Source of the DNA: Amphiscolops sp. MND2022
Lineage: Eukaryota
DNA: 64,000 nucleotides
Assembly: GCA_964187785.1 (NCBI GenBank)
Contig: OZ076409.1
Location: 72,232,001-72,296,000 of the forward strand
Reading direction: 5' to 3'
Notes under the pieces: model-generated
Databases searched by the model: none
What the model was told of the DNA's origin: nothing
Seen by the model: only the letters and a program-made list of their open reading frames with translations
Translations under genes and position numbers: made by a program
Shown here: piece by piece, positions 1-64,000 of the stretch
How positions within the stretch are numbered: the stretch's first letter is position 1
Layout of the letters: every line of letters starts with the position of its first letter

Positions 1-580
1 ATGCCGTTTAGCACATCTTTTTTATCTTAACTTGACATTGACTTATTTCGTTTTGAATGTGATGTTAGGATATATGAAGCATGTTAAAAGTTGAAGTTTT
101 GAGTCTTTATCTCATCGGAAAACCATTGAGATACAAGCAGTTTTGCTAAAAACGATTTTCATTGTAGGTTAGCAGAGTATTAGTACACTTTGATGTCATT
201 TGAGTATATTTTTCTTCTATATAATAACTGTTTTTATGTATTTATTCCAATTTATCTCATCTTTTAACATCAAGCAGTTGAGTACATTTCATCTCCCTTT
301 CGGGGGAGATGAGAATGTACTCGCTAAAAACCTAATGCTATGGCGCCAATGTTTGGATGGGAAGTTTTCTATGCTTTGAAAAAAGTTATTTTTAATTACT
401 TGATTTTTTAAAACAATAATTAACATGAAGTACATTACTTGCTCCTACTACTACCACCATACATCTCTAACGTCAACGCCCCCTGCTTGCATCAACGCCC
501 CATCGTCCGTGGGCATGCCGAGGCATGCCCTTCGACGACGTATGCCAAATGCCCAGTGCCACGCAGTCTTTTCCCGCTAG
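1..580 (+). repeat. Unit U0, family B, partial (3' part)
   Basis: Near-identical to 1284-1860; H2 hairpin at 280-322, core at 511-530, CTAG at 577. Confidence 0.9.
280..322 (+). other. Hairpin H2 (families B, E, F; representative)
   Basis: GAGTACATTTCATCTCCC-loop-GGGAGATGAGAATGTACTC, ~18-20-bp stem with one bulged base on the 3' arm. Confidence 0.75.
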
Positions 581-1860
581 GTGGCCGTGTCTTTTCGACG
601 TGCTTTTGCATTGAGGAGTGGGTAGGGCCCCGCGACGACCTAGAAGAATTGGATGCTCACCGAAACGTGCAGAATTCTACGAGATCTCATAGTTTGAGCC
701 ATACGATTTTTCTGAAATTTGGCATGTGGCCTGGAATTGGTGAGTAGGTAAAACGTGTAGAAGGTAATTTTTCCCAAATTCCACTGTGAGAGGAGATATG
801 GGCAAATAACGGACCCAAAAATGGCAAAAATGCACATTTTTCAACTTTGTCAGCCAATATCTCTTTTCCAGGTGCCCATAGCGTTCCGCACGTGGACGTC
901 AATATTGCTCAGCGCTGTTGGAGGAGTGCGTGGACAAATTTTGGTTTGAATCGGACTGAAACTTGACGAGAAATTAACGGTTTTTTGGGCGTTTCCGGGG
1001 TAAATTTTTTAACGGTCCAGCTTATCTTTGCCATTTTTTCGAAAATGTACATGCCTAAAGGCCTCCCCCTGGCCGAATTTACTCCCAGCAAACCCATTTG
1101 GCCCTAAATACGGAGTTTCAGCGTTCCAGCATTCCGGGGCGGAAAGTTGTGGGACTTGGAAAAATTTCAAAATTTTTTCAAAATTTTTTTTTCCCGTTTT
1201 CCGGGCCCCCAATGAAGGGGAACGACCCCCCAACCAGTATTTTGAGTGAATTCATGTGGAACGCCCATGTTTGGAGGAGAAAAATGCCGTTTAGCACATA
1301 TTTTTATCTTAACTTGACATTGACTTATGACGTTTTGAATGTGATGTTAGGATATATGAAGCATGTTAAAAGTTGAAGTTTTGAGTCTTTATCTCATCGG
1401 AAAACCATTGAGATACAAGCAGTTTTGCTAAAAACGATTTTCATTGTAGGTTAGCAGAGTATTAGTACACTTTGATGTCATTTGAGTATTTTTTTCTTCT
1501 ATATAATAACTGTTTTTATGTATTTATTCCAATTTATCTCATCTTTTAACATCAAGCAGTTGAGTACATTTCATCTCCCTTTCGGGGGAGATGAGAATGT
1601 ACTCGCTAAAAACCTAATGCTATGGCGCCAATGTTTGGATGGGAAGTTTTCTATGCTTTGAAAAAAGTTATTTTTAATTACTTGATTTTTTAAAACAATA
1701 ATTAACATGAAGTACATTACTTGCTCCTACTACTACCACCATACATCTCTAACGTCAACGCCCCCTGCTTGCATCAACGCCCACCGTCCGTGGGCATGCC
1801 GAGGCATGCCCTTCGACGACGTATGCCAAATGCCCAGTGCCACGCAGTCATTATCGCTAG
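581..1860 (+). repeat. Unit U1, family B (1280 bp)
   Basis: Starts GTG; B-family block CCTAAAGGCCTCCCC...GTTGTGGGACTT at 1054-1157; H2 hairpin at 1562-1604; core at 1792. Confidence 0.9.
1792..1821. promoter_or_regulatory. Conserved core palindrome / p53-family-like response element (representative of 29 copies)
   Basis: GGGCATGCCG|AGGCATGCCC matches 2 x RRRCWWGYYY with no spacer at 19/20 positions; followed by invariant TTCGACGACG. Function is inferred from motif match only. Confidence 0.5.
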
Positions 1861-1893
1861 GTGCGGGGGGGAAACCCCAACAAAATTTTTGGA

Positions 1894-1917
1894 GGATTCG
1901 GGTAGGGTCCTGAATCC
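1894..1917 (+). other. Left-end stem-loop with TAGGGT-type loop (representative)
   Basis: GGATTCGGG-TAGGGT-CCTGAATCC; stem sequence changes between families while pairing is kept. Confidence 0.75.
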
Positions 1918-3371
1918 GAGTTCAGTGCTGCCAGCTTTCGTTAAGAAAATTTGGATAGGATTCGGGATCTCGTGATCTAACCATAGGATTTTAAAGTTGG
2001 AGCGGCCCCCACCAGATTTTCCGAAAATTAGCGCCCCCCACCGGGTTCCATACCCCGGAAAATTTTTTTCTGGCCACACGGGCGACCGTTAGGGGGTCAT
2101 TTTAGGGGTAAAATTCATATTGGGCCACATAACTTTTTTTCTGTTGATTTAAAACTTTGGGACCCTGCTAAAAGTTTCTTGACCGTGTTGCAAGGGCTCC
2201 GGAGGTCCAAACCAAATTTTTCTAGCTTGAAGCTATCTCCAAGTACCCCCCCGCCCAAAACGTTATTTTTCCGGAAACGCAGGTTTTTGACCCGGAAGGA
2301 GTCGTCTGAGCGCGGGGTCGTTAGGTGATGTATTGGGGACGGCCTTGAGACGAAGTGGGGGACATGTAGTTTGTCAACCTCAGTTTACCCCCCAGACAGG
2401 AAATGACCGTTATATGAGCGGGAAAATTGCCCCCCTCCACGTTTTACCGCTATTTCCGGTGTGAAGGAGTGGGAGTAGCGCGTCGGGTGTTAAATAAAAA
2501 AAGTAGGTTTAGACAAGAAACTATCGGAAACATGTAGTTTGGGACCCCCTGGTCCAACCCGTTAGCGGGAAATGGGACTTCCGCCTCCTTTTTTTACTGC
2601 TAAAACCATAAAATGGGCATTGAGGGGTAAATATCTCGTGAACGCGTGGAGCAATCGTGTCCATCACTACTACAAGGTTTCATACCCATGATATGGTGCC
2701 TTCAGGGGGGCAAACAGATTTCCGCTATCTATCACCGTTACCGACTTGGCCCCCCAGCCTAACCGCTATGTGACCGGAAATGTCCATTTTTGAGCCCAAA
2801 GGGTCGGTCCCAGCCGGGGAACGTTAGGTAACTTATTGTAGTACTCAATGAGACGAGTTTGGGGATATAGTTTCAGTCACCCCCCGTTACCCCTTGGGAC
2901 CGGAAATGACCGTTATGTGGGTAAAATTGCAATTTTTATACTTTTTCAAGTGTATTTAGGTGCGGAAGGAGTGGTAATAGGTGCTTGGACACTATATGAG
3001 GTAAGGGAGGACGTGAGGCGAGCATTCGGAAATAACCGTTATGTTGACCCTAAAGTCCCCCTGGTACCGTAAACGACCGGAAATGGTCAAATTTTGTGTC
3101 TATTGGTTACAAATGTTTAGTATTTTGTAGATAAAAGTATCTATTAGGTGTTTCGACGGTCTGCAATAGTGAACATAGTCATGAAACCTTGTGGGGGGTA
3201 ACGGTATATAGCACCGGAAGTCCAAACCGTTGGAGACAGGATGAGTTTTTTGGTTTTAAAATGTCTTTCGGTGTTCCTTTGTCGACTATTAAGGACTATT
3301 TTTAAAAATTAAAGTTTTTCCATATAGTTTCAGAGACTCCGAAACCTCAACCAACATAACCGTTACATTTT

Positions 3372-3415
3372 GATAGCCTTTCAAGTTGGCCTGGTGTCAA
3401 CTTGGAAGCGCTATC
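3372..3415 (+). other. Hairpin H1 (families A, C, D; representative)
   Basis: GATAGCCTTTCAAGTTGGC-loop-GTCAACTTGGAAG(G/C)GCTATC, ~19-bp imperfect stem. Confidence 0.75.
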
Positions 3416-6400
3416 CTTCTGAAATCGTTAATCAAGAGTGTTTTTGGGTAGGTATATATTGCATTAGTACCAATTAGAGCTTCATCAACAGTGTATCAAC
3501 GACAAAAACTATGCCGTCATGATTCCGTTATTAGAATCATAGTGAGCAAATTGTTGAAAAAAATGGTTTTTTCCATACAAAATGTGTCCTAAATGCCAGG
3601 AAACCTATTTACCTAACAAATGGTATTAATTGGAATGTATGTAACAGATTTATAAAAGTTCAAATTGAATATTACATTTCATTATGGAAGCTGAAACGTC
3701 ATATTTTAGTTTAATTAACGTCAACGCCACACACTTTACATCAACGCACACCGTCTGTGGGCATGCCGAGGCATGCCCTTCGACGACGTATGACAAATCC
3801 ATATCAAACGACGCCCGTACATCCCGGGCTAGGTGCGGGGGGGTAACCCCAACAAATATATTGGAGGATTCGGGTAGGGTCCTGAATCCGATTTTAACTC
3901 TAATAGCTATCGATAGGAAATCTTGCAAAAATTTCGGGATCTCGTGATCTAACCATAGGATTTTAAAGTTGGAGCGGCCCCCACCAGATTTTCCAAAATT
4001 ATTCGCCCCCCACCGGGTTCCAGCGTGATTGAAATATTTTGTCGGGGTACACGGGCGACCGTTAGGGGTCATTTTGGGGGTAAAATTTATAAAAGTTCGC
4101 ATAACTTTTTTCCTGTTGGTTTAAAACTTTAGGACCCTGCTAAAAGTTTCTTGACCATGTTGCAGGGGCCCCGGAGGTCCAAACCAAATTTTTCTATCTT
4201 GAAGCTATCTCCAAGTACCCCCCCGCCCAAACCGTTATTTTTCCGGAAATGCCGGTTTTTGACCCGGAAGGAGTCGTCTGAGCGCGGGATCGTTAGGTGA
4301 TGTATTGGGGACGGCCTTGAGACGAAGCGGGGGATATATAGTTTGCCGACCCCAGTTTACCCCCCGGACCGGAAATGACCGTTATATGAGCGGGAAAAAT
4401 GCCCCCCTCCACGTTTTACCGCTATTTCCGGTGTGAAGGAGTGGGAGTAGCGCGTCGGGTGCCATACATCAAAAGTAGGTTTAGACAAGGACCTATCGGA
4501 AACATGTAGTTTGGGACCCCCTGGTCCAACCCGTTAGCGGGAAATGGGGCTTCCGCCTCCTTTTTTTACTGCTAAAACCGTAAAATGGGCATTGAGGGGT
4601 AAATATCTCGTGAACGCGTGGAGCAATCGTGTCCATCACTACTACAAGGTTTCATACCCATGATATGGTGCCTTCAGGGGGGCAAACAGATTTCCGCTAT
4701 CTATCACCGTTACCGACTTGGCCCCCCAGCCTAACCGCTATGTGACCGGAAATGTCACTTTTTGAGCCCAAAGGGTCGGTCCCAGCCGGGGAACGTTAGG
4801 TAACTTATTGTAGTACTCAATGAGACGAGTTGGGGGATATAGTTTCAGTCACCCCCCGTTACCCCTTGGGACCGGAAATGACCGTTATGTGGGTAAAATT
4901 GCAATTTTCATACTCTTTGAAGTGCATTTAGGTGCAGAAGGAGTGGTAATAGGTGCTTGGACACTATATGAGGTAAGGGAGGACGTGAGGCGAGCATTCG
5001 GGAATAACCGTTATGTTGACCCCAAAGTCCCCCTGGTACCGTAAACGACCGGAAATGGTCAAATTTTGTGTCTATTGGGTACAAATGTTTGGTATTTTAT
5101 GGATAAAAGTACCTGGAAGGTGTTTTAAAGGCCTCCAGAATTGAACATAGTCATGAAACCTTGTGGGGGGTAACGGTATATAGCACCGGAAGTCCAAACC
5201 GTTGGTCACAGAATAGGTTTTTTGGTTTCAAAATGTTTTTAGGCATAGTTTTGTGGGTTGAATCGTCATAATATCAACTAATACGGACTTTTTTTCGGAA
5301 ATAAATTTTTTTCACATTAGTTTCAGGGACCTCCAATGCTTCAGTCAACATAACCGTTACATTTTGATAGCCTTTCAAGTTGACCTGGTGTCAACTTGGA
5401 AGGGCTATCCTTCTAAAATTGTTAATCAAGAGTGTTTTTGGGTAGGTATATGTTGCATTAGTACCAATTAGAGCTTCATCAACAGTTTGCCAACGGCAAA
5501 AACGATGTCGTGATAATTCCGTTATAAAAATATTAGTTAACAAATTGTTTTCAAAGTTGATTTTTTCCATTAAAAATGTGTCCTAATGCCACCAAATTGA
5601 ATAAAATGGTATTGACTAAAACTAAATAACAATGAAAAAGAAGATCAACATTTTTATTAGGTCTCATTATGGAAGCTGAAACCTCACGTTTTAGTTTAAT
5701 TAACGTCAACGCCACATACTTTACATCAACGCCCACAGTCTGTGGGCATGCCGAGGCATGCCCTTCGACGACGTATACCAAACAACCTCCATATCTACAC
5801 CCACCCGCGGTAGCAGCTAGGTGCGGGGGGGTAACCCCAACTTTTTTCTTGGAGGAATCGGGTAGGGTCCTGATTCCGAGTTCAGTGCCGCCAGCTATCG
5901 TTAAAAACCTATACCTTTTAAACCCGATCTCGGGAACTAACCACGCCCCTTCTTTAATTTTTTGGCCCCCACTCACTTTTTGATAGTAGATTGCCCCCCA
6001 CTGGGTTCCAAGTTGGGCAAAAATGGAGATCATGGGTAACGGGGACCGTTAAGGGGTAACTCAGGGGGTAAAATTTATTTTTTGCGTCATATCTTTTCCC
6101 CCCGTGGATTTAGCGCTTCCGGTCAGCAGACAAAACCTCATGTACGTGATACGGGGCCTCCATAGGTCCAAACAAAATTTTTCTATCATGCACCGTTACG
6201 GACTTGGCCCCCCGGCCCAACCGTTATTTTACCGGAAATTGCACTTTTTGACCGGGAAGGAGTCGTCTGAGCACGGAGTCGTTTGGTAATGTTTTGTAGT
6301 GCATCTGGAGACGTGTTGGGGGACATGTAGTTTTCCGGCCCCAGTTTACCCCCCGGACGGGAAATGACCGTTATGTGAGTTTTAAAACTACCCCCCTTCA

Positions 6401-7807
6401 ATTTTCCCCGTTATTTCCGGTGTGAAGGAGTGGGAGTAGCGCGTCGGGTGCCATATATCAAAAGTAGGTTTAGACAAGGACCAACCGGAAACTTGTGGTT
6501 TGGGACCCCCTGACCCAACCCGTTAGCCGTTATAAGGGTGATCGCCTCCTTTTTTTACTCTCAAAACCGGAAAACGGGCATTGAGGGGTAAATATCTCGT
6601 GAACGCGTGGAGCAATCGTGTCCATCACTACTACAAGGTTTCATACCCATGATATGGTGCCTTCAGGGGGGCAAACAGATTACCGCTATCTATCACCGTT
6701 ACCGACTTGGCCCCCCAGCCTAACCGCTATGTGACCGGAAATTGCACTTTTTGAGCCCAAAGGGTCGATCCTAGCCGGGCAACGTTAGGTAACTTATTGT
6801 AGTACTCATTGAAACGAGTTGGGGGACATAGTTTCAGTCACCCCCCGTTACCTCTTAGGACCGGAAATGACCGTTATGAGGGTAAAATTGCAATTTTTAT
6901 ACATTTTGAAGGGCATTTAGGTGCGGAAGGAATGGTAATAGGTGCTTGGACACTATATGATGTAATGGAGGTCGTGAGGAGAGCATTCGGAAGTAACCGT
7001 TACGTTGACCCCAAAGTCCCCCTGGTACCGTTAACAACCGGAAATGGCCAAATTTTGTGTTTATAGGGTACAAATGTTTGGTATTTTATGGATAAAAGTA
7101 CCTGGAAGGTGTTTTAAAGGCCTCCAGAAGTGAACACAGTCATGAAACTTTGTGGGGGGTAACGGTATATAGCACCGGAAGTCCAAACCGTTGGTCACAG
7201 AATAGGTTTTTTGGTTTCAAAATGTCTTTAGGCGTAGTTTTGTGGGTTGAATCGTCATAATATCAACTAATACGGACTTTTTTCGGAAATAAAATTTTTT
7301 CACATTAGTTTCAGGGACCTCCAATGTTTCAGTCAACATAACCGTTACATTTTGATAGCCTTTCAAGTTGGCCTGGTGTCAACTTGGAAGGGCTATCCTT
7401 CTAAAATCGTTAATCAAGAGTGTTTTTGGATAGATATATGTTGCATTAGTTTCAATTAGAGCTTCATCAACAGTTTGCCAACGGCAAAACAATGTCGTGA
7501 TAATTCCGTTATATTAATTAACAAATTGATTCCAAAGTTGATTTTTTCCATTCGAAATGTGTCCTAATGCCACCAAATTGAATAAAATAATAAATGGTAT
7601 TGACTAAACCTAAATAACATTGAAAAAGAAGCTCAACATTTTTAATAGGTCTCATTATGGAAGCTGAAACCTCACGTTTTAACTTAATTAACGTCAACGC
7701 CACATACTTTACATCAACGCCCACCGTCTGTGGGCATGCCGAGGCATGCCCTTCGACGACGTATACCAATTACATATATATCTACACCCACCCGCGGTAG
7801 CAGCTAG

Positions 7808-10380
7808 GTGCCGGGATTTCTATTCGTTCGAGTATGTGGCGCGTGTGGGTAGGGCCCCTGGCGCGCTCTTTTATTTCGGGTACACCTACTCCAAATTCAC
7901 GATGTGATTTCGACGATCTCGTAAACTAGCCACACGATTTGGCTGAAATTTGGCACACGTACCCCCCTCGGCACGGTGAAGATGATTTCCTACTGACGTT
8001 TTTCCCGCTAAACATTTTTTGTTGACCAAAATAACGGTTTTTGGGGTAAAATTTTCAACTTTTTTCAAATTTTATCTTATATCTCGCTACAGGTACACGC
8101 TAGCGCTTCCAAACCTTGCTGACGAAAGTTTGCAAACTGTCTCAGGAATGCTGTGTGAAATTTTTAGCTCAATCGGACTTAAACTCGAGGAGATATAGCG
8201 TTTTTCCGGAGCGGGGGGGTTTCATTTTTCTAACGGTCCAGCTTATCTTTGCCATTTTTTCGAAAATGCACTCGCCTAAAGGCCTCCCCTGGCCGGTTTT
8301 ATTCCCAGCAAAACCATTTGGCCCTAAATACGGAGTTTCAGCGTTCCAGCATTCCCGGGCGAAAAGTTGTGGGACTTAGAAAATTTCAAAAATTTTCAAA
8401 AATTTTTTTTTCCGTTATTTGGGCCCCCAAAGTGGGGGAAAAGACCCCCCAACCAGTAAAGCAAGTGAATGCATGTGCAAAGCCCTTGTTTAGAGGAGAA
8501 AAATGCCGTTTAGAACGTCTTTTTATCTTGGCTCAACGTTGACTTATGACGTTTTGAAGGTGATGTTTGGAGGTGTAAATCACGTGAATAGTAAACGTTA
8601 TGAGTATTTATCTGATCTGAAAGCCATTGAGATGCAATATGGTTTGCTCAAATCGTAATTCATGGCAGTTTGGCAATCAATCAACACCCTTTGTTGTCGT
8701 TTGACATACTTTTTTGTTGTTATAATAAAAATTTTGTGTATTTGTTCATTTTTTTCTCATCAAATAACTTGAAACAGTTGAGTACATTCCATCCCCCCTT
8801 CCGGGGGAGATGAGAATGTACTCGCAAAAAGCAGCGAATTACGGCCCTTACCTTCCCGAGCTACGCAGTATAAGGATTACATATTGGTTCCGACATTTTC
8901 ATAGAGTTAAATCTTGGTAATCTGTCTGGATATGCAGAAAAATCAGCACGTGCCTTTTAATACCAAGTTGCTCACAACGACAATTATTTTATATCAACGC
9001 CCCCATATTTATCAACGCCCCCCGTCCGTGGGCATGCCGAGGCATGCCCTTCGACGACGTATACCAAGATATGCGTTAACGCGTTAGCCTAGGTGCCGGG
9101 ATTTCTATTCGATAAAGTATGTGGCGCGTGTGGGTAGGGTCCCTGGCGCGCTCTTGGGTATGGTGTTCACCAGCTAGGAAATAGGGGTCGATTTTTCGGG
9201 ATCTCCTAAACTAGCCACACGATTTGGCTGAAATTTGGCACACGTACTCCCCTCGGCATGGTGAAGATGATTTCCTACTAGCGTTTTGCTCGCAAAATTT
9301 TTTTTGTTGTCCAAAATAACGGTTTTTGGGGTAAAAATTTGAATTTTTTTTAAATTTTATCTTATATCTCGCCACGGGTTTACGCTAGCCGCGCCGCACC
9401 TTGCTAAGCTTATTTTGCAAACTGTCTCAGGAATGCTGTGTGAAATTTTCAGCTCAATCGGACTTAAACTCAGGGAGATATAGCGTTTTTCCGGAGCGGG
9501 GGGGTTTCATTTTTCTAACGGTCCAGCTTATCTTAGCCATTTTTTCGAAAATGTACTCGCCTAAAGACCTCCCCTGGCCGGTTTTATTCCCAGCAAAACC
9601 ATTTGGCCCTAAATACGGAGTTTCAGCGTTCCAGCATTCCCGGGCGAAAAGTTGTGGGACTTAGAAAAGTTCAAAAATTTTCAAAAAATTTTTTTTCCGT
9701 TTTCTGCCCTCCCCCCCTAGGGGAAAAGACCCCCCAACCAGTAATTTGAGTGAATTCATGTGGAAAGGCCATGTTTAGAGGAGAAAAATCCCGTTTAGAT
9801 CGTCTTTTTATCTTTATTCAACGTTGACTTATGACGTTTTGAAGGTGATGTTTGGAGGTGTGAAGCACGTGAAAAGTAAACGTTATGAGTATTTATCTGA
9901 TCTGAAAGCCATTGAGATGCAACCTGTTTTGCTCAAAACGTAATTCATATCAGTTTGGTAGTCAATCAACACCCTTTGTTGTCATTTGACATCTTTTTTT
10001 GTTGATATAAGAAAAAATTTCGTGTATTTATTCATTTTTTTCTCATCAAATAACTTGAAACAGTTGAGTACATTCCATCCCCCCTTCACGGGGGAGATGA
10101 GAATGTACTCGCAAAAAGCCCCGAACTACGGCCCTTACCTTCCTGAGCTACGCAGTATAAAGATTGCATATTGGTTCCGACATTTTGATAGAGTTATATC
10201 TTGGTAATCTGTCTGGGTATGCAGAAAAACAAGCACGTGCTTTTTTATACCAAGTTGCTCACAACGACATTTATTTTATATCAACGCCCCCATATTTATC
10301 AACGCCCACCGTCCGTGGGCATGCCGAGGCATGCCCTTCGACGACGCGCACCAAAATATTCCCCGAGCGCGTTAGCCTAG
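7808..10380 (+). repeat. Two family-B units: U5 7808-9092 (1285 bp), U6 9093-10380 (1288 bp)
   Basis: Similar to each other; both start GTGCCGGGATTTCTATTC; share the B block and H2 hairpin with U1; cores at 9030, 10317. Confidence 0.9.
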
Positions 10381-13300
10381 GTGCGGGGGGGTAACCCCAA
10401 CAAATATATTGGAGGATTCGGGTAGGGTCCTGAATCCGATTTTAACTCTAATAGCTATCGATAGGAAATCTTGCAAAAATTTCGGGATCTCGTGATCTAA
10501 CCATAGGATTTTAAAGTTGGAGCGGCCCCCACCAGATTTTCCGAAAATTAGCGCCCCCCACCGGGTTCCAGCGTGATTGAAATATTTTGACGGGGTACAC
10601 GGGCGACCGTTAGGGGTCATTTTGTGGGTAAAATTTATAAAAGTTCGCATAACTTTTTTCCTGTTGGTTTAAAACTTTAGGACCCTGCTAAAAGTTTCTT
10701 GACCGTATTGCAAGGGCTCCGGAGGTCCAAACCAAATTTTTCTATCTTGAAGCTATCTCCAAGTACCCCCCCGCTCAAACCGTTATTTTTCCGGAAACGC
10801 AGGTTTTTGACCCGGAAGGAGTCGTCTGAGCGCGGGGTCATTAGGTGATGTATTGGGGACAGCCTTGAGACGAAGTGGGGGACATGTAGTTTGCCAACCT
10901 CAGTTTACCCCCCGGACGGGAAATGACCGTTATATGAGCGGCAAAAATGTCCCCCTCCACGTTTTACCGCTATTTCCGGTGTGATGGAGTGGGAGTAGCG
11001 CGTCGGGTGCCATATATCAAAAGTAGGTTTAGACAAGGATCTATCGGAAACATGTGGTTTGGGACCCCCTGGACCAACCCGTTAGCAGGAAATGGGGCTT
11101 CCGGCCCGTTTTTTTACGGTTAAAAACGGAAAATGGGCATTGAGGGGTAAATATCTCGTGAACGCGTGGAGCTACGGTGTCCTTCACTACTACAAGGTTT
11201 CATACCCATGATATGGTGCGTTCAGGGGGGCAAACAGATTTCCGCTATCTATCACCGTTACGGACTTGGCCCCCCAGCCTAACCGCTAAGTGACCGGAAA
11301 TGTCATATTTTGAGCCCAAAGGGTCGGTCCCAGCCAGGGAACGTTAGGTAACTTATTGTAGTACTCATTGAGACGAGTTGGGGAACATAGTTTCAGTCAC
11401 CCCTCGTTACCCCTTGGGACCAGAAATGACCGTTATGTGAGTAAATTTGCCGTTTTTGTCCTACTTGAAGGGCATTTAGATGCGGAATGAGTGGTAATAG
11501 GTGCTTGGACACTATATGAAGGAAGGGAGGATATGAGGCGAGCATTCACAAATAACCGTTATGTTGACCCTAAAGTCCCCCTGGTACCGTAAACGACCGG
11601 AAATGGTCAAATTTTCTGTTTATAGGGTACAAATGTTTGGTATTTTGTAGATAAAAGTATCTATTAGGTGTTTCGACGGTCTGCAGTAGTGAACATAGTC
11701 ATGAAACCTTGTGGGGGGTAACGGTATATAGCACCGGAAGTCCAAACCGTTGGAGACAGGATAGGTTTTTTGGTTTTAAAATGTCTTTCGGCGTACTTTT
11801 GTCGACTATTAAGGACTACTTTTAAAAATTAAAGTTTTTCCATATAGTTTTAGAGACTCCGAAACCTCAACCAACATAACCGTTACCTCATGATAGCCTT
11901 TCAAGTTGGCCTGGTGTCAACTTGGAAGGGCTATCCTTCAAAAATCGTCAATCAAGTATGTTTTTGGGTATGTTTGTATCATTTTAGAATCAAATAGAGC
12001 TTCAAGAAAAGTTTGCCAACGACAAAAACTATGTCGTGATGATTCCGTTATTAGAATAATAGTTAGCAAATTGTTGAGAAAATTGATTTTTTCCATATAA
12101 AATGTGTCCTAAATGCCAGGAAACTTATTTAACTAACAAATGGTATTGATTGGAATGTATGTAACAGAGTTATAAAAGTTCAAATTGATTATTACGTTTC
12201 ATTATGGAAGCTGAAACGTAATATTTTAGTTTAATTATCGTCAACGCCACACACTTTACATCAACGCCCACCGTCTGTGGGCATGCCGAGGCATGCCCTT
12301 CGACGACGTATGGCAAATCCCTTCTAACGACGCCCGTACATCCCGGGCTAGGTGCGGGGGGGAAACCCCATCCCTTATCTTGGAGGATTCGGGTAGGGTC
12401 CTGAATCCGAGTTCAGTGCCGCCAGCTCTCAGTAGAAATCTGGGAAATTTTTTGCGATCTCGTGATCTAACCATAGGATTTTAAAGTTGGAGCGGCCCCC
12501 ACCAGATTTTCCAAAGTTATTCGCCCCCCACCGGGTTCCAGCGTGATTGAAATATTCTGACGGGGTACACGGGCGACCGTTAGGGGTCATTTTGGGGGTA
12601 AAATTTATATCCGGTCGCATAACTTTTTTCCTGTTGGTTTAAAACTTTGGGACCCTGCTAAAAGTTTCTTGACCGTGTTGCAGGGGCCCCGGAGGTCCAA
12701 ACCAAATTTTTCTATCTTGAAGCTATCTCCAAGTACCCCCCCGCCCAAAACGTTATTTTTCCGGAAACGCAGGTTTTTGACCCGGAAGGAGTCGTCGGAG
12801 CGCGGGGTCGTTAGGTGATGTATTGGGGACGGCCTTGAGACGAAGCGGGGGACATGTAGTTTGCCGACCCCAGTTTACCCCCCGGACGGGAAATGACCGT
12901 TATTTGAGCGGGAAAAATGCCCCCCTCCACGTTTTACCGCTATTTCCGGTGTGAAGGAGTGGGAGTAGCGCGTCGGGTGCCATATATCAAAAGTAGGTTT
13001 CGACAAGGATCTATCGGAAACATGTGGTTTGGGACCCCCTGGACCAACCCGTTAGCAGGAAATGGGGCTTCCGGCCCGTTTTTTTACGGTTAAAAACGGA
13101 AAATGGGCATTGAGGGGTAAATATCTCGTGAACGCGTGGAGCTACGGTGTCCATCACTACTACAAGGTTTCATACCCATGATATGGTGCCTTCAGGGGGG
13201 CAAACAGATTTCCGCTATCTATCACCGTTACCGACTTGGCCCCCCAGCCTAACCGCTATGTGACCGGAAATGTCACTTTTTGAGCCCAAAGGGTCGGTCC

Positions 13301-16300
13301 CACCCGGGGAACGTTAGGTAACTTATTGTAGTACTCAATGAGACGAGTTGGGGGACATAGTTTCAGTCACCCCCCGTTACCCCTTGGGACCGGAAATGAC
13401 CGTTATGTGAGTAAATTTGCCATTTTTGTCCTATTTGAAGGGCATTTAGACGCGGAAGGAGTGGTAACAGGTGCTTGGACACTATATGAGGTAAGGGAGG
13501 ACGTGAGGCGAGCATTCGGACATAACCGTTATGTTGACCCTAAAGTCCCCCTGGTACCGTAAACGACCGGAAATGGTCAAATTTTGTATTTTTAGGGTAC
13601 AAATGTTTGGTATTTTATGGAATAAAGTACATGGAAGGTGTTTCAAAGGCATCCAGAAATGAACATAGTCATGAAACCTTGAGGGGGGTAACGGTATATA
13701 ACACCGGAAGTCCAAGCCGTTGGACACAGTATAGGTTTTTGGGTTTTAAAATGCTTATGAACGTACATTTGTGGGTTGAATTGTTCTAATATTGACTATT
13801 TTCGATATTTTTTGACATTAAAGGTTTTTCCAATAGTTTCAGGGACCTCCAAAGCTTCAATCAACATAACCTTTACATTATGATAGCCTTTCAAGTTGGC
13901 CTGGTGTCAACTTGGAAGGGCTATCCTTCACAAATCGTATATCAAGTGTGTTTTTGAGTAGGTTTTTATCACTTTAGTATCAATTAGAGCTTAATCATTA
14001 GTTTGCCAACGACAAAAACCATGTCGTGATGATTCCGTTAGTAGAAGAATAGTTAACAACTTGTTGACAAAGTTGATTTTTTGCATTTAAAATGTTTCCT
14101 AAATGCCAGGAAAACGATTTACGTTATAAATGGTACTGATTGACCCAAATAACAGTTAAAAAAAGTTAAACATTATTTTTTCGTTTCATTATAGAAGCTG
14201 AAACCTCACGTTTTAACTTAATTAACGTCAACGCCACATACTTTACATCAACGCCCACCGTCTGTGGGCATGCCGAGGCATGCCCTTCGACGACGTATAC
14301 CAAAATCCAATATATCTACACCCACCCGCGGTAGCAGCTAGGTGCGGGGGGGTAACCCCAACAAATATATTGGAGGATTCGGGTAGGGTCCTGAATCCGA
14401 TTTTAACTCTAATAGCTATCGATAGGAAATCTTGCAAAAATTTCGGGATCTCGTGATCTAACCATAGGATTTTAAAGTTGGAGCGGCCCCCACCAGATTT
14501 TCCGAAAATTAGCGCCCCCCACCGGGTTCCAGCGTGATTGAAATATTTTGTCGGGGTACACGGGCGACCGTTAGGGGTCATTTTGGGGGTAAAATTTATA
14601 AAAGTTCGCATAACTTTTTTCCTGTTGGTTTAAAACTTTAGGACCCTGCTAAAAGTTTCTTGACCATGTTGCAGGGGCCCCGGAGGTCCAAACCAAATTT
14701 TTCTATCTTGAAGCTATCTCCAAGTACCCCCCCGCCCAAACCGTTATTTTTCCGGAAATGCCGGTTTTTGACCCGGAAGGAGTCGTCTGAGCGCGGGATC
14801 GTTAGGTGATGTTTTGGGGACGGCCTCGAGACGAAGCGGGGGATATATAGTTTGCCGACCCCAGTTTACCCCCCGCACGGGAAATGACCGTTATATGAGC
14901 GGGAAAAATGCCCCCCTCCACGTTTTACCGCTATTTCCGGTGTGAAGGAGTGGGAGTAGCTCGTCGGGTGTTATATAACAAAAGTAGGTTTAGACAAGGA
15001 CCTATCGTAAACATGTAGTTTGGGACCCCCTGGTCCAACCCGTTAGCGGGAAATGGGGCTTCCGCCTCCTTTTTTTACTGCTAAAACCGTAAAATGGGCA
15101 TTGAGGGGTAATTATCTCGTGAACGCGTGGAGCAATCGTGTCCATCACTACTACAAGGTTTCATAACCATGATATGGTGCCTTCAGGGGGGCCAACAGAT
15201 TTCCGCTATCTATCACCGTTACCGACTTGGCCCCCCAGCCTAACCGCTATGTGACCGGAAATGTCACTTTTTGAGCCCAAAGGGTCGGTCCCAGCCGGGG
15301 AACGTTAGGTAACTTATTGTAGTACTCAATGAGACGAGTTGGGGGATATAGTTTCAGTCACCCCCCGTTACCCCTTGGGACCGGAAATGACCGTTATGTG
15401 GGTAAAATCGCAATTTTTATACTTTTTCAAGTGTATTTAGGTGCGGAAGGCGTGGTAATAGGTGCTTTGACACTATATGATGATAGGGAGGACGTGAGGC
15501 GAGCATTCGGAAATAACCGTTATGTTGACCCTAAAGTCCCCCTGGTACCGTAAACGACCGGAAATGGTCAAATTTTGTGTCAATTGGGTACAAATGTTTG
15601 GTATTTTGTAAATAAAAGTATCTATTAGGTGTTTCGACGGTCTGCATTAGTGAACATAGTCATGAAACCTTGTGGGGGGTAACGGTATATAGCACCGGAA
15701 GTCCAAACCGTTGGAGACAGGATAGGTTTTTTGGTTTTAAAATGTCTTTCGGCGTACTTTTGTCGACTATTAAGGACTACTTTTAAAAATTAAAGTTTTT
15801 CCATATAGTTTTAGAGACTCCGAAACCTCAACCAACATAACCGTTACCTCATGATAGCCTTTCAAGTTGGCCTGGTGTCAACTTGGAAGGGCTATCCTTC
15901 TAAAATCGTTAATCAAGAGTGTTTTTGGGTAGGTATAAATTGCATTAGTACCAATTAGAGCTTCATCAACAGTGTACCAACGACAAAAACTATGTCGTGA
16001 TGATTCCCTTATCAGAATAATAGTTAGCGAATTGTTAAAAAAACTGATTTTTTCCATTTAAAATGTGTCCTAAATGCCAGGAAACCTATTTACTTAAAAA
16101 ATGGTATTAATTGGAATGTATGTAACAGAGTTATAAAAGTTCAAATTGATTATTACGTTTCATTATGGAAGCTGAAACGTAATATTTTAGTTTAATTAAC
16201 GTCAACGCCACATACTTTACATCAACGCCCACCGTCTGTGGGCATGCCGAGGCATGCCCTTCGACGACGTATACCAAATACATACCTAACGACGCCCGTA

Positions 16301-19300
16301 CATCCCGGGCTAGGTGCGGGGGGGAAACCCCATCCCTTATCTTGGAGGATTCGGGTAGGGTCCTGAATCCGAGTTCAGTGCCGCCAGCTCTCAGTAGAAA
16401 TCTGGGCATTTTTTTGCGATCTCGTGATCTAACCATAGGATTTTAAAGTTGGAGCGGCCCCCACCAGATTTTCCAAAGTTATTCGCCCCCCACCGGGTTC
16501 CAGCGTGATTGAAATATTTTGTCGGGGTACACGGGCGACCGTTAGGGGTCATTTTAGGGGTAAAATTTATATAATGTCGCATAACTTTTTTCCTGTTGGA
16601 TTAAAACTTTGGGACCCTGCTAAAAGTTTCTTGACCGTGTTGCGGTGGCTCCGGAGGTCCAAACCAAATTTTTCTATCTTGAAGCTATCTCCAAGTACCC
16701 CCCCGCCCAAACCGTTATTTTTCCGGAAACGCCGGTTTTTGACCCGGAAGGAGTCGTCTGAGCGCGGGGTCGTTAGGGGATGTTTTGGGGACGGCCTCGA
16801 GACGAAGCGGGGGATATATAGTTTGCCGACCCCAGTTTACCCCCCGCACGGGAAATGACCGTTATATGAGCGGGAAAAATGCCCCCCTCCACGTTTTACC
16901 GCTATTTCCGGTGTGAAGGGGTGGGAGTAGCGCGTCGGGTGTTATATATCAAAAGTAGGTTTAGACAAGGATCTATCGGAAACATGTGGTTTGGGACCCC
17001 CTGGACCAACCCGTTAGCAGGAAATGGGGCTTCCGCCTCCTTTTTTTACTGCTAAAACCGTAAAATGGGCATTGAGGGGTAAATATCTCGTGAACGCGTG
17101 GAGCAATCGTGTCCATCACTACTACAAGGTTTCATACCCATGATATGGTGCCTTCAGGGGGGCAAACAGATTTCCGCTATCTATCACCGTTACCGACTTG
17201 GCCCCCCAGCCTAACCGCTATGTGACCGGAAATGTCACTTTTTGAGCCCAAAGGGTCGGTCCCAGCCGGGGAACGTTAGGTAACTTATTGTAGTACTCAA
17301 TGAGACGAGTTGGGGGATATAGTTTCAGTCACCCCCCGTTACCCCTTAAGACCGGAAATGACCGTTATGTGAGTAAATTTGCCGTTTTTGTCCTATTTGA
17401 AGGGCATTTAGATGCGGAAGGAGTGGTAATAGGTGCTTGGACACTATATGAGGTAAGGGAGGATATGAGGCGAGCATTCGGAAATAACCGTTATGTTGAC
17501 CCCAAAGTCCCCCTGGTACCGTAAACGACCGGAAATGGTCAAATTTTCTGTTTATAGGGTACAAATGTTTGGTATTTTGTAGATAAAAGTATCTATTAGG
17601 TGTTTCAAAGGCCTCCAGAAGTGAACATCGTCATGAAACCTTGTGGGGGGTAACGGTATATAACACCGGAAGTCCAAACCGTTGGTCACAGAATAGGTTT
17701 TTTGGTTTCAAAATGTCTTTAGGCGTAGTTTTATGGGTTGAATCGTCATAATATCAACTATTACGGACATTTTTCGGAAAAAAAATTTTTTCACATTAGT
17801 TTCAGAGACCTCCAATGCTTCAGTCAACATAACCGTTACATTTTGATAGCCTTTCAAGTTGGCCTGGCGTCAACTTGGAAGGGCTATCCTTCTAAAATCG
17901 TTAATCAAGAGTGTTTTTGGGTAGGTATATGTTGCATTAGTACCAATTAGAGCTTCATCAACAGTTTGCCAACGGCAAAAACGATGTCGTGATAATTCCG
18001 TTATAAGAATATTAATTAAAAAATTGTTTACAAAGTTGATTTTTTTCATTTAAAATGTGTCCTAATGCCACCAAATTGAATAAAATAATAAATGGTATTG
18101 ACTAAAACTAAATAACATTGAAAAAGAAGATCAACATTTTTATTAGGTCTCATTATGGAAGCTGAAACCTCACGTTTTAACTTGATTAACGTCAACGCCA
18201 CATACTTTACATCAACGCCCACCGTCTGTGGGCATGCCGAGGCATGCCCTTCGACGACGTATACCAAACAACCTCCATATCTACACCCGATTGCGGTAGC
18301 AGCTAGGTGCGGGGGGGTAACCCCTACAAAGATATTGGAGGATTCGGGTAGGGTCCTGAATCCGATTTTAACTCTAATAGCTATCGATAGGAAATCGTGC
18401 AAAAATTTCGGGATCTCGTGATCTAACCATAGGATTTTAAAGTTGGAGCGGCCCCCACCAGATTTTCCAAAGTTATTCGCCCCCCACCGGGTTCCAGCGT
18501 GATTGAAATATTTTGACGGGGTACACGGGCGACCGTTAGGGGTCATTTTGGGGGTAAAATTTATATCCGGTCGCATAACTTTTTTCCTGTTGGATTAAAA
18601 CTTTGGGACCCTGCTAAAAGTTTCTTGACCGTGTTGCGGGGGCTCCGGAGGTCCAAACCAAATTTTTCTATCTTGAAGCTATCTCCAAGTACCCCCCCGC
18701 CCAAACCGTTATTTTTCCGGAAACGCAGGTTTTTGACCCGGAAGGAGTCGTCTGAGCGCGGGGTCGTTAGGTGATGTATTGGGGACGGCCTTGAGACGAA
18801 GCGGGGGATATATAGTTTGCCGACCCCAGTTCACCCCCCGGACGGGAAATGACCGTTATATGAGCGGGAAAAATGCCCCCCTCCACGTTTTACCGCTATT
18901 TCCGGTGTGAAGGAGTGGGAGTAGCGCTTCGGGAGCCATATATCAAAAATAAGTTTAGACAAGGACCTATCGGAAACATGTAGTTTGGGACCCCCTGGAC
19001 CAACCCGTTAGCGGGAAATGGGGCTTCCGCCTCCTTTTTTTACTGCTAAAACCGTAAAATGGGCATTGAGGGGTAAATATCTCGTGAACGCGTGGAGCAA
19101 TCGTGTCCATCACTACTACAAGGTTTCATACCCATGATATGGTGCCTTCAGGGGGGCAAACAGATTTCCGCTATCTATCACCGTTACCGACTTGGCCCCC
19201 CAGCCTAACCGCTATGTGACCGGAAATGTCACTTTTTGGGCCCAAAGGGTCGGTCCCAGCCGGGGAACGGTAGGTAACTTATTGTAGTACTCAATGAGAC

Positions 19301-22300
19301 GAGATGGGGGACATAGTTTCAGTCACCCCCCGTTACCCCTTGGGACCGGAAATGACCGTTATGAGGGTAAATTTGCATTTTTTATACTCTTTGAAGTGCA
19401 TTTTTGTGCGGGAGGAGTGGTAATAGGTGCTTGGACACTATATGAGGTAAGGGAGGACGTGAGGCGAACATTCGGAAATAACCGTTATGTTGACCCTAAA
19501 GTACCCCTGGTACCGTAAACGACCGGAAATGGTCAAATTTTGCGTCTATTGGGTACAAATGTTTGGTATTTTGTAGATAAAAGTATCTATTAGGTGTTTC
19601 GACGGTCTGCAGTAGTGAACGTAGTCATGAAACCTTGTGGGGGGTAACGGTATATAGCACCGGAAGTCCAAACCGTTGGACACAGGATATGTTTTTGGTT
19701 TGAAAAGGTCTTTCGGTGTACTTTTGTCGACTATTATGGACTATGTTTAAAAATTACAGTTTTTCCATATAGTTTCAGAGACTCCGAAACCTCAATCAAC
19801 ATAACCGTTACCTTTCGATAGCCTTTCAAGTTGGCCTGGTGTCAACTTGGAAGCGCTATCCTTCTAAAATCGTTATTCAAGAGTGTTTTTGGGTAGGTAT
19901 ATTTTGCATTAGTACCAATTAGAGCTTCATCAACAGTGTATCAACGACAAAAACTAAGCCGTCATGATTCCGTTATTAGAATAATAGTGAGCTAATTGTT
20001 GACAAAAATAATTTTTTCCATACAAAATGTGTCCTAAATGCCAGGAAACCTATTTACCTAACAAATGGTATTGATTGGAATGTATGTAACAGATTTATAA
20101 AAATTCAAATTGAATATTACGTTTCATTATGGAAGCTGAAACGTCATATTTCAGTTTAATTAACGTCCACGCCACATACTTTACATCAACGCCCACCGTC
20201 TGTGGGCATGCCGAGGCATGCCCTTCGACGACGTATACCAAATACATACCCAAACGACGCCCGTACATGCCGGGCTAGGTGCGGGGGGGTAACCCCAACA
20301 AATATATTGGAGGATTCGGGTAGGGTCCTGAATCCGATCTTAGTGCCGCCAGCTATCGTTAAAAACCTATACCTTTTAAACCCGATCTCGGGAACTAACC
20401 ACGCCCCTTCTTTAATTTTTTGGCCCCCACTCACTTTTTGAGAGTAGATCGCCCCCCATTGGGTTCGATGTTGGGCAAAAATGGAGATCATGGGTAACGG
20501 GGACCGTTAAGGGGTAACTCAGGGGGTAAAATTTTTTTTTTGCGTCATATCTTTTCCCCCCGTGGATTTAGCGCTTCCGGTCAGCAGACAAAACCTCATG
20601 TACGTGATACGGGGCCTCCATAGGTCCAAACAAAATTTTTCTATCATGCACCGTTACGGACTTGCCCCCCCGGCCCAACCGTTATTTTACCGGAAATTGC
20701 CTTTTTTGACAGGGAAGGAGTCGTCTGAGCACGGAGTCGTTTGGTAATGTTTTGTAGTGCATCTGGAGATGTGTTGGGGGACGTGTAGTTTGCCGACCCC
20801 AGTTTACCCCTCGGACGGGAAATGACCGTTATGTGAGTTTTAAAAATGCCCCCCTTCAATTTTCCCCGCAATTTCCGGTGTGAAGGAGTGGGAGTAGCGT
20901 GTCGGGTACCATATATCTAAAGTACGTTTAGACAAGGACCAACCGGAAACATGTGGTTTCGGACCCCCTGACCCAACCCGTTAGCCGCTATTAGGGTGAT
21001 CGCCTCCTTTTTTTGCTGTTAAAACCGGAAAACGGGCATTGAGGGGTAAATATCTCGTGAACGCGTGGAGCAATCGTGTCCATCACTACTACAAGGTTTC
21101 ATACCCATGATATGGTGCCTTCAGGGGGGCAAACAGATTACCGCTATCTATCACCGTTACCGACTTGGCCCCCCAGCCTAACCGCTATGTGACCGGAAAT
21201 TGCACTTTTTGAGCCCAAAGGGTCGATCCTAGCCGGGCAACGTTAGGTAACATATTGTAGTACTCATTGAGACGAGTTGGGGGATCTAGTTTCAGTCACC
21301 CCCCGTTACCCCTTGAGACCGGAAATGACCGTTATGTGAGTAGAATTGCAATTTTTATACCTTTTGAAGGGCATTTAGGTGCTGAAGGAATGGTAATAGG
21401 TGCTTGGACACTATATGATGTAATGGAGGTCGTGAGGAGAGCATTCGGAAGTAACCGTTACGTTGACCCCAAAGTCCCCCTGGTACCGTTAAAAACCGGA
21501 AATGGCCAAATTTTGTGTTTATAGGGTACAAATGTTTGGTATTTTATGGATAAAAGTACCTGGAAGGTGTTTTAAAGGCCTCCAGAAGTGAACATAGTCA
21601 TGAAACTATGTGGGGGGTAACGGTATATAGCACCGGAAGTCCAAACCGTTAGTTACAGAATAGGTTTTTTGGTTTCAAAATGTCTTTAGGCGTAGTTTTG
21701 TGGGTTGAATCGTCATAATATCAACTAATACGGACTTTTTTCGGAAATAAAATTTTTTCACATTAGTTTCAGGGACCTCCAATGTTTCAGTCAACATAAC
21801 CGTTACATTTTGATAGCCTTTCAAGTTGGCCTGGTGTCAACTTGGAAGGGCTATCCTTCTAAAATCATTAATCAAGAGTGTATTTGGGTAGGTATATATT
21901 GCATTAGTACCAATTAGAGCTTCATCAACAGTTTGCCAACGGAAAAAACGATGTCGTGATAATTCCGTTATAAGAATATTAAAGAACAAATTGTTTCCAA
22001 AGTTGATTTTTTCCATTCGAAATGTGTCCTAATGCCACCAAATTGAATAAAATAAAAAATGGTATTGACTAAAACTAAATAACATTGAAAAAGAAGCTCA
22101 ACATTTTTAATAGGTCTCATTATGGAACCTGAAACCTCACGTTTTAACTTAATTAACGTCAACGCCACATACTTTACATCAACGTCCGCCGTCTGTGGGC
22201 ATGCCGAGGCATGCCCTTCGACGACGTATACCAATTACATATATATCTACACCCACCCGCGGTAGCAGCTAGGTGCGGGGGGGAAACCCCATCCTTTATC

Positions 22301-25300
22301 TTGGAGGATTCGGGTAGGGTCCTGAATCCGATTTTAGTTCGCCCAGCTCTCAGTAGAAATCTGGGAAATTTTTTGCGATCTCGTGATCTAACCATAGGAT
22401 TTTAAAGTTGGAGCGGCCCCCACCAGATTTTCCAAAGTTATTCGCCCCCCACCGGGTTCCAGCGTGATTGAAATATTTTGTCGGGGTACACGGGCGACCG
22501 TTAGGGGTCATTTTAGGGGTAAAATTCATATTGGGCCACATAACTTTTTTTCTGTTGATTTAAAACTTTAGGACCCTGCTAAAAGTTTCTTGACCATGTT
22601 GCAGGGGCCCCGGAGGTCCAAACCAAATTTTTCTATCTTGAAGCTATCTCCAAGTACCCCCCCGCCCAAACCGTTATTTTTCCGGAAACGCAGGTTTTTG
22701 ACCCGGAAGGAGTCGTCTGAGCGCGGGGTCGTTAGGTGATGTATTGGGGACGGCGTTGAGACGAAGCGGGGGATTTATAGTTTGCCGACCCCAGTTTACC
22801 CCCCGGACGGGAAATGACCGTTATATGAGCGGGAAAAATGCCCCCTCCACGTTTTACCGCTATTTCCGGTGTGAAGGAGTGGGAGTAGCGCGTCGGGTGT
22901 TATATAACAAAAGTAGGTTTAGACAAGGACCTATCGGAAACATGTAGTTTGGGACCCCCTGGACCAACCCGTTAGCGGGAAATGGGGCTTCCGCCTCCTT
23001 TTTTTACTGCTAAAACCGTAAAATGGGCATTGAGGGGTAAATATCTCGTGAACGCGTGGAGCAATCGTGTCCATCACTACTACAAGGTTTCATACCCATG
23101 ATATGGTGCCTTCAGGGGGGCAAACAGATTTCCGCTATCTATCACCGTTACCGACTTGGCCCCCCAGCCTAACCGCTATGTGACCGGAAATGTCACTTTT
23201 TGAGCCCAAAGGGTCGGTCCCAGCCGGGGAACGTTAGGTACCTTATTGAAGTACTCATTGAGACGAGTTGGGGGATACAGTTTCAGTCACCCCCCGTTAC
23301 CCCTTGGGACCGGAAATGACCGTTATGTGGGTAAAATTGCAATTTTTGTGCTTTTTCGAGGGCATTTAGGTGCGGAAGGAGTGGTAATAGGTGCTTGGAC
23401 ACTATATGATGATAGGGAGGAAGTGAGGCGAGCATTCAAAAATAACCGTTATGTTGACCCCAAAGTCCCCCTGGTACCGGAAGTGACCCGTAACGGTCAA
23501 ATTTTGTGTTTTTAGGGTACAAATGATTAGAATTTTTTGGAAAAAAGTACCTGGTCGGTGTTTCAACGGCTTGCAGTAGTGAACATAGTCATGAAACCTT
23601 GTGGGGGGTAACGGTATATAGCACCGGAAGTCCAAACCGTTGGAGACAGGATAGGTATTTTGGTTTTAAATGCCTATAAGCGTACTTTTGTGGGTTGAAT
23701 TGTTTCAATATCGACTAATTTGGATATTTTTTTGACATTGAAGGTTTTTTCAATAGTTTCAGGGACCTCCAATGCTTCAATCAATATAACCGTTACCTTA
23801 TGATAGCCTTTCAAGTTGGCCTGGTGTCAACTTGGAAGGGCTATCCTTCGAAAATCGTAATTCAAGTGTGTTTTTGAGTACGTTTTTATTACTTTAATAT
23901 CAATTAGAGCCTAATCATTAGTTTGCCAACGACAAAAACTATGACGTGATGATACCGTTAGTAGAAGAATAGTTAACAATTTGTTGACAAAATTGATTTT
24001 TTGCATTTTAAATGTTTCCTAAATGCCAGGAAAACAATTTATCTAATGAATGGTACTGATTGAACCCAAGTATCATTTGAAAAAAAGTTAAACATTGTTT
24101 TTTCGTTTCATTATGGAAGCTGAAACCTCACGTTTTAGGTCACTTAACGTCAACGCCACATACTTTACATCAACGCCCACCGTCTGTGGGCATGCCGAGG
24201 CATGCCCTTCGACGACGTATACCAATTACATATATATCTACACCCACCCGCGGTAGCAGCTAGGTGCGGGGGGGTAACCCCAACAAATATATTGGAGGAT
24301 TCGGGTAGGGTCCTGAATCCGATTTTAACTCTAATAGCTATCGATAGGAAATCTTGCAAAAATTTCGGGATCTCGTGATCTAACCATAGGATTTTAAAGT
24401 TGGAGCGGCCCCCACCAGATTTTCCGAAAATTAGCGCCCCCCACCGGGTTCCAGCGTGATTGAAATATTTTGACGGGGTACACGGGCGACCGTTAGGGGT
24501 CATTTTGGGGGTAAAATTTATATCCGGTCGCATAACTTTTTTTTCTGTTGATTTAAAACTTTGGAACCCTGCTAAAAGTTTCTTGACCGTGTTGCAGGGG
24601 CCCCGAAGGTCCAAACCAAATTTTTCTATCTTGAAGCTATCTCCAAGTACCCCCCCGCTCAAACCGTTATTTTTCCGGAAACGCAGGTTTTTGACCCGGA
24701 AGGAGTCGTCTGAGCGCGGGGTCGTTAGGTGATGTATTGGGGACGGCCTTGAGACGAAGTGGGGGACAAGTAGTTTGCCAACCTCAATTTACCCCCCGGA
24801 CGGGAAATGACCGTTATATGAGCGTGAAAAATGCCCCCCTCCACGTTTTACCGCTATTTCCGGTGTGAAGGAGTGGGAGTAGCGCGTCGGGTGTTATATA
24901 ACAAAAGTAGGTTTAGACAAGGACCTATCGGAAACATGTAGTTTGGGACCCCCTGGACCAACCCGTTAGCGGGAAATGGGGCTTCCGCCTCCTTTTTTTA
25001 GTGCTAAAACCGTAAAATGGGCATTGAGGGGTAAATATCTCGTGAACGCGTGGAGCAATCGTGTCCATCACTACTACAAGGTTTCATACCCATGATATGG
25101 TGCCTTCAGGGGGGCAAACAGATTTCCGCTATCTATCACCGTTACCGACTTGGCCCCCCAGCCTAACCGCTATGTGACCGGAAATGTCACTTTTTGAGCC
25201 CAAAGGGTCGGTCCCAGCCGGGGAACGTCAGGTAACTTATTGTAGTACTCAATGAGACGAGTTGGGGGATATAGTTTCAGTCACCCCCCCTTACCCCTTG

Positions 25301-28300
25301 GGACCGGAAATGACCGTTATGTGGGTAAAATTGCAATTTTTATACTTTTTCAAGTGTATTTAGGTGCGGAAGGAGTGGTAATAGGTGCTTGGACACTATA
25401 TGAGGTAAGGGAGGACGTGAGGCGAGCATTCGGAAATAACCGTTATGTTGACCCTAAAGTCCCCCTGGTACCGTAAACGACCGGAAATGGTCAAATTTTG
25501 TGTCTATTGGGTACAAGTGTTTTGTATTTTGTAGATAAAAGTATCTATTAGGTGTTTCGACGGTCTACAGTAGTGAACATAGTCATGAAACCTTGTGGGG
25601 GGTAACGGTATATAGGACCGGAAGTCAAACCGTTGGAGACAGGATAAGTTTTTTGGTTTTAAAATGTCTTTCGGCGTAATTTTTTCGACTCTTGTGGACT
25701 ATTTTTGAAAGTTAAAGTTTTTCCATATAGTTTCAGAGACTCCGAAACCTCAACCAACATAACCGTTACCTTATGATAGCCTTTCAAGTTGGCCTGGTGT
25801 CAACTTGGAAGCGCTATCCTTCTGAAATCGTTAATCAAGAGTGTTTTTGGGTAGGTATATATTGCATTAGTACCAATTAGAGCTTCATCAACAGTGTATC
25901 AACGACAAAAACTATGCCGTCATGATTCCGTTATTAGAATCATAGTGAGCAAATTGTTGAAAAAAATTGTTTTTTCCGTACAAAATGTGTCCTAAATGCC
26001 AGGAAACCTATTTATCTAACAAATGGTATTAATTGGAATGTATGTAACAGATTTATAAAAGTTCAAATTGAATATTTCATTTCATTATGGAAGCTGAAAC
26101 GTCATATTTTAGTTTAATTAACGTCAACGCCACACACTTTACATCAACGCCCACTGTCTGTGGGCATGCCGAGGCATGCCCTTCGACGACGTATGACAAA
26201 TCCATACCTAACGACGCCCGTACATCCCGGGCTAGGTGCGGGGGGTAACCCCAACAAAATTTTTGGAGGATTCGGGTAGGGTCCTGAATCCGAGTTCAGT
26301 GCTGCCAGCTTTCGTTAAGAAAATTTGGATAGGATTCGGGATCTCGTGATCTAACCATAGGATTTTAAAGTTGGAGCGGCCCCCACCAGATTTTCCGAAA
26401 ATTAGCGCCCCCCACCGGGTTCCATACCCCGGAAAATTTTTTTCTGGCCACACGGGCGACCGTTAGGGGGTCATTTTAGGGGTAAAATTCATATTGGGCC
26501 ACATAACTTTTTTTCTGTTGATTTAAAACTTTGGGACCCTGCTAAAAGTTTCTTGACCGTGTTGCAGGGGCCCCGGAGGTCCAAACCAAATTTTTCTAGC
26601 TTGAAGCTATCTCCAAGTACCCCCCCGCCCAAAACGTTATTTTTCCGGAAACGCAGGTTTTTGACCCGGAAGGAGTCGTCTGAGCGCGGGGTCGTTAGTT
26701 GATGTATTGGGGACGGCCTTGAGACGAAGTGGGGGACATGCAGTTTGCCAACCCCAGTTTACCCCCCGGACGGGAAATGACCGTTATATGAGCGGGAAAA
26801 ATGCCCCCCTCCACTTTTTACCGCTATTTCCGGTGTGAAGGAGTGGGAGTAGCGCGTCGGGTGCCATATATCAAAAGTAGGTTTAAACAAGGACCTATCG
26901 GAAACATGTGGTTTGGGACCCCCTGGACCAACCCGTTAGCGGGAAATGGGGCTTCCGCCTCCTTTTTTTACTGCTAAAACCGTAAAATGGGCATTGAGGG
27001 GTAAATATCTCGTGAACGCGTGGAGCTACGGTGTCCATCACTACTACAAGGTTTCATACCCATGATATGGTGCCTCCAGGGGGGCAAACAGATTTCCGCT
27101 ATCTATCGCCGTTACCGACTTGCCCCCCCAGCCTAACCGCTATGTGACCGGAAATGTCACTTTTTGAGCCCAAAGGGTCGGTCCCAGCCGGGGAACGTTA
27201 GGTAACTTATTGTAGTGCTAATTGAGACGAGCTGGGGGATATAGTTTCAGTCAACCCCCGTTACCCCTTAGGACCGGAAATGACCGTTATGTGGGTAAAT
27301 TGGCATTTTTTGTACTTTTTGAAGGGCATTTAGATGCGGAAGGAGTGGTAATAGGTGCTTGGACACTATATGAAGGAAGGGAGGACGTGAGGCGAGCATT
27401 CGGAAGTAACCGTTATGTTGACCCTAAAGTCCCCCTGGTACCGGAAGTGACCCGTAATGGTCGAATTTTGTGTTTAAAGGGTACAAATGTTTGGTGTTTT
27501 ATGGATAACAGTACCTATTAGGTGTTTCGACGGTCTGCAGTCGTGAACATAGTCATGAAACCTTGTGGGGGGTAACTGTATATAGCACCGAAAGTCCAAA
27601 CCGTTGGAGACAGGATACGTTTTTTGGTTTTAAAATGTCTTTCGGCCTACTTTTGTCGACTATTATGGACTATTTTTGAAAAATAAAGTTTTTCCATATA
27701 GTTTCAGAGACTCCGAAACCTCAACCAACATAACCGTTACCTTATGATAGCCTTTCAAGTTGGCCTGGTGTCAACTTGGAAGGGCTATCCTTCAAAAGTC
27801 ATTAATCAAGTTTGTTTTTGAGTATGTTTGTTTTACTTTAGAATCAATTAGAGCTTCAAGAAAATATTGCCAACGATAAAAACTATGTCGTGATGATTCC
27901 GTTATTAGAATAATAGTTAAAAAATTTTGATAAAGTTGATTTTTTACATTTCAAATCTGTCCTAAATGCCAGAAAACCTCTTTACCAAACAAATGGTATT
28001 GATTGAATTGTATATAACAGCTAATAAAAGTTCAAACTGAATATTACGTTTCATTATGGAAGCTGAAGCGTCATATTATAGATTCATTACTGTCAACGCC
28101 ACATACTTTACATCAACGCCCACCGTCCGTAGGCATGCCGAGGCATGCCTTTCGACGACGTATACCAAATTCCACCCACACAACACCCCCGAGCGCGGTA
28201 GCAGCTAGGTGCGGGGGGGAAACCCCATCCCTTATCTTGGAGGAATCGGGTAGGGTCCTGATTCCGAGTTCAGTGCCGCCAGCTCTCAGTAGAAATCTGG

Positions 28301-30202
28301 GCATTTTTTTGCGATCTCGTGATCTAACCATAGGATTTTAAAGTTGGAGCGGCCCCCACCAGATTTTCCAAAGTTATTCGCCCCCCACCGGGTTCCAGCG
28401 TGATTGAAATATTTTGACGGGGTACACGGGCGACCGTTAGGGGTCATTTTGGGGGTAAAATTTATATCAGGTCGCATAACTTTTTTCCTGTTGGATTAAA
28501 ACTTTGGGACCCTGCTAAAAGTTTCTTGACCGTGTTGCGGGGGCTCCGGAGGTCCAAACCAAATTTTTCTATCTTGAAGCTATCTCCAAGTACCCCCCCG
28601 CCCAAACCGTTATTTTTCCGGAAACGCAGGTTTTTGACCCGGAAGGAGTCGTCTGAGCGCGGGGTCGTTAGGTGATGTATTGGGGACGGCCTTGAGACGA
28701 AGCGGGGGATATATAGTTTGCCGACCCCAGTTTACCCCACGGACGGGAAATGACCGTTATATGAGCGGGAAAAATGCCCCCCTCCACGTTTTACCGCTAT
28801 TTCCGGTGTGAAGGAGTGGGAGTAGCGCTTCGGGTGCCATATATCAAAAATAAGTTTAGACAAGGACCTATCGGAAACATGTAGTTTGGGACCCCCTGGA
28901 CCAACCCGTTAGCGGGAAATGGGGCTTCCGCCTCCTTTTTGTACTGCTAAAACCGTAAAATGGGCATTGAGGGATAAATATCTCGTGAACGCGTGGAGCA
29001 ATCGTGTCCATCACTACTACAAGGTTTCATACCCATGATATGGTGCCTTCAGGTGGGCAAACAGATTTCCGCTATCTATCACCGTTACCGACTTGGCCCC
29101 CCAGCCTAACCGCTATGTGACCGGAAATGTCACTTTTTGAGCCCAAAGGGTCGGTCCCAGCCAGGGAACGTTAGGTAACTTATTGTAGTACTCATTGAGA
29201 TGAGTTGGGGGACATAGTTTCAGTCACCCCCCGTTACCCCTTAAGACCGGAAATGACCGTTATGTGAGTAAATTTGCCGTTTTTGTCCTATTTGAAGGGC
29301 ATTTAGATGCGGAAGGAGTGGTAATAGGTGCTTGGACACTATATGAGGTAAGGGAGGACGTGAGGCGAGCATTCGGAAATAACCGTTATGTTGGCCCTAA
29401 AGTCCCCCTGGTACCGTAAACGACCGGAAATGGTCAAATTTTGTGTCTATTGGGTACAAATGTTTGGTATTTTATGAATTAAAGTACATGGAAGGTGTTT
29501 CAAAGGCCTCCAGAAGTGAACATCGTCATGAAACCTTGTGGGGGGTAACGGTATATAACACCGGAAGTCCAAACCGTTGGTCACAGAATAGGTTTTTTGG
29601 TTTCAAAATGTCTTTAGGCGTAGTTTTATGGGTTGAATCGTCATAATATCAACTATTACGGACATTTTTCGGAAAAAAAATTTTTTCACATTAGTTTCAG
29701 AGACCTCCAATGCTTCAGTCAACATAACCGTTACATTTTGATAGCCTTTCAAGTTGGCCTGGCGTCAACTTGGAAGGGCTATCCTTCTAAAATCGTTAAT
29801 CAAGAGTGTTTTTGGGTAGGTATATGTTGCATTAGTACCAATTAGAGCTTCATCAACAGTTTGCCAACGGCAAAAACGATGTCGTGATAATTCCGTTATA
29901 AGAAAATTAATTAAAAAAATTGTTTACAAAGTTGATTTTTTTCAATTAAAATGTGTCCTAATGCCACCAAATTGAATAAAATAAGAAATGGTATTGACTA
30001 AAACTAAATAACAATGAAAAAGAAGATCAACATTTTTATTAGGTCTCATTATGGAAGCTGAAACCTCACGTTTTAGTTTAATTAACGTCAACGCCACATA
30101 CTTTACATCAACGCCCACCGTCTGTGGGCATGCCGAGGCATGCCCTTCGACGACGTATACCAAACAACCTCCATATCTACACCCACCCGCGGTAGCAGCT
30201 AG
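10381..30202 (+). repeat. Run of ten family-A units U7-U16 (1971, 1990, 1972, 1993, 1972, 1994, 1991, 1972, 1973, 1994 bp)
   Basis: Unit ends at 12351, 14341, 16313, 18306, 20278, 22272, 24263, 26235, 28208, 30202; colinear with U2; U12 (20279-22272) is the A' subtype like U4. Confidence 0.93.
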
Positions 30203-32185
30203 GTGGGCGGGGGTAATTCCCCTTCAAAAAATTCGGCCGGCGGGTTGGGTCCTGCCGGACGTCAAATAGCAGAAAATACCTATTAGGAAACGGCGACACA
30301 AAACGGCGATTTTTAAATCTAACCACAATTTTTTGGACTTGGAGTGCATGCGGCCCTGAAATGCCCATACGAATCGAAGTTCCTGCTGACGTTAAGCGAT
30401 TGAAATAATATATAAAAAGTTATGGCCCATTTTTGGGTCACCGAGAAGGGCAAAATGAGGAAAATTTTAACTAAGTCGCTGATAACTCAAAATGTGTTAA
30501 TTTTTGGATATTGACTGTGAAACAAGCTTGGAACCTTCATTTCGTGGCTGTGGCATTGCACTAAACACAAAAGATGTAAAGTTTTTACATTTTTTGAAAA
30601 TTCGACATTTTTGAATTTTTTTTCACTAGTATCAGCACCCCATATGTCAAAAACGCCTCAGAAAAAAAATTTTATTTGCTTTAAATTGGAAACCTTGGTA
30701 TCCATGGTTTCTGTCGGAACCTACTCGCAGCCAAACACCCAACAGTTTGCATCCAATGTGAAAATAAAAATTTTTTCTGGGTCATAAGCGTTTCACAAGG
30801 ATTTCTCAACTTAGTATTAATTTACAAAATGGTCATTTTGAACACAAAATTTTCATCGAGGCTTGTCGGCTATAGGCTTAATGTTCTAGAACGGTCCCAC
30901 TGGCAACGTAGGAACCATTTATAGTAATTGAAAGTTATAAAAAAATTTTTTCACCCGTTCTTCAGTCATTTTTCAGACATTCGGAACTTATCTTAGAAAA
31001 ATTTCGTCTCAAACACCCATTTTTTGACAGGTCGAAAAATCAAATTAGGATTTTTAAGCAAAATTATTAACTCTGACGTAACCCATGGGGCCCATGATAC
31101 TCAAAACAACGATTGACACTGGTATCAATGGCTCCAATAACATATGAGTCGCGATAAGACGTTATTTTGAGCAATACGTCTCAATTGAGGTAAACATCTC
31201 GCAAGCCTGGGATCACAGTGAAATGTAAATTCATCAAAAATTTACTCATTTTTGTCAATCACTATGTGCACAGAGTGCGTAGGGTGAGTTCCAGCACTAT
31301 AATGAGGTTTTTGAAGGCATCGGGTTGCTCAAGGGGTGGTATGAGACATTTTTTTCTATATACTACTGTATTTTCCAAAACTTTTAGCCCATTATCTGGA
31401 AAAACTAACTTGACAAAATACTTTCAATAATTTTATTCAAAGGCTACAATGTAGATGAACCCAGTGGTTGATCAGAAACTTTCATCTCTTTCGTTTTCCG
31501 AAATATTTCCCTTCGCATGTGTTACATTTGTAGCAGAAAAAAAATCGAAACTGAAAAATACGCTATTTTGCTAATATAGAATCGCAATGATTGTGCCTAA
31601 AAACTCTTTAAACACTTCTAACGCGACCTTACGCACCCAAAATGATCAAAAATGCTATTCACAATGGTGACATGTGCTCTTTCAACGATCCTGACTGAAC
31701 AAGGTTTGCATATTGTTCAAGTACCTGTCAGCTAAATCTTGTGATAGCCTTTTCAGTTGGCCTTGTGTCAACTTTGGAAGGCTATCACATCAAAAAACCA
31801 TCAACAAAAATAATTTTTGTTTATTGGATCTTACAGCCGATACTTTTTTTCGTGATTTTATACTACCGTTAGTATATTTCATCAGGTCACCTTACGATTG
31901 CATTCAGTCTTTGATAAAAACCTATGAACTCAAAGTCACATTTATATATTTTTTTGCCAGAAAAAAACCTCAGAAATATCTAAAATATATAAAATAGAGT
32001 CTTTAACATTTTTACGTTTCAAGTTTTTGCCGTTCTTAGGCCAATCAACGTCCTAGAGCCACATCCAGTCATACTGTACAACGCCACATAGTGTTGCGAC
32101 GTGCACAGTCTGTGGGCATGCCGAGGCATGCCCTTCGACGACGTATGCCGAATACCGCGGGCCTACGCCCGCGCTCCCCGGCTAG
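30203..32185 (+). repeat. Unit U17, family C (1983 bp)
   Basis: AT-rich interior not visibly alignable to A beyond the ends; H1-type hairpin at 31741-31788; core at 32114; close copy at 43103-45087. Confidence 0.9.
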
Positions 32186-33571
32186 GTGGTTGGGGCGGTC
32201 CCCAGAACGCACAAGGAGGCGCGGGGAGGGTCCTGCGCCGACGTAAAATAATTTCATATAATACTAGTATCCTACATGGGTGTTTTAGAAGCGATTTTGG
32301 AATCTAACCGTAGGATTTGGATAATTTTTTGCATGCGGCCATAACTCGAAATTCTAAGAACTTTTTCCTACTGTCATTTTCCCCGCAAATTGTTTTTTGT
32401 TGACTTATGGCCGAAAAACCGGAAATAACGTCCTTTTTAGACGTTATATCCGAAGTGTCGTCATAACTTTTTTCCAGGGCATGCTAGCGTTCTCGTTCAC
32501 TTTTACACTTAGTTGCAGCATCTCGAAATACAACTGGTGGAAAATTTTGGTTGCATTCGGATCACCCCCCACTGAGATAGAGGGGTTCCCCCCTCCAGTT
32601 TTACCCCCCAAATTTGCAAAAAAGCCAATTTTGAGCATGAAGCCGAGGATTTAGCGTACCCGCACCCTTCTGATGTTTTGTTGTACGTATTGGGGTCAAT
32701 TTGCCAACATGTATGGTTTTCACCCCCAACCCCCCTGGGACCGGAAATGACACTTTTTTGTGTTTTTCGGCAGAATTTAGCCTTTTTCATTATTAGGCAG
32801 TCGTTTTAGGGACTCCTAGCAGGTTATCGAATTTGAAATACAACCTGATCACCACCCAATGACAACATGTTGGCCACTTGGAGGTATCATCATGACCGGA
32901 AGTGGGGTCAACCCCCCTTTTTGTGACCGCTTTTTGACCTTGTGCACCAAAATGCCAACAACTTGAGGCCTAATGACGCATTCAAATCTGTACAAAGATA
33001 AAATGTTAGACAACCGAAGTCCCGGAAGGTCTTTAGCATATACCGGAAGTTACCCCCATGACCGGAAGTTGCCCAATGTGACCGGAAATGGTCCAAAAAA
33101 TAATGTAAAGTTGAATTTTTCACTATTTCAAGACCACTTCATTGAACATTTTCATTCCCAAAACAAGCGCACTGGCTTGTTTTGCTGAATTTATGGAAAT
33201 TGATGAGCTCTATCACCCCCGATAGCCTTCGAAGTTGACCTTGCGTCAACTTTGGAGGCTATCGATACTGAAAATGAACAACAAAGTACATTGTTGCTCT
33301 CGGTTTTTTCCCGTTGTTTTTCCTCAAACATTCTTGAGACATATACATGGCCGTTAGTTGAAATCAATCTTTAGCCCATGTTATAGCTGGAGCAGCGAAG
33401 CGTTACACAGACTAGTGTGGTTTTGAAATTACATTATTTAAATTAACAACTGACCGTCTTAGTCAACTCCACACATTCATACCAACGCCCACCGTCTGTG
33501 GGCATGCCGAGGCATGCCCTTCGACGACGTATGACGAATCCACTCCAACGACACCCGCAGTCCTCAGCTAG
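32186..33571 (+). repeat. Unit U18, family D (1386 bp, single copy in window)
   Basis: Bounded by CTAG|GTG on both sides; H1-type hairpin at 33220-33264; ACCGGAAGT/ACCGGAAAT motifs; core at 33500. Confidence 0.85.
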
Positions 33572-36500
33572 GTGGGGGGATATATCTCCACTTTTTTTGC
33601 GACCGCGGGTAGGGTCCTGTCGGGAGCTTCTATTTACCAAGCTTACGGCGCTATATACTAGAGAAAATTTTTCCGGCACCGAACTTTTTTTTGAACCATA
33701 GGATTTGTACCATTTTTTGCATGCGGCCCTAATTTGGGCATACAAGACGAAGTTCCTGCTGACGTTAAGCGATGGTTTCATTGTGTAACGAGATATAGCC
33801 ACTTTTTGGTGCGAATTTTGAGGTATTTTTGAGAAAAATTTTACAAACAGCTCGAATGCAAAAAATTGAAAAACTTGTGACAATCGACCTATCATTGGTT
33901 TAAACCTTCGATTCTTTGCCCTAGCAATGCACTAGACCCAAAAGATCTAAAACTTTTACATTTTCCAAAAATTTGACCAAATTGACTCGGGTTTCACTAC
34001 TATATGTAACCAATGTGACAAAAACACCTCAGAAAAAAATTTTTATTTGCTTAAATTTAGAAACCTTGGTATCCATGGTTTCTGTCGGAACCTACTCGCA
34101 GCCAAACACTCAACAGTTTGCATCCAATGTGAATTTAAATTTTTTTTCGAGGTCATAGGTGTTTCACAAGGATTTCACAACTTAGTTTCATATTACAAAT
34201 TGGTCATTTTCAACATCATATTTCCATCGAGGCATGTCGGATAGAGTCTTATTGCTTACGAACGGTCCTACTGGCAACGTGTTAACCAATTATAGAAATA
34301 CAAAGTTATAAAAAAATTTTTTCACCCGTTCTTCCATCATTTTTCAGACATTCGGAACTTATCTTAGAAAAATTTCGTCTCAAAAACCCATTTTTTGTCC
34401 GGTCGAAAACTCAAATTCAGCTTTTTAGGCACAATTATTAACTCTGACGTACTCAGTGGGGCCCATGATACTCAAAACAACGATTGGGGTTGGTACCATT
34501 GGCTCAAATAACATATGAGTCGCGATAAGACGTTATTTTTAGCCATACGTCTCAATTGAGGTAAACATCTCGCAAGCCAGGGATCTCTGTGAAATGTGAT
34601 TTCATCAAAAAGTTACCCATTTTCGCCAATTACTATGTGCACAGAGTGCGTAGGGTGACTTTCAGCACTATAATGAGGTTTTTGAAGGATTCGGGTTGCT
34701 CAAAGGGTGGTATGAGACATTTTTTTCCCACATACTACTGTATTTTCCAAAAATTTTAGCCCATTATCTGGAAAAACTAACTTGACAAAATACTTTCAGT
34801 TACTCTATTCGAAGCTTAGAATATAGATGAACACTGTGGTTGATCAGAAACTATTAACTATTTTGTTTTTAGAAAAAAACTGCCTTGCATGTGTTACATT
34901 AGTGGCAGGAAAAAAACCAGTAGCTCCAAAAATCAAAAATTTGGACGGACAGACTTCCAATGATGCAAAACAAAAACGTTTCAACAACTTCTGACGCCAC
35001 TTTTTTTACCCAAGAGGTTCGAAAACACCATTAACAATGCTGACATTCGCAATAAATAAGATCAAGGTCTATTTACTAACACTTAGGTTTTAAATTTTTT
35101 TCTCGGAAACCCATTATTGTCAGGTCGCAAATTCAAATTTGGTTTTGGAAGCAATACTTTTCACTCTGAAGCAAACCGTTGGGCCCAAAATACTCAACAA
35201 CAACAAAAAGACTATCACCATATGCTCTAATAACATATGAGATGCGACTGTATGTTTTTAACACAATAACTCTCATTCTGAAGTAAACATGTTGAAAGCC
35301 TTGAATCACCGTGAGAAGTGATTTCATCAAAAAATATTTCTTTTTCGTCAATCACTAAGTACACAGAACCCGTTGTGTTAGTTTCAGTCGTGAAATGAGG
35401 TTCTACCGTAATATCGGTTGCTCAAGGTGTTGTATAAGGCAAAAACTTCCTCTTTTCTACTAACTTCTTCAAATATTTCAACCCTTTGTCACACGAAGTT
35501 AATATTCAAAATCTCTTTGAATTGTTTCTTAAGGTTGTGGTGAATTGTTAGAACAATTACTATGATCGAAGAATGCTAGTATTGGTGTTTGGACCATGTC
35601 CGGATGAACAAATCGCAAAATCAAGAAAAAATTGTTTCCTTTTTTGGTTATTTTGGCAGTACTAAAAATGTTAGCTGATAAATAATTTTTTCGAAGGCAC
35701 CATTGGATTCCGCTCAAAAAGTTGATTATAAGACATGTGTAATAACCCCGTATCTTTTCAATTTAAATAAATTTAAAAGACAACCTTTTTTGACGAAAAT
35801 CCTAAAAATCATACCATTTCCTAAAAAACTTCAAATGCACTCCATTTGACGTATAAGAATAGCACAGAAAACTATCATATACCGATCAACTCTACTCCCA
35901 TTGTAGACTATTAGAATTTTGTTTTGATTGAATTTTGAAGAATATTAAAAAATTTTGAACCCTCCAAAAATGGACCAAAATTACACGAAAAAATTGACCT
36001 TAAAATTTTAAAATGTCAAAAAATCATCAAAACCACAGCTTCTTGGGGTTCTATCAACTCCACGTGGTCCACAGAGTACGCTAAAACAGGTTTTACCCGT
36101 TTTTGAGCAATATGTGAAAAAGCCGACATTTTTGGGAAAGAAAAACATACCGTTTCCTAAAATATTTCAAATGCACGCCATTTGCCGTATGAGAATAGCA
36201 CAGAAAACTATCACATACCGATCAACTCTACTTTCATTGTAGATAATTAGAAGTTAGTTTAAATGAAAGTTAGACGGATAATAAAAAAATATAAATCCTC
36301 CAAAAGTGGGCAAAAATTACACGAAAAAATTGTCCTTAAAATATTAAAATGTCGAAAAATCATCAAAACCACAGCTTCTTGGGGTTCTATCAACTCCACA
36401 TGGTCCACAGAGTACGCTAAAACAGGTTTTACCCGTTTTTGAGCAATATGTGGAAAAGCCGACATTTTTGGGAAAGAAAAACATGACATTTCCTAAAAAA

Positions 36501-38339
36501 ATTCACATGCACGCCATTTGGCGTATAAGAATAGCACAGAAAACTATCATATACCGATCAACTCTACTCCTATTGTAGATTATTAGAACTTTGTTTTGAA
36601 TGAATTTTGATGGATAATAAAAAATTTTGAACCCTCCGAAAATGGGCTAAAATTACACGAAAAAATTGACCCTAAAATTTTAAAATGTCTAAAAATCATC
36701 AAAACCACAGCTTCTTGAGGTTCTATCAACTCCACATGGCCCAAAGAGTATGCCAAACCAGGTTTTGCGCGTTTTTGAGCAAAATTTAGGAAAGCCGATT
36801 TTTTTGAGGAAGAAAAACATATCATTTCCTAAAAAACTTCAAATGCACGCCATTTGGCGTATAACAATAGCACAGAAAACTATCACATACCAATCAACTC
36901 TACTCTTTTTGTAGATTACCAGAAATTTGCTTAGAATAACTTTTGATGAATATTTATAAATTTTAAACCCTCCTAATATGGGCCAAAATCACACGGAAAA
37001 ATTGACCCTAAGTATTAAAATGTCAGATATTCATCAAAACCCCAGCTTCTTGGGGTTCTATCATTTCCATATGACTTTCAGAGTATACCAAACAAGTTAT
37101 TAACATTGGGCGATAATTAAAAGGACCAATTTTATTCTGAAGAAAACCATAATATGTTCAATATAAGAAGTGAATCATTCCACATATATACCCTGTCTAA
37201 TGTTCTAAATTAGCAAAAAAATATATACTTGATGTTTTTTGAATGTGAGCTTCATAAAAGGTTGAGATGTGATAATACGTAAATGGATTCCAAGTTTCAT
37301 CGAAAAGTCAATGGAATACGTCCAATCAACTTCAATCTTAACAATTCGATAACAAAAAACACTTAAGTACATTCCATCTCCCTATCGGGGAGATGAGAAT
37401 GTACTTTTCAAAAACTAAAAACTTAGATCTTTCTATCTTTTGTAACACTTACTGTAACAGCTGAAATGATGAAAGAATAATTATTCTTCTAATAACTTCA
37501 AGATTTTTTGCTTCACCTTTTATTTCTGCAGAACAAAACCATAAGACATACATATTTTTCGCAGCTAAGTTCGACTGTATTACCCAGTGAACAAAGGTAT
37601 GACAGGAAGATTACAAGTTGTCTCAAAACTTTCCCGCCTTCCAAAATCATGAAACGTCTACACAACCAAGATAGTAAAGGAATGAATGTGGAATGCATCA
37701 TTTTAGTTAAAATAAATAACGTGTAGAACTTACCTTTATCTGAAGATGACGTTGATTTATGATCTTTAGAGGATAGTTCAATTTTTGACCATAATAGTGC
37801 GAAACTAATTATTATATGAATAATGGCGTGGAAAGCGTTCAGAAATTGCAGTATTTTCGATTCGAGCATGTATGCGTGGGTTCCTTTGGTGGCATTAGCT
37901 TAGTGTACATGATGGAAGTTTTCGATCTATTATGATAAAATTTACTCACAAGTCTTTGTTTTTCCTACTTTTTTATGCCATTAAGTACATTCATTCTATC
38001 CCCTTCTCTGGGAATGTACGTTTGCCAAATGACTGTCATCCAAATTTTGCATTCGCGAAGAGTTTAAATACATAAACACGTCTTTAGCGTTTCCAAATCA
38101 CAACCGATTAACATTTTTTAAAATTTTTTTTATGAAAATTGATAATTTGTTTTGATTTTGGTATCTTCTACTTTTATCATCCATCATAACAAGCACCTTA
38201 CCATGTCTCTCGCTTGTCTTCATTTTACAACGCCACATAGCGTTCCGACTCCCACCGTCTGTGGGCATGCCGAGGCATGCCCTTCGACGACGTATGCCAA
38301 CTACTTTTTATATCTACACCCGATTGCGGTAGCGGCTAG
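33572..38339 (+). repeat. Unit U19, family E (4768 bp)
   Basis: 5' ~1.3 kb homologous to family C; internal 336-bp tandem repeats; H2 hairpin at 37365-37406; core at 38263; near-identical to 45088-49856. Confidence 0.9.
35810..37150. repeat. Internal tandem repeat, ~4 x 336 bp
   Basis: AGCACAGAAAACTATCA at 35861, 36197, 36533, 36869. Confidence 0.9.
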
Positions 38340-41300
38340 GTGGGCGGGGGTAATTCCCCAACTAAAAAATCGGCCGGCGGGTAGGGTCCTGCCGGCCGTC
38401 CAAAATCAAAAATATACTAGTAGAAAACGGCCGGTCAAACGAGCTATTTTTTTATTTAACCGTTAGAATTTGGGTTTAGATTGCATGCGGCCATGAAATG
38501 GCCATACAAATCGAAGTTCCTGCTGACGTTTTGCGATTGAAACACTTTATAAAAAGTTATGACCAATTTGTCAGTCACCTAGAAGGGCAAAATGAGGAAA
38601 ATTTTAACAAAGACGCTGATAACTCAAAATGTGTTATTTTTTGGACTTTGACTGTGAAACAAGCTTGGAACCTTCATTTCGTGGCTGTGGCATTGCACTG
38701 AAAGCAAAAGATGTAAAGTTTTTACATTTTGTGAAAATTTGACATTTTTGAAATTTTTTTCACTACTATCAGTACCATATATGTCAAAAACACCTCAGAA
38801 AAAAAATTTTATTTGCTTTAACTTGGAAACCTTGGTATCCATGGTTTCTGTCGGAACCTACTCGCAACCAAACAACCAACAGTTTGCATCCAATGTGAAA
38901 ATAAAAAATTTTTCTGGGTCATAAGCGTTTCACAAGGATTTCTCAACTTAGTATTAATTTACAAAATGGTCATTTTGAACACAATATTTTCATCGAGGCT
39001 TGTCGGCTATAGCCTTAATGTTCTAGAACGGTCCCACTGGCAACGTAGGAACCATTTATAGTAATAGAAAGTTTAAAAAATATATTTTCACCCTGTCTTC
39101 AGTCATTTTTCAGTCATTCGGAACTTAACTTAGAAAAATTTCGACCAAAATACCCACTTTTTGACAGATCGAAAATTCAAATTCAACTTTTTAAGCAAAA
39201 TTATTAACTCTGACGTAACCAGTGGGGCTCATGATACTCAAAAACACTATTGGGACTGGTACCAATGGCTCCAATATCATATGAGCCGCGATAAGACGTT
39301 ATTTTGAGCAATACGTCTCAATTGAGGGAAACATCTCGCAAGCCTGGGATCACAGTTAAAAGTGATTTCGTCAAAAATTTACTCTTTTTCGTCAATCACT
39401 ATGTACACAGAGTGCGTAGGGTGAGTTTCAGCACTATAATGCGGTTTTTGAAGGAATCGGTCTGCTCAAGGGGTGGTATGAGACATTTTTTTTGCATGTA
39501 GTACTATATTTCTCAAAACTTTTAGCCCATTATCTCGAAAAGCTCACTTCGCAAATTACTTTCAGTTACTCTATTCGAAGCTTAGAATATATATGAACAC
39601 TGTGGTTGATCAGAAACTCTTGACTATTTTGTTTTAGGAAAAAAACTGCCTTGCATGTGTTACATTAGTGGCAGGAAAAATACCAGTAGCTCCAAAAATC
39701 ACAATTTTGGACGGACAGACCTGCAATGATGCAAAGCAAAAACGTTTCAACAACTTCTGGCGCCACTTTTTTTACCCAAGAGGTTCGAAATTACTATTAA
39801 CAATGCTGACATTCGCTATAAATAAGATCGAGGTCAATTTACTAACACTTAGGTTATACATTTATATCTGAGAAACCATTCTTTGTCAGGTCGCAATTTT
39901 AAATTTAGTTTGGGAAGCAATACTTTTCACTCTGAAGCAAACCGTTGGGCCCAAATTACTCAAAAACTACAAAAAGACTGTCACCATATGCCCTAATAGC
40001 ATATGAGATTCGACCGTATGTTTTTAACACAAAAACTCTCATCCGAAGTAAACATGTTGAAAGCCTTGAATCACCGTGAGAAATGATTTCATCAAAAAAT
40101 ATTCCTTTTTCGTCAATCTTTATCTACACAGAACACGTTGTGTCATTTTCAGCCGTGAAATGAGCTTCTACCGTAATATGGGTTGCTCAAGGTGTTGTAT
40201 AAGACAAAAACTTCCTCTTTTCTACTATCTTCTTCAAATATTTCAACCCTTTGTCACAAGAAGTTAATATTCAAAATCTCTTTGAAATGTTTCTTTAGGT
40301 TGGGGTGAAGTGTTAGAACAATAATTATGATCGAAGAATTATAGTATTGGTGTTTGGACCATGTCCGGATGAACAAATTGCAAAATCATGAAAAATTTCT
40401 TACCATTTTTGGTCATTTTGTCAGTACAAAAAATGTTAGCTGAAAAAGAATTTTTTTGATGGCACCATTGGATTCCTCTCAAAAAGTTAGCTATATGAAC
40501 TGTGTAATAACCCCGTATCTTTTCAATTTAAATAATTTTAAAAAGCAAACTTTTTTGACTAAAATCCTAAAAATCATACCATTTCCTAAAAAATTTCAAA
40601 TGCCCCCCATTTGACGTATAAGAATAGCACAGAAAACTATCACATACCGATCGACTCTACTTCCATTGTAGATTACCAGAATTTTGTTTAGAACAATTTT
40701 TGACGGATGCAAAAAAAATTTAAACCCTCCAAAAAAGGGCCAAAATTACACGAAAAAATTGACCTTAAAATTTTAAAATGTCGAAAAATCATCAAAACCA
40801 CAGCTTCTTGGGGTTCTATCAACTCCACGTGGTCCACAGAGCATGTTAAAACAAGTTTTACCCGTATTTGAGCAATATGTGAAAAAGCCGACTTTTTTGG
40901 GAATGAAAAACATACCATTTCCTAAAAAATTTCAAACGCACCCCATTTGACGTATAAGAATAGCACAGAAAACTATCACATACCGATCGACTCTACTTCC
41001 AATGTAGGTTACCAGAATCTTGTTTAGAACAATTGTTGACGGATGCAAAAAAAAAATAAACCCTCCAAAAATGGGCCAAAATTACACGAAAAAATTGACC
41101 TTAAATTTTTAAAATGTCAAAAAATCATCAAAACCACAGCTTCTTGGGGTTCTATCAACTCCACGTGGTCCACAGAGTATGCTAAAACAGGTTTTACCTG
41201 TTTCTGAGCTATATGTGAAAAAACCGACATTTTGGGGAAGAAAAACTTACCATTTCCTAAAAAATTTCAAATGCACGCCATTTGCCGTATGAGAATAGCA

Positions 41301-43102
41301 CAGAAAACTATCACATACCGATCAACTCTACTTCTATTGTAGATTATCAGATTTTTGTTTAGAACAAATTTTTATGGATATAAAAAAAATTTAAACCCTC
41401 CAAAAATGAGCCAAAATAACACGAAAAAATGGACCCTAAATTTTTAAAATGTCAAAAAATTATCCAAACCACAGCTTCTTGGGGTTCTATCAGCTCCACG
41501 TGGTCCACAGAGTATGCTAAAACAGGTTTTGCCCGTTTTTGAGCAGTATATGAAAAAGCCGACATTTTTGGGGAAGAAAAACATACCATTTCCTAAATAA
41601 TTTCAAATGCAGGCAATTTGCCGTATGAGAGTAGCACAGAAAACTATCACACACCGATCAACTCTACTTCTTTTGTAGATTATCAGAATTATGTTTAGAG
41701 TAAAGTTTTATGGATATGAAAAATTTTTATACCCTCCAAAAATGGGCCAAAATGACACGAAAAAATTGACCTCAAATTTTTAAAATGTCAAAAAATTATC
41801 CAAACCACAGCGTCTTGGCGTTCTATCAACTCCAAATGACCTTCAGAGTATACCAAACCAGGTATTGCCAATCTTTTGAGCAATATTTAAAAACACCGAC
41901 TATTTGGCAAGAACACCATAATATGTTCCATATAAGAAGTGAATCATTCCACATATATACCCGGTCTAATATTTCCAAATTAGCGATAACATTTATACAT
42001 GATGGTTTTTGAAAGTGAGCTTCATAAGAGGTTGAGATGTAATAATACGTAAATGGACCCTAAGTTTCATTGAAATCTCAATGGAATACGTCCAATCAAC
42101 TTCAATCCTAACTATTATATAACAAAAAACACTTGAGTACATTCCATCTCCCCATCGGGGGAGATGAGAATGTACTTTTCAAAAGCCAAAAACTTCGAAT
42201 TTTAAATCTTTTGTAACATTGTATGTAACTGTTGAAACGATGAACGAATAAAAATGCTTCTAGTACCTTCATCAATTTTTGCTTCAGCTCCTATTTCTGC
42301 AGAACAAAACCAAAAGACACACTTACAGCAGTTAAGTTCGATTGTATAACTCAGTGAATAAAGGTATGACTGAGGAAGTTCACAAGTTGTTTCAAAAGTT
42401 TCCGGCCTTCCAAAATCATGAAACGTCCACACAACCAAGATAGCAAGTGAAAGAATGCTGAATGCACCTTATTAGATGAGATAAATAATGTGTGGAACTT
42501 GCCATTATCTCAAGATGACGTTGATTTATGATCTTTTAAGGATAGTTCGATATGTGACCACAATAGTGGAAAACTTAATACTATTTGAAGAACACCGTGG
42601 AAAGCGTTCAGAAAGGACAGTATATTTGTTTCGAGCATGCATGCGTGTGTTCCTTTGGTGACGTTAGCTTAGTGTACATGACGGAGGTATTCGAGAGATT
42701 ATGATAGAGTTTACTCACAAGTCTTTGTTTTTTTAAACTTTCTATGCCGTTGAGTACATTCGTAAGGTACATCCATCCCCTTCTCTGGGAATGTACGTTT
42801 GCCAAATGACTGTCATCCAAAATTCGTAATCCGGACGAGTTTAACTACATAAACATGTGATGAGCGTTTTCAATTCACAACCGAATAACATTTTTTTTCT
42901 CGAAAATGATGATGGTTTTGATTTTGATGTCTTCTACTTTTATCATCATGCAAACGACCTTACCATGTCTCTCTTCTGTCGTCATTTGTACAACGCCACA
43001 TAGCGTTCCGACGCCCACCGTCTGTGGGCATGCCGAGGCATGCCCTTCGACGACGTATGCCAAATGAGCCATACCCGCACTCTGGAGTGCGGTAGCGGCT
43101 AG
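38340..43102 (+). repeat. Unit U20, family E' (4763 bp)
   Basis: Diverged colinear paralog of U19; core at 43026; similar to the partial unit from 60557. Confidence 0.9.
40575..41925. repeat. Internal tandem repeat, ~4 x 336 bp
   Basis: AGCACAGAAAACTATCA at 40626, 40962, 41297, 41633. Confidence 0.9.
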
Positions 43103-45087
43103 GTGGGCGGGGGTAATTCCCCTTCAAAAAATTCGGCCGGCGGGTTGGGTCCTGCCGGACGTCAAATAGTGTGAAACATCCAGTAGGAAACGGCGACATA
43201 AATCAGCGATTTTAAAATTTAACCGTTAGAATTCGGACTTGGAGTGCATGCGGCCCCAAAATGCCCATACGAATCGAAGTTCCTGCTGACGTTAAGCGAT
43301 AAAAACATTTTATAAAAAGTTATGGCCCATTTTACGTTCACCTATAAGGGTAAAATGAGGAAAATTTTTACAAAGTCGCTGATAACTCAAAAGACATTAT
43401 TTTTTGGACTTTGACTGTGAAACAAGCTTAGAACCTTCATTTCGTGGCTGTGGCATTGCACTGAACACAAAAGATGTAAAGTTTTTACATTTTTTGAAAT
43501 TTCGACATTTTTGATTTTTTTTTCACTACTATCAGTACACTATATGTCAAAAACACCTCTGAAAAAAATTATTATTTGCTTAAAATTGGAAACCTTGGTA
43601 TCCATGGTTTCTGTCGGAACCTACTCGCTGCCAAACACCCAACAGTTTGCATCCAATGTGAATTTAAAATTTTTTTCGAGGTCATAAGGGTTTCACAAGG
43701 TTTTCATAACTTAGTATTAAACTACAAACTGGTCATTTTCAACATAATATCTTTGTCGAGGCATGTCGGATATAGTCCTATTGCTCACGAACGGTCCTAC
43801 TGGCAACGTAATAACCATTTATAGAAATGTAAAGTTATAAAAAAATTTTTCACCCGGTCTTCAGTCATTTTTCAGTCATTCGGAACTTAACTTAGAAAAA
43901 TTTCGACCAAAATATCCATTTTTTGTCAGGTCGAAAAATCAAATTCAGATTTTTAAGCAAAATTGTTAACTCTGACGTAACCCATCGGGCCCATGATACT
44001 CAAAACAACGATTGACACTGGTATCAATGGCTCCAATAACATATGAGTCGCGATAAGACGTTATTTTGAGCATTACGTCTCAATTGAGGTAAAGATCTCG
44101 CAAGCCAGCGATCACTGTGAAATGTGATTTCATCAAAAATTTACTCTTTTTTGTCAATCACTATGTGCACAGAATGCGTAGGGTGCGCTTCAGCACTATA
44201 ATGAGGTTTTTGAAGCCATCGAGTTGCTCAAGGGGTGGTATGAGACATTTTTGTCCCCTATACTACTGTATTTTCCAAAATTTTTAGCCCAATATCTGGA
44301 AATACAAACTTGACAAAATACTTTCAACTACTTTATTCAAAGGTTACAATATAGATGAACACTGTGGTTGATCAGAAACTTTCATCTCTTTCGTTTTCCG
44401 AAATATTTCCCTTCGCATGTGTTACATTCGTAGCAGAAAAAAAAATCGAAACTGAAAAATACGCAATTTTGCTAAGATAGAATCGCAATGATTGTGCCTA
44501 AAAACTCTTTAAACACTTCTAACGCAACCTTACGCACCCAAAATGATCGAAAATGCTATTCACAATGGTGACATGTGCTCTTTCTACGATCCTGGCTGGA
44601 CAAGGTTTGCATATTTTTCAAGTACCTGTCAGCTAAATCTTGTGATAGCCTTTTCAGTTGGCCTTGTGTCAACTTGGGAAGGCTATCACATCAAAAAACC
44701 ATCAACAAAAATAATTTTTGTTTATTGGATCTTACAGTCGATACTTTTTTTCGTGATTCTATACTACCGTTAGTATATTTCATCAGGTCACCTTACGATT
44801 GCATTCAGTCTTTGATAAAAACCTATGAACTCAAAGTCACATTTCTATATTTTTTTGCCAAAAAAAACATCAAAAAGATCTAAAATATATAAAATAGAGT
44901 CTTTAACATTTTTACATTTCAAGTTTCTGCCGTTATTAGGCCAATCAACGTCCTAGAGCCACATCCTGCCACATACTGTACAACGCCACATAGTGTTGCG
45001 ACGTGCACAGTCTGTGGGCATGCCGAGGCATGCCCTTCGACGACGTATGCCGAATACCGCGGGCCTACGCCCGCGCTCCCCGGCTAG
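43103..45087 (+). repeat. Unit U21, family C (1985 bp)
   Basis: Paralog of U17 with the same tail (...GCCCGCGCTCCCCGGCTAG); core at 45016. Confidence 0.9.
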
Positions 45088-48000
45088 GTGGGGGGGATAT
45101 ATCTCCACTTTTTTTGCGACCGCGGGTAGGGTCCTGTCGGGAGCTTCTATTTACCAAGCTTACGGCGCTATATACTAGAGAAAATTTTTCCGGCACCGAA
45201 CTTTTTTTTGAACCATAGGATTTGTACCATTTTTTGCATGCGGCCCTAATTTGGGCATACAAGACGAAGTTCCTGCTGACGTTAAGCGATGGTTTCATTG
45301 TGTAACGAGATATAGCCACTTTTTGGTGCGAATTTTGAGGTATTTTTGAGAAAAATTTTACAAACAGCTCGAATGCAAAAAATTGAAAAACTTGTGACAA
45401 TCGACCTATCATTGGTTTAAACCTTCGATTCTTTGCCCTAGCAATGCACTAGACCCAAAAGATCTAAAACTTTTACATTTTCCAAAAATTTGACCAAATT
45501 GACTCGGGTTTCACTACTATATGTAACCAATGTGACAAAAACACCTCAGAAAAAAATTTTTATTTGCTTAAATTTAGAAACCTTGGTATCCATGGTTTCT
45601 GTCGGAACCTACTCGCAGCCAAACACTCAACAGTTTGCATCCAATGTGAATTTAAATTTTTTTTCGAGGTCATAGGTGTTTCACAAGGATTTCACAACTT
45701 AGTTTCATATTACAAATTGGTCATTTTCAACATCATATTTCCATCGAGGCATGTCGGATAGAGTCTTATTGCTTACGAACGGTCCTACTGGCAACGTGTT
45801 AACCATTTATAGAAATACAAAGTTATAAAAAAATTTTTTCACCCGTTCTTCCATCATTTTTCAGACATTCGGAACTTATCTTAGAAAAATTTCGTCTCAA
45901 AAACCCATTTTTTGTCAGGTCGAAAACTCAAATTCAGCTTTTTAAGCACAATTATTAACTCTGACGTAACCAGTGGGGCCCATGATACTCAAAACAACGA
46001 TTGGGGTTGGTACCATTGGCTCAAATAACATATGAGTCGCGATAAGACGTTATTTTTAGCCATACGTCTCAATTGAGGTAAACATCTCGCAAGCCAGGGA
46101 TCTCTGTGAAATGTGATTTCATCAAAAAGTTACCCATTTTCGCCAATTACTATGTGCACAGAGTGCGTAGGGTGAGTTTCAGCACTATAATGAGGTTTTT
46201 GAAGGATTCGGGTTGCTCAAAGGGTGGTATGAGACATTTTTTTCCCATATACTACTGTATTTTCCAAAAATTTTAGCCCATTATCTGGAAAAACTAACTT
46301 GACAAAATACTTTCAGTTACTCTATTCGAAGCTTAGAATATAGATGAACACTGTGGTTGATCAGAAACTATTAACTATTTTGTTTTTAGAAAAAAACTGC
46401 CTTGCATGTGTTACATTAGTGGCAGGAAAAATACCAGTAGCTCCAAAAATCAAAAATTTGGACGGACAGACTTCCAATGATGCAAAACAAAAACGTTTCA
46501 ACAACTTTTGACGCCACTTTTTTTACCCAAGAGGTTCGAAAACACCATTAACAATGCTGACATTCGCAATAAATAAGATCGAGGTCTATTTACTAACACT
46601 TAGGTTTTAAATTTTTTTCTCGGAAACCCATTATTGTCAGGTCGCGAATTCAAATTTGGTTTTGGAAGCAATACTTTTCACTCTGAAGCAAACCGTTGGG
46701 CCCAAAATACTCAACAACAACAAAAAGACTATCACCATATGCTCTAATAACATATGAGATGCGACTGTATGTTTTTAACACAATAACTCTCATTCTGAAG
46801 TAAACATGTTGAAAGCCTTGAATCACCGTGAGAAGTGATTTCATCAAAAAATATTTCTATTTCGTCAATCACTAAATACACAGAACCCGTTGTGTTAGTT
46901 TCAGTCGTGAAATGAGGTTCTACCGTAATATCGGTTGCTCAAGGTGTTGTATAAGGCAAAAACTTCCTCTTTTCTACTAACTTCTTCAAATATTTCAACC
47001 CTTTGTCACACGAAGTTAATATTCAAAATCTCTTTGAATTGTTTCTTAAGGTTGTGGTGAATTGTTAGAACAATTACTATGATCGAAGAATGCTAGTATT
47101 GGTGTTTGGACCATGTCCGGATGAACAAATCGCAAAATCAAGAAAAAATTGTTTCCTTTTTTGGTTATTTTGGCAGTACTAAAAATGTTAGCTGATAAAT
47201 AATTTTTTCGAAGGCACCATTGGATTCCGCTCAAAAAGCTGATTATAAGACATGTGTAATAACCCCGTATCTTTTCAATTTAAATAAATTTAAAAAGCAA
47301 ACTTTTTTGACGAAAATCCTAAAAATCATACCATTTCCTAAAAAATTTCAAATGCACACCATTTGACGTATAAGAATAGCACAGAAAACTATCATATACC
47401 GATCAACTCTACTCCCATTGTAGACTATTAGAATTTTGTTTTGATTGAATTTTGAAGATTATTAAAAAATTTTGAACCCTCCAAAAATGGACCAAAATTA
47501 CACAAAAAAATTGACCTTAAAATTTTAAAATGTCAAAAAATCATCAAAACCACAGCTTCTTGGGGTTCTATCAACTCCACGTGGTCCACAGAGTACGCTA
47601 AAACAGGTTTTACCCGTTTTTGAGCAATATGTGAAAAAGCCGACATTTTTGGGAAAGAAAAACATACCATTTCCTAAAATATTTCAAATGCACGCCATTT
47701 GCCGTATGAGAATAGCACAGAAAACTATCACATACCGATCAACTCTACTTTCATTGTAGATGATTAGAAGTTAGTTTAAATGAAAATTAGACGGATAATA
47801 AAAAAATATAAATCCTCCAAAAGTGGGCGAAAATTACACGAAAAAATTGTCCTTAAAATATTAAAATGTCGAAAAATCATCAAAACCACAGCTTCTTGGG
47901 GTTCTATCAACTCCACATGGTCCACAGAGTACGCTAAAACAGGTTTTACCCGTTTTTGAGCAATATGTGGAAAAGCCGACATTTTTGGGAAAGAAAAACA

Positions 48001-49856
48001 TAACATTTCCTAAAAAATTGCACATGCACGCCATTTGGCGTATAAGAATAGCACAGAAAACTATCATATACCGATCAATTCTACTCCTATTGTAGATTAT
48101 TAGAACTTTGTCTTGAATGAATTTTGATGGATAATAAAAAATTTTGAACCCTCCGAAAATGGGCTAAAATTACACGAAAAAATTGACCCTAAAATTTTAA
48201 AATGTCTAAAAATCATCAAAACCACAGCTTCTTGAGGTTCTATCAACTCCACATGGCCCACAGAGTATGCCAAACCAGGTTTTGCGCGTTTTTGAGCAAA
48301 ATTTAGGAAAGCCGATTTTTTTGAGGAAGAAAAACATATCATTTCCTAAAAAACTTAAAATGCACGCCATTTGGCGTATAACAGTAGCACAGAAAACTAT
48401 CACATACCAATCAACTCTACTCTTTTTGTAGATTACCAGAAGTTTGCTTAGAATAACTTTTGATGAATATTTATAAATTTTAAACCCTCCTAATATGGGC
48501 CAAAATCACACGGAAAAATTGACCCTAAGTATTAAAAAGTCAGATATTCATCAAAACCCCAGCTTCTTGGGGTTCTATCATTTCCATATGACTTTCAGAG
48601 TATACCAAACAAGTTATTAACATTGGGCGATAATTAAAAAGACCAATTTATTCTGAAGAAAACCATAATATGTTCAATATAAGAAGTGAATCATTCCACA
48701 TATATACCCTGTCTAATGTTCTAAATTAGCAAAAAAATATATACTTGGTGTTTTTTGAATGTGAGCTTCATAAAAGGTTGAGATGTGATAATACGTAAAT
48801 GGATTCCAAGTTTCATCGAAAAGTCAATGGAATGCGTCCAATCAACTTCTATCTTAACAATTCGATAACAAAAAACACTTAAGTACATTCCATCTCCCTA
48901 TCGGGGAGATGAGAATGTACTTTTCAAAAACTAAAAACTTAGATCTTTCTATCTTTTGTAACACTTACTGTAACAGCTGAAATGATGAAAGAATAATTAT
49001 TCTTCTAATAACTTCAAGATTTTTTGCTTCACCTTTTATTTCTGCAGAACAAAACCATAAGACATACATATTTTTCGCAGTTAAGTTCGACTGTATTACC
49101 CAGTGAACAAAGGTATGACAGGAAGATTACAAGTTGTCTCAAAACTTTCCCGCCTTCCAAAATCATCAAACGTCTACACAACCAAGATAGTAAAGGAATG
49201 AATGTGGAATGCATCATTTTAGTTAAAATAAATAACGTGTAGAACTTACCTTTATCTGAAGATGACGTTGATTTATGATCTTTAGAGGATAGTTCAATTT
49301 TTGACCATAATAGTGCGAAACTAATTATTATATGAATAATGGCGTGGAAAGCGTTCAGAAATTGCAGTATTTTCGATTCGAGCATGTATGCGTGGGTTCC
49401 TTTGGTGGCATTAGCTTAGTGTACATGATGGAAGTTTTCGATCTATTATGATAAAATTTACTCACAAGTCTTTGTTTTTCCTATTTTTTTTATGCCATTA
49501 AGTACATTCATTCTATCCCCTTCTCTGGGAATGTACGTTTGCCAAATGACTGTCATCCAAATTTTGCATTCGCGAAGAGTTTAAATACATAAACACGTCT
49601 TTAGCGTTTCCAAATCACAACCGATTAACATTTTTTAAAATTTTTTTTATGAAAATTGATAATTTGTTTTGATTTTGGTATCTTCTACTTTTATCATCCA
49701 TCATAACAAGCACCTTACCATGTCTCTCGCTTGTCTTCATTTTACAACGCCACATAGCGTTCCGACTCCCACCGTCTGTGGGCATGCCGAGGCATGCCCT
49801 TCGACGACGTATGCCAACTACTTTTTATATCTACACCCGATTGCGGTAGCGGCTAG
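45088..49856 (+). repeat. Unit U22, family E (4769 bp)
   Basis: Near-identical to U19; 336-bp repeat anchors at 47378, 47714, 48050, 48386; core at 49780. Confidence 0.9.
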
Positions 49857-51144
49857 GTGGCCGGAAATTTTTTTTTTCATCAAAATCTTTGCCATTGGGG
49901 GAGGGGCCCCGGATGGCCAGTAGTACGGGATAGCTTCCTACCAAATCCAGATGGAAAAAACGTGATTTCGGAAACTAGCCGTCAGAATTTGCTCAAATTT
50001 TGCATACGGCTTCCTATGACAATCCTAAGAACTAATCCCTACTGGCATTTTGCCCAAAAAACGCAAAAAGTTGGTCAAAATCTTAGTTTTTTGGTCAAAA
50101 AATGGCAATTTTTCGAAAAAAATTTCTTTCAGAGACAATTACTCGTAACTGGTTCACCCAGCGCAAAAACGCCTAGCTGATTTATTGTTGGGCACTTCAT
50201 GAGGAGTGCGTATACAAATTTTCGTCTAGATCGGAAGAAAAATGACTAAGTATTAGCCGGAATTCGAACGCATTTTTTCGCAAGTTTTTGAAAACCTAGT
50301 CTATCTCTGCCGTTTTTTGCCCAGATTTTTTTCCAGGTCCTCTCCTAAAGGCCTCCCCTGGCCGGTTTACTTCCCAGAAAAACCATTTGGCCCTAAATAC
50401 GGAGTTTCAGCGTTCTAGCATTCCCGGGCGAAAAGATGTGGGACTTAGAAAAAATTCAAAATTTTTCAAAAAATTTTTTTTTCGTTTTCCGGCCCCCCAA
50501 TGAAGGGGAACGACCCCCCAACGAGGATTTTTGGTGAATTCACGTGGAAAGGCCTTGTTTTGTGGAGAAAATTGCCGTTTAGAGCGACTTTTTATCTTAA
50601 CTTGACGTTGACCTCTGTCGTTTTGAATTTGATATTAGTATGCGTTGAGCATGTGAAAAGTTGATGATTTCAGTTGTTCTCTCGTGTTCAAGCCATTGAG
50701 ATACAAGCGGTAGTGATCAAAATGTGATTTATCGCAATTTGATGGTGCTTTTGGTGTATTTTGATTCTTTTAAATAAAAAGTTGTTCTTTATATATTTGG
50801 TGTATTGATTCAAATGAACAAGAAACAGTTGAGTACATTTCATCTCCCCCCTTGTGGGGGAGATGAGGATGTACCCGCTAAATGACACGCACAATGGCCC
50901 AATTTTATTTTTATGCGACGTTTTCTAGGCTTTTGCGCAAGCCCACTAAAATTTAGACTGGTTTCCTTTTCTTTTACTCCAAAATTTTCCGTACTAACCA
51001 CCTTACGCACCACCAGCTCAACGTAATATCTGTAACGTCAACGCCACATACTCGCATCAACGCCCACCGTCCGTGGGCATGCCGAGGCATGCCCTTCGAC
51101 GACGTATGCCAAATAGCGCCACAGGGCGCAAACTTGTCCGCTAG
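49857..51144 (+). repeat. Unit U23, family B, divergent (1288 bp)
   Basis: B block at ~50344-50446; H2 hairpin at ~50831; core at 51075. Confidence 0.88.
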
Positions 51145-53118
51145 GTGCGGGGGGGTAACCCCAACAAAGATATTGGAGGATTCGGGTAGGGTCCTGAATC
51201 CGATTTTAACTCTAATAGCTATCGATAGGAAATCTTGCAAAAATTTCGGGATCTCGTGATCTAACCATAGGATTTTAAAGTTGGAGCGGCCCCCACCAGA
51301 TTTTCCGAAAATTAGCGCCCCCCACCGGGTTCCATACCCCGGAAAATTTTTTTCTGGCCACACGGGCGACCGTTAGGGGGTCATTTTATGGGTAAAATTC
51401 ATATTGGGCCACATAACTTTTTTTCTGTTGATTTAAAACTTTGGAAGCCTGCTAAAAGTTTCCTGACCGTATTGCAAGGGCTCCGGAGGTCCAAACCAAA
51501 TTTTTCTATCTTGAAGCTATCTCCAAGTACCCCCCCCCGCTCAAACCGTTATTTTTCCGGAAACGCAGGTTTTTGACCCGGAAGGAGTCGTCTGAGCGCG
51601 GGGTCGTTAGGTGATGTATTGGGGACGGCCTTGAGACGAAGTGGGGGACATGTAGTTTGCCAACCTCAGTTTACCCCCCGGACGGGAAATGACCGTTATA
51701 TGAGCGGCAAAAATGTCCCCCTCCACGTTTTACCGCTATTTCCGGTGTGATGGAGTGGGAGTAGCGCGTCGGGTGCCATATATCAAAAGTAGGTTTAGAC
51801 AAGGATCTATCGGAAATATGTGGTTTGGGACCCCCTGGACCAACCCGTTAGCAGGAAATGGGGCTTCCGGCCCGTTTTTTTACGGTTAAAAACGGAAAAT
51901 GGGCATTGAGGGGTAAATATCTCGTGAACGCGTGGAGCTACGGTGTCTTTCACTACTACAAGGTTTCATACCCATGATATGGTGCGTTCAGGGGGGCAAA
52001 CAGATTTCCGCTATCTATCACCGTTACGGACTTGGCCCCCCAGCCTAACCGCTAAGTGACCGGAAATGTCATATTTTGAGCCCAAAGGGTCGGTCCCAGC
52101 CAGGGAACGTTAGGTAACTTATTGTAAAACTCATTGAGACGAGTTGGGGGACATAGTTTCAGTCACCCCTCGTTACCCCTTGGGACCAGAAATGACCGTT
52201 ATGTGAGTAAATTTGCCGTTTTTGTCCTACTTGAAGGGCATTTAGATGCGGAATGAGTGGTAATAGGTGCTTGGACACTATATGAAGGAAGGGAGGATAT
52301 GAGGCGAGCATTCGGAAATAACCGTTATGTTGACCCTAAAGTCCCCCTGGTACCGTAAACGACCGGAAATGGTCAAATTTTCTGTTTATAGGGTACAAAT
52401 GTTTGGTATTTTGTAGATAAAAGTATCTATTAGGTGTGTCGACGGTCTGCAGTAGTGAACATAGTCATGAAACCTTGTGGGGGGTAACGGTATATAGCAC
52501 CGGAAGTCCAAACCGTTGGAGACAGGATAGGTTTTTTGGTTTTAAAATGTCTTTCGGCGTACTTTTGTCGACTATTGAGGACTACTTTTAAAAAATTAAA
52601 GTTTTTTCATATAGTTTTAGAGACTCCGAAACCTCAACCAACATAACCGTTACCTCATGATAGCCTTTCAAGTTGGCCTGGTGTCAACTTGGAAGGGCTA
52701 TCCTTCAAAAATCGTCAATCAAGTGTGTTTTTGGCTATGTTTGTATCATTTTAGAATCAAATAGAGCTTCAAGAAAAGTTTGCCAACGACAAAAACTATG
52801 TCGTGATGATTCCGTTATTAGAATAATAGTTAGCAAATTGTTGAGAAAATTGATTTTTTCCATATAAAATGTGTCCTAATTGCCAGCAAACCTATTTAAT
52901 TAACAAATGGTATTGATTGGAATGTATGTAACAGAGTTATAAAAGTTCAAATTGATTATTACGTTTCATTATGGAAGCTGAAACGTAATATTTTAGTTTA
53001 ATTAACGTCAACGCCACACACTTTACATCAACGCCCACCGTCTGTGGGCATGCCGAGGCATGCCCTTCGACGACGTATGGCAAATCCCTTCTAACGACGC
53101 CCGTACATCCCGGGCTAG
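51145..53118 (+). repeat. Unit U24, family A (1974 bp)
   Basis: Closely resembles U7 (10381-12351); core at 53046. Confidence 0.9.
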
Positions 53119-54400
53119 GTGCCGGTGTTTTTCACGACAAAGAAAGTTGCGCGCTTTGGGTAGGGTCCCGGCGCGCTTTTGGGGTTCATTTTAACAACCT
53201 GATCTCCCGTTGCACGTATGTCCGATTTTCCAAACTATCCTACCAATTTTGCTGAAATTTTGCATGTGAGTCCCTATGGACATTCTAAGAACAAATCCCT
53301 ACTGGCGTTTTGCCCGGAAAATTTTTTTTGTTGACTTATTGACAATTTTAGGTGCCGAAAATGACGTTTTTTCAAAAAAAAAAATTTTAAGAGCCCATAT
53401 CTCGCTCCCAGGTGCCCGGAGCGGGTCGCATGTGGACGTTGATATTGCTAGACACTTCGTAAAGAGTCTGTAGACAAATTTTGGTTCAGATTGGATGAAA
53501 ATTGATTGAGTAATAGCCGCAAATTGGACGCATTTTGTCGAAATTTTTCGAAACCCCAGTCTATCTATGCCGTTTTTTGCCCAGATTTTTTTCTAGACCC
53601 TCTCCTAAAGACATCCCCTGGCCGGAATACCTCCCAGCAAAACCATTTGGCCCTAAATACGAAGTTTCAGCGTTCTAGCATTCTCGGGCGAAAAGTTGTG
53701 GGACTTAAAAAAATTTTTTTGAAAACGCAAATTGTGTAAAGTCAACTTCAGGCCTCCCAAAGTCAAGGAACTTCCACACAACTAGTATTGCAAGTGAATG
53801 CATGTGGAAAGTACTTGGATAGACGAGAAAAATGAGCTACTATAAATCTCTGTAGCTTAACCTGACGTTGACTTATGACAATTTTAGTGTGAGCTTGCTA
53901 TGTGAGAAAAAAATTCAAAATTGAAAATCGAAGCTAAGTCTCATCCAAAACTCATCGGAACACGTTCAATCCATCCCAGAGCGGTTTAATTCCAGCTATA
54001 TAATGCAGCAACACTATTCAAGACCATTTGATCTACTTACATTAGTTTTGACACCGTATTATTCATCCGAGAGCACAAAACAGTTGAGTACATTCCATCT
54101 CCCTTTCGGGGGAGATGAGAATGTACTCGCTAAAGTCCAGGTACTACAGCCCATATTTGTTTTTATGCGACGCTTTTTTGGTTTGTATGCTAGTGCGTAC
54201 ACGTATTAATCTTTTACCATATTTTTTGTCGTCTGCAGTTTGCTTTTGACTTGACATAAACTGAACGTTTTGTCCTTACAACATACACATTACTAACGTC
54301 AACGCCCCATCCTTGCATCAACGCCCACCGTCCGTGGGCATGCCGAGGCATGCCCTTCGACGACGTATACCAAGATATACATAAGCGCGGTAGCCGCTAG
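53119..54400 (+). repeat. Unit U25, family B, divergent (1282 bp)
   Basis: B block at ~53604-53706; H2 hairpin at ~54086; core at 54336. Confidence 0.88.
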
Positions 54401-56402
54401 GTGGGCGGTAGGTTTCCCGTAGTCAAAAAAAAATTGCAGGCCGGGGTAGGGGCCCTGGCCGAGGCAAAATACCATAGAAAAGGTACCAAATTATGTGAGT
54501 TTAGAAAATTGAGCCATACAAATTCTCTGAAAATTGCTGTGTGTACCCTATCGCCCAATCTAAGAACTTTTTCCTGCTGACGTTTTGCCCTCCAAATGTT
54601 ACTAATATGACTTTTTGAAAAATTTATCTCTGGTTTTTCATCAAAAATAGTGATTTTGGCAATTTTTGTGAAATATCTCTGATTGCGTTAATTTTTGGAC
54701 GTTGACTGTGAAACAAGCTCGGAACCATCATTTCGTGACCATAGCAATGCACTAAACACAAAAGATGTAGAGTTTTTAAATTTTTTGAAAATTTGACATT
54801 TTTAAATTTTTTTCACTACTATCAGTACCATATATGTCAAAATAACCTCAGAAAAATTTTTTTATTTTATTTAATTTAGAATCCTTGCTATCCATGGTTT
54901 CTGTTAGTATCTACTCGCTGCCAGAGACTCAACAGTTAGCATCGAATCTGAAATTAAAAATTTTTTCGAGGTCATAGGTGTTTCACAAGGATTTCACAAC
55001 ATAGTCTTGTTTTACAAATAGGTCATTTACAACATCATATTTTCATCGAGGCATGTCGGATATAGTCTTATTGCTCACGAACGGTCCTACTGGCAACGTA
55101 ATAACCATTTATAGAAATATTAAGTTTTTAAAAAATCTTTTCACCCGTTCTTCAGACATTTTTCAGACATTCGGAACTTAACTTAGAAAAATTTCGTCTC
55201 AAAAACCCATTTTTCGTCAGGTCGAAATTTGAAATTCAGTTTTTGAAGCACAAATATGCACTCTGACGTAACCAGTAGGGCCAATGATACTCAACAACAC
55301 CATTGAGACTGGTATCAGTCGCTCCAAAAACATATGAGCCGTGATAAGACGTTTTTTCAACAATACTGTTCAATTGATGTAAACATCGCGGAAGCCTTGG
55401 ATTACAGTGAAAGTTGATTTGAACAAAAATTTACTCTTTTTTGTCAATCACTATGTAGACAGAATGCGTAGGGTAAGTTTCAGCACTAATATGAAGATTT
55501 TGAAGGAATCGGGTTGCTCAAGGCGTGGTATGAGACACTTTTTTCTCATATACTAGTGTTTTTCAAAACCTTTTCGTTAAATATCTCGAAAAGCAAACAT
55601 TAAAAAATACTTTCTGATATCTAATTTAATTCCTAGATTATAAATGAATCATGTGGTTGATCAGAAACTCTCTACTTTAATGTTTCCAGAAAAAAATCCC
55701 TTCCCATGTTTTATATCTGTAGCAGTAAAAAAAGTAGACGCTAAAAATACGCTATTTTGCTAAGATTGAATTGCAATTGTTTAGCTTTAAAACTCTTTTA
55801 ATACTTCTAACGCCACCTTAAGGACTCAAGATGATTGAAAATGTCAATCACAATGCTGACATGTAGTCTTTCTACGATCCTGGCTGGACAGATTTTGATT
55901 ATTTTTCAAGTACCTGTTAACTGAATCTCGTGATAGCCTTCTAAGTTGACCTTCTGCGTCAACTTGAGAAGGCTATCACTAAAATAAACTAAATTCTGAT
56001 TTGTTTGTTTGTTCCTAACGTCTTTTGGTACGATCGTCTTACGGTTAGTTGGTTAAACCAGGTCGCTTATACTTCCACAATTTTCGACCACCGTCCGTGT
56101 ATTCGGTTCACACGACTTTACATTTTCAGTCGTTTGTTTTCGATAACTATCACAATGTACTGCCATTAGCGCAAAATTCATACTAGTACTTGGTTGGTTG
56201 AAATACTTAAACAACTGTTTCCATAGTTATTCGCGGTGATGGTACAATCCGCGCGCCTACATACCTACGGCGTCTTGCCACTACAACGCCACATAGGGAA
56301 ACAACGCCCATAGTCCGTAGGCATGCCGAGGCATGCCGAGGCATGCCTTTCGACGACGCGCGCCAAATCTATGCGCGCCCGCACTTGTGCGGTAGCTGCT
56401 AG
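54401..56402 (+). repeat. Unit U26, family C, divergent (2002 bp)
   Basis: Colinear with U17/U21; H1-type hairpin at 55930-55979; core with an extra decamer at 56319-56348. Confidence 0.88.
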
Positions 56403-58373
56403 GTGCGGGGGGGAAACCCCAACAAAATTTTTGGAGGATTCGGGTAGGGTCCTGAATCCGAGTTCAGTGCTGCCAGCTTTCGTTAAGAAAATTTGGATAG
56501 GATTCGGGATCTCGTGATCTAACCATAGGATTTTAAAGTTGGAGCGGCCCCCACCAGATTTTCCAAAAATTAGCGCCCCCCACCGGGTTCCATACCCCGG
56601 AAAATTTTTTTCTGGCCACACGGGCGACCGTTAGGGGGTCATTTTAGGGGTAAAATTCATATTGGGCCACATAACTTTTTTTCTGTTGATTTAAAACTTT
56701 GGGACCCTGCTAAAAGTTTCTTGACCGCGTTGCAGGGGCCCCGGAGGTCCAAACCAAATTTTTCTATCTTGAAGCTATCTCCAAGTACCCCCCCGCCCAA
56801 AACGTTATTTTTCCGGAAACGCAGGTTTTTGACCCGGAAGGAGTCGTCGGAGCGCGGGGTCGTTAGGTGATGTATTGGGGACGGCCTTGAGACGAAGTGG
56901 GGGACATGCAGTTTGCCAACCCCAGTTTACCCCCCGGACGGGAAATGACCGTTATATGAGCGGCAAAAATGTCCCCCTCCACGTTTTACCGCTATTTCCG
57001 GTGTGAAGGAGTGGGAGTAGCGCGTCGGGTGCCATATATCAAAAGTAGGTTTAGACAAGGATCTATCGGAAACATGTGGTTTGGGACCCCCTGGACCAAC
57101 CCGTTAGCAGGAAATGGGGCTTCCGGCCCGTTTTTTTACGGTTAAAAACGGAAAATGGGCATTGAGGGGTAAATATCTCGTGAACGCGTGGAGCTACGGT
57201 GTCCTTCACTACTACAAGGTTTCATACCCATGATATGGTGCCTTCAGGGGGGCAAACAGATTTCCGCTATCTATCGCCGTTACCGACTTGGCCCCCCAGC
57301 CTAACCGCTATGTGACCGGAAATGTCACTTTTTGTGCCCAAAGGGTCGGTCCCAGCCGGGGAACGTTAGGTAACTTATTGTAGTACTCATTGAGATGAGT
57401 TGGGGGACATAGTTTCAGTCACCCCCCGTTACCCCTTAAGACCGGAAATGACCGTTATGTGAGTAAATTTGCCGTTTTTGTCCTATTTGAAGGGCATTTA
57501 GATGCGGAAGGAGTGGTAATAGGTGCTTGGACACTATATGAGGTAAGGGAGGATATGAGGCGAGCATTCGGAAATAACCGTTATGTTGACCCCAAAGTCC
57601 CCCTGGTACCGTAAACGACCGGAAATGGTCAAATTTTCTGTTTACAGGGTACAAATGTTTGGTATTTTGTAGATAAAAGTATCTATTAGGTGTTTCGACG
57701 GTCTGCAGTAGTGAACATAGTCATGAAACCTTGTGGGGGGTAACGGTATATAGCACCGGAAGTCCAAACCGTTGGAGACAGGATAGGTTTTTTGGTTTTA
57801 AAATGTCTTTCGGCGTACTTTTGTCGACTATTAAGGACTACTTTTAAAAATTAAAGTTTTTCCATATAGTTTTAGAGACTCCGAAACCTCAACCAACATA
57901 ACCGTTACCTCATGATAGCCTTTCAAGTTGGCCTGGTGTCAACTTGGAAGGGCTATCCTTCAAAAATCGTCAATCAAGTGTGTTTTTGGGTATGTTTGTA
58001 TCATTTTAGAATCGAATAGAGCTTCAAGAAAAGCTTGCCAACGACAAAAACTATGTCGTGATGATTCCGTTATTAGAATAATAGTTAGCAAATTGTTGAG
58101 AAAATTGATTTTTTCCATATAAAATGTGTCCTAATTGCCAGGAAACCTATTTAACTAACAAATGGTATTGATTGGAATGTATGTAACAGAGTTATAAAAG
58201 TTCAAATAGATTATTACGTTTCATTATGGAAGCTGAAACGTAATATTTTAGTTTAATTAACGTCAACGCCACACACGTTACATCAACGCCCACCGTCTGT
58301 GGGCATGCCGAGGCATGCCCTTCGACGACGTATGGCAAATCCCTTCTAACGACGCCCGTACATGCCGGGCTAG
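56403..58373 (+). repeat. Unit U27, family A (1971 bp)
   Basis: 5' end like U2/U15, 3' end like U7/U24; core at 58301. Confidence 0.9.
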
Positions 58374-60556
58374 GTGGAGGTTATTTTATAATAATTAAAG
58401 TGTTTTTTTCCGGAGTTTGTGGCTTTGGAAAAAACAAAAGGCGAGAAATTGGGCACTCCGGGCTGAACCGTAAAGGCCGATTTTATACTGTAAAAAACGC
58501 CCATTCTAACTACGATCTTGAAACCCAGCCGTACGTTTTTGCTGAAAATTTGCATGCGGCTACAAAATCAGATTCTAAGAACTTTTTTCTGCTGACTTTT
58601 TTTTGGAATTTTTTTGTACGTTTCCCCCCCGCCCCCTAAAGGGGTCAATTTTCCCCAATTTTGTACTTATGAGTCATATTCTCAAAACTGGTTGATCTGA
58701 GAGCAATCCTTGTGGAGAGAACTTTTGTAGAGCGCTCTTCAGTTGACTTTTTGGAGTTTTTACTTTGGTGGTACGTTCACCCCCCACAGCGGAAATAGCG
58801 TTTTTGTAACTTCCGGTCGAGCAATTTTCCACCCAAAAATTAGAATTATGCCAGTTTAGAGCACGAAGCAGTAGTTTTAGCGTGTTCATACTCTCCTGAA
58901 GTTTTGTTGGGCGTATTGAGGTAGACATGATATCAAGTGTTCAGTTCACCCCCATCACCCCCTGGACCGGAAATGAACTTTCTTTTTTCCCCTTTCTTAC
59001 AGGAAGTGTCGATTTTCACCGGTAAGGAGTCCTTGTACGAGCAACTAGCAGGGCATCAAAATTGACGTACCACCTGGGGTCAACTTAGTGACCACGTGTT
59101 GTCCAGTCATGGGTACCGCCATGACCGGAAATGGGGTCAAAACCCCCCTTTTAGTTGTTATTTTATCAATTTGACTAGTGTTTGGTCCACATTCAAGTCG
59201 CGTAAAACAATTGAACCTGTGTGAGCATAAACTGCATGTTCACTGCGTAGACGTAACAGACACTGCCAGATACCGGAAGTAACCCCCGTGACCGGAAGTT
59301 GTCATTTTTGACCGGAAATGGTCCAAAAAATAGCGTAAATGCAGTTTTTCACTGCTTTTTAAGGTCAAGTTATTACTTTTTTCAATCTGCACGAGCTTGT
59401 CTTCAGGTTCGCTTTTGTTACCCGTGCACAGCGCAACAAATATACATCTGTAAAATTTTCTCTATAATATCGTCGGAGAGAGAAATAACGGGTTATTGGG
59501 GCTTTTTTTCAAAAATATTAGTCTATATCTGTAATTTTTGTCCAAAGTTATTCAACAGTACTACCACAGAGGTTAGTCTCTGCCCAAATACATGCCTAAC
59601 AAAACTACTTGTCACATTCGTCTCAGTTTGAGCGCTCCAGCTTTGCCTGGTCATAAGTTAAGTGACATAGAAAATTTTCATTTTTTTTCAAAAAAAATTT
59701 CTCGCCTTCAGTTCCTCCAAAGTAAAGAAACTTCCACACAACTAGGATTGCAAGTGGATGCATGTGGCAAGCCCTATAATTGAAGCACAAAAAACCGCTT
59801 AGGACGTCTCTTTATCGTAATTTGACGTTAACGTATGGTGCTTTGAATGAGAGCTTGCTAAGGGGTCGAGAAGTCAAAGTATGTAAATGGAACGTATGTC
59901 TCGTCGAAAAGTCATCGGAATACATGCAATGAACCCCAATTGCCCTCAATTGCAGCTGCCTAGTGCAACAACGTCTTTCAGGGACCTTTAACCTATTTTT
60001 ATTAGTGTCAAAACTATTTTAAATTCAGTTAGCAAGAAACACTTGAGTGCATTCTCATCTCTCCCCAGCGGGTGAGATGAGAATGTTCTTGCTAAAAGCC
60101 AGGTACTACGGCCCACTTTTGTTTTAATGCGACGCATTCTCTGCTTTAGCACATAGATATTTTTATTTCGCCTGATTTTCTGTATACACTCTGACTTGTT
60201 ATTATGAGTTCCTCGTCATTACTTTACATAAATTTACAATCATCAAACGTTATCGTCAACGCCATATAGATTTAGGCGCCCACCATTCCGTAGGTATGTC
60301 CAGGCACACTTTTCGATTACGTATGTCAAAACGCAAACGCGATAAAAAGTGCTAAAATTCAGAAACAGTGACAAACAAATTTGACTATTTGACATATGGG
60401 AGGTTTTCATATGGAACTTACACATAGCTGACATTTCACTACATTGCAGCTGACGCCCACATACCAACATCAACGCCCACTGTCCGTGGGCATGCCGAGG
60501 CATGCCCTTCGACGACGTATGGCAATTACCTTCCACCGACGCGCACTCTCCCCTAG
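58374..60556 (+). repeat. Unit U28, family F (2183 bp; D-like 5' half, B-like 3' half, decayed extra core)
   Basis: 59271-59340 matches D at ~33041-33110; 59715-59770 matches U25 at ~53755-53810; H2-type hairpin at 60045-60090; decayed core at ~60255-60330, intact core at 60488. Confidence 0.82.
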
Positions 60557-63500
60557 GTGGGCGGGGGTAATTCCCCAACTAAAAATTCGGCCGGCGGGTC
60601 GGGTCCTGCCGGCCGTCCAAAATCAAAATCCTCCTAGTAGAAAACGGCATGTCAAACGAGCTATTTTTTTATTTAACCGTTAGAATTTGGGTTTAGATTG
60701 CATGCGGCCATGAAATGGCCATACGAATTGAAGTTCCTGCTGACGTTTTGCGATTGAAACACTTTATAAAAAGTTATGGCCAATTTGTCAGTCACCTAGA
60801 AGGGCAAAATGAGGAAAATTTTAACAAACTCGCTGATATCTCAAAATGTGTTAATTTTTGGACTTTGACTGTGAAACAAGCTTGGAACCTTCATTTCGTG
60901 GCTGTGGCATTGCACTGAACACAAAAGCTGTAAAGTTTTCACATTTTTTGAAAATTCGACATTTTTGAAATTTTTTTCACTACTATCAGTACCCCATATG
61001 TCAAAAACACCTCAGAAAAAAATTTTTATTTACTTTAAATTGGAAACCTTGGTATCCATGGTTTCTGTCGGAACCTACTCGCAGCCAAACACCCAACAGT
61101 TTGCATCCAATGTGAAATAAAAAATTTTTTCGAGGTCATAAGCGTTTCACAAGGTTTTCATGATTTAGTATTAAATTACATAGTGGTCATTTTAAACATA
61201 AAATTTTGGTCCAGGCATGTCGGATATAGTCTGAATGCTCACGAACGGTCCTACTGGCAACGTAGGAACCATTTATAGTAATAAAAAGTATTAAAAAAAT
61301 TTTTTCACCCGGTCTTCAGTCATTTTTCAGACATTCGGAACTTAACTTAGAAAATTTTCGAACCAAATACCCATTTTTTGACAGATCGAAAATTCAAATT
61401 CAACTTTTTAAGCAAAATTATTAACTCTGACGTAACCAGTGGGGTCCATGATACTCAAAAATACGATTGGGACTGGTACCAATGGCTCCAATATCATATG
61501 AGCCGCGATAAGACGTTATTTTGAGCAATACGTCTCAATTGAGGGAAACATCTCGCAAGCCTGGGATCACAGTTAAAAGTGATTTCGTCAAAAATTTACT
61601 CTTTTTCGTCAATCACTATGTACACAGAGTGCGTAGGGTGAGTTTCAGCACTATAATGCGGTTTTTGAAGGCATCGGGTTGCTCAAGGGGTGGTATGAGA
61701 CATTTTTTTTTGCATGTAGTACTATATTTCTCAAAACTTTTAGCCCATTGTCTCGAAAAGCTCACTTCGCAAATTACTTTCAATTACTCTATTCGAAGCT
61801 TAGAATATATATGAACACTGTGGTTGATCAGAAACTCTTGACTATTTTGTTTTTGGAAAAAAACTGCCTTGCATGTGTTACATTAGTGGCAGGAAAAATA
61901 CCAGTAGCTCCAAAAATCACAATTTTGGACGGACAGACCTGCAATGATGCAAAGCAAAAACGTTTCAACAACTTCTGGCGCCACTTTTTTTTACCCAAGA
62001 GGTTCGAAATTACTATTAACAATGCTGACATTCGCTATAAATAAGATCGAGGTCAATTTACTAACACTTAGGTTATACATTTATATCTGAGAAACCATTC
62101 TTTGTCAGGTCGCAATTTTAAATTTAGTTTGGGAAGCAATACTTTTCACTCTGAAGCAAACCGTTGGGCCCAAATTACTCAAAAACTACAAAAAGACTGT
62201 CACCATATGCCCTAATAGCATATGAGATTCGACCGTATGTTTTTAACACAAAAACTCTCATCCGAAGTAAACATGTTGAAAGCCTTGAATCACCGTGAGA
62301 AATGATTTCATCAAAAAATATTCCTTTTTCGTCAATCTTTATCTACACAGAACACGTTGTGTCATTTTCAGCCGTGAAATGAGCTTCTACCGTAATATGG
62401 GTTGCTCAAGGTGTTGTATAAGACAAAAACTTCCTCTTTTCTACTATCTTCTTCAAATATTTCAACCCTTTGTCACAAGAAGTTAATATTCAAAATCTCT
62501 TTGAAATGTTTCTTTAGGTTGGGGTGAAGTGTTAGAACAATAATTATGATCGAAGAATGATAGTATTGGTGTTTGGACCATGTCCGGATGAACAAATTGC
62601 AAAATCATGAAAAATTTCTTACCATTTTTGGTCATTTTGTCAGTACTAAAAATGTTAGCTGAAAAAGAATTTTTTTGATGGCACCATTGGATTCCTCTCA
62701 AAAAGTTAGCTATATGAGCTGTGTAATAACCCCGTATCTTTTCAATTTAAATAATTTTAAAAAGCAAACTTTTTTGACTAAAATCCTAAAAATCATACCA
62801 TTTCCTAAAAAATTTCAAATGCCCCCCATTTGACGTATAAGAATAGCACAGAAAACTATCACATACCGATCGACTCTACTTCCATTGTAGATTACCAGAA
62901 TTTTGTTTAGAACAATTTTTGACGGATGCAAAAAAAATTTAAACCCTCCAAAAAAGGGCCAAAATTACACGAAAAAATTGACCTTAAAATTTTAAAATGT
63001 CGAAAAATCATCAAAACCACAGCTTCTTGGGGTTCTATCAACTCCACGTGGTCCACAGAGTATGTTAAAACAAGTTTTACCCGTATTTGAGCAATATGTG
63101 AAAAAGCCGACTTTTTTGGGAATGAAAAACATACCATTTCCTAAAAAATTTCAAACGCACCCCATTTGACGTATAAGAATAGCACAGAAAACTATCACAT
63201 ACCGATCGACTCTACTTCCATTGTAGTTTACCAGAATCTTGTTTAGAACAATTGTTGACGGATGCAAAAAAAAATTAAACCCTCCAAAAATGGGCCAAAA
63301 TTACACGAAAAAATTGACCTTAAATTCTTAAAATGTCAAAAAATCATCAAAACCACAGCTTCTTGGGGTTCTATCAAATCCACGTGGTCCACAGAGTATG
63401 CTAAAACAGGTTTTACCTGTTTCTGAGCTATATATGAAAAAACCGACATTTTGGGGAAGAAAAACATACCATTTCCTAAAAAATTTCAAATGCACGCCAT

Positions 63501-64000
63501 TTGCCGTATGAGAATAGCACAGAAAACTATCACATACCGATCAACTCTACTTCTATTGTAGATTATCAGATTTTTGTTTAGAACAAATTTTTATGGATAT
63601 AAAAAATTTTTAAACCCTCCAAAAATGAGCCAAAATAACACGAAAAAATGGACCCTAAATTTTTAAAATGTCAAAAAATTATCCAAACCACAGCTTCTTG
63701 GGGTTCTATCAGCTCCACGTGGTCCACAGAGTATGCTAAAACAGGTTTTGCCCGTTTTTGAGCAATATATGAAAAAGCCGACATTTTTGGGGAAGAAAAA
63801 CATACCATTTCCTAAATAATTTCAAATGCAGGCAATTTGCCGTATGAGAGTAGCACAGAAAACTATCACACACCGATCAACTCTACTTCTTTTGTAGATT
63901 ATCAGAATTATGTTTAGAGTAAAGTTTTATGGATATGAAAAATTTTTATACCCTCCAAAAATGGGCCAAAATGACACGAAAAAATTGACCTCAAATTTTT
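60557..64000 (+). repeat. Unit U29, family E', partial (truncated by window)
   Basis: Close to U20; 336-bp repeat anchors at 62845, 63181, 63516, 63852. Confidence 0.9.

Follow-up and report, generated by a model that had tools for sequence, protein, structure and literature searches.

Constrained unit spacing in a mixed head-to-tail array of possibly Helitron-like elements from Amphiscolops sp. MND2022

Why should repeat units with unlike interiors have nearly the same length? The question is raised by a window of 64 000 nucleotides (the whole stretch analysed; contig OZ076409.1), of which a sequence-only reading had claimed that unit lengths are quantised across dissimilar families at about 590 + 697n bp and that length itself is constrained, for example by nucleosome phasing. 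The 28 complete units, delimited by CTAGGTG, fill positions 581–60556 in the order B, three A, two B, ten A, C, D, E, E, C, E, B, A, B, C, A, F, and both window edges hold partial units. CTAGGTG was counted 29 times on the + strand and twice on the − strand (3.35 predicted from shuffles), and no telomere repeats were found in the window. All units lie on the same strand and both termini are common to all families; family identity changes exactly at the 7-mer, which is kept in the context S-CTAGGTG-S-N-N-G with G/C-rich flanks at all 29 junctions. At the 15 heterologous junctions tested (12 types) the nearest neighbour of the spacer shared the upstream family in 11 cases and the downstream family alone in none; for the sequence after the junction the downstream family was shared in 11 of 15 and the upstream family alone in one, D and F being singletons and hence unmatched in this test. 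The sequence shared at the switch point is 7 bp only. Contigs of one sequencing run, compared with positions 53000–60700, matched stretches of four families (B, C, A, F) at 80–99%; one of them passes a junction by 14 letters, which is less than the bridging threshold. Coordinates are given in Table 1.

Table 1. Positions of the array, its unit families and its terminal and internal features in the window.
Feature	Position	Strand	Remark
Head-to-tail array	577–60559	+	29 invariant CTAGGTG junctions bounding 28 complete units
Junction CTAG/GTG, example	12348–12354	+	Family switch point
A run, ten units	10381–30202	+	1971–1994 bp
Further A units	1861–7807 (three), 51145–53118, 56403–58373		
A internal similarity, 503-bp offset	10688–11450	+	Unit positions ~308–570 versus ~811–1070
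B unit, example	53119–54400	+	1282 bp
Other B units	581–1860, 7808–9092, 9093–10380, 49857–51144		
C unit, example	30203–32185	+	1983 bp
Other C units	43103–45087, 54401–56402		
D unit	32186–33571	+	1386 bp; colinear with F front, weak relation to A
E unit, example	38340–43102	+	4763 bp
E units E19 and E22	33572–38339 and 45088–49856		
Tandem repeats in E, four of 335–336 bp	40570–41920	+	
Same E-type 335–336-bp repeats elsewhere	35805–37063, 47322–48580, 62789–64000		
F unit	58374–60556	+	2183 bp
Sub-terminal core, example	12279–12308	+	Invariant; 20-bp palindrome plus TTCGACGACG
5′ end, example	12358–12408	+	Two stem-loops, compensatory changes between families
Hairpin H1 (internal), example	11892–11935	+	Once per A, C and D unit
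Hairpin H2 (internal), example	54086–54128	+	Once per B, E and F unit

The lengths reported earlier were reproduced: A 1971–1994 bp (n = 15), B 1280–1288 bp (n = 5), C 1983, 1985 and 2002 bp, D 1386 bp, and E 4763, 4768 and 4769 bp. F (2183 bp) comes to ~1982–1987 bp without its extension, because a decayed core at 60292, followed by ~196 bp closing with an intact core and CTAG, is accompanied by a self-match at offset 196. The description of the families as dissimilar was not borne out. All are alike over the first ~190 bp and the last ~110 bp; the front ~1480 bp of C and E can be aligned at 79–86%; and F consists of a D-like front (offset +33 to +42) and a B-like rear (offset ~690–725). E is made up of a C-like first ~1478 bp, a diverged copy at offset 722, four 336-bp repeats and a B-like rear. 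A units are recombinant mosaics whose short and long subtypes are a single ~20-bp indel apart, with no significant alternation of the two in the A run (p = 0.17). Adjacent copies in the array are 10–20% divergent, and growth of the A run by local tandem duplication was rejected, since neighbouring A units are not closer than the average A pair (87.3 versus 88.4% identity, p = 0.83). Pairwise identity among B units is 59–90%; E19 and E22 are 99.1% identical and have different neighbours on either side.

The 697-bp ladder likewise did not hold. Its two parameters are set by B and A, after which the per-copy spread allows E anywhere from 4703 to 4890 bp; the residuals are −2 (B), −3 (A), +6 (C), −5 (E), +99 (D) and +199 bp (F). 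No 697-bp module was found in the unit sequences, the actual internal steps being 196, 336, 503 and 705–725 bp. The quantum is not a physical module, and two of the six classes lie off it. Period scans over 140–800 bp gave p = 0.23–0.94 with the classes as observed and p = 0.02–0.04 only with F minus 196 bp substituted for F. The agreement of A and C by itself has p ≃ 0.11 under log-uniform lengths, and that of A, C and the shortened F at ~1985 bp p ≃ 0.001; as the families share their ends and exchange modules, the number of semi-independent lengths falls to about five. Strict length quantisation is unproven. Uniformity of length within families is inherited: it follows from common descent, with indels probably purged or compensated.

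The proposal that length is constrained stood in part: spacing looks constrained, as judged from the rarity of indels in A and C/E, the periodicity and the A and C interiors that do not align, but not by a 697-bp quantum. An A-versus-C alignment, which the sequence-only reading had suggested in case A and C were colinear homologues that simply inherited their length, did not show the interiors to be colinear (z = 0.23, against 5.6 and 6.4 for the positive controls), so such inheritance is not what was found; four segment tests were also negative (z −0.4 to 0.6), and profile scans gave no further match beyond three anchors. Neutral sequence is expected to accumulate ~5–15 substitutions per indel. 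The substitution:gap ratio was 26–123 in A and in the C/E front, where the high gap penalty may undercount indels. A units of ~80% mutual identity had drifted by a net +1 bp in 1427 bp, and C from E by 2–4 bp in ~1470 bp. Raw gaps in B were not clearly few (22–38 in nine of ten pairs), and the B net-length test gave p = 0.05–0.47 from non-independent pairs. An AA/TT period of 9.9–10.5 bp (~10.3 bp) was present in all six families (z 5.9–12.3); this signal may be genome-wide in the host. The best A/T periods coherent across families were 164–180 bp. Net shifts of 5–25 bp fell near multiples of 10.4 bp in 11 of 16 hand-picked cases (p = 0.01–0.06 by size law), which is suggestive only. Chromatin is probably the source of the spacing constraint. 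A ladder of nucleosome-sized steps (160–185 bp) in total length was rejected (p = 0.58–0.95).

A true quantisation of whole units, with length selected to fall on ~99-bp multiples (or on ~198-bp multiples, B then moving as pairs) through circles closing over whole nucleosomes or an array kept in register, is rather doubtful; it concerns length and would fit either mobility mechanism considered below. Class means divided by 99.2 give 12.94 (B), 13.97 (D), 20.0 (A/C), 22.0 (F) and 48.0 (E), with p = 0.006–0.032 for scan ranges whose lower limit was set at 30–80 bp and for two null models, but this ladder is post hoc and uses five class values, two of them from single copies. Over 60 kb, 25 of the 29 junctions fall at a phase of 32–50% of a 198.3-bp period, the four outliers sitting between paired B units, and periods of ~180 bp and 10.5 bp in eccDNA length are described across species in the portion consulted of bioRxiv 10.64898/2026.10.19.760212. 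Against this, the p value of the order test rises from 0.009 to 0.028 and 0.086 when sister B copies are kept together, 198 bp alone fits poorly (p = 0.36), the internal steps of 336 and 722 bp lie off the ladder, and the sequence has no 99-bp signal and, outside C, no signal at 198 bp.

The invariant palindrome of the core sits 61–76 nt upstream of the unit end and the 3′ edge of the core about 30–45 nt upstream of CTAG; the core fits two p53-family decamers in all 29 copies, including one variant with an additional decamer (C unit 54401–56402), and two CAACGC-like direct repeats precede it in 26 of 29. Immediately before CTAG, where HLE1 (canonical Helitron) elements carry a short hairpin ~10–12 nt from CTRR, part of the spacers form a clear hairpin of −5 to −13 kcal/mol and many a weak one (MFE −0.2 to −2.3 kcal/mol in 10 of the 19 folded). 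At the 5′ end the loop motif of the second stem-loop (+36 to +44) is conserved in 27 of 28 units and missing in F; hairpin covariation on the + strand amounts to 27 double-sided changes versus 11.9 in shuffles (0 of 500 shuffles). Internally, H1 and H2 are mutually exclusive and one or the other occurs in all 28 units; H1 lies at unit position 1511–1534 in A, 1532–1542 in C and 1036 in D, about 500 bp nearer the start.

These features are best read, with a probability of roughly 0.55, as non-autonomous elements of rolling-circle (Helitron-like) type that were inserted head to tail into a nuclear array. The unit interiors consist of modules that have been swapped, duplicated and recombined, and their A/T organisation has periods of ~10.3 bp and ~165–180 bp. 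A transposase encoded elsewhere would peel units off as circles, which would insert at an existing end-to-start junction and so build a mixed array; the new 3′ end of F may have arisen by read-through or terminal duplication. Excerpts of PMC4778049 and PMC5876387 describe precise end-to-start circles, cleavage of junction oligonucleotides and bypass of 3′ ends for Helraiser, and excerpts of PMC7492417 and PMC12001565 central repeats of 140–180 bp in Helitron2/HINE elements. Purging of indels would most likely keep the two ends in phase with each other, both helically and on the nucleosome scale, and length differences between families would come from nucleosome-scale modules gained, lost or swapped, a turnover expected to yield loosely preferred sizes (e.g. 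~1985 bp) but not a strict quantum of 697 bp. The array model alone leaves the agreement of A, C and shortened F within ~10 bp and the ~99-bp fit unexplained.

A eukaryotic integron-like system, in which non-coding circles sharing a rolling-circle origin integrate serially and a ~99/198-bp chromatin register filters their size, is unlikely. The origin would comprise the direct repeats, the p53-like palindrome, the nick site CTAG/GTG and the two folded hairpins, and only register-keeping circles would propagate, so that unrelated interiors converge on sizes. A tyrosine-recombinase (Crypton-like or integron-like) cassette array with circles integrating at a 7-bp overlap, CTAGGTG, one copy each, is unlikely too: every unit is indeed bounded by this direct repeat, shared with its neighbour, and the portion of PMC3212892 consulted gives Cryptons 4–6-bp terminal direct repeats and proposed circles, and recombinases spacers of 6–8 bp. 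Inverted binding arms around the 7-mer were not seen, however, animal Cryptons are without terminal repeats in that same portion, and three traits are typical of Helitrons: CTAG with an upstream palindrome, central repeats of the ~168-bp type and the acquisition of a second 3′ end.

The hairpins could instead be the RNA of a host array of small RNA genes, resembling spliced-leader or snRNA genes and separated by spacers that vary; the core would then be a promoter element and AG/GT a splice donor. G-U-type pairs in the hairpins do favour the + strand and the two-decamer pattern is present in every core, but the idea is very improbable: the would-be leader and Sm-site positions lack conservation, no Rfam family reached its gathering score anywhere in the window, a search of 28000–34000 at E ≤ 5 gave nothing convincing, no tRNA was found, and a family switch in the 7-mer instead of the 50-bp shared core is the opposite of what homologous exchange between gene copies should produce. 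Kinetoplast minicircles have a conserved core with a variable interior, size classes and phased A-tracts, as do these units, yet organellar or viral minicircles (kinetoplast-like or polydnavirus-like, whether joined by the assembler or concatenated in reality, with sizes set by replication or packaging) are scarcely credible, given that 7 bp shared at the switch point is too short for assembly chimeras, neighbouring copies diverge as stated, nucleosome-scale periodicity is present, AGCT overlaps only nine of 29 junctions, 29 ORFs (27 of the 59 listed and two others) have no Pfam match at curated cut-off, and the CSB-3 dodecamer is absent at 0–1 mismatch, its 21 matches each having two mismatches and falling mostly at one recurrent site per unit. 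The 36-nt core pattern had no match in metagenome contigs, core-pattern searches of viral contigs and prokaryote genomes were empty as well, and blastn gave no match in plasmids; three metagenome matches to a looser pattern were rejected as GC-rich chance (similarity over 20–23 bp only).

Should the array of Helitron-like elements be confirmed, it would represent a rolling-circle group whose 5′ end is non-canonical and which uses its own junction as the target, so forming mixed arrays; Helitron finders based on termini would overlook such a group. A chromatin effect on size is usually argued from satellite monomer lengths alone; here the cores mark unit lengths exactly, and a histogram of these lengths over the whole genome would be a direct test of chromatin selection of transposon size. 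If the ladder fails genome-wide, the locus is still a clean case of conserved spacing amid sequence turnover.

Neither the core nor a multi-family array with a CTAGGTG junction was found in the freely accessible literature searched; the families may already be catalogued, for instance in Repbase or Dfam. Measured against HLE1, a 3′ CTRR terminus is present as CTAG at 29 of 29 junctions (the cut would lie within CTAGGTG), and a 5′ TC at none, GTG following CTAG in all 29 with no TC within 6 nt. Of the HLE2 features, terminal or subterminal inverted repeats (11–16 bp) reached at best 9 of 12 at inconsistent positions in the 14 of 28 units tested, and the G/C-rich junction shows neither T/T insertion nor T-rich termini; as to central repeats of ~140–180 bp, the units show 336-bp repeats in E, the 503-bp offset in A and a compositional period of ~165–180 bp, but an alignable ~170-bp monomer was not recovered. 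With no TC starts and no terminal inverted repeats, neither Helitron class fully fits. As far as the excerpts of PMC11417382, PMC4778049 and PMC5876387 go, HLE1/Helraiser tandem arrays share with this one the 3′ CTAG with an upstream palindrome, head-to-tail junctions without evident target duplication, non-coding copies and a fresh 3′ terminus lying beyond a decayed one, but their palindrome lies ~11 nt from the end, their 5′ end is TC and their target lies between A and T, whereas here the 5′ end is GTG and structured and six families are mixed at one junction. Helentron/HINE/DINE-1 elements (HLE2; parts of PMC4067079, PMC7492417 and PMC12001565) resemble these units in shared terminal modules, interiors organised at ~165–180 bp, internal repeats (336 bp here) and hairpins at both ends, and differ in subterminal inverted repeats, T-rich flanks and a microsatellite, all absent here, and in interiors that here are mostly too decayed to recognise as tandem repeats. 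Replitrons and Cryptons (portions of PMC10288648 and PMC3212892) have a short direct repeat at both termini and non-autonomous derivatives; Replitrons have fuzzy right ends and Cryptons 4–6-bp repeats, and those portions describe mixed tandem arrays for neither. The Helitron-derived subtelomeric arrays of Hydractinia (excerpts of PMC11934779) and the Helitron-associated centromeric clusters of Meloidogyne (excerpts of PMC13404089) are likewise long gene-free tracts of Helitron-like units, in Meloidogyne with discrete size classes (~1.5 and 3.5 kb). They are either degenerate arrays of one family that propagated locally or elements situated between satellite arrays, whereas the present units have intact termini and do not lie next to their closest relatives.

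The window lacked coding capacity and was repetitive throughout. All 29 CTAGGTG sequences on the + strand were preceded by a near-invariant palindromic element (the core), and the 28 complete non-coding units running from one CTAGGTG to the next (families A–F) had the lengths claimed by the sequence-only reading. Because F contains a decayed core and matches itself at offset 196, its length without the ~196 bp terminal extension (F′) was taken as ~1982–1987 bp. Two minus-strand CTAGGTG matches, at an equal position within E units and not kept in C, are probably incidental.

Unit families and features (window positions)
Feature	Units	Length (bp)	Positions	Remark
A	15	1971–1994		
B	5	1280–1288		
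C	3	1983–2002		
D		1386		
E	3	4763–4769		
F		2183	60292	decayed core
H1 example			11892–11935	long internal hairpin
H2 example			54086–54128	long internal hairpin, unrelated to H1
B pairs			1–1860, 7808–10380, 49857–54400	
Core example			12279–12298	
Decamer duplication			56319–56348	in core
Stem-loop example			12385–12408	+33 to +58 of unit
A/E spacers			18250–18306, 38283–38339	core to CTAG
Minus-strand CTAGGTG			38576–38582, 60793–60799	in E

Site-specific joining of a mixed array is well supported. At the 15 heterologous junctions (12 types), the sequence before CTAGGTG tracked the upstream family in 11 and that after it the downstream family in 11 (singletons being unable to match). Two E units of 99.1% identity had different neighbours at both ends, and adjacent A units were not each other's nearest relatives; on both counts local duplication was rejected. 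A crossover in the longer core was rejected because the family switch falls at CTAGGTG. Together, the switch, the E neighbours and the A adjacency therefore argue for joining at the 7-mer, presumably by an enzyme. In one A unit the spacer from core to CTAG was almost identical to that of two E units, and occasional 3′-end exchange between families inside the core is therefore indicated.

The core, in 29 of 29 cases, matched the consensus of a tandem p53-family response element; its two sequence variants and single decamer duplication preserve the match. The 5′ end of the unit formed two hairpins with compensatory changes, a structure derived from these same sequences, so that the controls are biased in its favour. 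In the stem-loop at +33 to +58 the outer stem covaried freely and the G-rich loop was conserved; F lacked it, and its 5′ end is AT-rich yet folds as two hairpins.

The families had been regarded as dissimilar; judged by their common ends and swapped segments, they are relatives and mosaics. The first ~190 bp and last ~110 bp were common to all, in register, and C aligned with E over ~1480 bp (79–86% identity). After this C-like front E continued with a 722-offset copy, four 336 bp repeats and a B-like rear, and F joined a front resembling D (offset +33 to +42) to a rear resembling B (offset ~690–725). A showed internal similarity at a 503 offset, and D was weakly related to A (z 3.9 in register, 4.4 with a 500 shift). 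Exactly one internal hairpin was found per unit (28/28), H1 in A, C and D and H2 in B, E and F; these mutually exclusive hairpins are possibly interchangeable functional sites, e.g. a second-strand origin. Since site incompatibility among A units rose from 0.07 to ~0.25 with growing distance and nearest neighbours shifted from one part of the unit to another, A units are recombinants. Transversions predominated among their substitutions (357 against 263 transitions, counted in two pairs), and changes were unevenly spread, with identity as low as 60% in the first 300 bp where the middle reached 90%. In the proposed check for hidden homology between A and C, three anchors (5′ end, H1 and core) were in register, but no alignment of the interiors was found (z 0.23; controls 5.6 and 6.4).

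The lengths had been fitted to 590 + n × ~697 (n = 1, 2, 6), with B and A setting the two parameters. Of the other classes, C and E fitted, E in such a way that any value in 4703–4890 would pass given copy spread; D missed by +99 and F by +199. No 697 bp module was found in the window sequence (steps seen: 196, 336, 503, ~500, 705–725 and 722), and a period scan (140–800) gave p 0.23–0.94, or 0.02–0.04 with F − 196 in place of F; the 697 bp ladder is unsupported. A 160–185 bp ladder failed on unit lengths. A period of 99.2–99.4 fitted all classes (13, 14, 20, 22 and 48 steps; p 0.006–0.032), post hoc and on five values only. One phase of 198.3 bp was shared by 25 of the 29 junctions, the outliers sitting between paired B units; the order test weakened to p 0.03–0.09 once sister B copies stayed together. 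No 99 bp signal was found in the window sequence, and the post hoc ~99/198 bp ladder is a prediction rather than a result. B alone was half a 198 bp step off; its units formed two pairs of adjacent sisters (98% identical over the common part in one, 90% in the other) and one B–A–B. A preferred size (~1985 bp) is best supported by A, C and F′ lying no more than ~10 bp apart, a match with p ~0.001 if lengths are log-uniform; this match could also stem from an old ~1985 bp frame with its interior replaced or saturated.

The claim that length is constrained found partial support, as a constraint on spacing. Register drifted by 1 bp over 1427 bp between A units ~80% identical and by 2–4 bp over ~1470 bp between C and E; substitution:gap ratios were 26–123 in 12 pairs (high gap penalty applied), the neutral ratio being ~5–15. 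AA/TT recurred every 9.9–10.5 bp in six of six families (z 5.9–12.3) and A/T tracts every ~165–180 bp. In B, internal offsets wandered by up to 20 bp and came back to within 8, but raw gaps were numerous and the net-length test was non-significant for individual pairs. We infer nucleosome-related selection on spacing; the A/T periodicity could also be a genome-wide trait. A 10 bp periodicity is mentioned for C. elegans Helitron minisatellites (preprint 10.64898/2026.08.08.743475).

No protein family matches were found in 29 ORFs, no RNA or tRNA family matches in the window, and no outside homologs except partial matches in one sequencing run. Repeat style and a CpG o/e of 0.97 tentatively suggest an animal host. 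A Crypton-like recombinase is a possible builder of the array (cf. PMC3212892), Replitrons as described in PMC10288648 being a poorer fit. Canonical Helitrons (HLE1) are defined in PMC11417382 by a 5′ TC, by CTRR together with a hairpin, and by insertion between A and T; the Helentron/HINE class (HLE2) is defined there by short inverted repeats. The window units had the CTAG end but neither the 5′ TC nor, in the 14 units tested, the inverted repeats; the array therefore works in the manner of a Helitron array yet belongs to neither HLE1 nor HLE2 as defined. Accounts of Helraiser describe precise end-to-start circles, cleavage of junction oligonucleotides and 3′-end bypass (PMC4778049, PMC5876387); non-canonical ends and self-insertion of Helitrons (PMC5148889, PMC13085455, PMC4067079) and Helitron-derived arrays (PMC11934779, PMC13404089, PMC12001565) are likewise already described.

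Follow-up and report, generated by a model that had tools for sequence, protein, structure and literature searches.

The closest described systems are the Helitron-like elements (HLEs) of eukaryotes and the IS91 family. In the accounts cited, Helraiser (HLE1) encodes a RepHel protein with Y2 and Pif1 domains and an RPA-like accessory gene, ends in a 3' hairpin and CTAG, inserts with no target duplication and transposes its plus strand via a circle (PMC4778049, PMC5876387). Its plus strand is the only one transposed (PMC5876387), its LTS is essential, its 3' hairpin is the terminator and its junction circles are cleaved (PMC4778049, PMC5876387). HLE1 inserts at A^T and HLE2 at T^T (PMC11417382, PMC3627910). 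Hairpins with compensatory changes have been described at both ends of HLE2 (Helitron2/Helentron, FoHeli) (PMC3627910), and the HELIANO report mentions one GIY-YIG-bearing HLE2 in Sphagnum and at least four unclassified HLE clusters (PMC11417382). A Paramecium Helitron clade, described as more divergent than HLE1 is from HLE2, targets telomeric repeats and shows a target-like CCAA right end, an absolute orientation bias and compensatory changes in the right-end stem (PMC13085455). The IS91 family (IS91, IS801, IS1294) combines an HUH enzyme with a CTTG/GTTC target adjoining ori, in which T is fixed at position 2, no duplication, a target-like cleavage site at ter and subterminal palindromes at ori (PMC13181058). 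Tandem arrays of Helitrons are also on record (PMC5876387, PMC5148889). Neither a 5' hairpin with compensatory changes nor a tandem array of Helitrons is new in general; in the literature searched, which mostly excluded subscription papers and Repbase, no end structure, target or array of the type reported here was described.

The window, that is the whole stretch of 64,000 nucleotides analysed here (1..64000, + strand), is a head-to-tail mixed array of 29 non-coding units of several families of 1.3-4.8 kb (unit sizes 1.3, 1.4, 2.0, 2.2 and 4.8 kb). These families have little in common beyond their ends, and no long coding frames were found in the window units. The window falls inside a cluster at about C1:70.46-76.46 Mb. 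Sequence comparison with autonomous elements identified U1 (581..1860, +) and U2 (1861..3832, +; 1,972 nt) as non-autonomous units: the first 741 nt of U1 are 97.8% identical to an autonomous element at 75.977 Mb of the same contig (G000:C1), and over its first 1,059 nt U2 matches, at 88.5% identity, the 5' end of an autonomous RepHel element from contig G000:C1041. The two units meet at CTAG^GTG, with a cut position ambiguous by one G, CTAG (1857..1860, +) being both the 3' end of U1 and the target tetranucleotide ahead of U2. The right terminal sequence of U2 (3750..3832, +; z -4.35) is composed of a conserved palindrome, GGGCATGCC-GA-GGCATGCCC (3759-3778), a variable small hairpin and the terminal CTAG; the right-end 30-mer has 4,066 exact copies genome-wide versus 0 in the control. 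Internally, the 4.8-kb units (33568-43102, 45084-49856 and 60553-64000) contain a tandem repeat of ~336 bp, and the U2-type units and their autonomous partner contain repeats of ~500 bp. Unit lengths group at about 1.05, 1.28, 1.39, 1.98 and 4.76-4.9 kb across unrelated families.

Near its left end, U2 carries a conserved 5' subterminal hairpin (1894..1917, +), whose stem 1894-1902/1909-1917 closes the loop TAGGGT (1903-1908). The segment 1890-1921 folds at -6.6 kcal/mol (z -2.9), a value equalled by 0/200 shuffles, and the - strand gives -4.5. The five stems quoted in a preliminary description of this DNA are all present at the positions it gave: that of U2, a U2-type stem with a double compensatory change (GGAATCGGG/CCTGATTCC; 5854..5877, +), and the left-end hairpins of U18 type (32218..32239, +; loop GAGGGT), U17/U20 type (38371..38398, +) and U26 type (54439..54460, +; loop TAGGGG). 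The spacing of 42-50 nt that it reported also holds, the loop start being measured from the C of CTAG. Among 49 contexts, 44 had one of the 5854-type and 1894-type stems and 5 had the other, with no single-sided mismatch. The loop motif GGGDAGGGNCCY occurs 25 times in the window, always on the + strand, versus 0.10 expected, and three further window units have TT/TC loops, so that the loop is present in 28/29 units. The exception is U28, in which the loop had been noted as not evident; this unit instead folds an unrelated long T/G-rich hairpin containing G:T pairs at the same position (58399..58437, +), without the NAGGGN loop. A relative of U28 (58374-60556), found at L196:9-2162, is 79% identical overall and has the same first ~100 nt; both are array members despite having no such loop. 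A small first hairpin, GGGG-GAAA-CCCC (1867..1878, +), exists in only some left-end types, and the first 30 nt of left ends fold with a mean z of only -0.54 over 41 types.

Across the 1.07-Gb genome, the left-end pattern had 4,759 matches versus 3 in controls. Left ends were also defined by the preceding right end, which yielded 249 junctions, of which 145 were distinct, falling into 45 types below 80% similarity. The loop is kept in 41/45 types; those set aside are U28, two variants with an AGACGG loop and a case of insertion within a right end. The loop begins at nt 40-48 in 38/41 types, and in the abundant U17 family T or C stands in place of its A. Covariation was assessed in an ungapped 41-row alignment with a named 10-pair stem. 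Pairing reached 72.0% of cells compared to 58.5±1.8 after shuffling, two-sided changes 74 compared to 42±4.5, and the covariation score 0.364 compared to 0.178, a value reached by 0/500 shuffles, slid controls giving at most 0.202. The stem thus covaries across the 41 left-end types. Pair 4 alone takes five pair types across 36/41 rows. The left-end types are related, which inflates such alignment counts, and these are not independent events; on a RepHel tree of 20 elements, however, the type of pair 3 changes three times and that of pair 4 six times. The stem had been called freely covarying, which it is not: the two inner pairs are invariant G:C (41/41 types) and the third is G:Y in 39/41. 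After pair 4-5 the helix of many types is interrupted by a bulge or internal loop, the predicted closing pair is not formed in 9/41 and z is above 0 in 4/41.

The recurrent mismatch had been described as G:T on the + strand only. With the loop forced, 25 G:T pairs form on the + strand and none on the -, and the arms hold T and A in similar numbers (76 and 74). The difference in energy between + and - strands is -1.30, versus -0.52 for shuffles (p 6e-5). The raw number of G:T pairs (35) is not above that of arms shuffled between types (37.0±3.8), and the wobble at pair 3 is partly due to the invariant G; it is the G:T versus A:C asymmetry alone, and not the raw G:T count, that is informative on the strand. 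Covariation and strand-asymmetric wobble both support the proposal that the structure is selected on the + single strand. Judged from these sequences, the left-end hairpin is a real, selected structure at the 5' end of a variant of Helitron-like element. Complementarity between the loop and the 5' end is at chance level (p 0.33).

On sequence grounds, the window units are non-coding derivatives of autonomous elements of 12-27 kb, which also begin with this hairpin and code for RepHel (HUH-Y2 and Pif1), for a GIY-YIG domain and for a protein predicted to be RPA-like. One array, at C1:23.99-24.01 Mb, includes a unit of 13,675 bp that has the same hairpin at its start and CTAG at its end, and encodes a 2,373-aa protein matching Pfam Helitron_like_N, PIF1 and, weakly, GIY-YIG; Pfam searches of the three ORFs of one autonomous unit detected no recombinase. 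The Rep query gave 125 genome matches, whose identity ranges from 30 to 100% and many of which lie in open frames >2,100 aa; the 34 located at C1:70.5-76.5 Mb are all on the strand of the window. The hairpin, which lies on the sense strand of RepHel, was found at the upstream CTWG^GT start of 21/22 fetched RepHel elements, and the right end of the window in 14/20 of those with a visible end. The distance from left end to RepHel ORF is 1-12 kb; where it reaches 6-12 kb, as in several elements, the assignment of the left end is uncertain. The GIY-YIG domain is present in 17/17 elements tested and in 77/87 long database relatives, the domain content of distant relatives having been read from precomputed hits and a purpose-built GIY-YIG profile. 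The downstream ORF is predicted to form an RPA/CST-like OB-fold (model pLDDT 70, low TM-scores). The single-sequence fold of the third ORF, with a pLDDT of 32, was uninformative, and sequence searches of Atlas and PDB gave no match to it. Extra ORFs of autonomous units (L030:3362-4027, L026:7467-8201 and 9321-9998) resemble by eye fragments of SGNH hydrolases and OTU proteases, with no Pfam match. Taken together, the element carrying the hairpin is, on its encoded domains and ends, very probably Helitron-like.

These elements run GTG...CT(A/G/T)G, with a right end that is CTAG or CTGG and rarely CTTG, and with hairpins at both ends. The GTG start is found in 29/29 window units and in 248/249 tallied junctions, a tally that required GT. 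Copies of host repeats revealed the empty target. In a first repeat, the uninterrupted copies have the empty site CTTG^GT in 6/7 cases, the seventh having ATTG; these sites agree with an absence of duplication and are ambiguous taken alone. In a second repeat, the empty site is CTTG^AT in 9/9 copies and the filled site is CTTG|GTG...CTAG|AT, and therefore nothing was duplicated. The same observations, CTTG on the left and CTAG on the right with nine empty sites out of nine, rule out a four-base target duplication. The +2 position was T in 20/21 right ends with no abutting unit, and left flanks located from the right end were in most instances CTAG or CTTG, one CTCG, one GTCC and one decayed flank being the exceptions. 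Insertion takes place after ..TG or ..AG and before DT. Twelve of 20 dispersed right ends had no library-recognised left end within 10 kb, and at least two of these were later found by motif. The right end of a solo copy (L009:4850-4872) finishes TCACTCTCTTG, closer to the target flank than to the usual end of its family, for which target-templated repair is possible. No asymmetric terminal inverted repeats were detected in ten units, the longest exact match being at most 7 nt in 10/10.

For one type of right end, GTG comes next in 2,003 of 2,086 copies (96% abut another start), and the six-letter target is expected, by a rough estimate, to outnumber the ~5,000 junctions by a factor of millions. 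Divergence is higher in right ends that no start follows than in internal ones (p 2e-5). The ~6-Mb cluster, whose continuity was sampled and not read through (units at 71.9, 72.7 and 73.1 Mb; first listed match at 70.459 Mb), is nearly all on one strand, with one inverted copy, and no units were seen in the flanking stretches sampled at 69.0-70.3 or 76.5-77.2 Mb. The RepHel matches in this cluster (C1:70.46-76.46 Mb) number at least 34, are all on the same strand and come from lineages only 30-45% identical; the cluster could possibly be a centromeric, heterochromatic or piRNA-like domain. Other clusters lie at C2:102-103.9 Mb and C3:2.5-3.6 Mb. Several right-end families of unrelated sequence are stacked in the same arrays, the left hairpin being common to them. 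An avoidance of similar neighbours seen in the window was gone in 136 units (p 0.36). Among these, same-family neighbours are 87.8% alike versus 88.8% for non-neighbours, and they cluster (46 versus 20 expected). For 37 pairs of units at ≥98% identity, the neighbour was near-identical in 0/62 comparisons, and the members of several near-identical pairs lie in arrays tens of Mb apart. Since near-identical copies have no common neighbours, concatemers and block duplication do not explain the order. The arrays thus appear to be built copy by copy, by single copies inserted at junctions. A few odd junctions, L224 (C1:72444504), L226, L083, L172 and L251, lie inside resident left ends or 16-17 nt before them, and one odd junction near a resident left end is on the opposite strand.

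The reading that we prefer is that the hairpin is probably a signal that RepHel reads on the displaced + strand and with which copying begins at CTAG^GTG. On the model of Helraiser and IS91, RepHel would nick the + strand after CTWG and stay linked to the 5' G; Pif1 would unwind, the + strand would be displaced, the right-end palindrome would stop the process at CTWG, and the product would be a circle joined at CTAG^GTG. Located on the displaced strand, with a constant spacing from the nick, the hairpin would be suited to recognition by the enzyme. A further role as a landing signal favouring existing junctions as insertion sites is conceivable from the sequences, with a likelihood that we place a little short of even. 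The circle junction, the chromosomal junction and the target would all be CTWG^DT, and each insertion would therefore regenerate the site between both hairpins. The chromosomal junction, identical in sequence to that of the circle and with a hairpin on either side, would for this reason be the best nicking substrate; its free CTAG-3'OH could accept the next incoming copy and arrays would grow unit by unit in one orientation.

The alternative that survives best, although unlikely, is that the hairpin is an initiation signal only, the arrays arising from attraction by the right-end palindrome or by local chromatin, or from the purging of dispersed copies. It is in line with the greater conservation of the right-end core sequence (the 4,066 exact 30-mers), with the divergence of right ends that no start follows, which purging or older age would explain, and with the clustering of same-family neighbours. 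By contrast, the stacking of unrelated right-end families that have the left hairpin in common argues against it, as do the odd inserts 16-17 nt upstream of resident left ends (L172, L251) and the junctions that fall less than 100 nt into a left end (L083, L224, L226), which are few and some of which may be deletions. These odd junctions lean towards the left over the right hairpin as the attractor; internal junctions cannot discriminate between them. That the hairpin works at the RNA level, the transposon transcript using it as a 5' leader or promoter-proximal element, is very improbable. The G:U bias would fit equally well and the hairpin is on the RepHel sense strand, but its position is tied to the DNA end and not to an ORF 1-12 kb away, it is kept in thousands of non-coding derivatives, and an Rfam search of window positions 1-10,500 gave no match at the gathering score, with two weak snoRNA hits below threshold; a role in RNA is not needed to explain the data. 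Still less credible is a double-stranded protein-binding palindrome, cruciform or G-quadruplex in place of a single-strand hairpin. In its favour are the conserved GG-NAGGG-N-CC, the richness of left ends in G and the unwinding of G-quadruplexes by Pif1 helicases; against this stand the strand-asymmetric wobble and a stem whose sequence varies while its pairing is kept, and only 9/41 types have four G3 runs, which rules out a G-quadruplex as a general explanation. Finally, a satellite, rolling-circle concatemer or assembly artefact with a passenger hairpin, or cassettes of integron or IS200/IS605 type, can hardly account for the arrays: the tandem organisation fits, but neighbours are no more alike than non-neighbours, near-identical copies reside in different arrays, contigs of one public run cross the junction with different upstream ends, and the partner enzyme is RepHel.

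If RepHel uses the hairpin as proposed, these elements would provide a rolling-circle integrase found naturally in a eukaryote, which is site-specific and leaves no duplication. Dozens of its ORFs are intact and its junction, with two hairpins, is well defined, which would make 5'-end recognition and target choice by Helitrons testable. Megabase tandem arrays would then arise via repeated targeted insertion and not via unequal crossing-over. Search tools relying on TC/CTRR or ATIR rules are likely to miss such ends.

To place the RepHel, trees of 36 and 18 rows were built, near-duplicates and references without both domains being left out. The Rep query matched 624 clusters at E ≤0.001 and 117 at ≤1e-30. 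References were the few in-genome elements classed by Pfam (HLE1, n=3; HLE2, n=8): canonical HLE1 and DUF6570-bearing HLE2 elements are found in the same genome (L155-L170, L174), and those on the small contigs C1762 and C1384 may derive from another organism, one having an odd residue make-up. A long branch with 100/100 support separates the 28 clade members from the rest, with 18.2% identity to HLE1 and 18.6% to HLE2, HLE1 and HLE2 being 23.7% identical. The motif-2 spacer is 7-11 aa without RG in 100/100 matched clade sequences, and 5 aa in 13 references. With these few references, the AU test rejected neither nesting within HLE2, among the DUF6570-bearing elements (p 0.42), nor HLE2 monophyly (p 0.33). 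DUF6570 is absent from the RepHel scanned and from 74/74 relatives, and present in 8/8 HLE2 references. Some relatives have an OTU domain, and no relative was confirmed in viral and prokaryotic collections. Among seven metagenome loci checked, most of which may lack their ends, one (L177) has the hairpin motif upstream of the ORF: GCGTGGG-CAGGGC-CCCGCGC stands near the contig start, after CTGG, with the loop kept and a 7-bp stem including a T:G pair (chance about 0.03 over 7 contigs), and the whole 5' end prefers another fold. The unclassified HELIANO clusters may include this RepHel and GIY-YIG lineage. More broadly, and slightly more tentatively than for the landing signal itself, the elements might represent a fourth, widespread Helitron-like lineage (RepHel plus GIY-YIG, >100 clusters at 50% identity) combining IS91-type targeting, a hairpin landing signal and single-orientation, integron-like arrays of up to ~6 Mb as a self-made safe harbour.

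Among the analogues first suggested for the hairpin, an HUH origin is retained, an HUH RepHel being encoded in the same arrays. IS200/IS605 ends are disfavoured by a partner that is a Y2 RepHel with Pif1 and not a Y1 TnpA, and by the lack of guide-type pairing. The attC core is RYYYAAC/GTTRRRY; the junction CTWG^GTG is without it and one unit scanned has no tyrosine recombinase, which disfavours attC sites. With HLE1 the elements have in common a RepHel with Y2 and Pif1 domains, a 3' hairpin followed by a CTRR-type end, the absence of duplication and an RPA-like gene, but they start with 5' GTG and not TC, target CTWG^DT and not A^T, and have a conserved 5' hairpin, a C-terminal GIY-YIG domain and a motif-2 spacer of 7-9 aa without RG; in the transposase tree, with three in-genome HLE1 references, they are not in the HLE1 clade. 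Hairpins at both ends, long ORFs, the OTU domain of some relatives and GIY-YIG (in one Sphagnum HLE2) recall HLE2, from which they differ by the absence of ATIRs, of DUF6570, of a 5' T end and of T^T/T^C insertion, and by a hairpin located 30-60 nt inside and not at the terminus; the one RepHel scanned had no Pfam match to AP endonuclease. They resemble the Paramecium clade in a right end that is a target-like tetranucleotide, in being a divergent lineage and in their orientation bias, and differ from it in their ends and targets (telomeric repeats there). Comparison by eye with Paramecium Hel01, as presented in its source, further indicates a canonical EFQxRG spacing, contrary to the clade described here, and an ORF ending soon after the helicase with no room for GIY-YIG (PMC13085455). 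Likeness to the IS91 family extends to the HUH enzyme, the tetranucleotide target, the lack of duplication, the target-like right end and the subterminal hairpins, the comparison of the enzymes covering their common HUH motifs. IS91-family elements are bacterial, small and without helicase, and to our knowledge no megabase mixed arrays are known for them. The elements reported here would link eukaryotic Helitrons mechanistically to bacterial IS91.

What the first reader, a model, noticed from the sequence alone, without database searches (positions are those of the whole stretch)
32160..33600. Precise presence/absence of unit D at the junction (C-D-E versus C-E)
Seen: family C ends ...GCGCTCCCCGGCTAG at both 32185 and 45087. 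At 45088 it is followed directly by the E head GTG(G)nATATATCTCC. At 32186 the 1386-bp unit D intervenes and the same E head starts at 33572. The only other local difference is one G in the homopolymer. Inference: clean insertion or excision of a whole unit at CTAG|GTG. Homologous crossover in the upstream core would have swapped the tails, yet C keeps its own tail in both places.
Basis: partly seen in the sequence, partly recalled or inferred. Interest (0 to 1): 0.8.

Follow-up and report, generated by a model that had tools for sequence, protein, structure and literature searches.

The report
Mobile elements stacking on own junctions
This stretch of a likely animal genome is a chain of a dozen different gene-less DNA units, all joined at the same seven letters; they are likely rolling-circle-type jumping elements that would insert into each other's end-to-start junctions, and the C-D-E versus C-E pair is one example of that rule, not a proven single excision.

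Summary
The coordinates are right: D is 32186-33571 (1386 bp). C keeps its own tail at both places, and the switch lies in a 9-bp repeat. The pair is not a proven empty site. The C copies differ by 7.3% and the E copies by 0.9%, and a repeated C..E neighbourhood arises in 23% of shuffled orders. The rule behind it is general. The window is 30 head-to-tail non-coding units of 12 families. All 29 junctions are CTAGGTG, and 18 different family pairs are joined there. Every unit ends 43-58 nt after a near-invariant palindrome that fits the p53 consensus; 28 of 29 heads carry a covarying plus-strand hairpin about 40 nt in. Best reading (0.5): non-autonomous Helitron-like elements that insert at their own junction. 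Main rival (0.25): tyrosine-recombinase cassettes with a 7-bp core. No enzyme, array edge or host empty site could be seen, since no genome is held. The scan noted a similar mixed Helitron-like array in another genome (e1-9365549, unchecked). Adjacent different Helitrons with presence/absence are known from maize.

The parts
1..64000 (+). Mixed head-to-tail array of 30 non-coding units (28 complete), 12 families, order A A B B B' G G B B B B B B' B B B B C D E E' C E H B I J B K E'
   Evidence: no array edge inside the window
30203..32185 (+). Unit C, copy 1 (1983 bp)
32114..32133 (+). Subterminal palindrome of C1 (two decamers, 1 mismatch to the p53 consensus)
32156..32173 (+). Family-specific GC hairpin in the C tail, 8 nt before CTAG
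   Evidence: z -2.5
32181..32189 (+). C|D junction; 9-bp repeat holding the invariant CTAGGTG (32182-32188)
32186..33571 (+). Unit D (1386 bp), single copy here; conserved head and tail, body 61% like the 5' half of K
32218..32239 (+). Head hairpin of D (variable stem, conserved G-rich loop)
33500..33519 (+). Subterminal palindrome of D
33567..33575 (+). D|E junction; second copy of the 9-bp repeat
33572..38339 (+). Unit E, copy 1 (4768 bp), with a central 336-bp tandem repeat at 35805-37063
38340..43102 (+). Unit E' (4763 bp)
43103..45087 (+). Unit C, copy 2 (7.3% substitutions from copy 1)
45083..45091 (+). C|E junction, one copy of the 9-bp repeat
45088..49856 (+). Unit E, copy 2 (0.9% from copy 1), followed by H rather than E'
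60250..60335 (+). Decayed former 3' end inside unit K, with no CTAG junction after it; internal control for selection on live ends
   Evidence: 10 of 31 mismatches against 0-3 in the 29 live ends

Best explanation
The units are gene-less elements with two different conserved ends, joined head to tail at one 7-base word; they are likely non-autonomous rolling-circle (Helitron-like) transposons that an enzyme encoded elsewhere would copy out as single-strand circles and would insert at an existing end-to-start junction. Shown: shared heads of about 230 nt and tails of about 110 nt around different bodies, a CTAG-containing junction, plus-strand hairpins, no coding, and a precise mixed order. Inferred: an HUH-type transposase nicks the plus strand within CTAGGTG (after CTAG, or after CTAGG so that the element starts with T). 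The head hairpin at +40 and the tail palindrome would be the signals it, or a host factor, reads. Each insertion would rebuild two perfect junctions, so the array grows by stacking unrelated families. On this reading D is most simply a unit that landed at a C|E-type junction, or C-D-E and C-E were assembled separately; excision is not needed.
For: (1) 29 of 29 junctions are CTAGGTG, 19 join different families, in 18 distinct pairs. (2) One head profile hits all 29 heads and one tail profile all 29 tails, though bodies differ (the profiles were built from 11 and 13 of these ends). Helraiser likewise has two distinct ends of about 150 bp and forms precise CTAG-to-start junctions from the plus strand only (PMC5876387, passages). 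(3) Head hairpin in 28 of 29 heads, loop at +40 in 22. In 12 representatives 87% of cells pair against 63.7% in shuffles (0/500) and 34-54% when slid. Own arms fold better than swapped arms, p 1e-5, and the plus strand folds better than the minus in 11 of 11. (4) A palindrome lies 43-58 nt before every end; Fusarium Helitron2 elements have a hairpin 38-51 bp before the end and hairpins at the start (PMC5148889, passages). (5) Adjacent B copies are never under 10% apart (11 pairs) while distant ones are as close as 2.4%: separate arrivals, not local expansion. (6) K carries a decayed old end and a newer live end; E carries central tandem repeats, as Helentron-type non-autonomous elements do (PMC7492417, passages). 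(7) Maize has two different Helitrons joined at CTAG, with one cleanly absent in some lines (PMC2267711, passages).
Against: No transposase was seen: 105 frames from 12 representative units gave no Pfam match above cut-off and no genome is held. The base after CTAG is G in 29 of 29, so there is no TC start, and no AT or TT target was seen. The Helitron1 hairpin 10-12 nt before the end is not general: z at or below -2.5 in 4 of 16 tails tested, none in D. No head-tail inverted repeat beat shuffles in 13 units, so Helentron/Helitron2 ends are not met. No runs of identical neighbours, which rolling-circle concatemers would give; only the A-A pair is 99% alike. A sharply bounded 7-bp core fits a recombinase equally well. 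The plus-strand preference is partly expected from G-rich heads, and related sequences can beat the covariation shuffle. E and some B tails resemble each other despite unrelated bodies, so tails are exchanged now and then.
Confidence: 0.5

Rival explanations
1. Tyrosine-recombinase cassettes (Crypton-like): CTAGGTG is the crossover core; units excise as circles and re-enter at any junction, as in a cassette array.
For: The invariant stretch is exactly 7 bp with sharp edges: position -5 travels with the tail and +4 with the head. Recombinase cores are 6-8 bp and Cryptons have 4-6 bp terminal direct repeats and a proposed circular intermediate (PMC3212892, passages). Some CryptonV families are target-specific (PMC8869645, passage). 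Clean gain and clean loss are both natural here.
Against: No fixed 11-13 bp inverted repeats flank the core (position counts). One-strand hairpins with G.T pairs point to a single-strand step. No recombinase gene in the window. The ends of the (CTA)n element could not be compared.
Confidence: 0.25
2. Non-autonomous retroelements (Penelope-, DIRS- or retrozyme-like): the tail is a promoter, the head hairpin an RNA signal, and full-length copies are pasted at the junction.
For: G.U-tolerant covarying hairpin on one strand; a p53-like site 43-58 nt before the next head could act as a promoter; mosaic B copies.
Against: All 29 heads are complete, with no 5' truncation. Longest A run before a junction is 4. 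No Rfam family at gathering score in the window; three sub-threshold hits in 30000-38500. No hammerhead core at junctions. No internal copy or complement of the ends above background in most of 13 units.
Confidence: 0.1
3. Target-specific cut-and-paste elements (Dada-like) whose 7-bp target duplication is CTAGGTG and which re-target the duplicated site.
For: Dada makes 6-7 bp target duplications at specific sites (PMC8869645, passages); one core per junction and one orientation would follow.
Against: No tRNA or Rfam gene holds the core here; the passages seen do not mention tandem insertion (0 hits); strand-specific hairpins are unexplained.
Confidence: 0.08
4. An old complex satellite rearranged only by ordinary recombination, D being lost or gained through 9-bp microhomology.
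For: B bodies are mosaics (four-gamete share rises from 0.11 to about 0.25 with distance), so homologous exchange does occur; K and E are chimeras.
Against: 18 different family pairs meet in the same 7 bases although a longer near-identical core lies about 50 nt upstream. Live ends are conserved while the internal one has decayed. Neighbours are not homogenised.
Confidence: 0.05

Closest known systems
Helitron1 / HLE1 (Helraiser; adjacent maize Helitrons in AF466202; PMC5876387 and PMC2267711, passages read)
   Same: Two distinct conserved ends; CTAG at the 3' end; precise head-to-tail junctions; different elements side by side with presence/absence; plus-strand activity.
   Different: No TC start; terminator hairpin 10-12 nt from the end in a minority of tails; covarying head hairpin; 29 consecutive junctions among 12 families rather than a pair or a homogeneous array.
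Helitron2 / Helentron non-autonomous elements (FoHeli, DINE-1, HINE, Cg_HINE; PMC5148889, PMC4067079, PMC7492417, passages read)
   Same: Hairpins at both ends, a palindrome 40-60 nt before the 3' end, central tandem repeats, no coding.
   Different: No subterminal inverted repeat between head and tail; no T-rich ends or TT target.
Crypton / CryptonV (PMC3212892, PMC8869645, passages read)
   Same: No terminal inverted repeats; a short repeated core at both ends of a unit; non-autonomous derivatives known.
   Different: No recombinase seen; mixed tandem arrays and one-strand hairpins are not described in the passages read.
Transposons carrying p53 sites (EnSpm-N6_DR, TE-X-4_DR; PMC3485254, PMC5007497, passages and supplement rows)
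   Same: A consensus-like p53 site carried by a non-autonomous element.
   Different: Here it sits at a fixed place before the end of all 12 families; the two TE-X-4_DR motifs seen are a different sequence with a spacer.

Membership tests
Helitron1 (HLE1) | 3' CTRR end | tested here: inconclusive
   CTAG at 29 of 29 junctions, but the cut register inside CTAGGTG is unknown
Helitron1 (HLE1) | 5' TC start | tested here: not met
   CTAG is followed by GTG in 29 of 29; no register of the core gives TC
Helitron1 (HLE1) | Hairpin 10-12 nt before the 3' end | tested here: inconclusive
   z at or below -2.5 in 4 of 16 tails, none in D; invariant palindrome 43-58 nt upstream instead
Helitron1 (HLE1) | Insertion between host A and T without duplication | not testable with these tools
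   No array edge in the window; no genome held
Helitron1 (HLE1) | Rep/helicase in an autonomous partner sharing the ends | not testable with these tools
   No coding in the 12 representative units; genome absent
Helitron2 / Helentron (HLE2, HINE) | Asymmetric or subterminal inverted repeats | tested here: not met
   Head against reverse tail no better than shuffles in 13 of 13 units
Helitron2 / Helentron (HLE2, HINE) | Hairpins at both ends | tested here: met
   Head hairpin in 28 of 29; tail palindrome in 29 of 29
Helitron2 / Helentron (HLE2, HINE) | T-rich ends and TT target | tested here: not met
   Junction dinucleotides are GG and GT in all 29; host flanks not seen
Crypton / CryptonV | Short (4-6 bp) direct repeat at both ends | tested here: inconclusive
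   A 7-bp core lies at both ends of every unit, but any head-to-tail array gives this
Crypton / CryptonV | Tyrosine recombinase in an autonomous partner | not testable with these tools
   None in the window; genome absent
DIRS / Ngaro-type retroelements | Terminal inverted repeats with an internal complement, or split direct repeats (recalled) | tested here: not met
   No clear internal copy or complement of the ends; best scores 14.5 and 12.5 in E', the rest near shuffle level
Retrozyme / Penelope-like | Hammerhead ribozyme in the monomer | tested here: not met
   No Rfam hit; recalled core motif found 5 times in the window, none at a junction
Dada | 6-7 bp target duplication inside a multicopy RNA gene | tested here: inconclusive
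   7-bp core present; no tRNA or Rfam gene in the window; edges unseen
p53-family response element | Two RRRCWWGYYY decamers, spacer 0-15 | tested here: met
   19 of 20 positions, spacer 0, at 29 of 29 ends; 0-1 hits in 20 shuffles (consensus from PMC5007497)
p53-family response element | Binding by a p53-family protein | not testable with these tools
   Needs binding or ChIP data

The most novel reading that the evidence does not exclude
An animal cassette array: a dozen families of non-coding units are cut out and re-inserted by a site-specific enzyme at a 7-bp core that every junction regenerates, guided by a single-strand hairpin with a free stem and a fixed loop, with a p53-type site at each end that could tie mobilisation to DNA damage or germline stress. 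This would be an integron-like, self-targeting system not assigned to any known superfamily.
Probability: 0.22. Interest if true: 0.85.

Novelty: new variant of a known kind. Interest (0 to 1): 0.55.

Why it matters
Strict self-targeting would let many unrelated mobile families pile up in one safe place and would explain how long mixed arrays in animal heterochromatin arise without satellite-type homogenisation. The ends are easy to read here (7-bp core, hairpin at +40, palindrome at about -50), so one scan of the whole genome for these ends should find the enzyme. A eukaryotic transposase or recombinase with a 7-base, orientation-specific target would be of interest as an integration tool. 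The D presence/absence alone is only one example of the rule.

Tried and rejected
Whole genome: none held, so no edges, solo copies, empty sites or partner. Sequencing runs: one run (X1, contigs, share 0.07) listed; no RNA holder listed. Laid on 28000-47000 and 31900-33900 it showed no joint at C|D, D|E or C|E and mostly left them uncovered: no information. Pattern scans: 30-nt core, 0 in viral and 0 in metagenome contigs; palindrome plus core, 1 metagenome hit (L001), 0 viral, 0 prokaryote. L001 is 60% GC, matches only the pattern and has no head-profile hit: treated as chance. Core plus loop pattern: 18 prokaryote hits, none with the tail profile under E 0.9: chance. Pfam on 105 frames: one sub-cut-off match. 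Rfam, tRNA: nothing. A second possible X-[insert]-Y case (B units U14-U15-U16 against U9-U10) was dropped, since the B copies are too mosaic. TE-X-4_DR as a relative was dropped, since its motif differs. Paper searches that found no description of such mixed arrays: (two gave 0 papers); some searches were for background. The library lacks Repbase Reports and most subscription journals, so absence from print is not shown. Earlier-findings look-ups by sequence, near and relatives were blank, as was one by words.
Full report
Observation. Unit D lies at 32186-33571 between C and E, and at 45087/45088 C meets E directly. The two C ends are identical for 116 bases and share 4 more after the junction. 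The D|E and C|E junctions share 5 bases upstream and 8 downstream before the one-G difference. The switch therefore lies in a 9-bp repeat. The first 700 aligned columns of the two E copies have no substitution.

The pair is not a proven filled and empty site. C1 and C2 differ at 145 of 1978 columns, E1 and E2 at 42 of 4767. Next to the junction the counts are 21 of 700 against 0 of 700 (p 8e-7). The neighbours outside C..E differ (B and E' before; E' and H after). In 20,000 shuffles of unit order, some pair of two-copy families repeats within two steps in 23% (a test chosen after seeing the pattern). A common C-E parent with later conversion of C remains possible, since B copies are mosaics. 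Independent assembly is equally open.

The general rule. The whole window is a head-to-tail array of 30 units of 1.3-4.8 kb, which I grouped by identity into 12 families. CTAGGTG occurs 29 times on the + strand, each after the conserved tail block, against 2 on the other strand and a mean of 2.0 in 50 shuffles. Nineteen junctions join different families, in 18 distinct pairs. Seven positions around the junction are invariant, plus a G at +7. Position -5 follows the upstream unit and +4 the downstream one, so the join lies within the 7 bases and its register cannot be fixed. In 16 pairs that share a tail but are followed by different families, identity ends 3-4 bases after the junction; in 17 pairs that share a head but follow different families, it ends 4-5 bases before (these pairs are not independent). 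Crossover in the longer shared core 50 nt upstream would not give this.

Anatomy. Profiles built from 13 tails and 11 heads find all 29 of each. The tail holds a 20-bp palindrome 43-58 nt before the end. It matches the p53 consensus RRRCWWGYYY twice with one mismatch at 29 of 29 ends, with one other hit in the window and 0-1 in 20 shuffles (consensus from PMC5007497, passages). Units U15 and U26 changed both outer bases together and U26 has a third decamer; this fits a hairpin, a symmetric binding site or palindrome self-correction. A 31-nt core differs from consensus by 0-3 bases at the 29 live ends but by 10 in a stranded copy inside K, so live ends are likely under selection. The head holds a hairpin with a conserved G-rich loop in 28 of 29 units, at +40 in 22. 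On 12 chosen heads, 87% of cells pair against 63.7% in shuffles, 6 of 9 pairs change on both sides, and slid structures reach 34-54%. The structure was taken from the B fold, the count of pairs with double changes alone does not beat shuffles (163/500), and related sequences inflate such tests. An independent consensus fold gave 8 of the same 9 pairs. The plus strand folds better in 11 of 11. There is no coding (105 frames from 12 representative units), no Rfam or tRNA gene, no head-tail inverted repeat (13 units) and no poly(A).

History of the array. Adjacent B-type copies are 10% or more apart (11 pairs, mean 12.8%), while the closest pair (2.4%) lies 40 kb apart. That argues against local amplification and for separate arrivals. 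K is a chimera of a D-like 5' half, an A/G/H/I-like part with a decayed end, and a B-like last 200 nt; E is C-like at 5' with a central 336-bp repeat.

Mechanism. I favour non-autonomous Helitron-like elements that target their own junction (0.5). Helraiser has two distinct ends, forms precise CTAG-to-start circle junctions from the plus strand and cleaves them precisely (PMC5876387, passages). Maize has two different Helitrons joined at CTAG with one absent in some lines (PMC2267711, passages). Fusarium Helitron2 elements have head hairpins and a hairpin 38-51 bp before the end (PMC5148889, passages). Against membership: no TC start, no general terminator hairpin (4 of 16 tails), no subterminal inverted repeats as defined for HINEs (PMC4067079, passages), and no enzyme seen. 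So it likely works like a Helitron but is not filed as Helitron1 or Helentron. Paramecium has a Helitron class with other ends (10.1101/2025.11.06.686955, passages), so non-canonical ends are not unusual. The main rival is a tyrosine-recombinase cassette system (0.25): a 7-bp core fits the 6-8 bp spacer (PMC3212892, passages), and an unchecked note reports a target-specific recombinase element in this genome. RNA-intermediate (0.1; retrozyme preprint 10.64898/2026.07.22.740005, abstract only), Dada-like (0.08; PMC8869645, passages) and passive recombination (0.05) readings fit less well. I recall that inner head motifs resemble those of DINE-1-type elements; that comes from no call and was not tested.

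Limits. No genome is held, and the one sequencing run did not bridge the junctions. That the host is an animal rests on earlier notes, not on my tests. Pattern hits in public prokaryote and metagenome collections look like chance.

Novelty. Precise head-to-tail Helitron junctions, and one adjacent pair with presence/absence, are in print. My searches found no description of a long array in which a dozen families share one 7-bp junction; Repbase Reports are not in the library. The scan noted a similar mixed Helitron-like array in another genome (e1-9365549), which I could not check. Verdict: new variant of a known kind, interest 0.55.

Noticed in passing
window 60250-60556 (unit K): A decayed former 3' end without its CTAG junction, followed by about 200 nt that resemble a B-type end (about 70%) with a live palindrome: K gained a new end.
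   Followed up: partly
window 28131-28150 and 56319-56348: Both variant palindromes changed the first and last base together; the second has three decamers in a row.
   Followed up: partly
all 29 tails, e.g. 33500-33519: The palindrome is a near-perfect zero-spacer p53-family consensus site; binding untested.
   Followed up: partly
window 35805-37063, 40570-41920, 47322-48580 and from about 62790: Central 336-bp tandem repeat (3.8-4 copies, 86-89% alike) inside E and E' units.
   Followed up: partly
window 1861-30202, 51145-53118, 56403-58373: B copies are patchworks of each other and two tail types tend to alternate along the run; each has an internal 500-bp-spaced duplication at about 64% identity.
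   Followed up: partly
units B, D and K (e.g. 32418, 32740, 32895, 33042-33081): A 7-8 base ACCGGAA(A/G)T motif occurs 71 times on the + strand, in B-type, D and K units and in none of the A, C, E or G units checked; it resembles an ETS-type site (recalled).
   Followed up: no
window 58374-58470 (head of K): The only head without the G-rich loop motif; it folds into a different long AT-rich hairpin yet keeps the junction and the G at +7.
   Followed up: no
tails of U10 (to 18306) and E (to 38339, 49856): Nearly the same last 25 bases in unrelated bodies, suggesting an occasional tail exchange between families.
   Followed up: no
L001 430-506 (minus): A GC-rich, apparently non-coding metagenome contig with the palindrome and core at a similar spacing; no other similarity, treated as chance.
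   Followed up: yes
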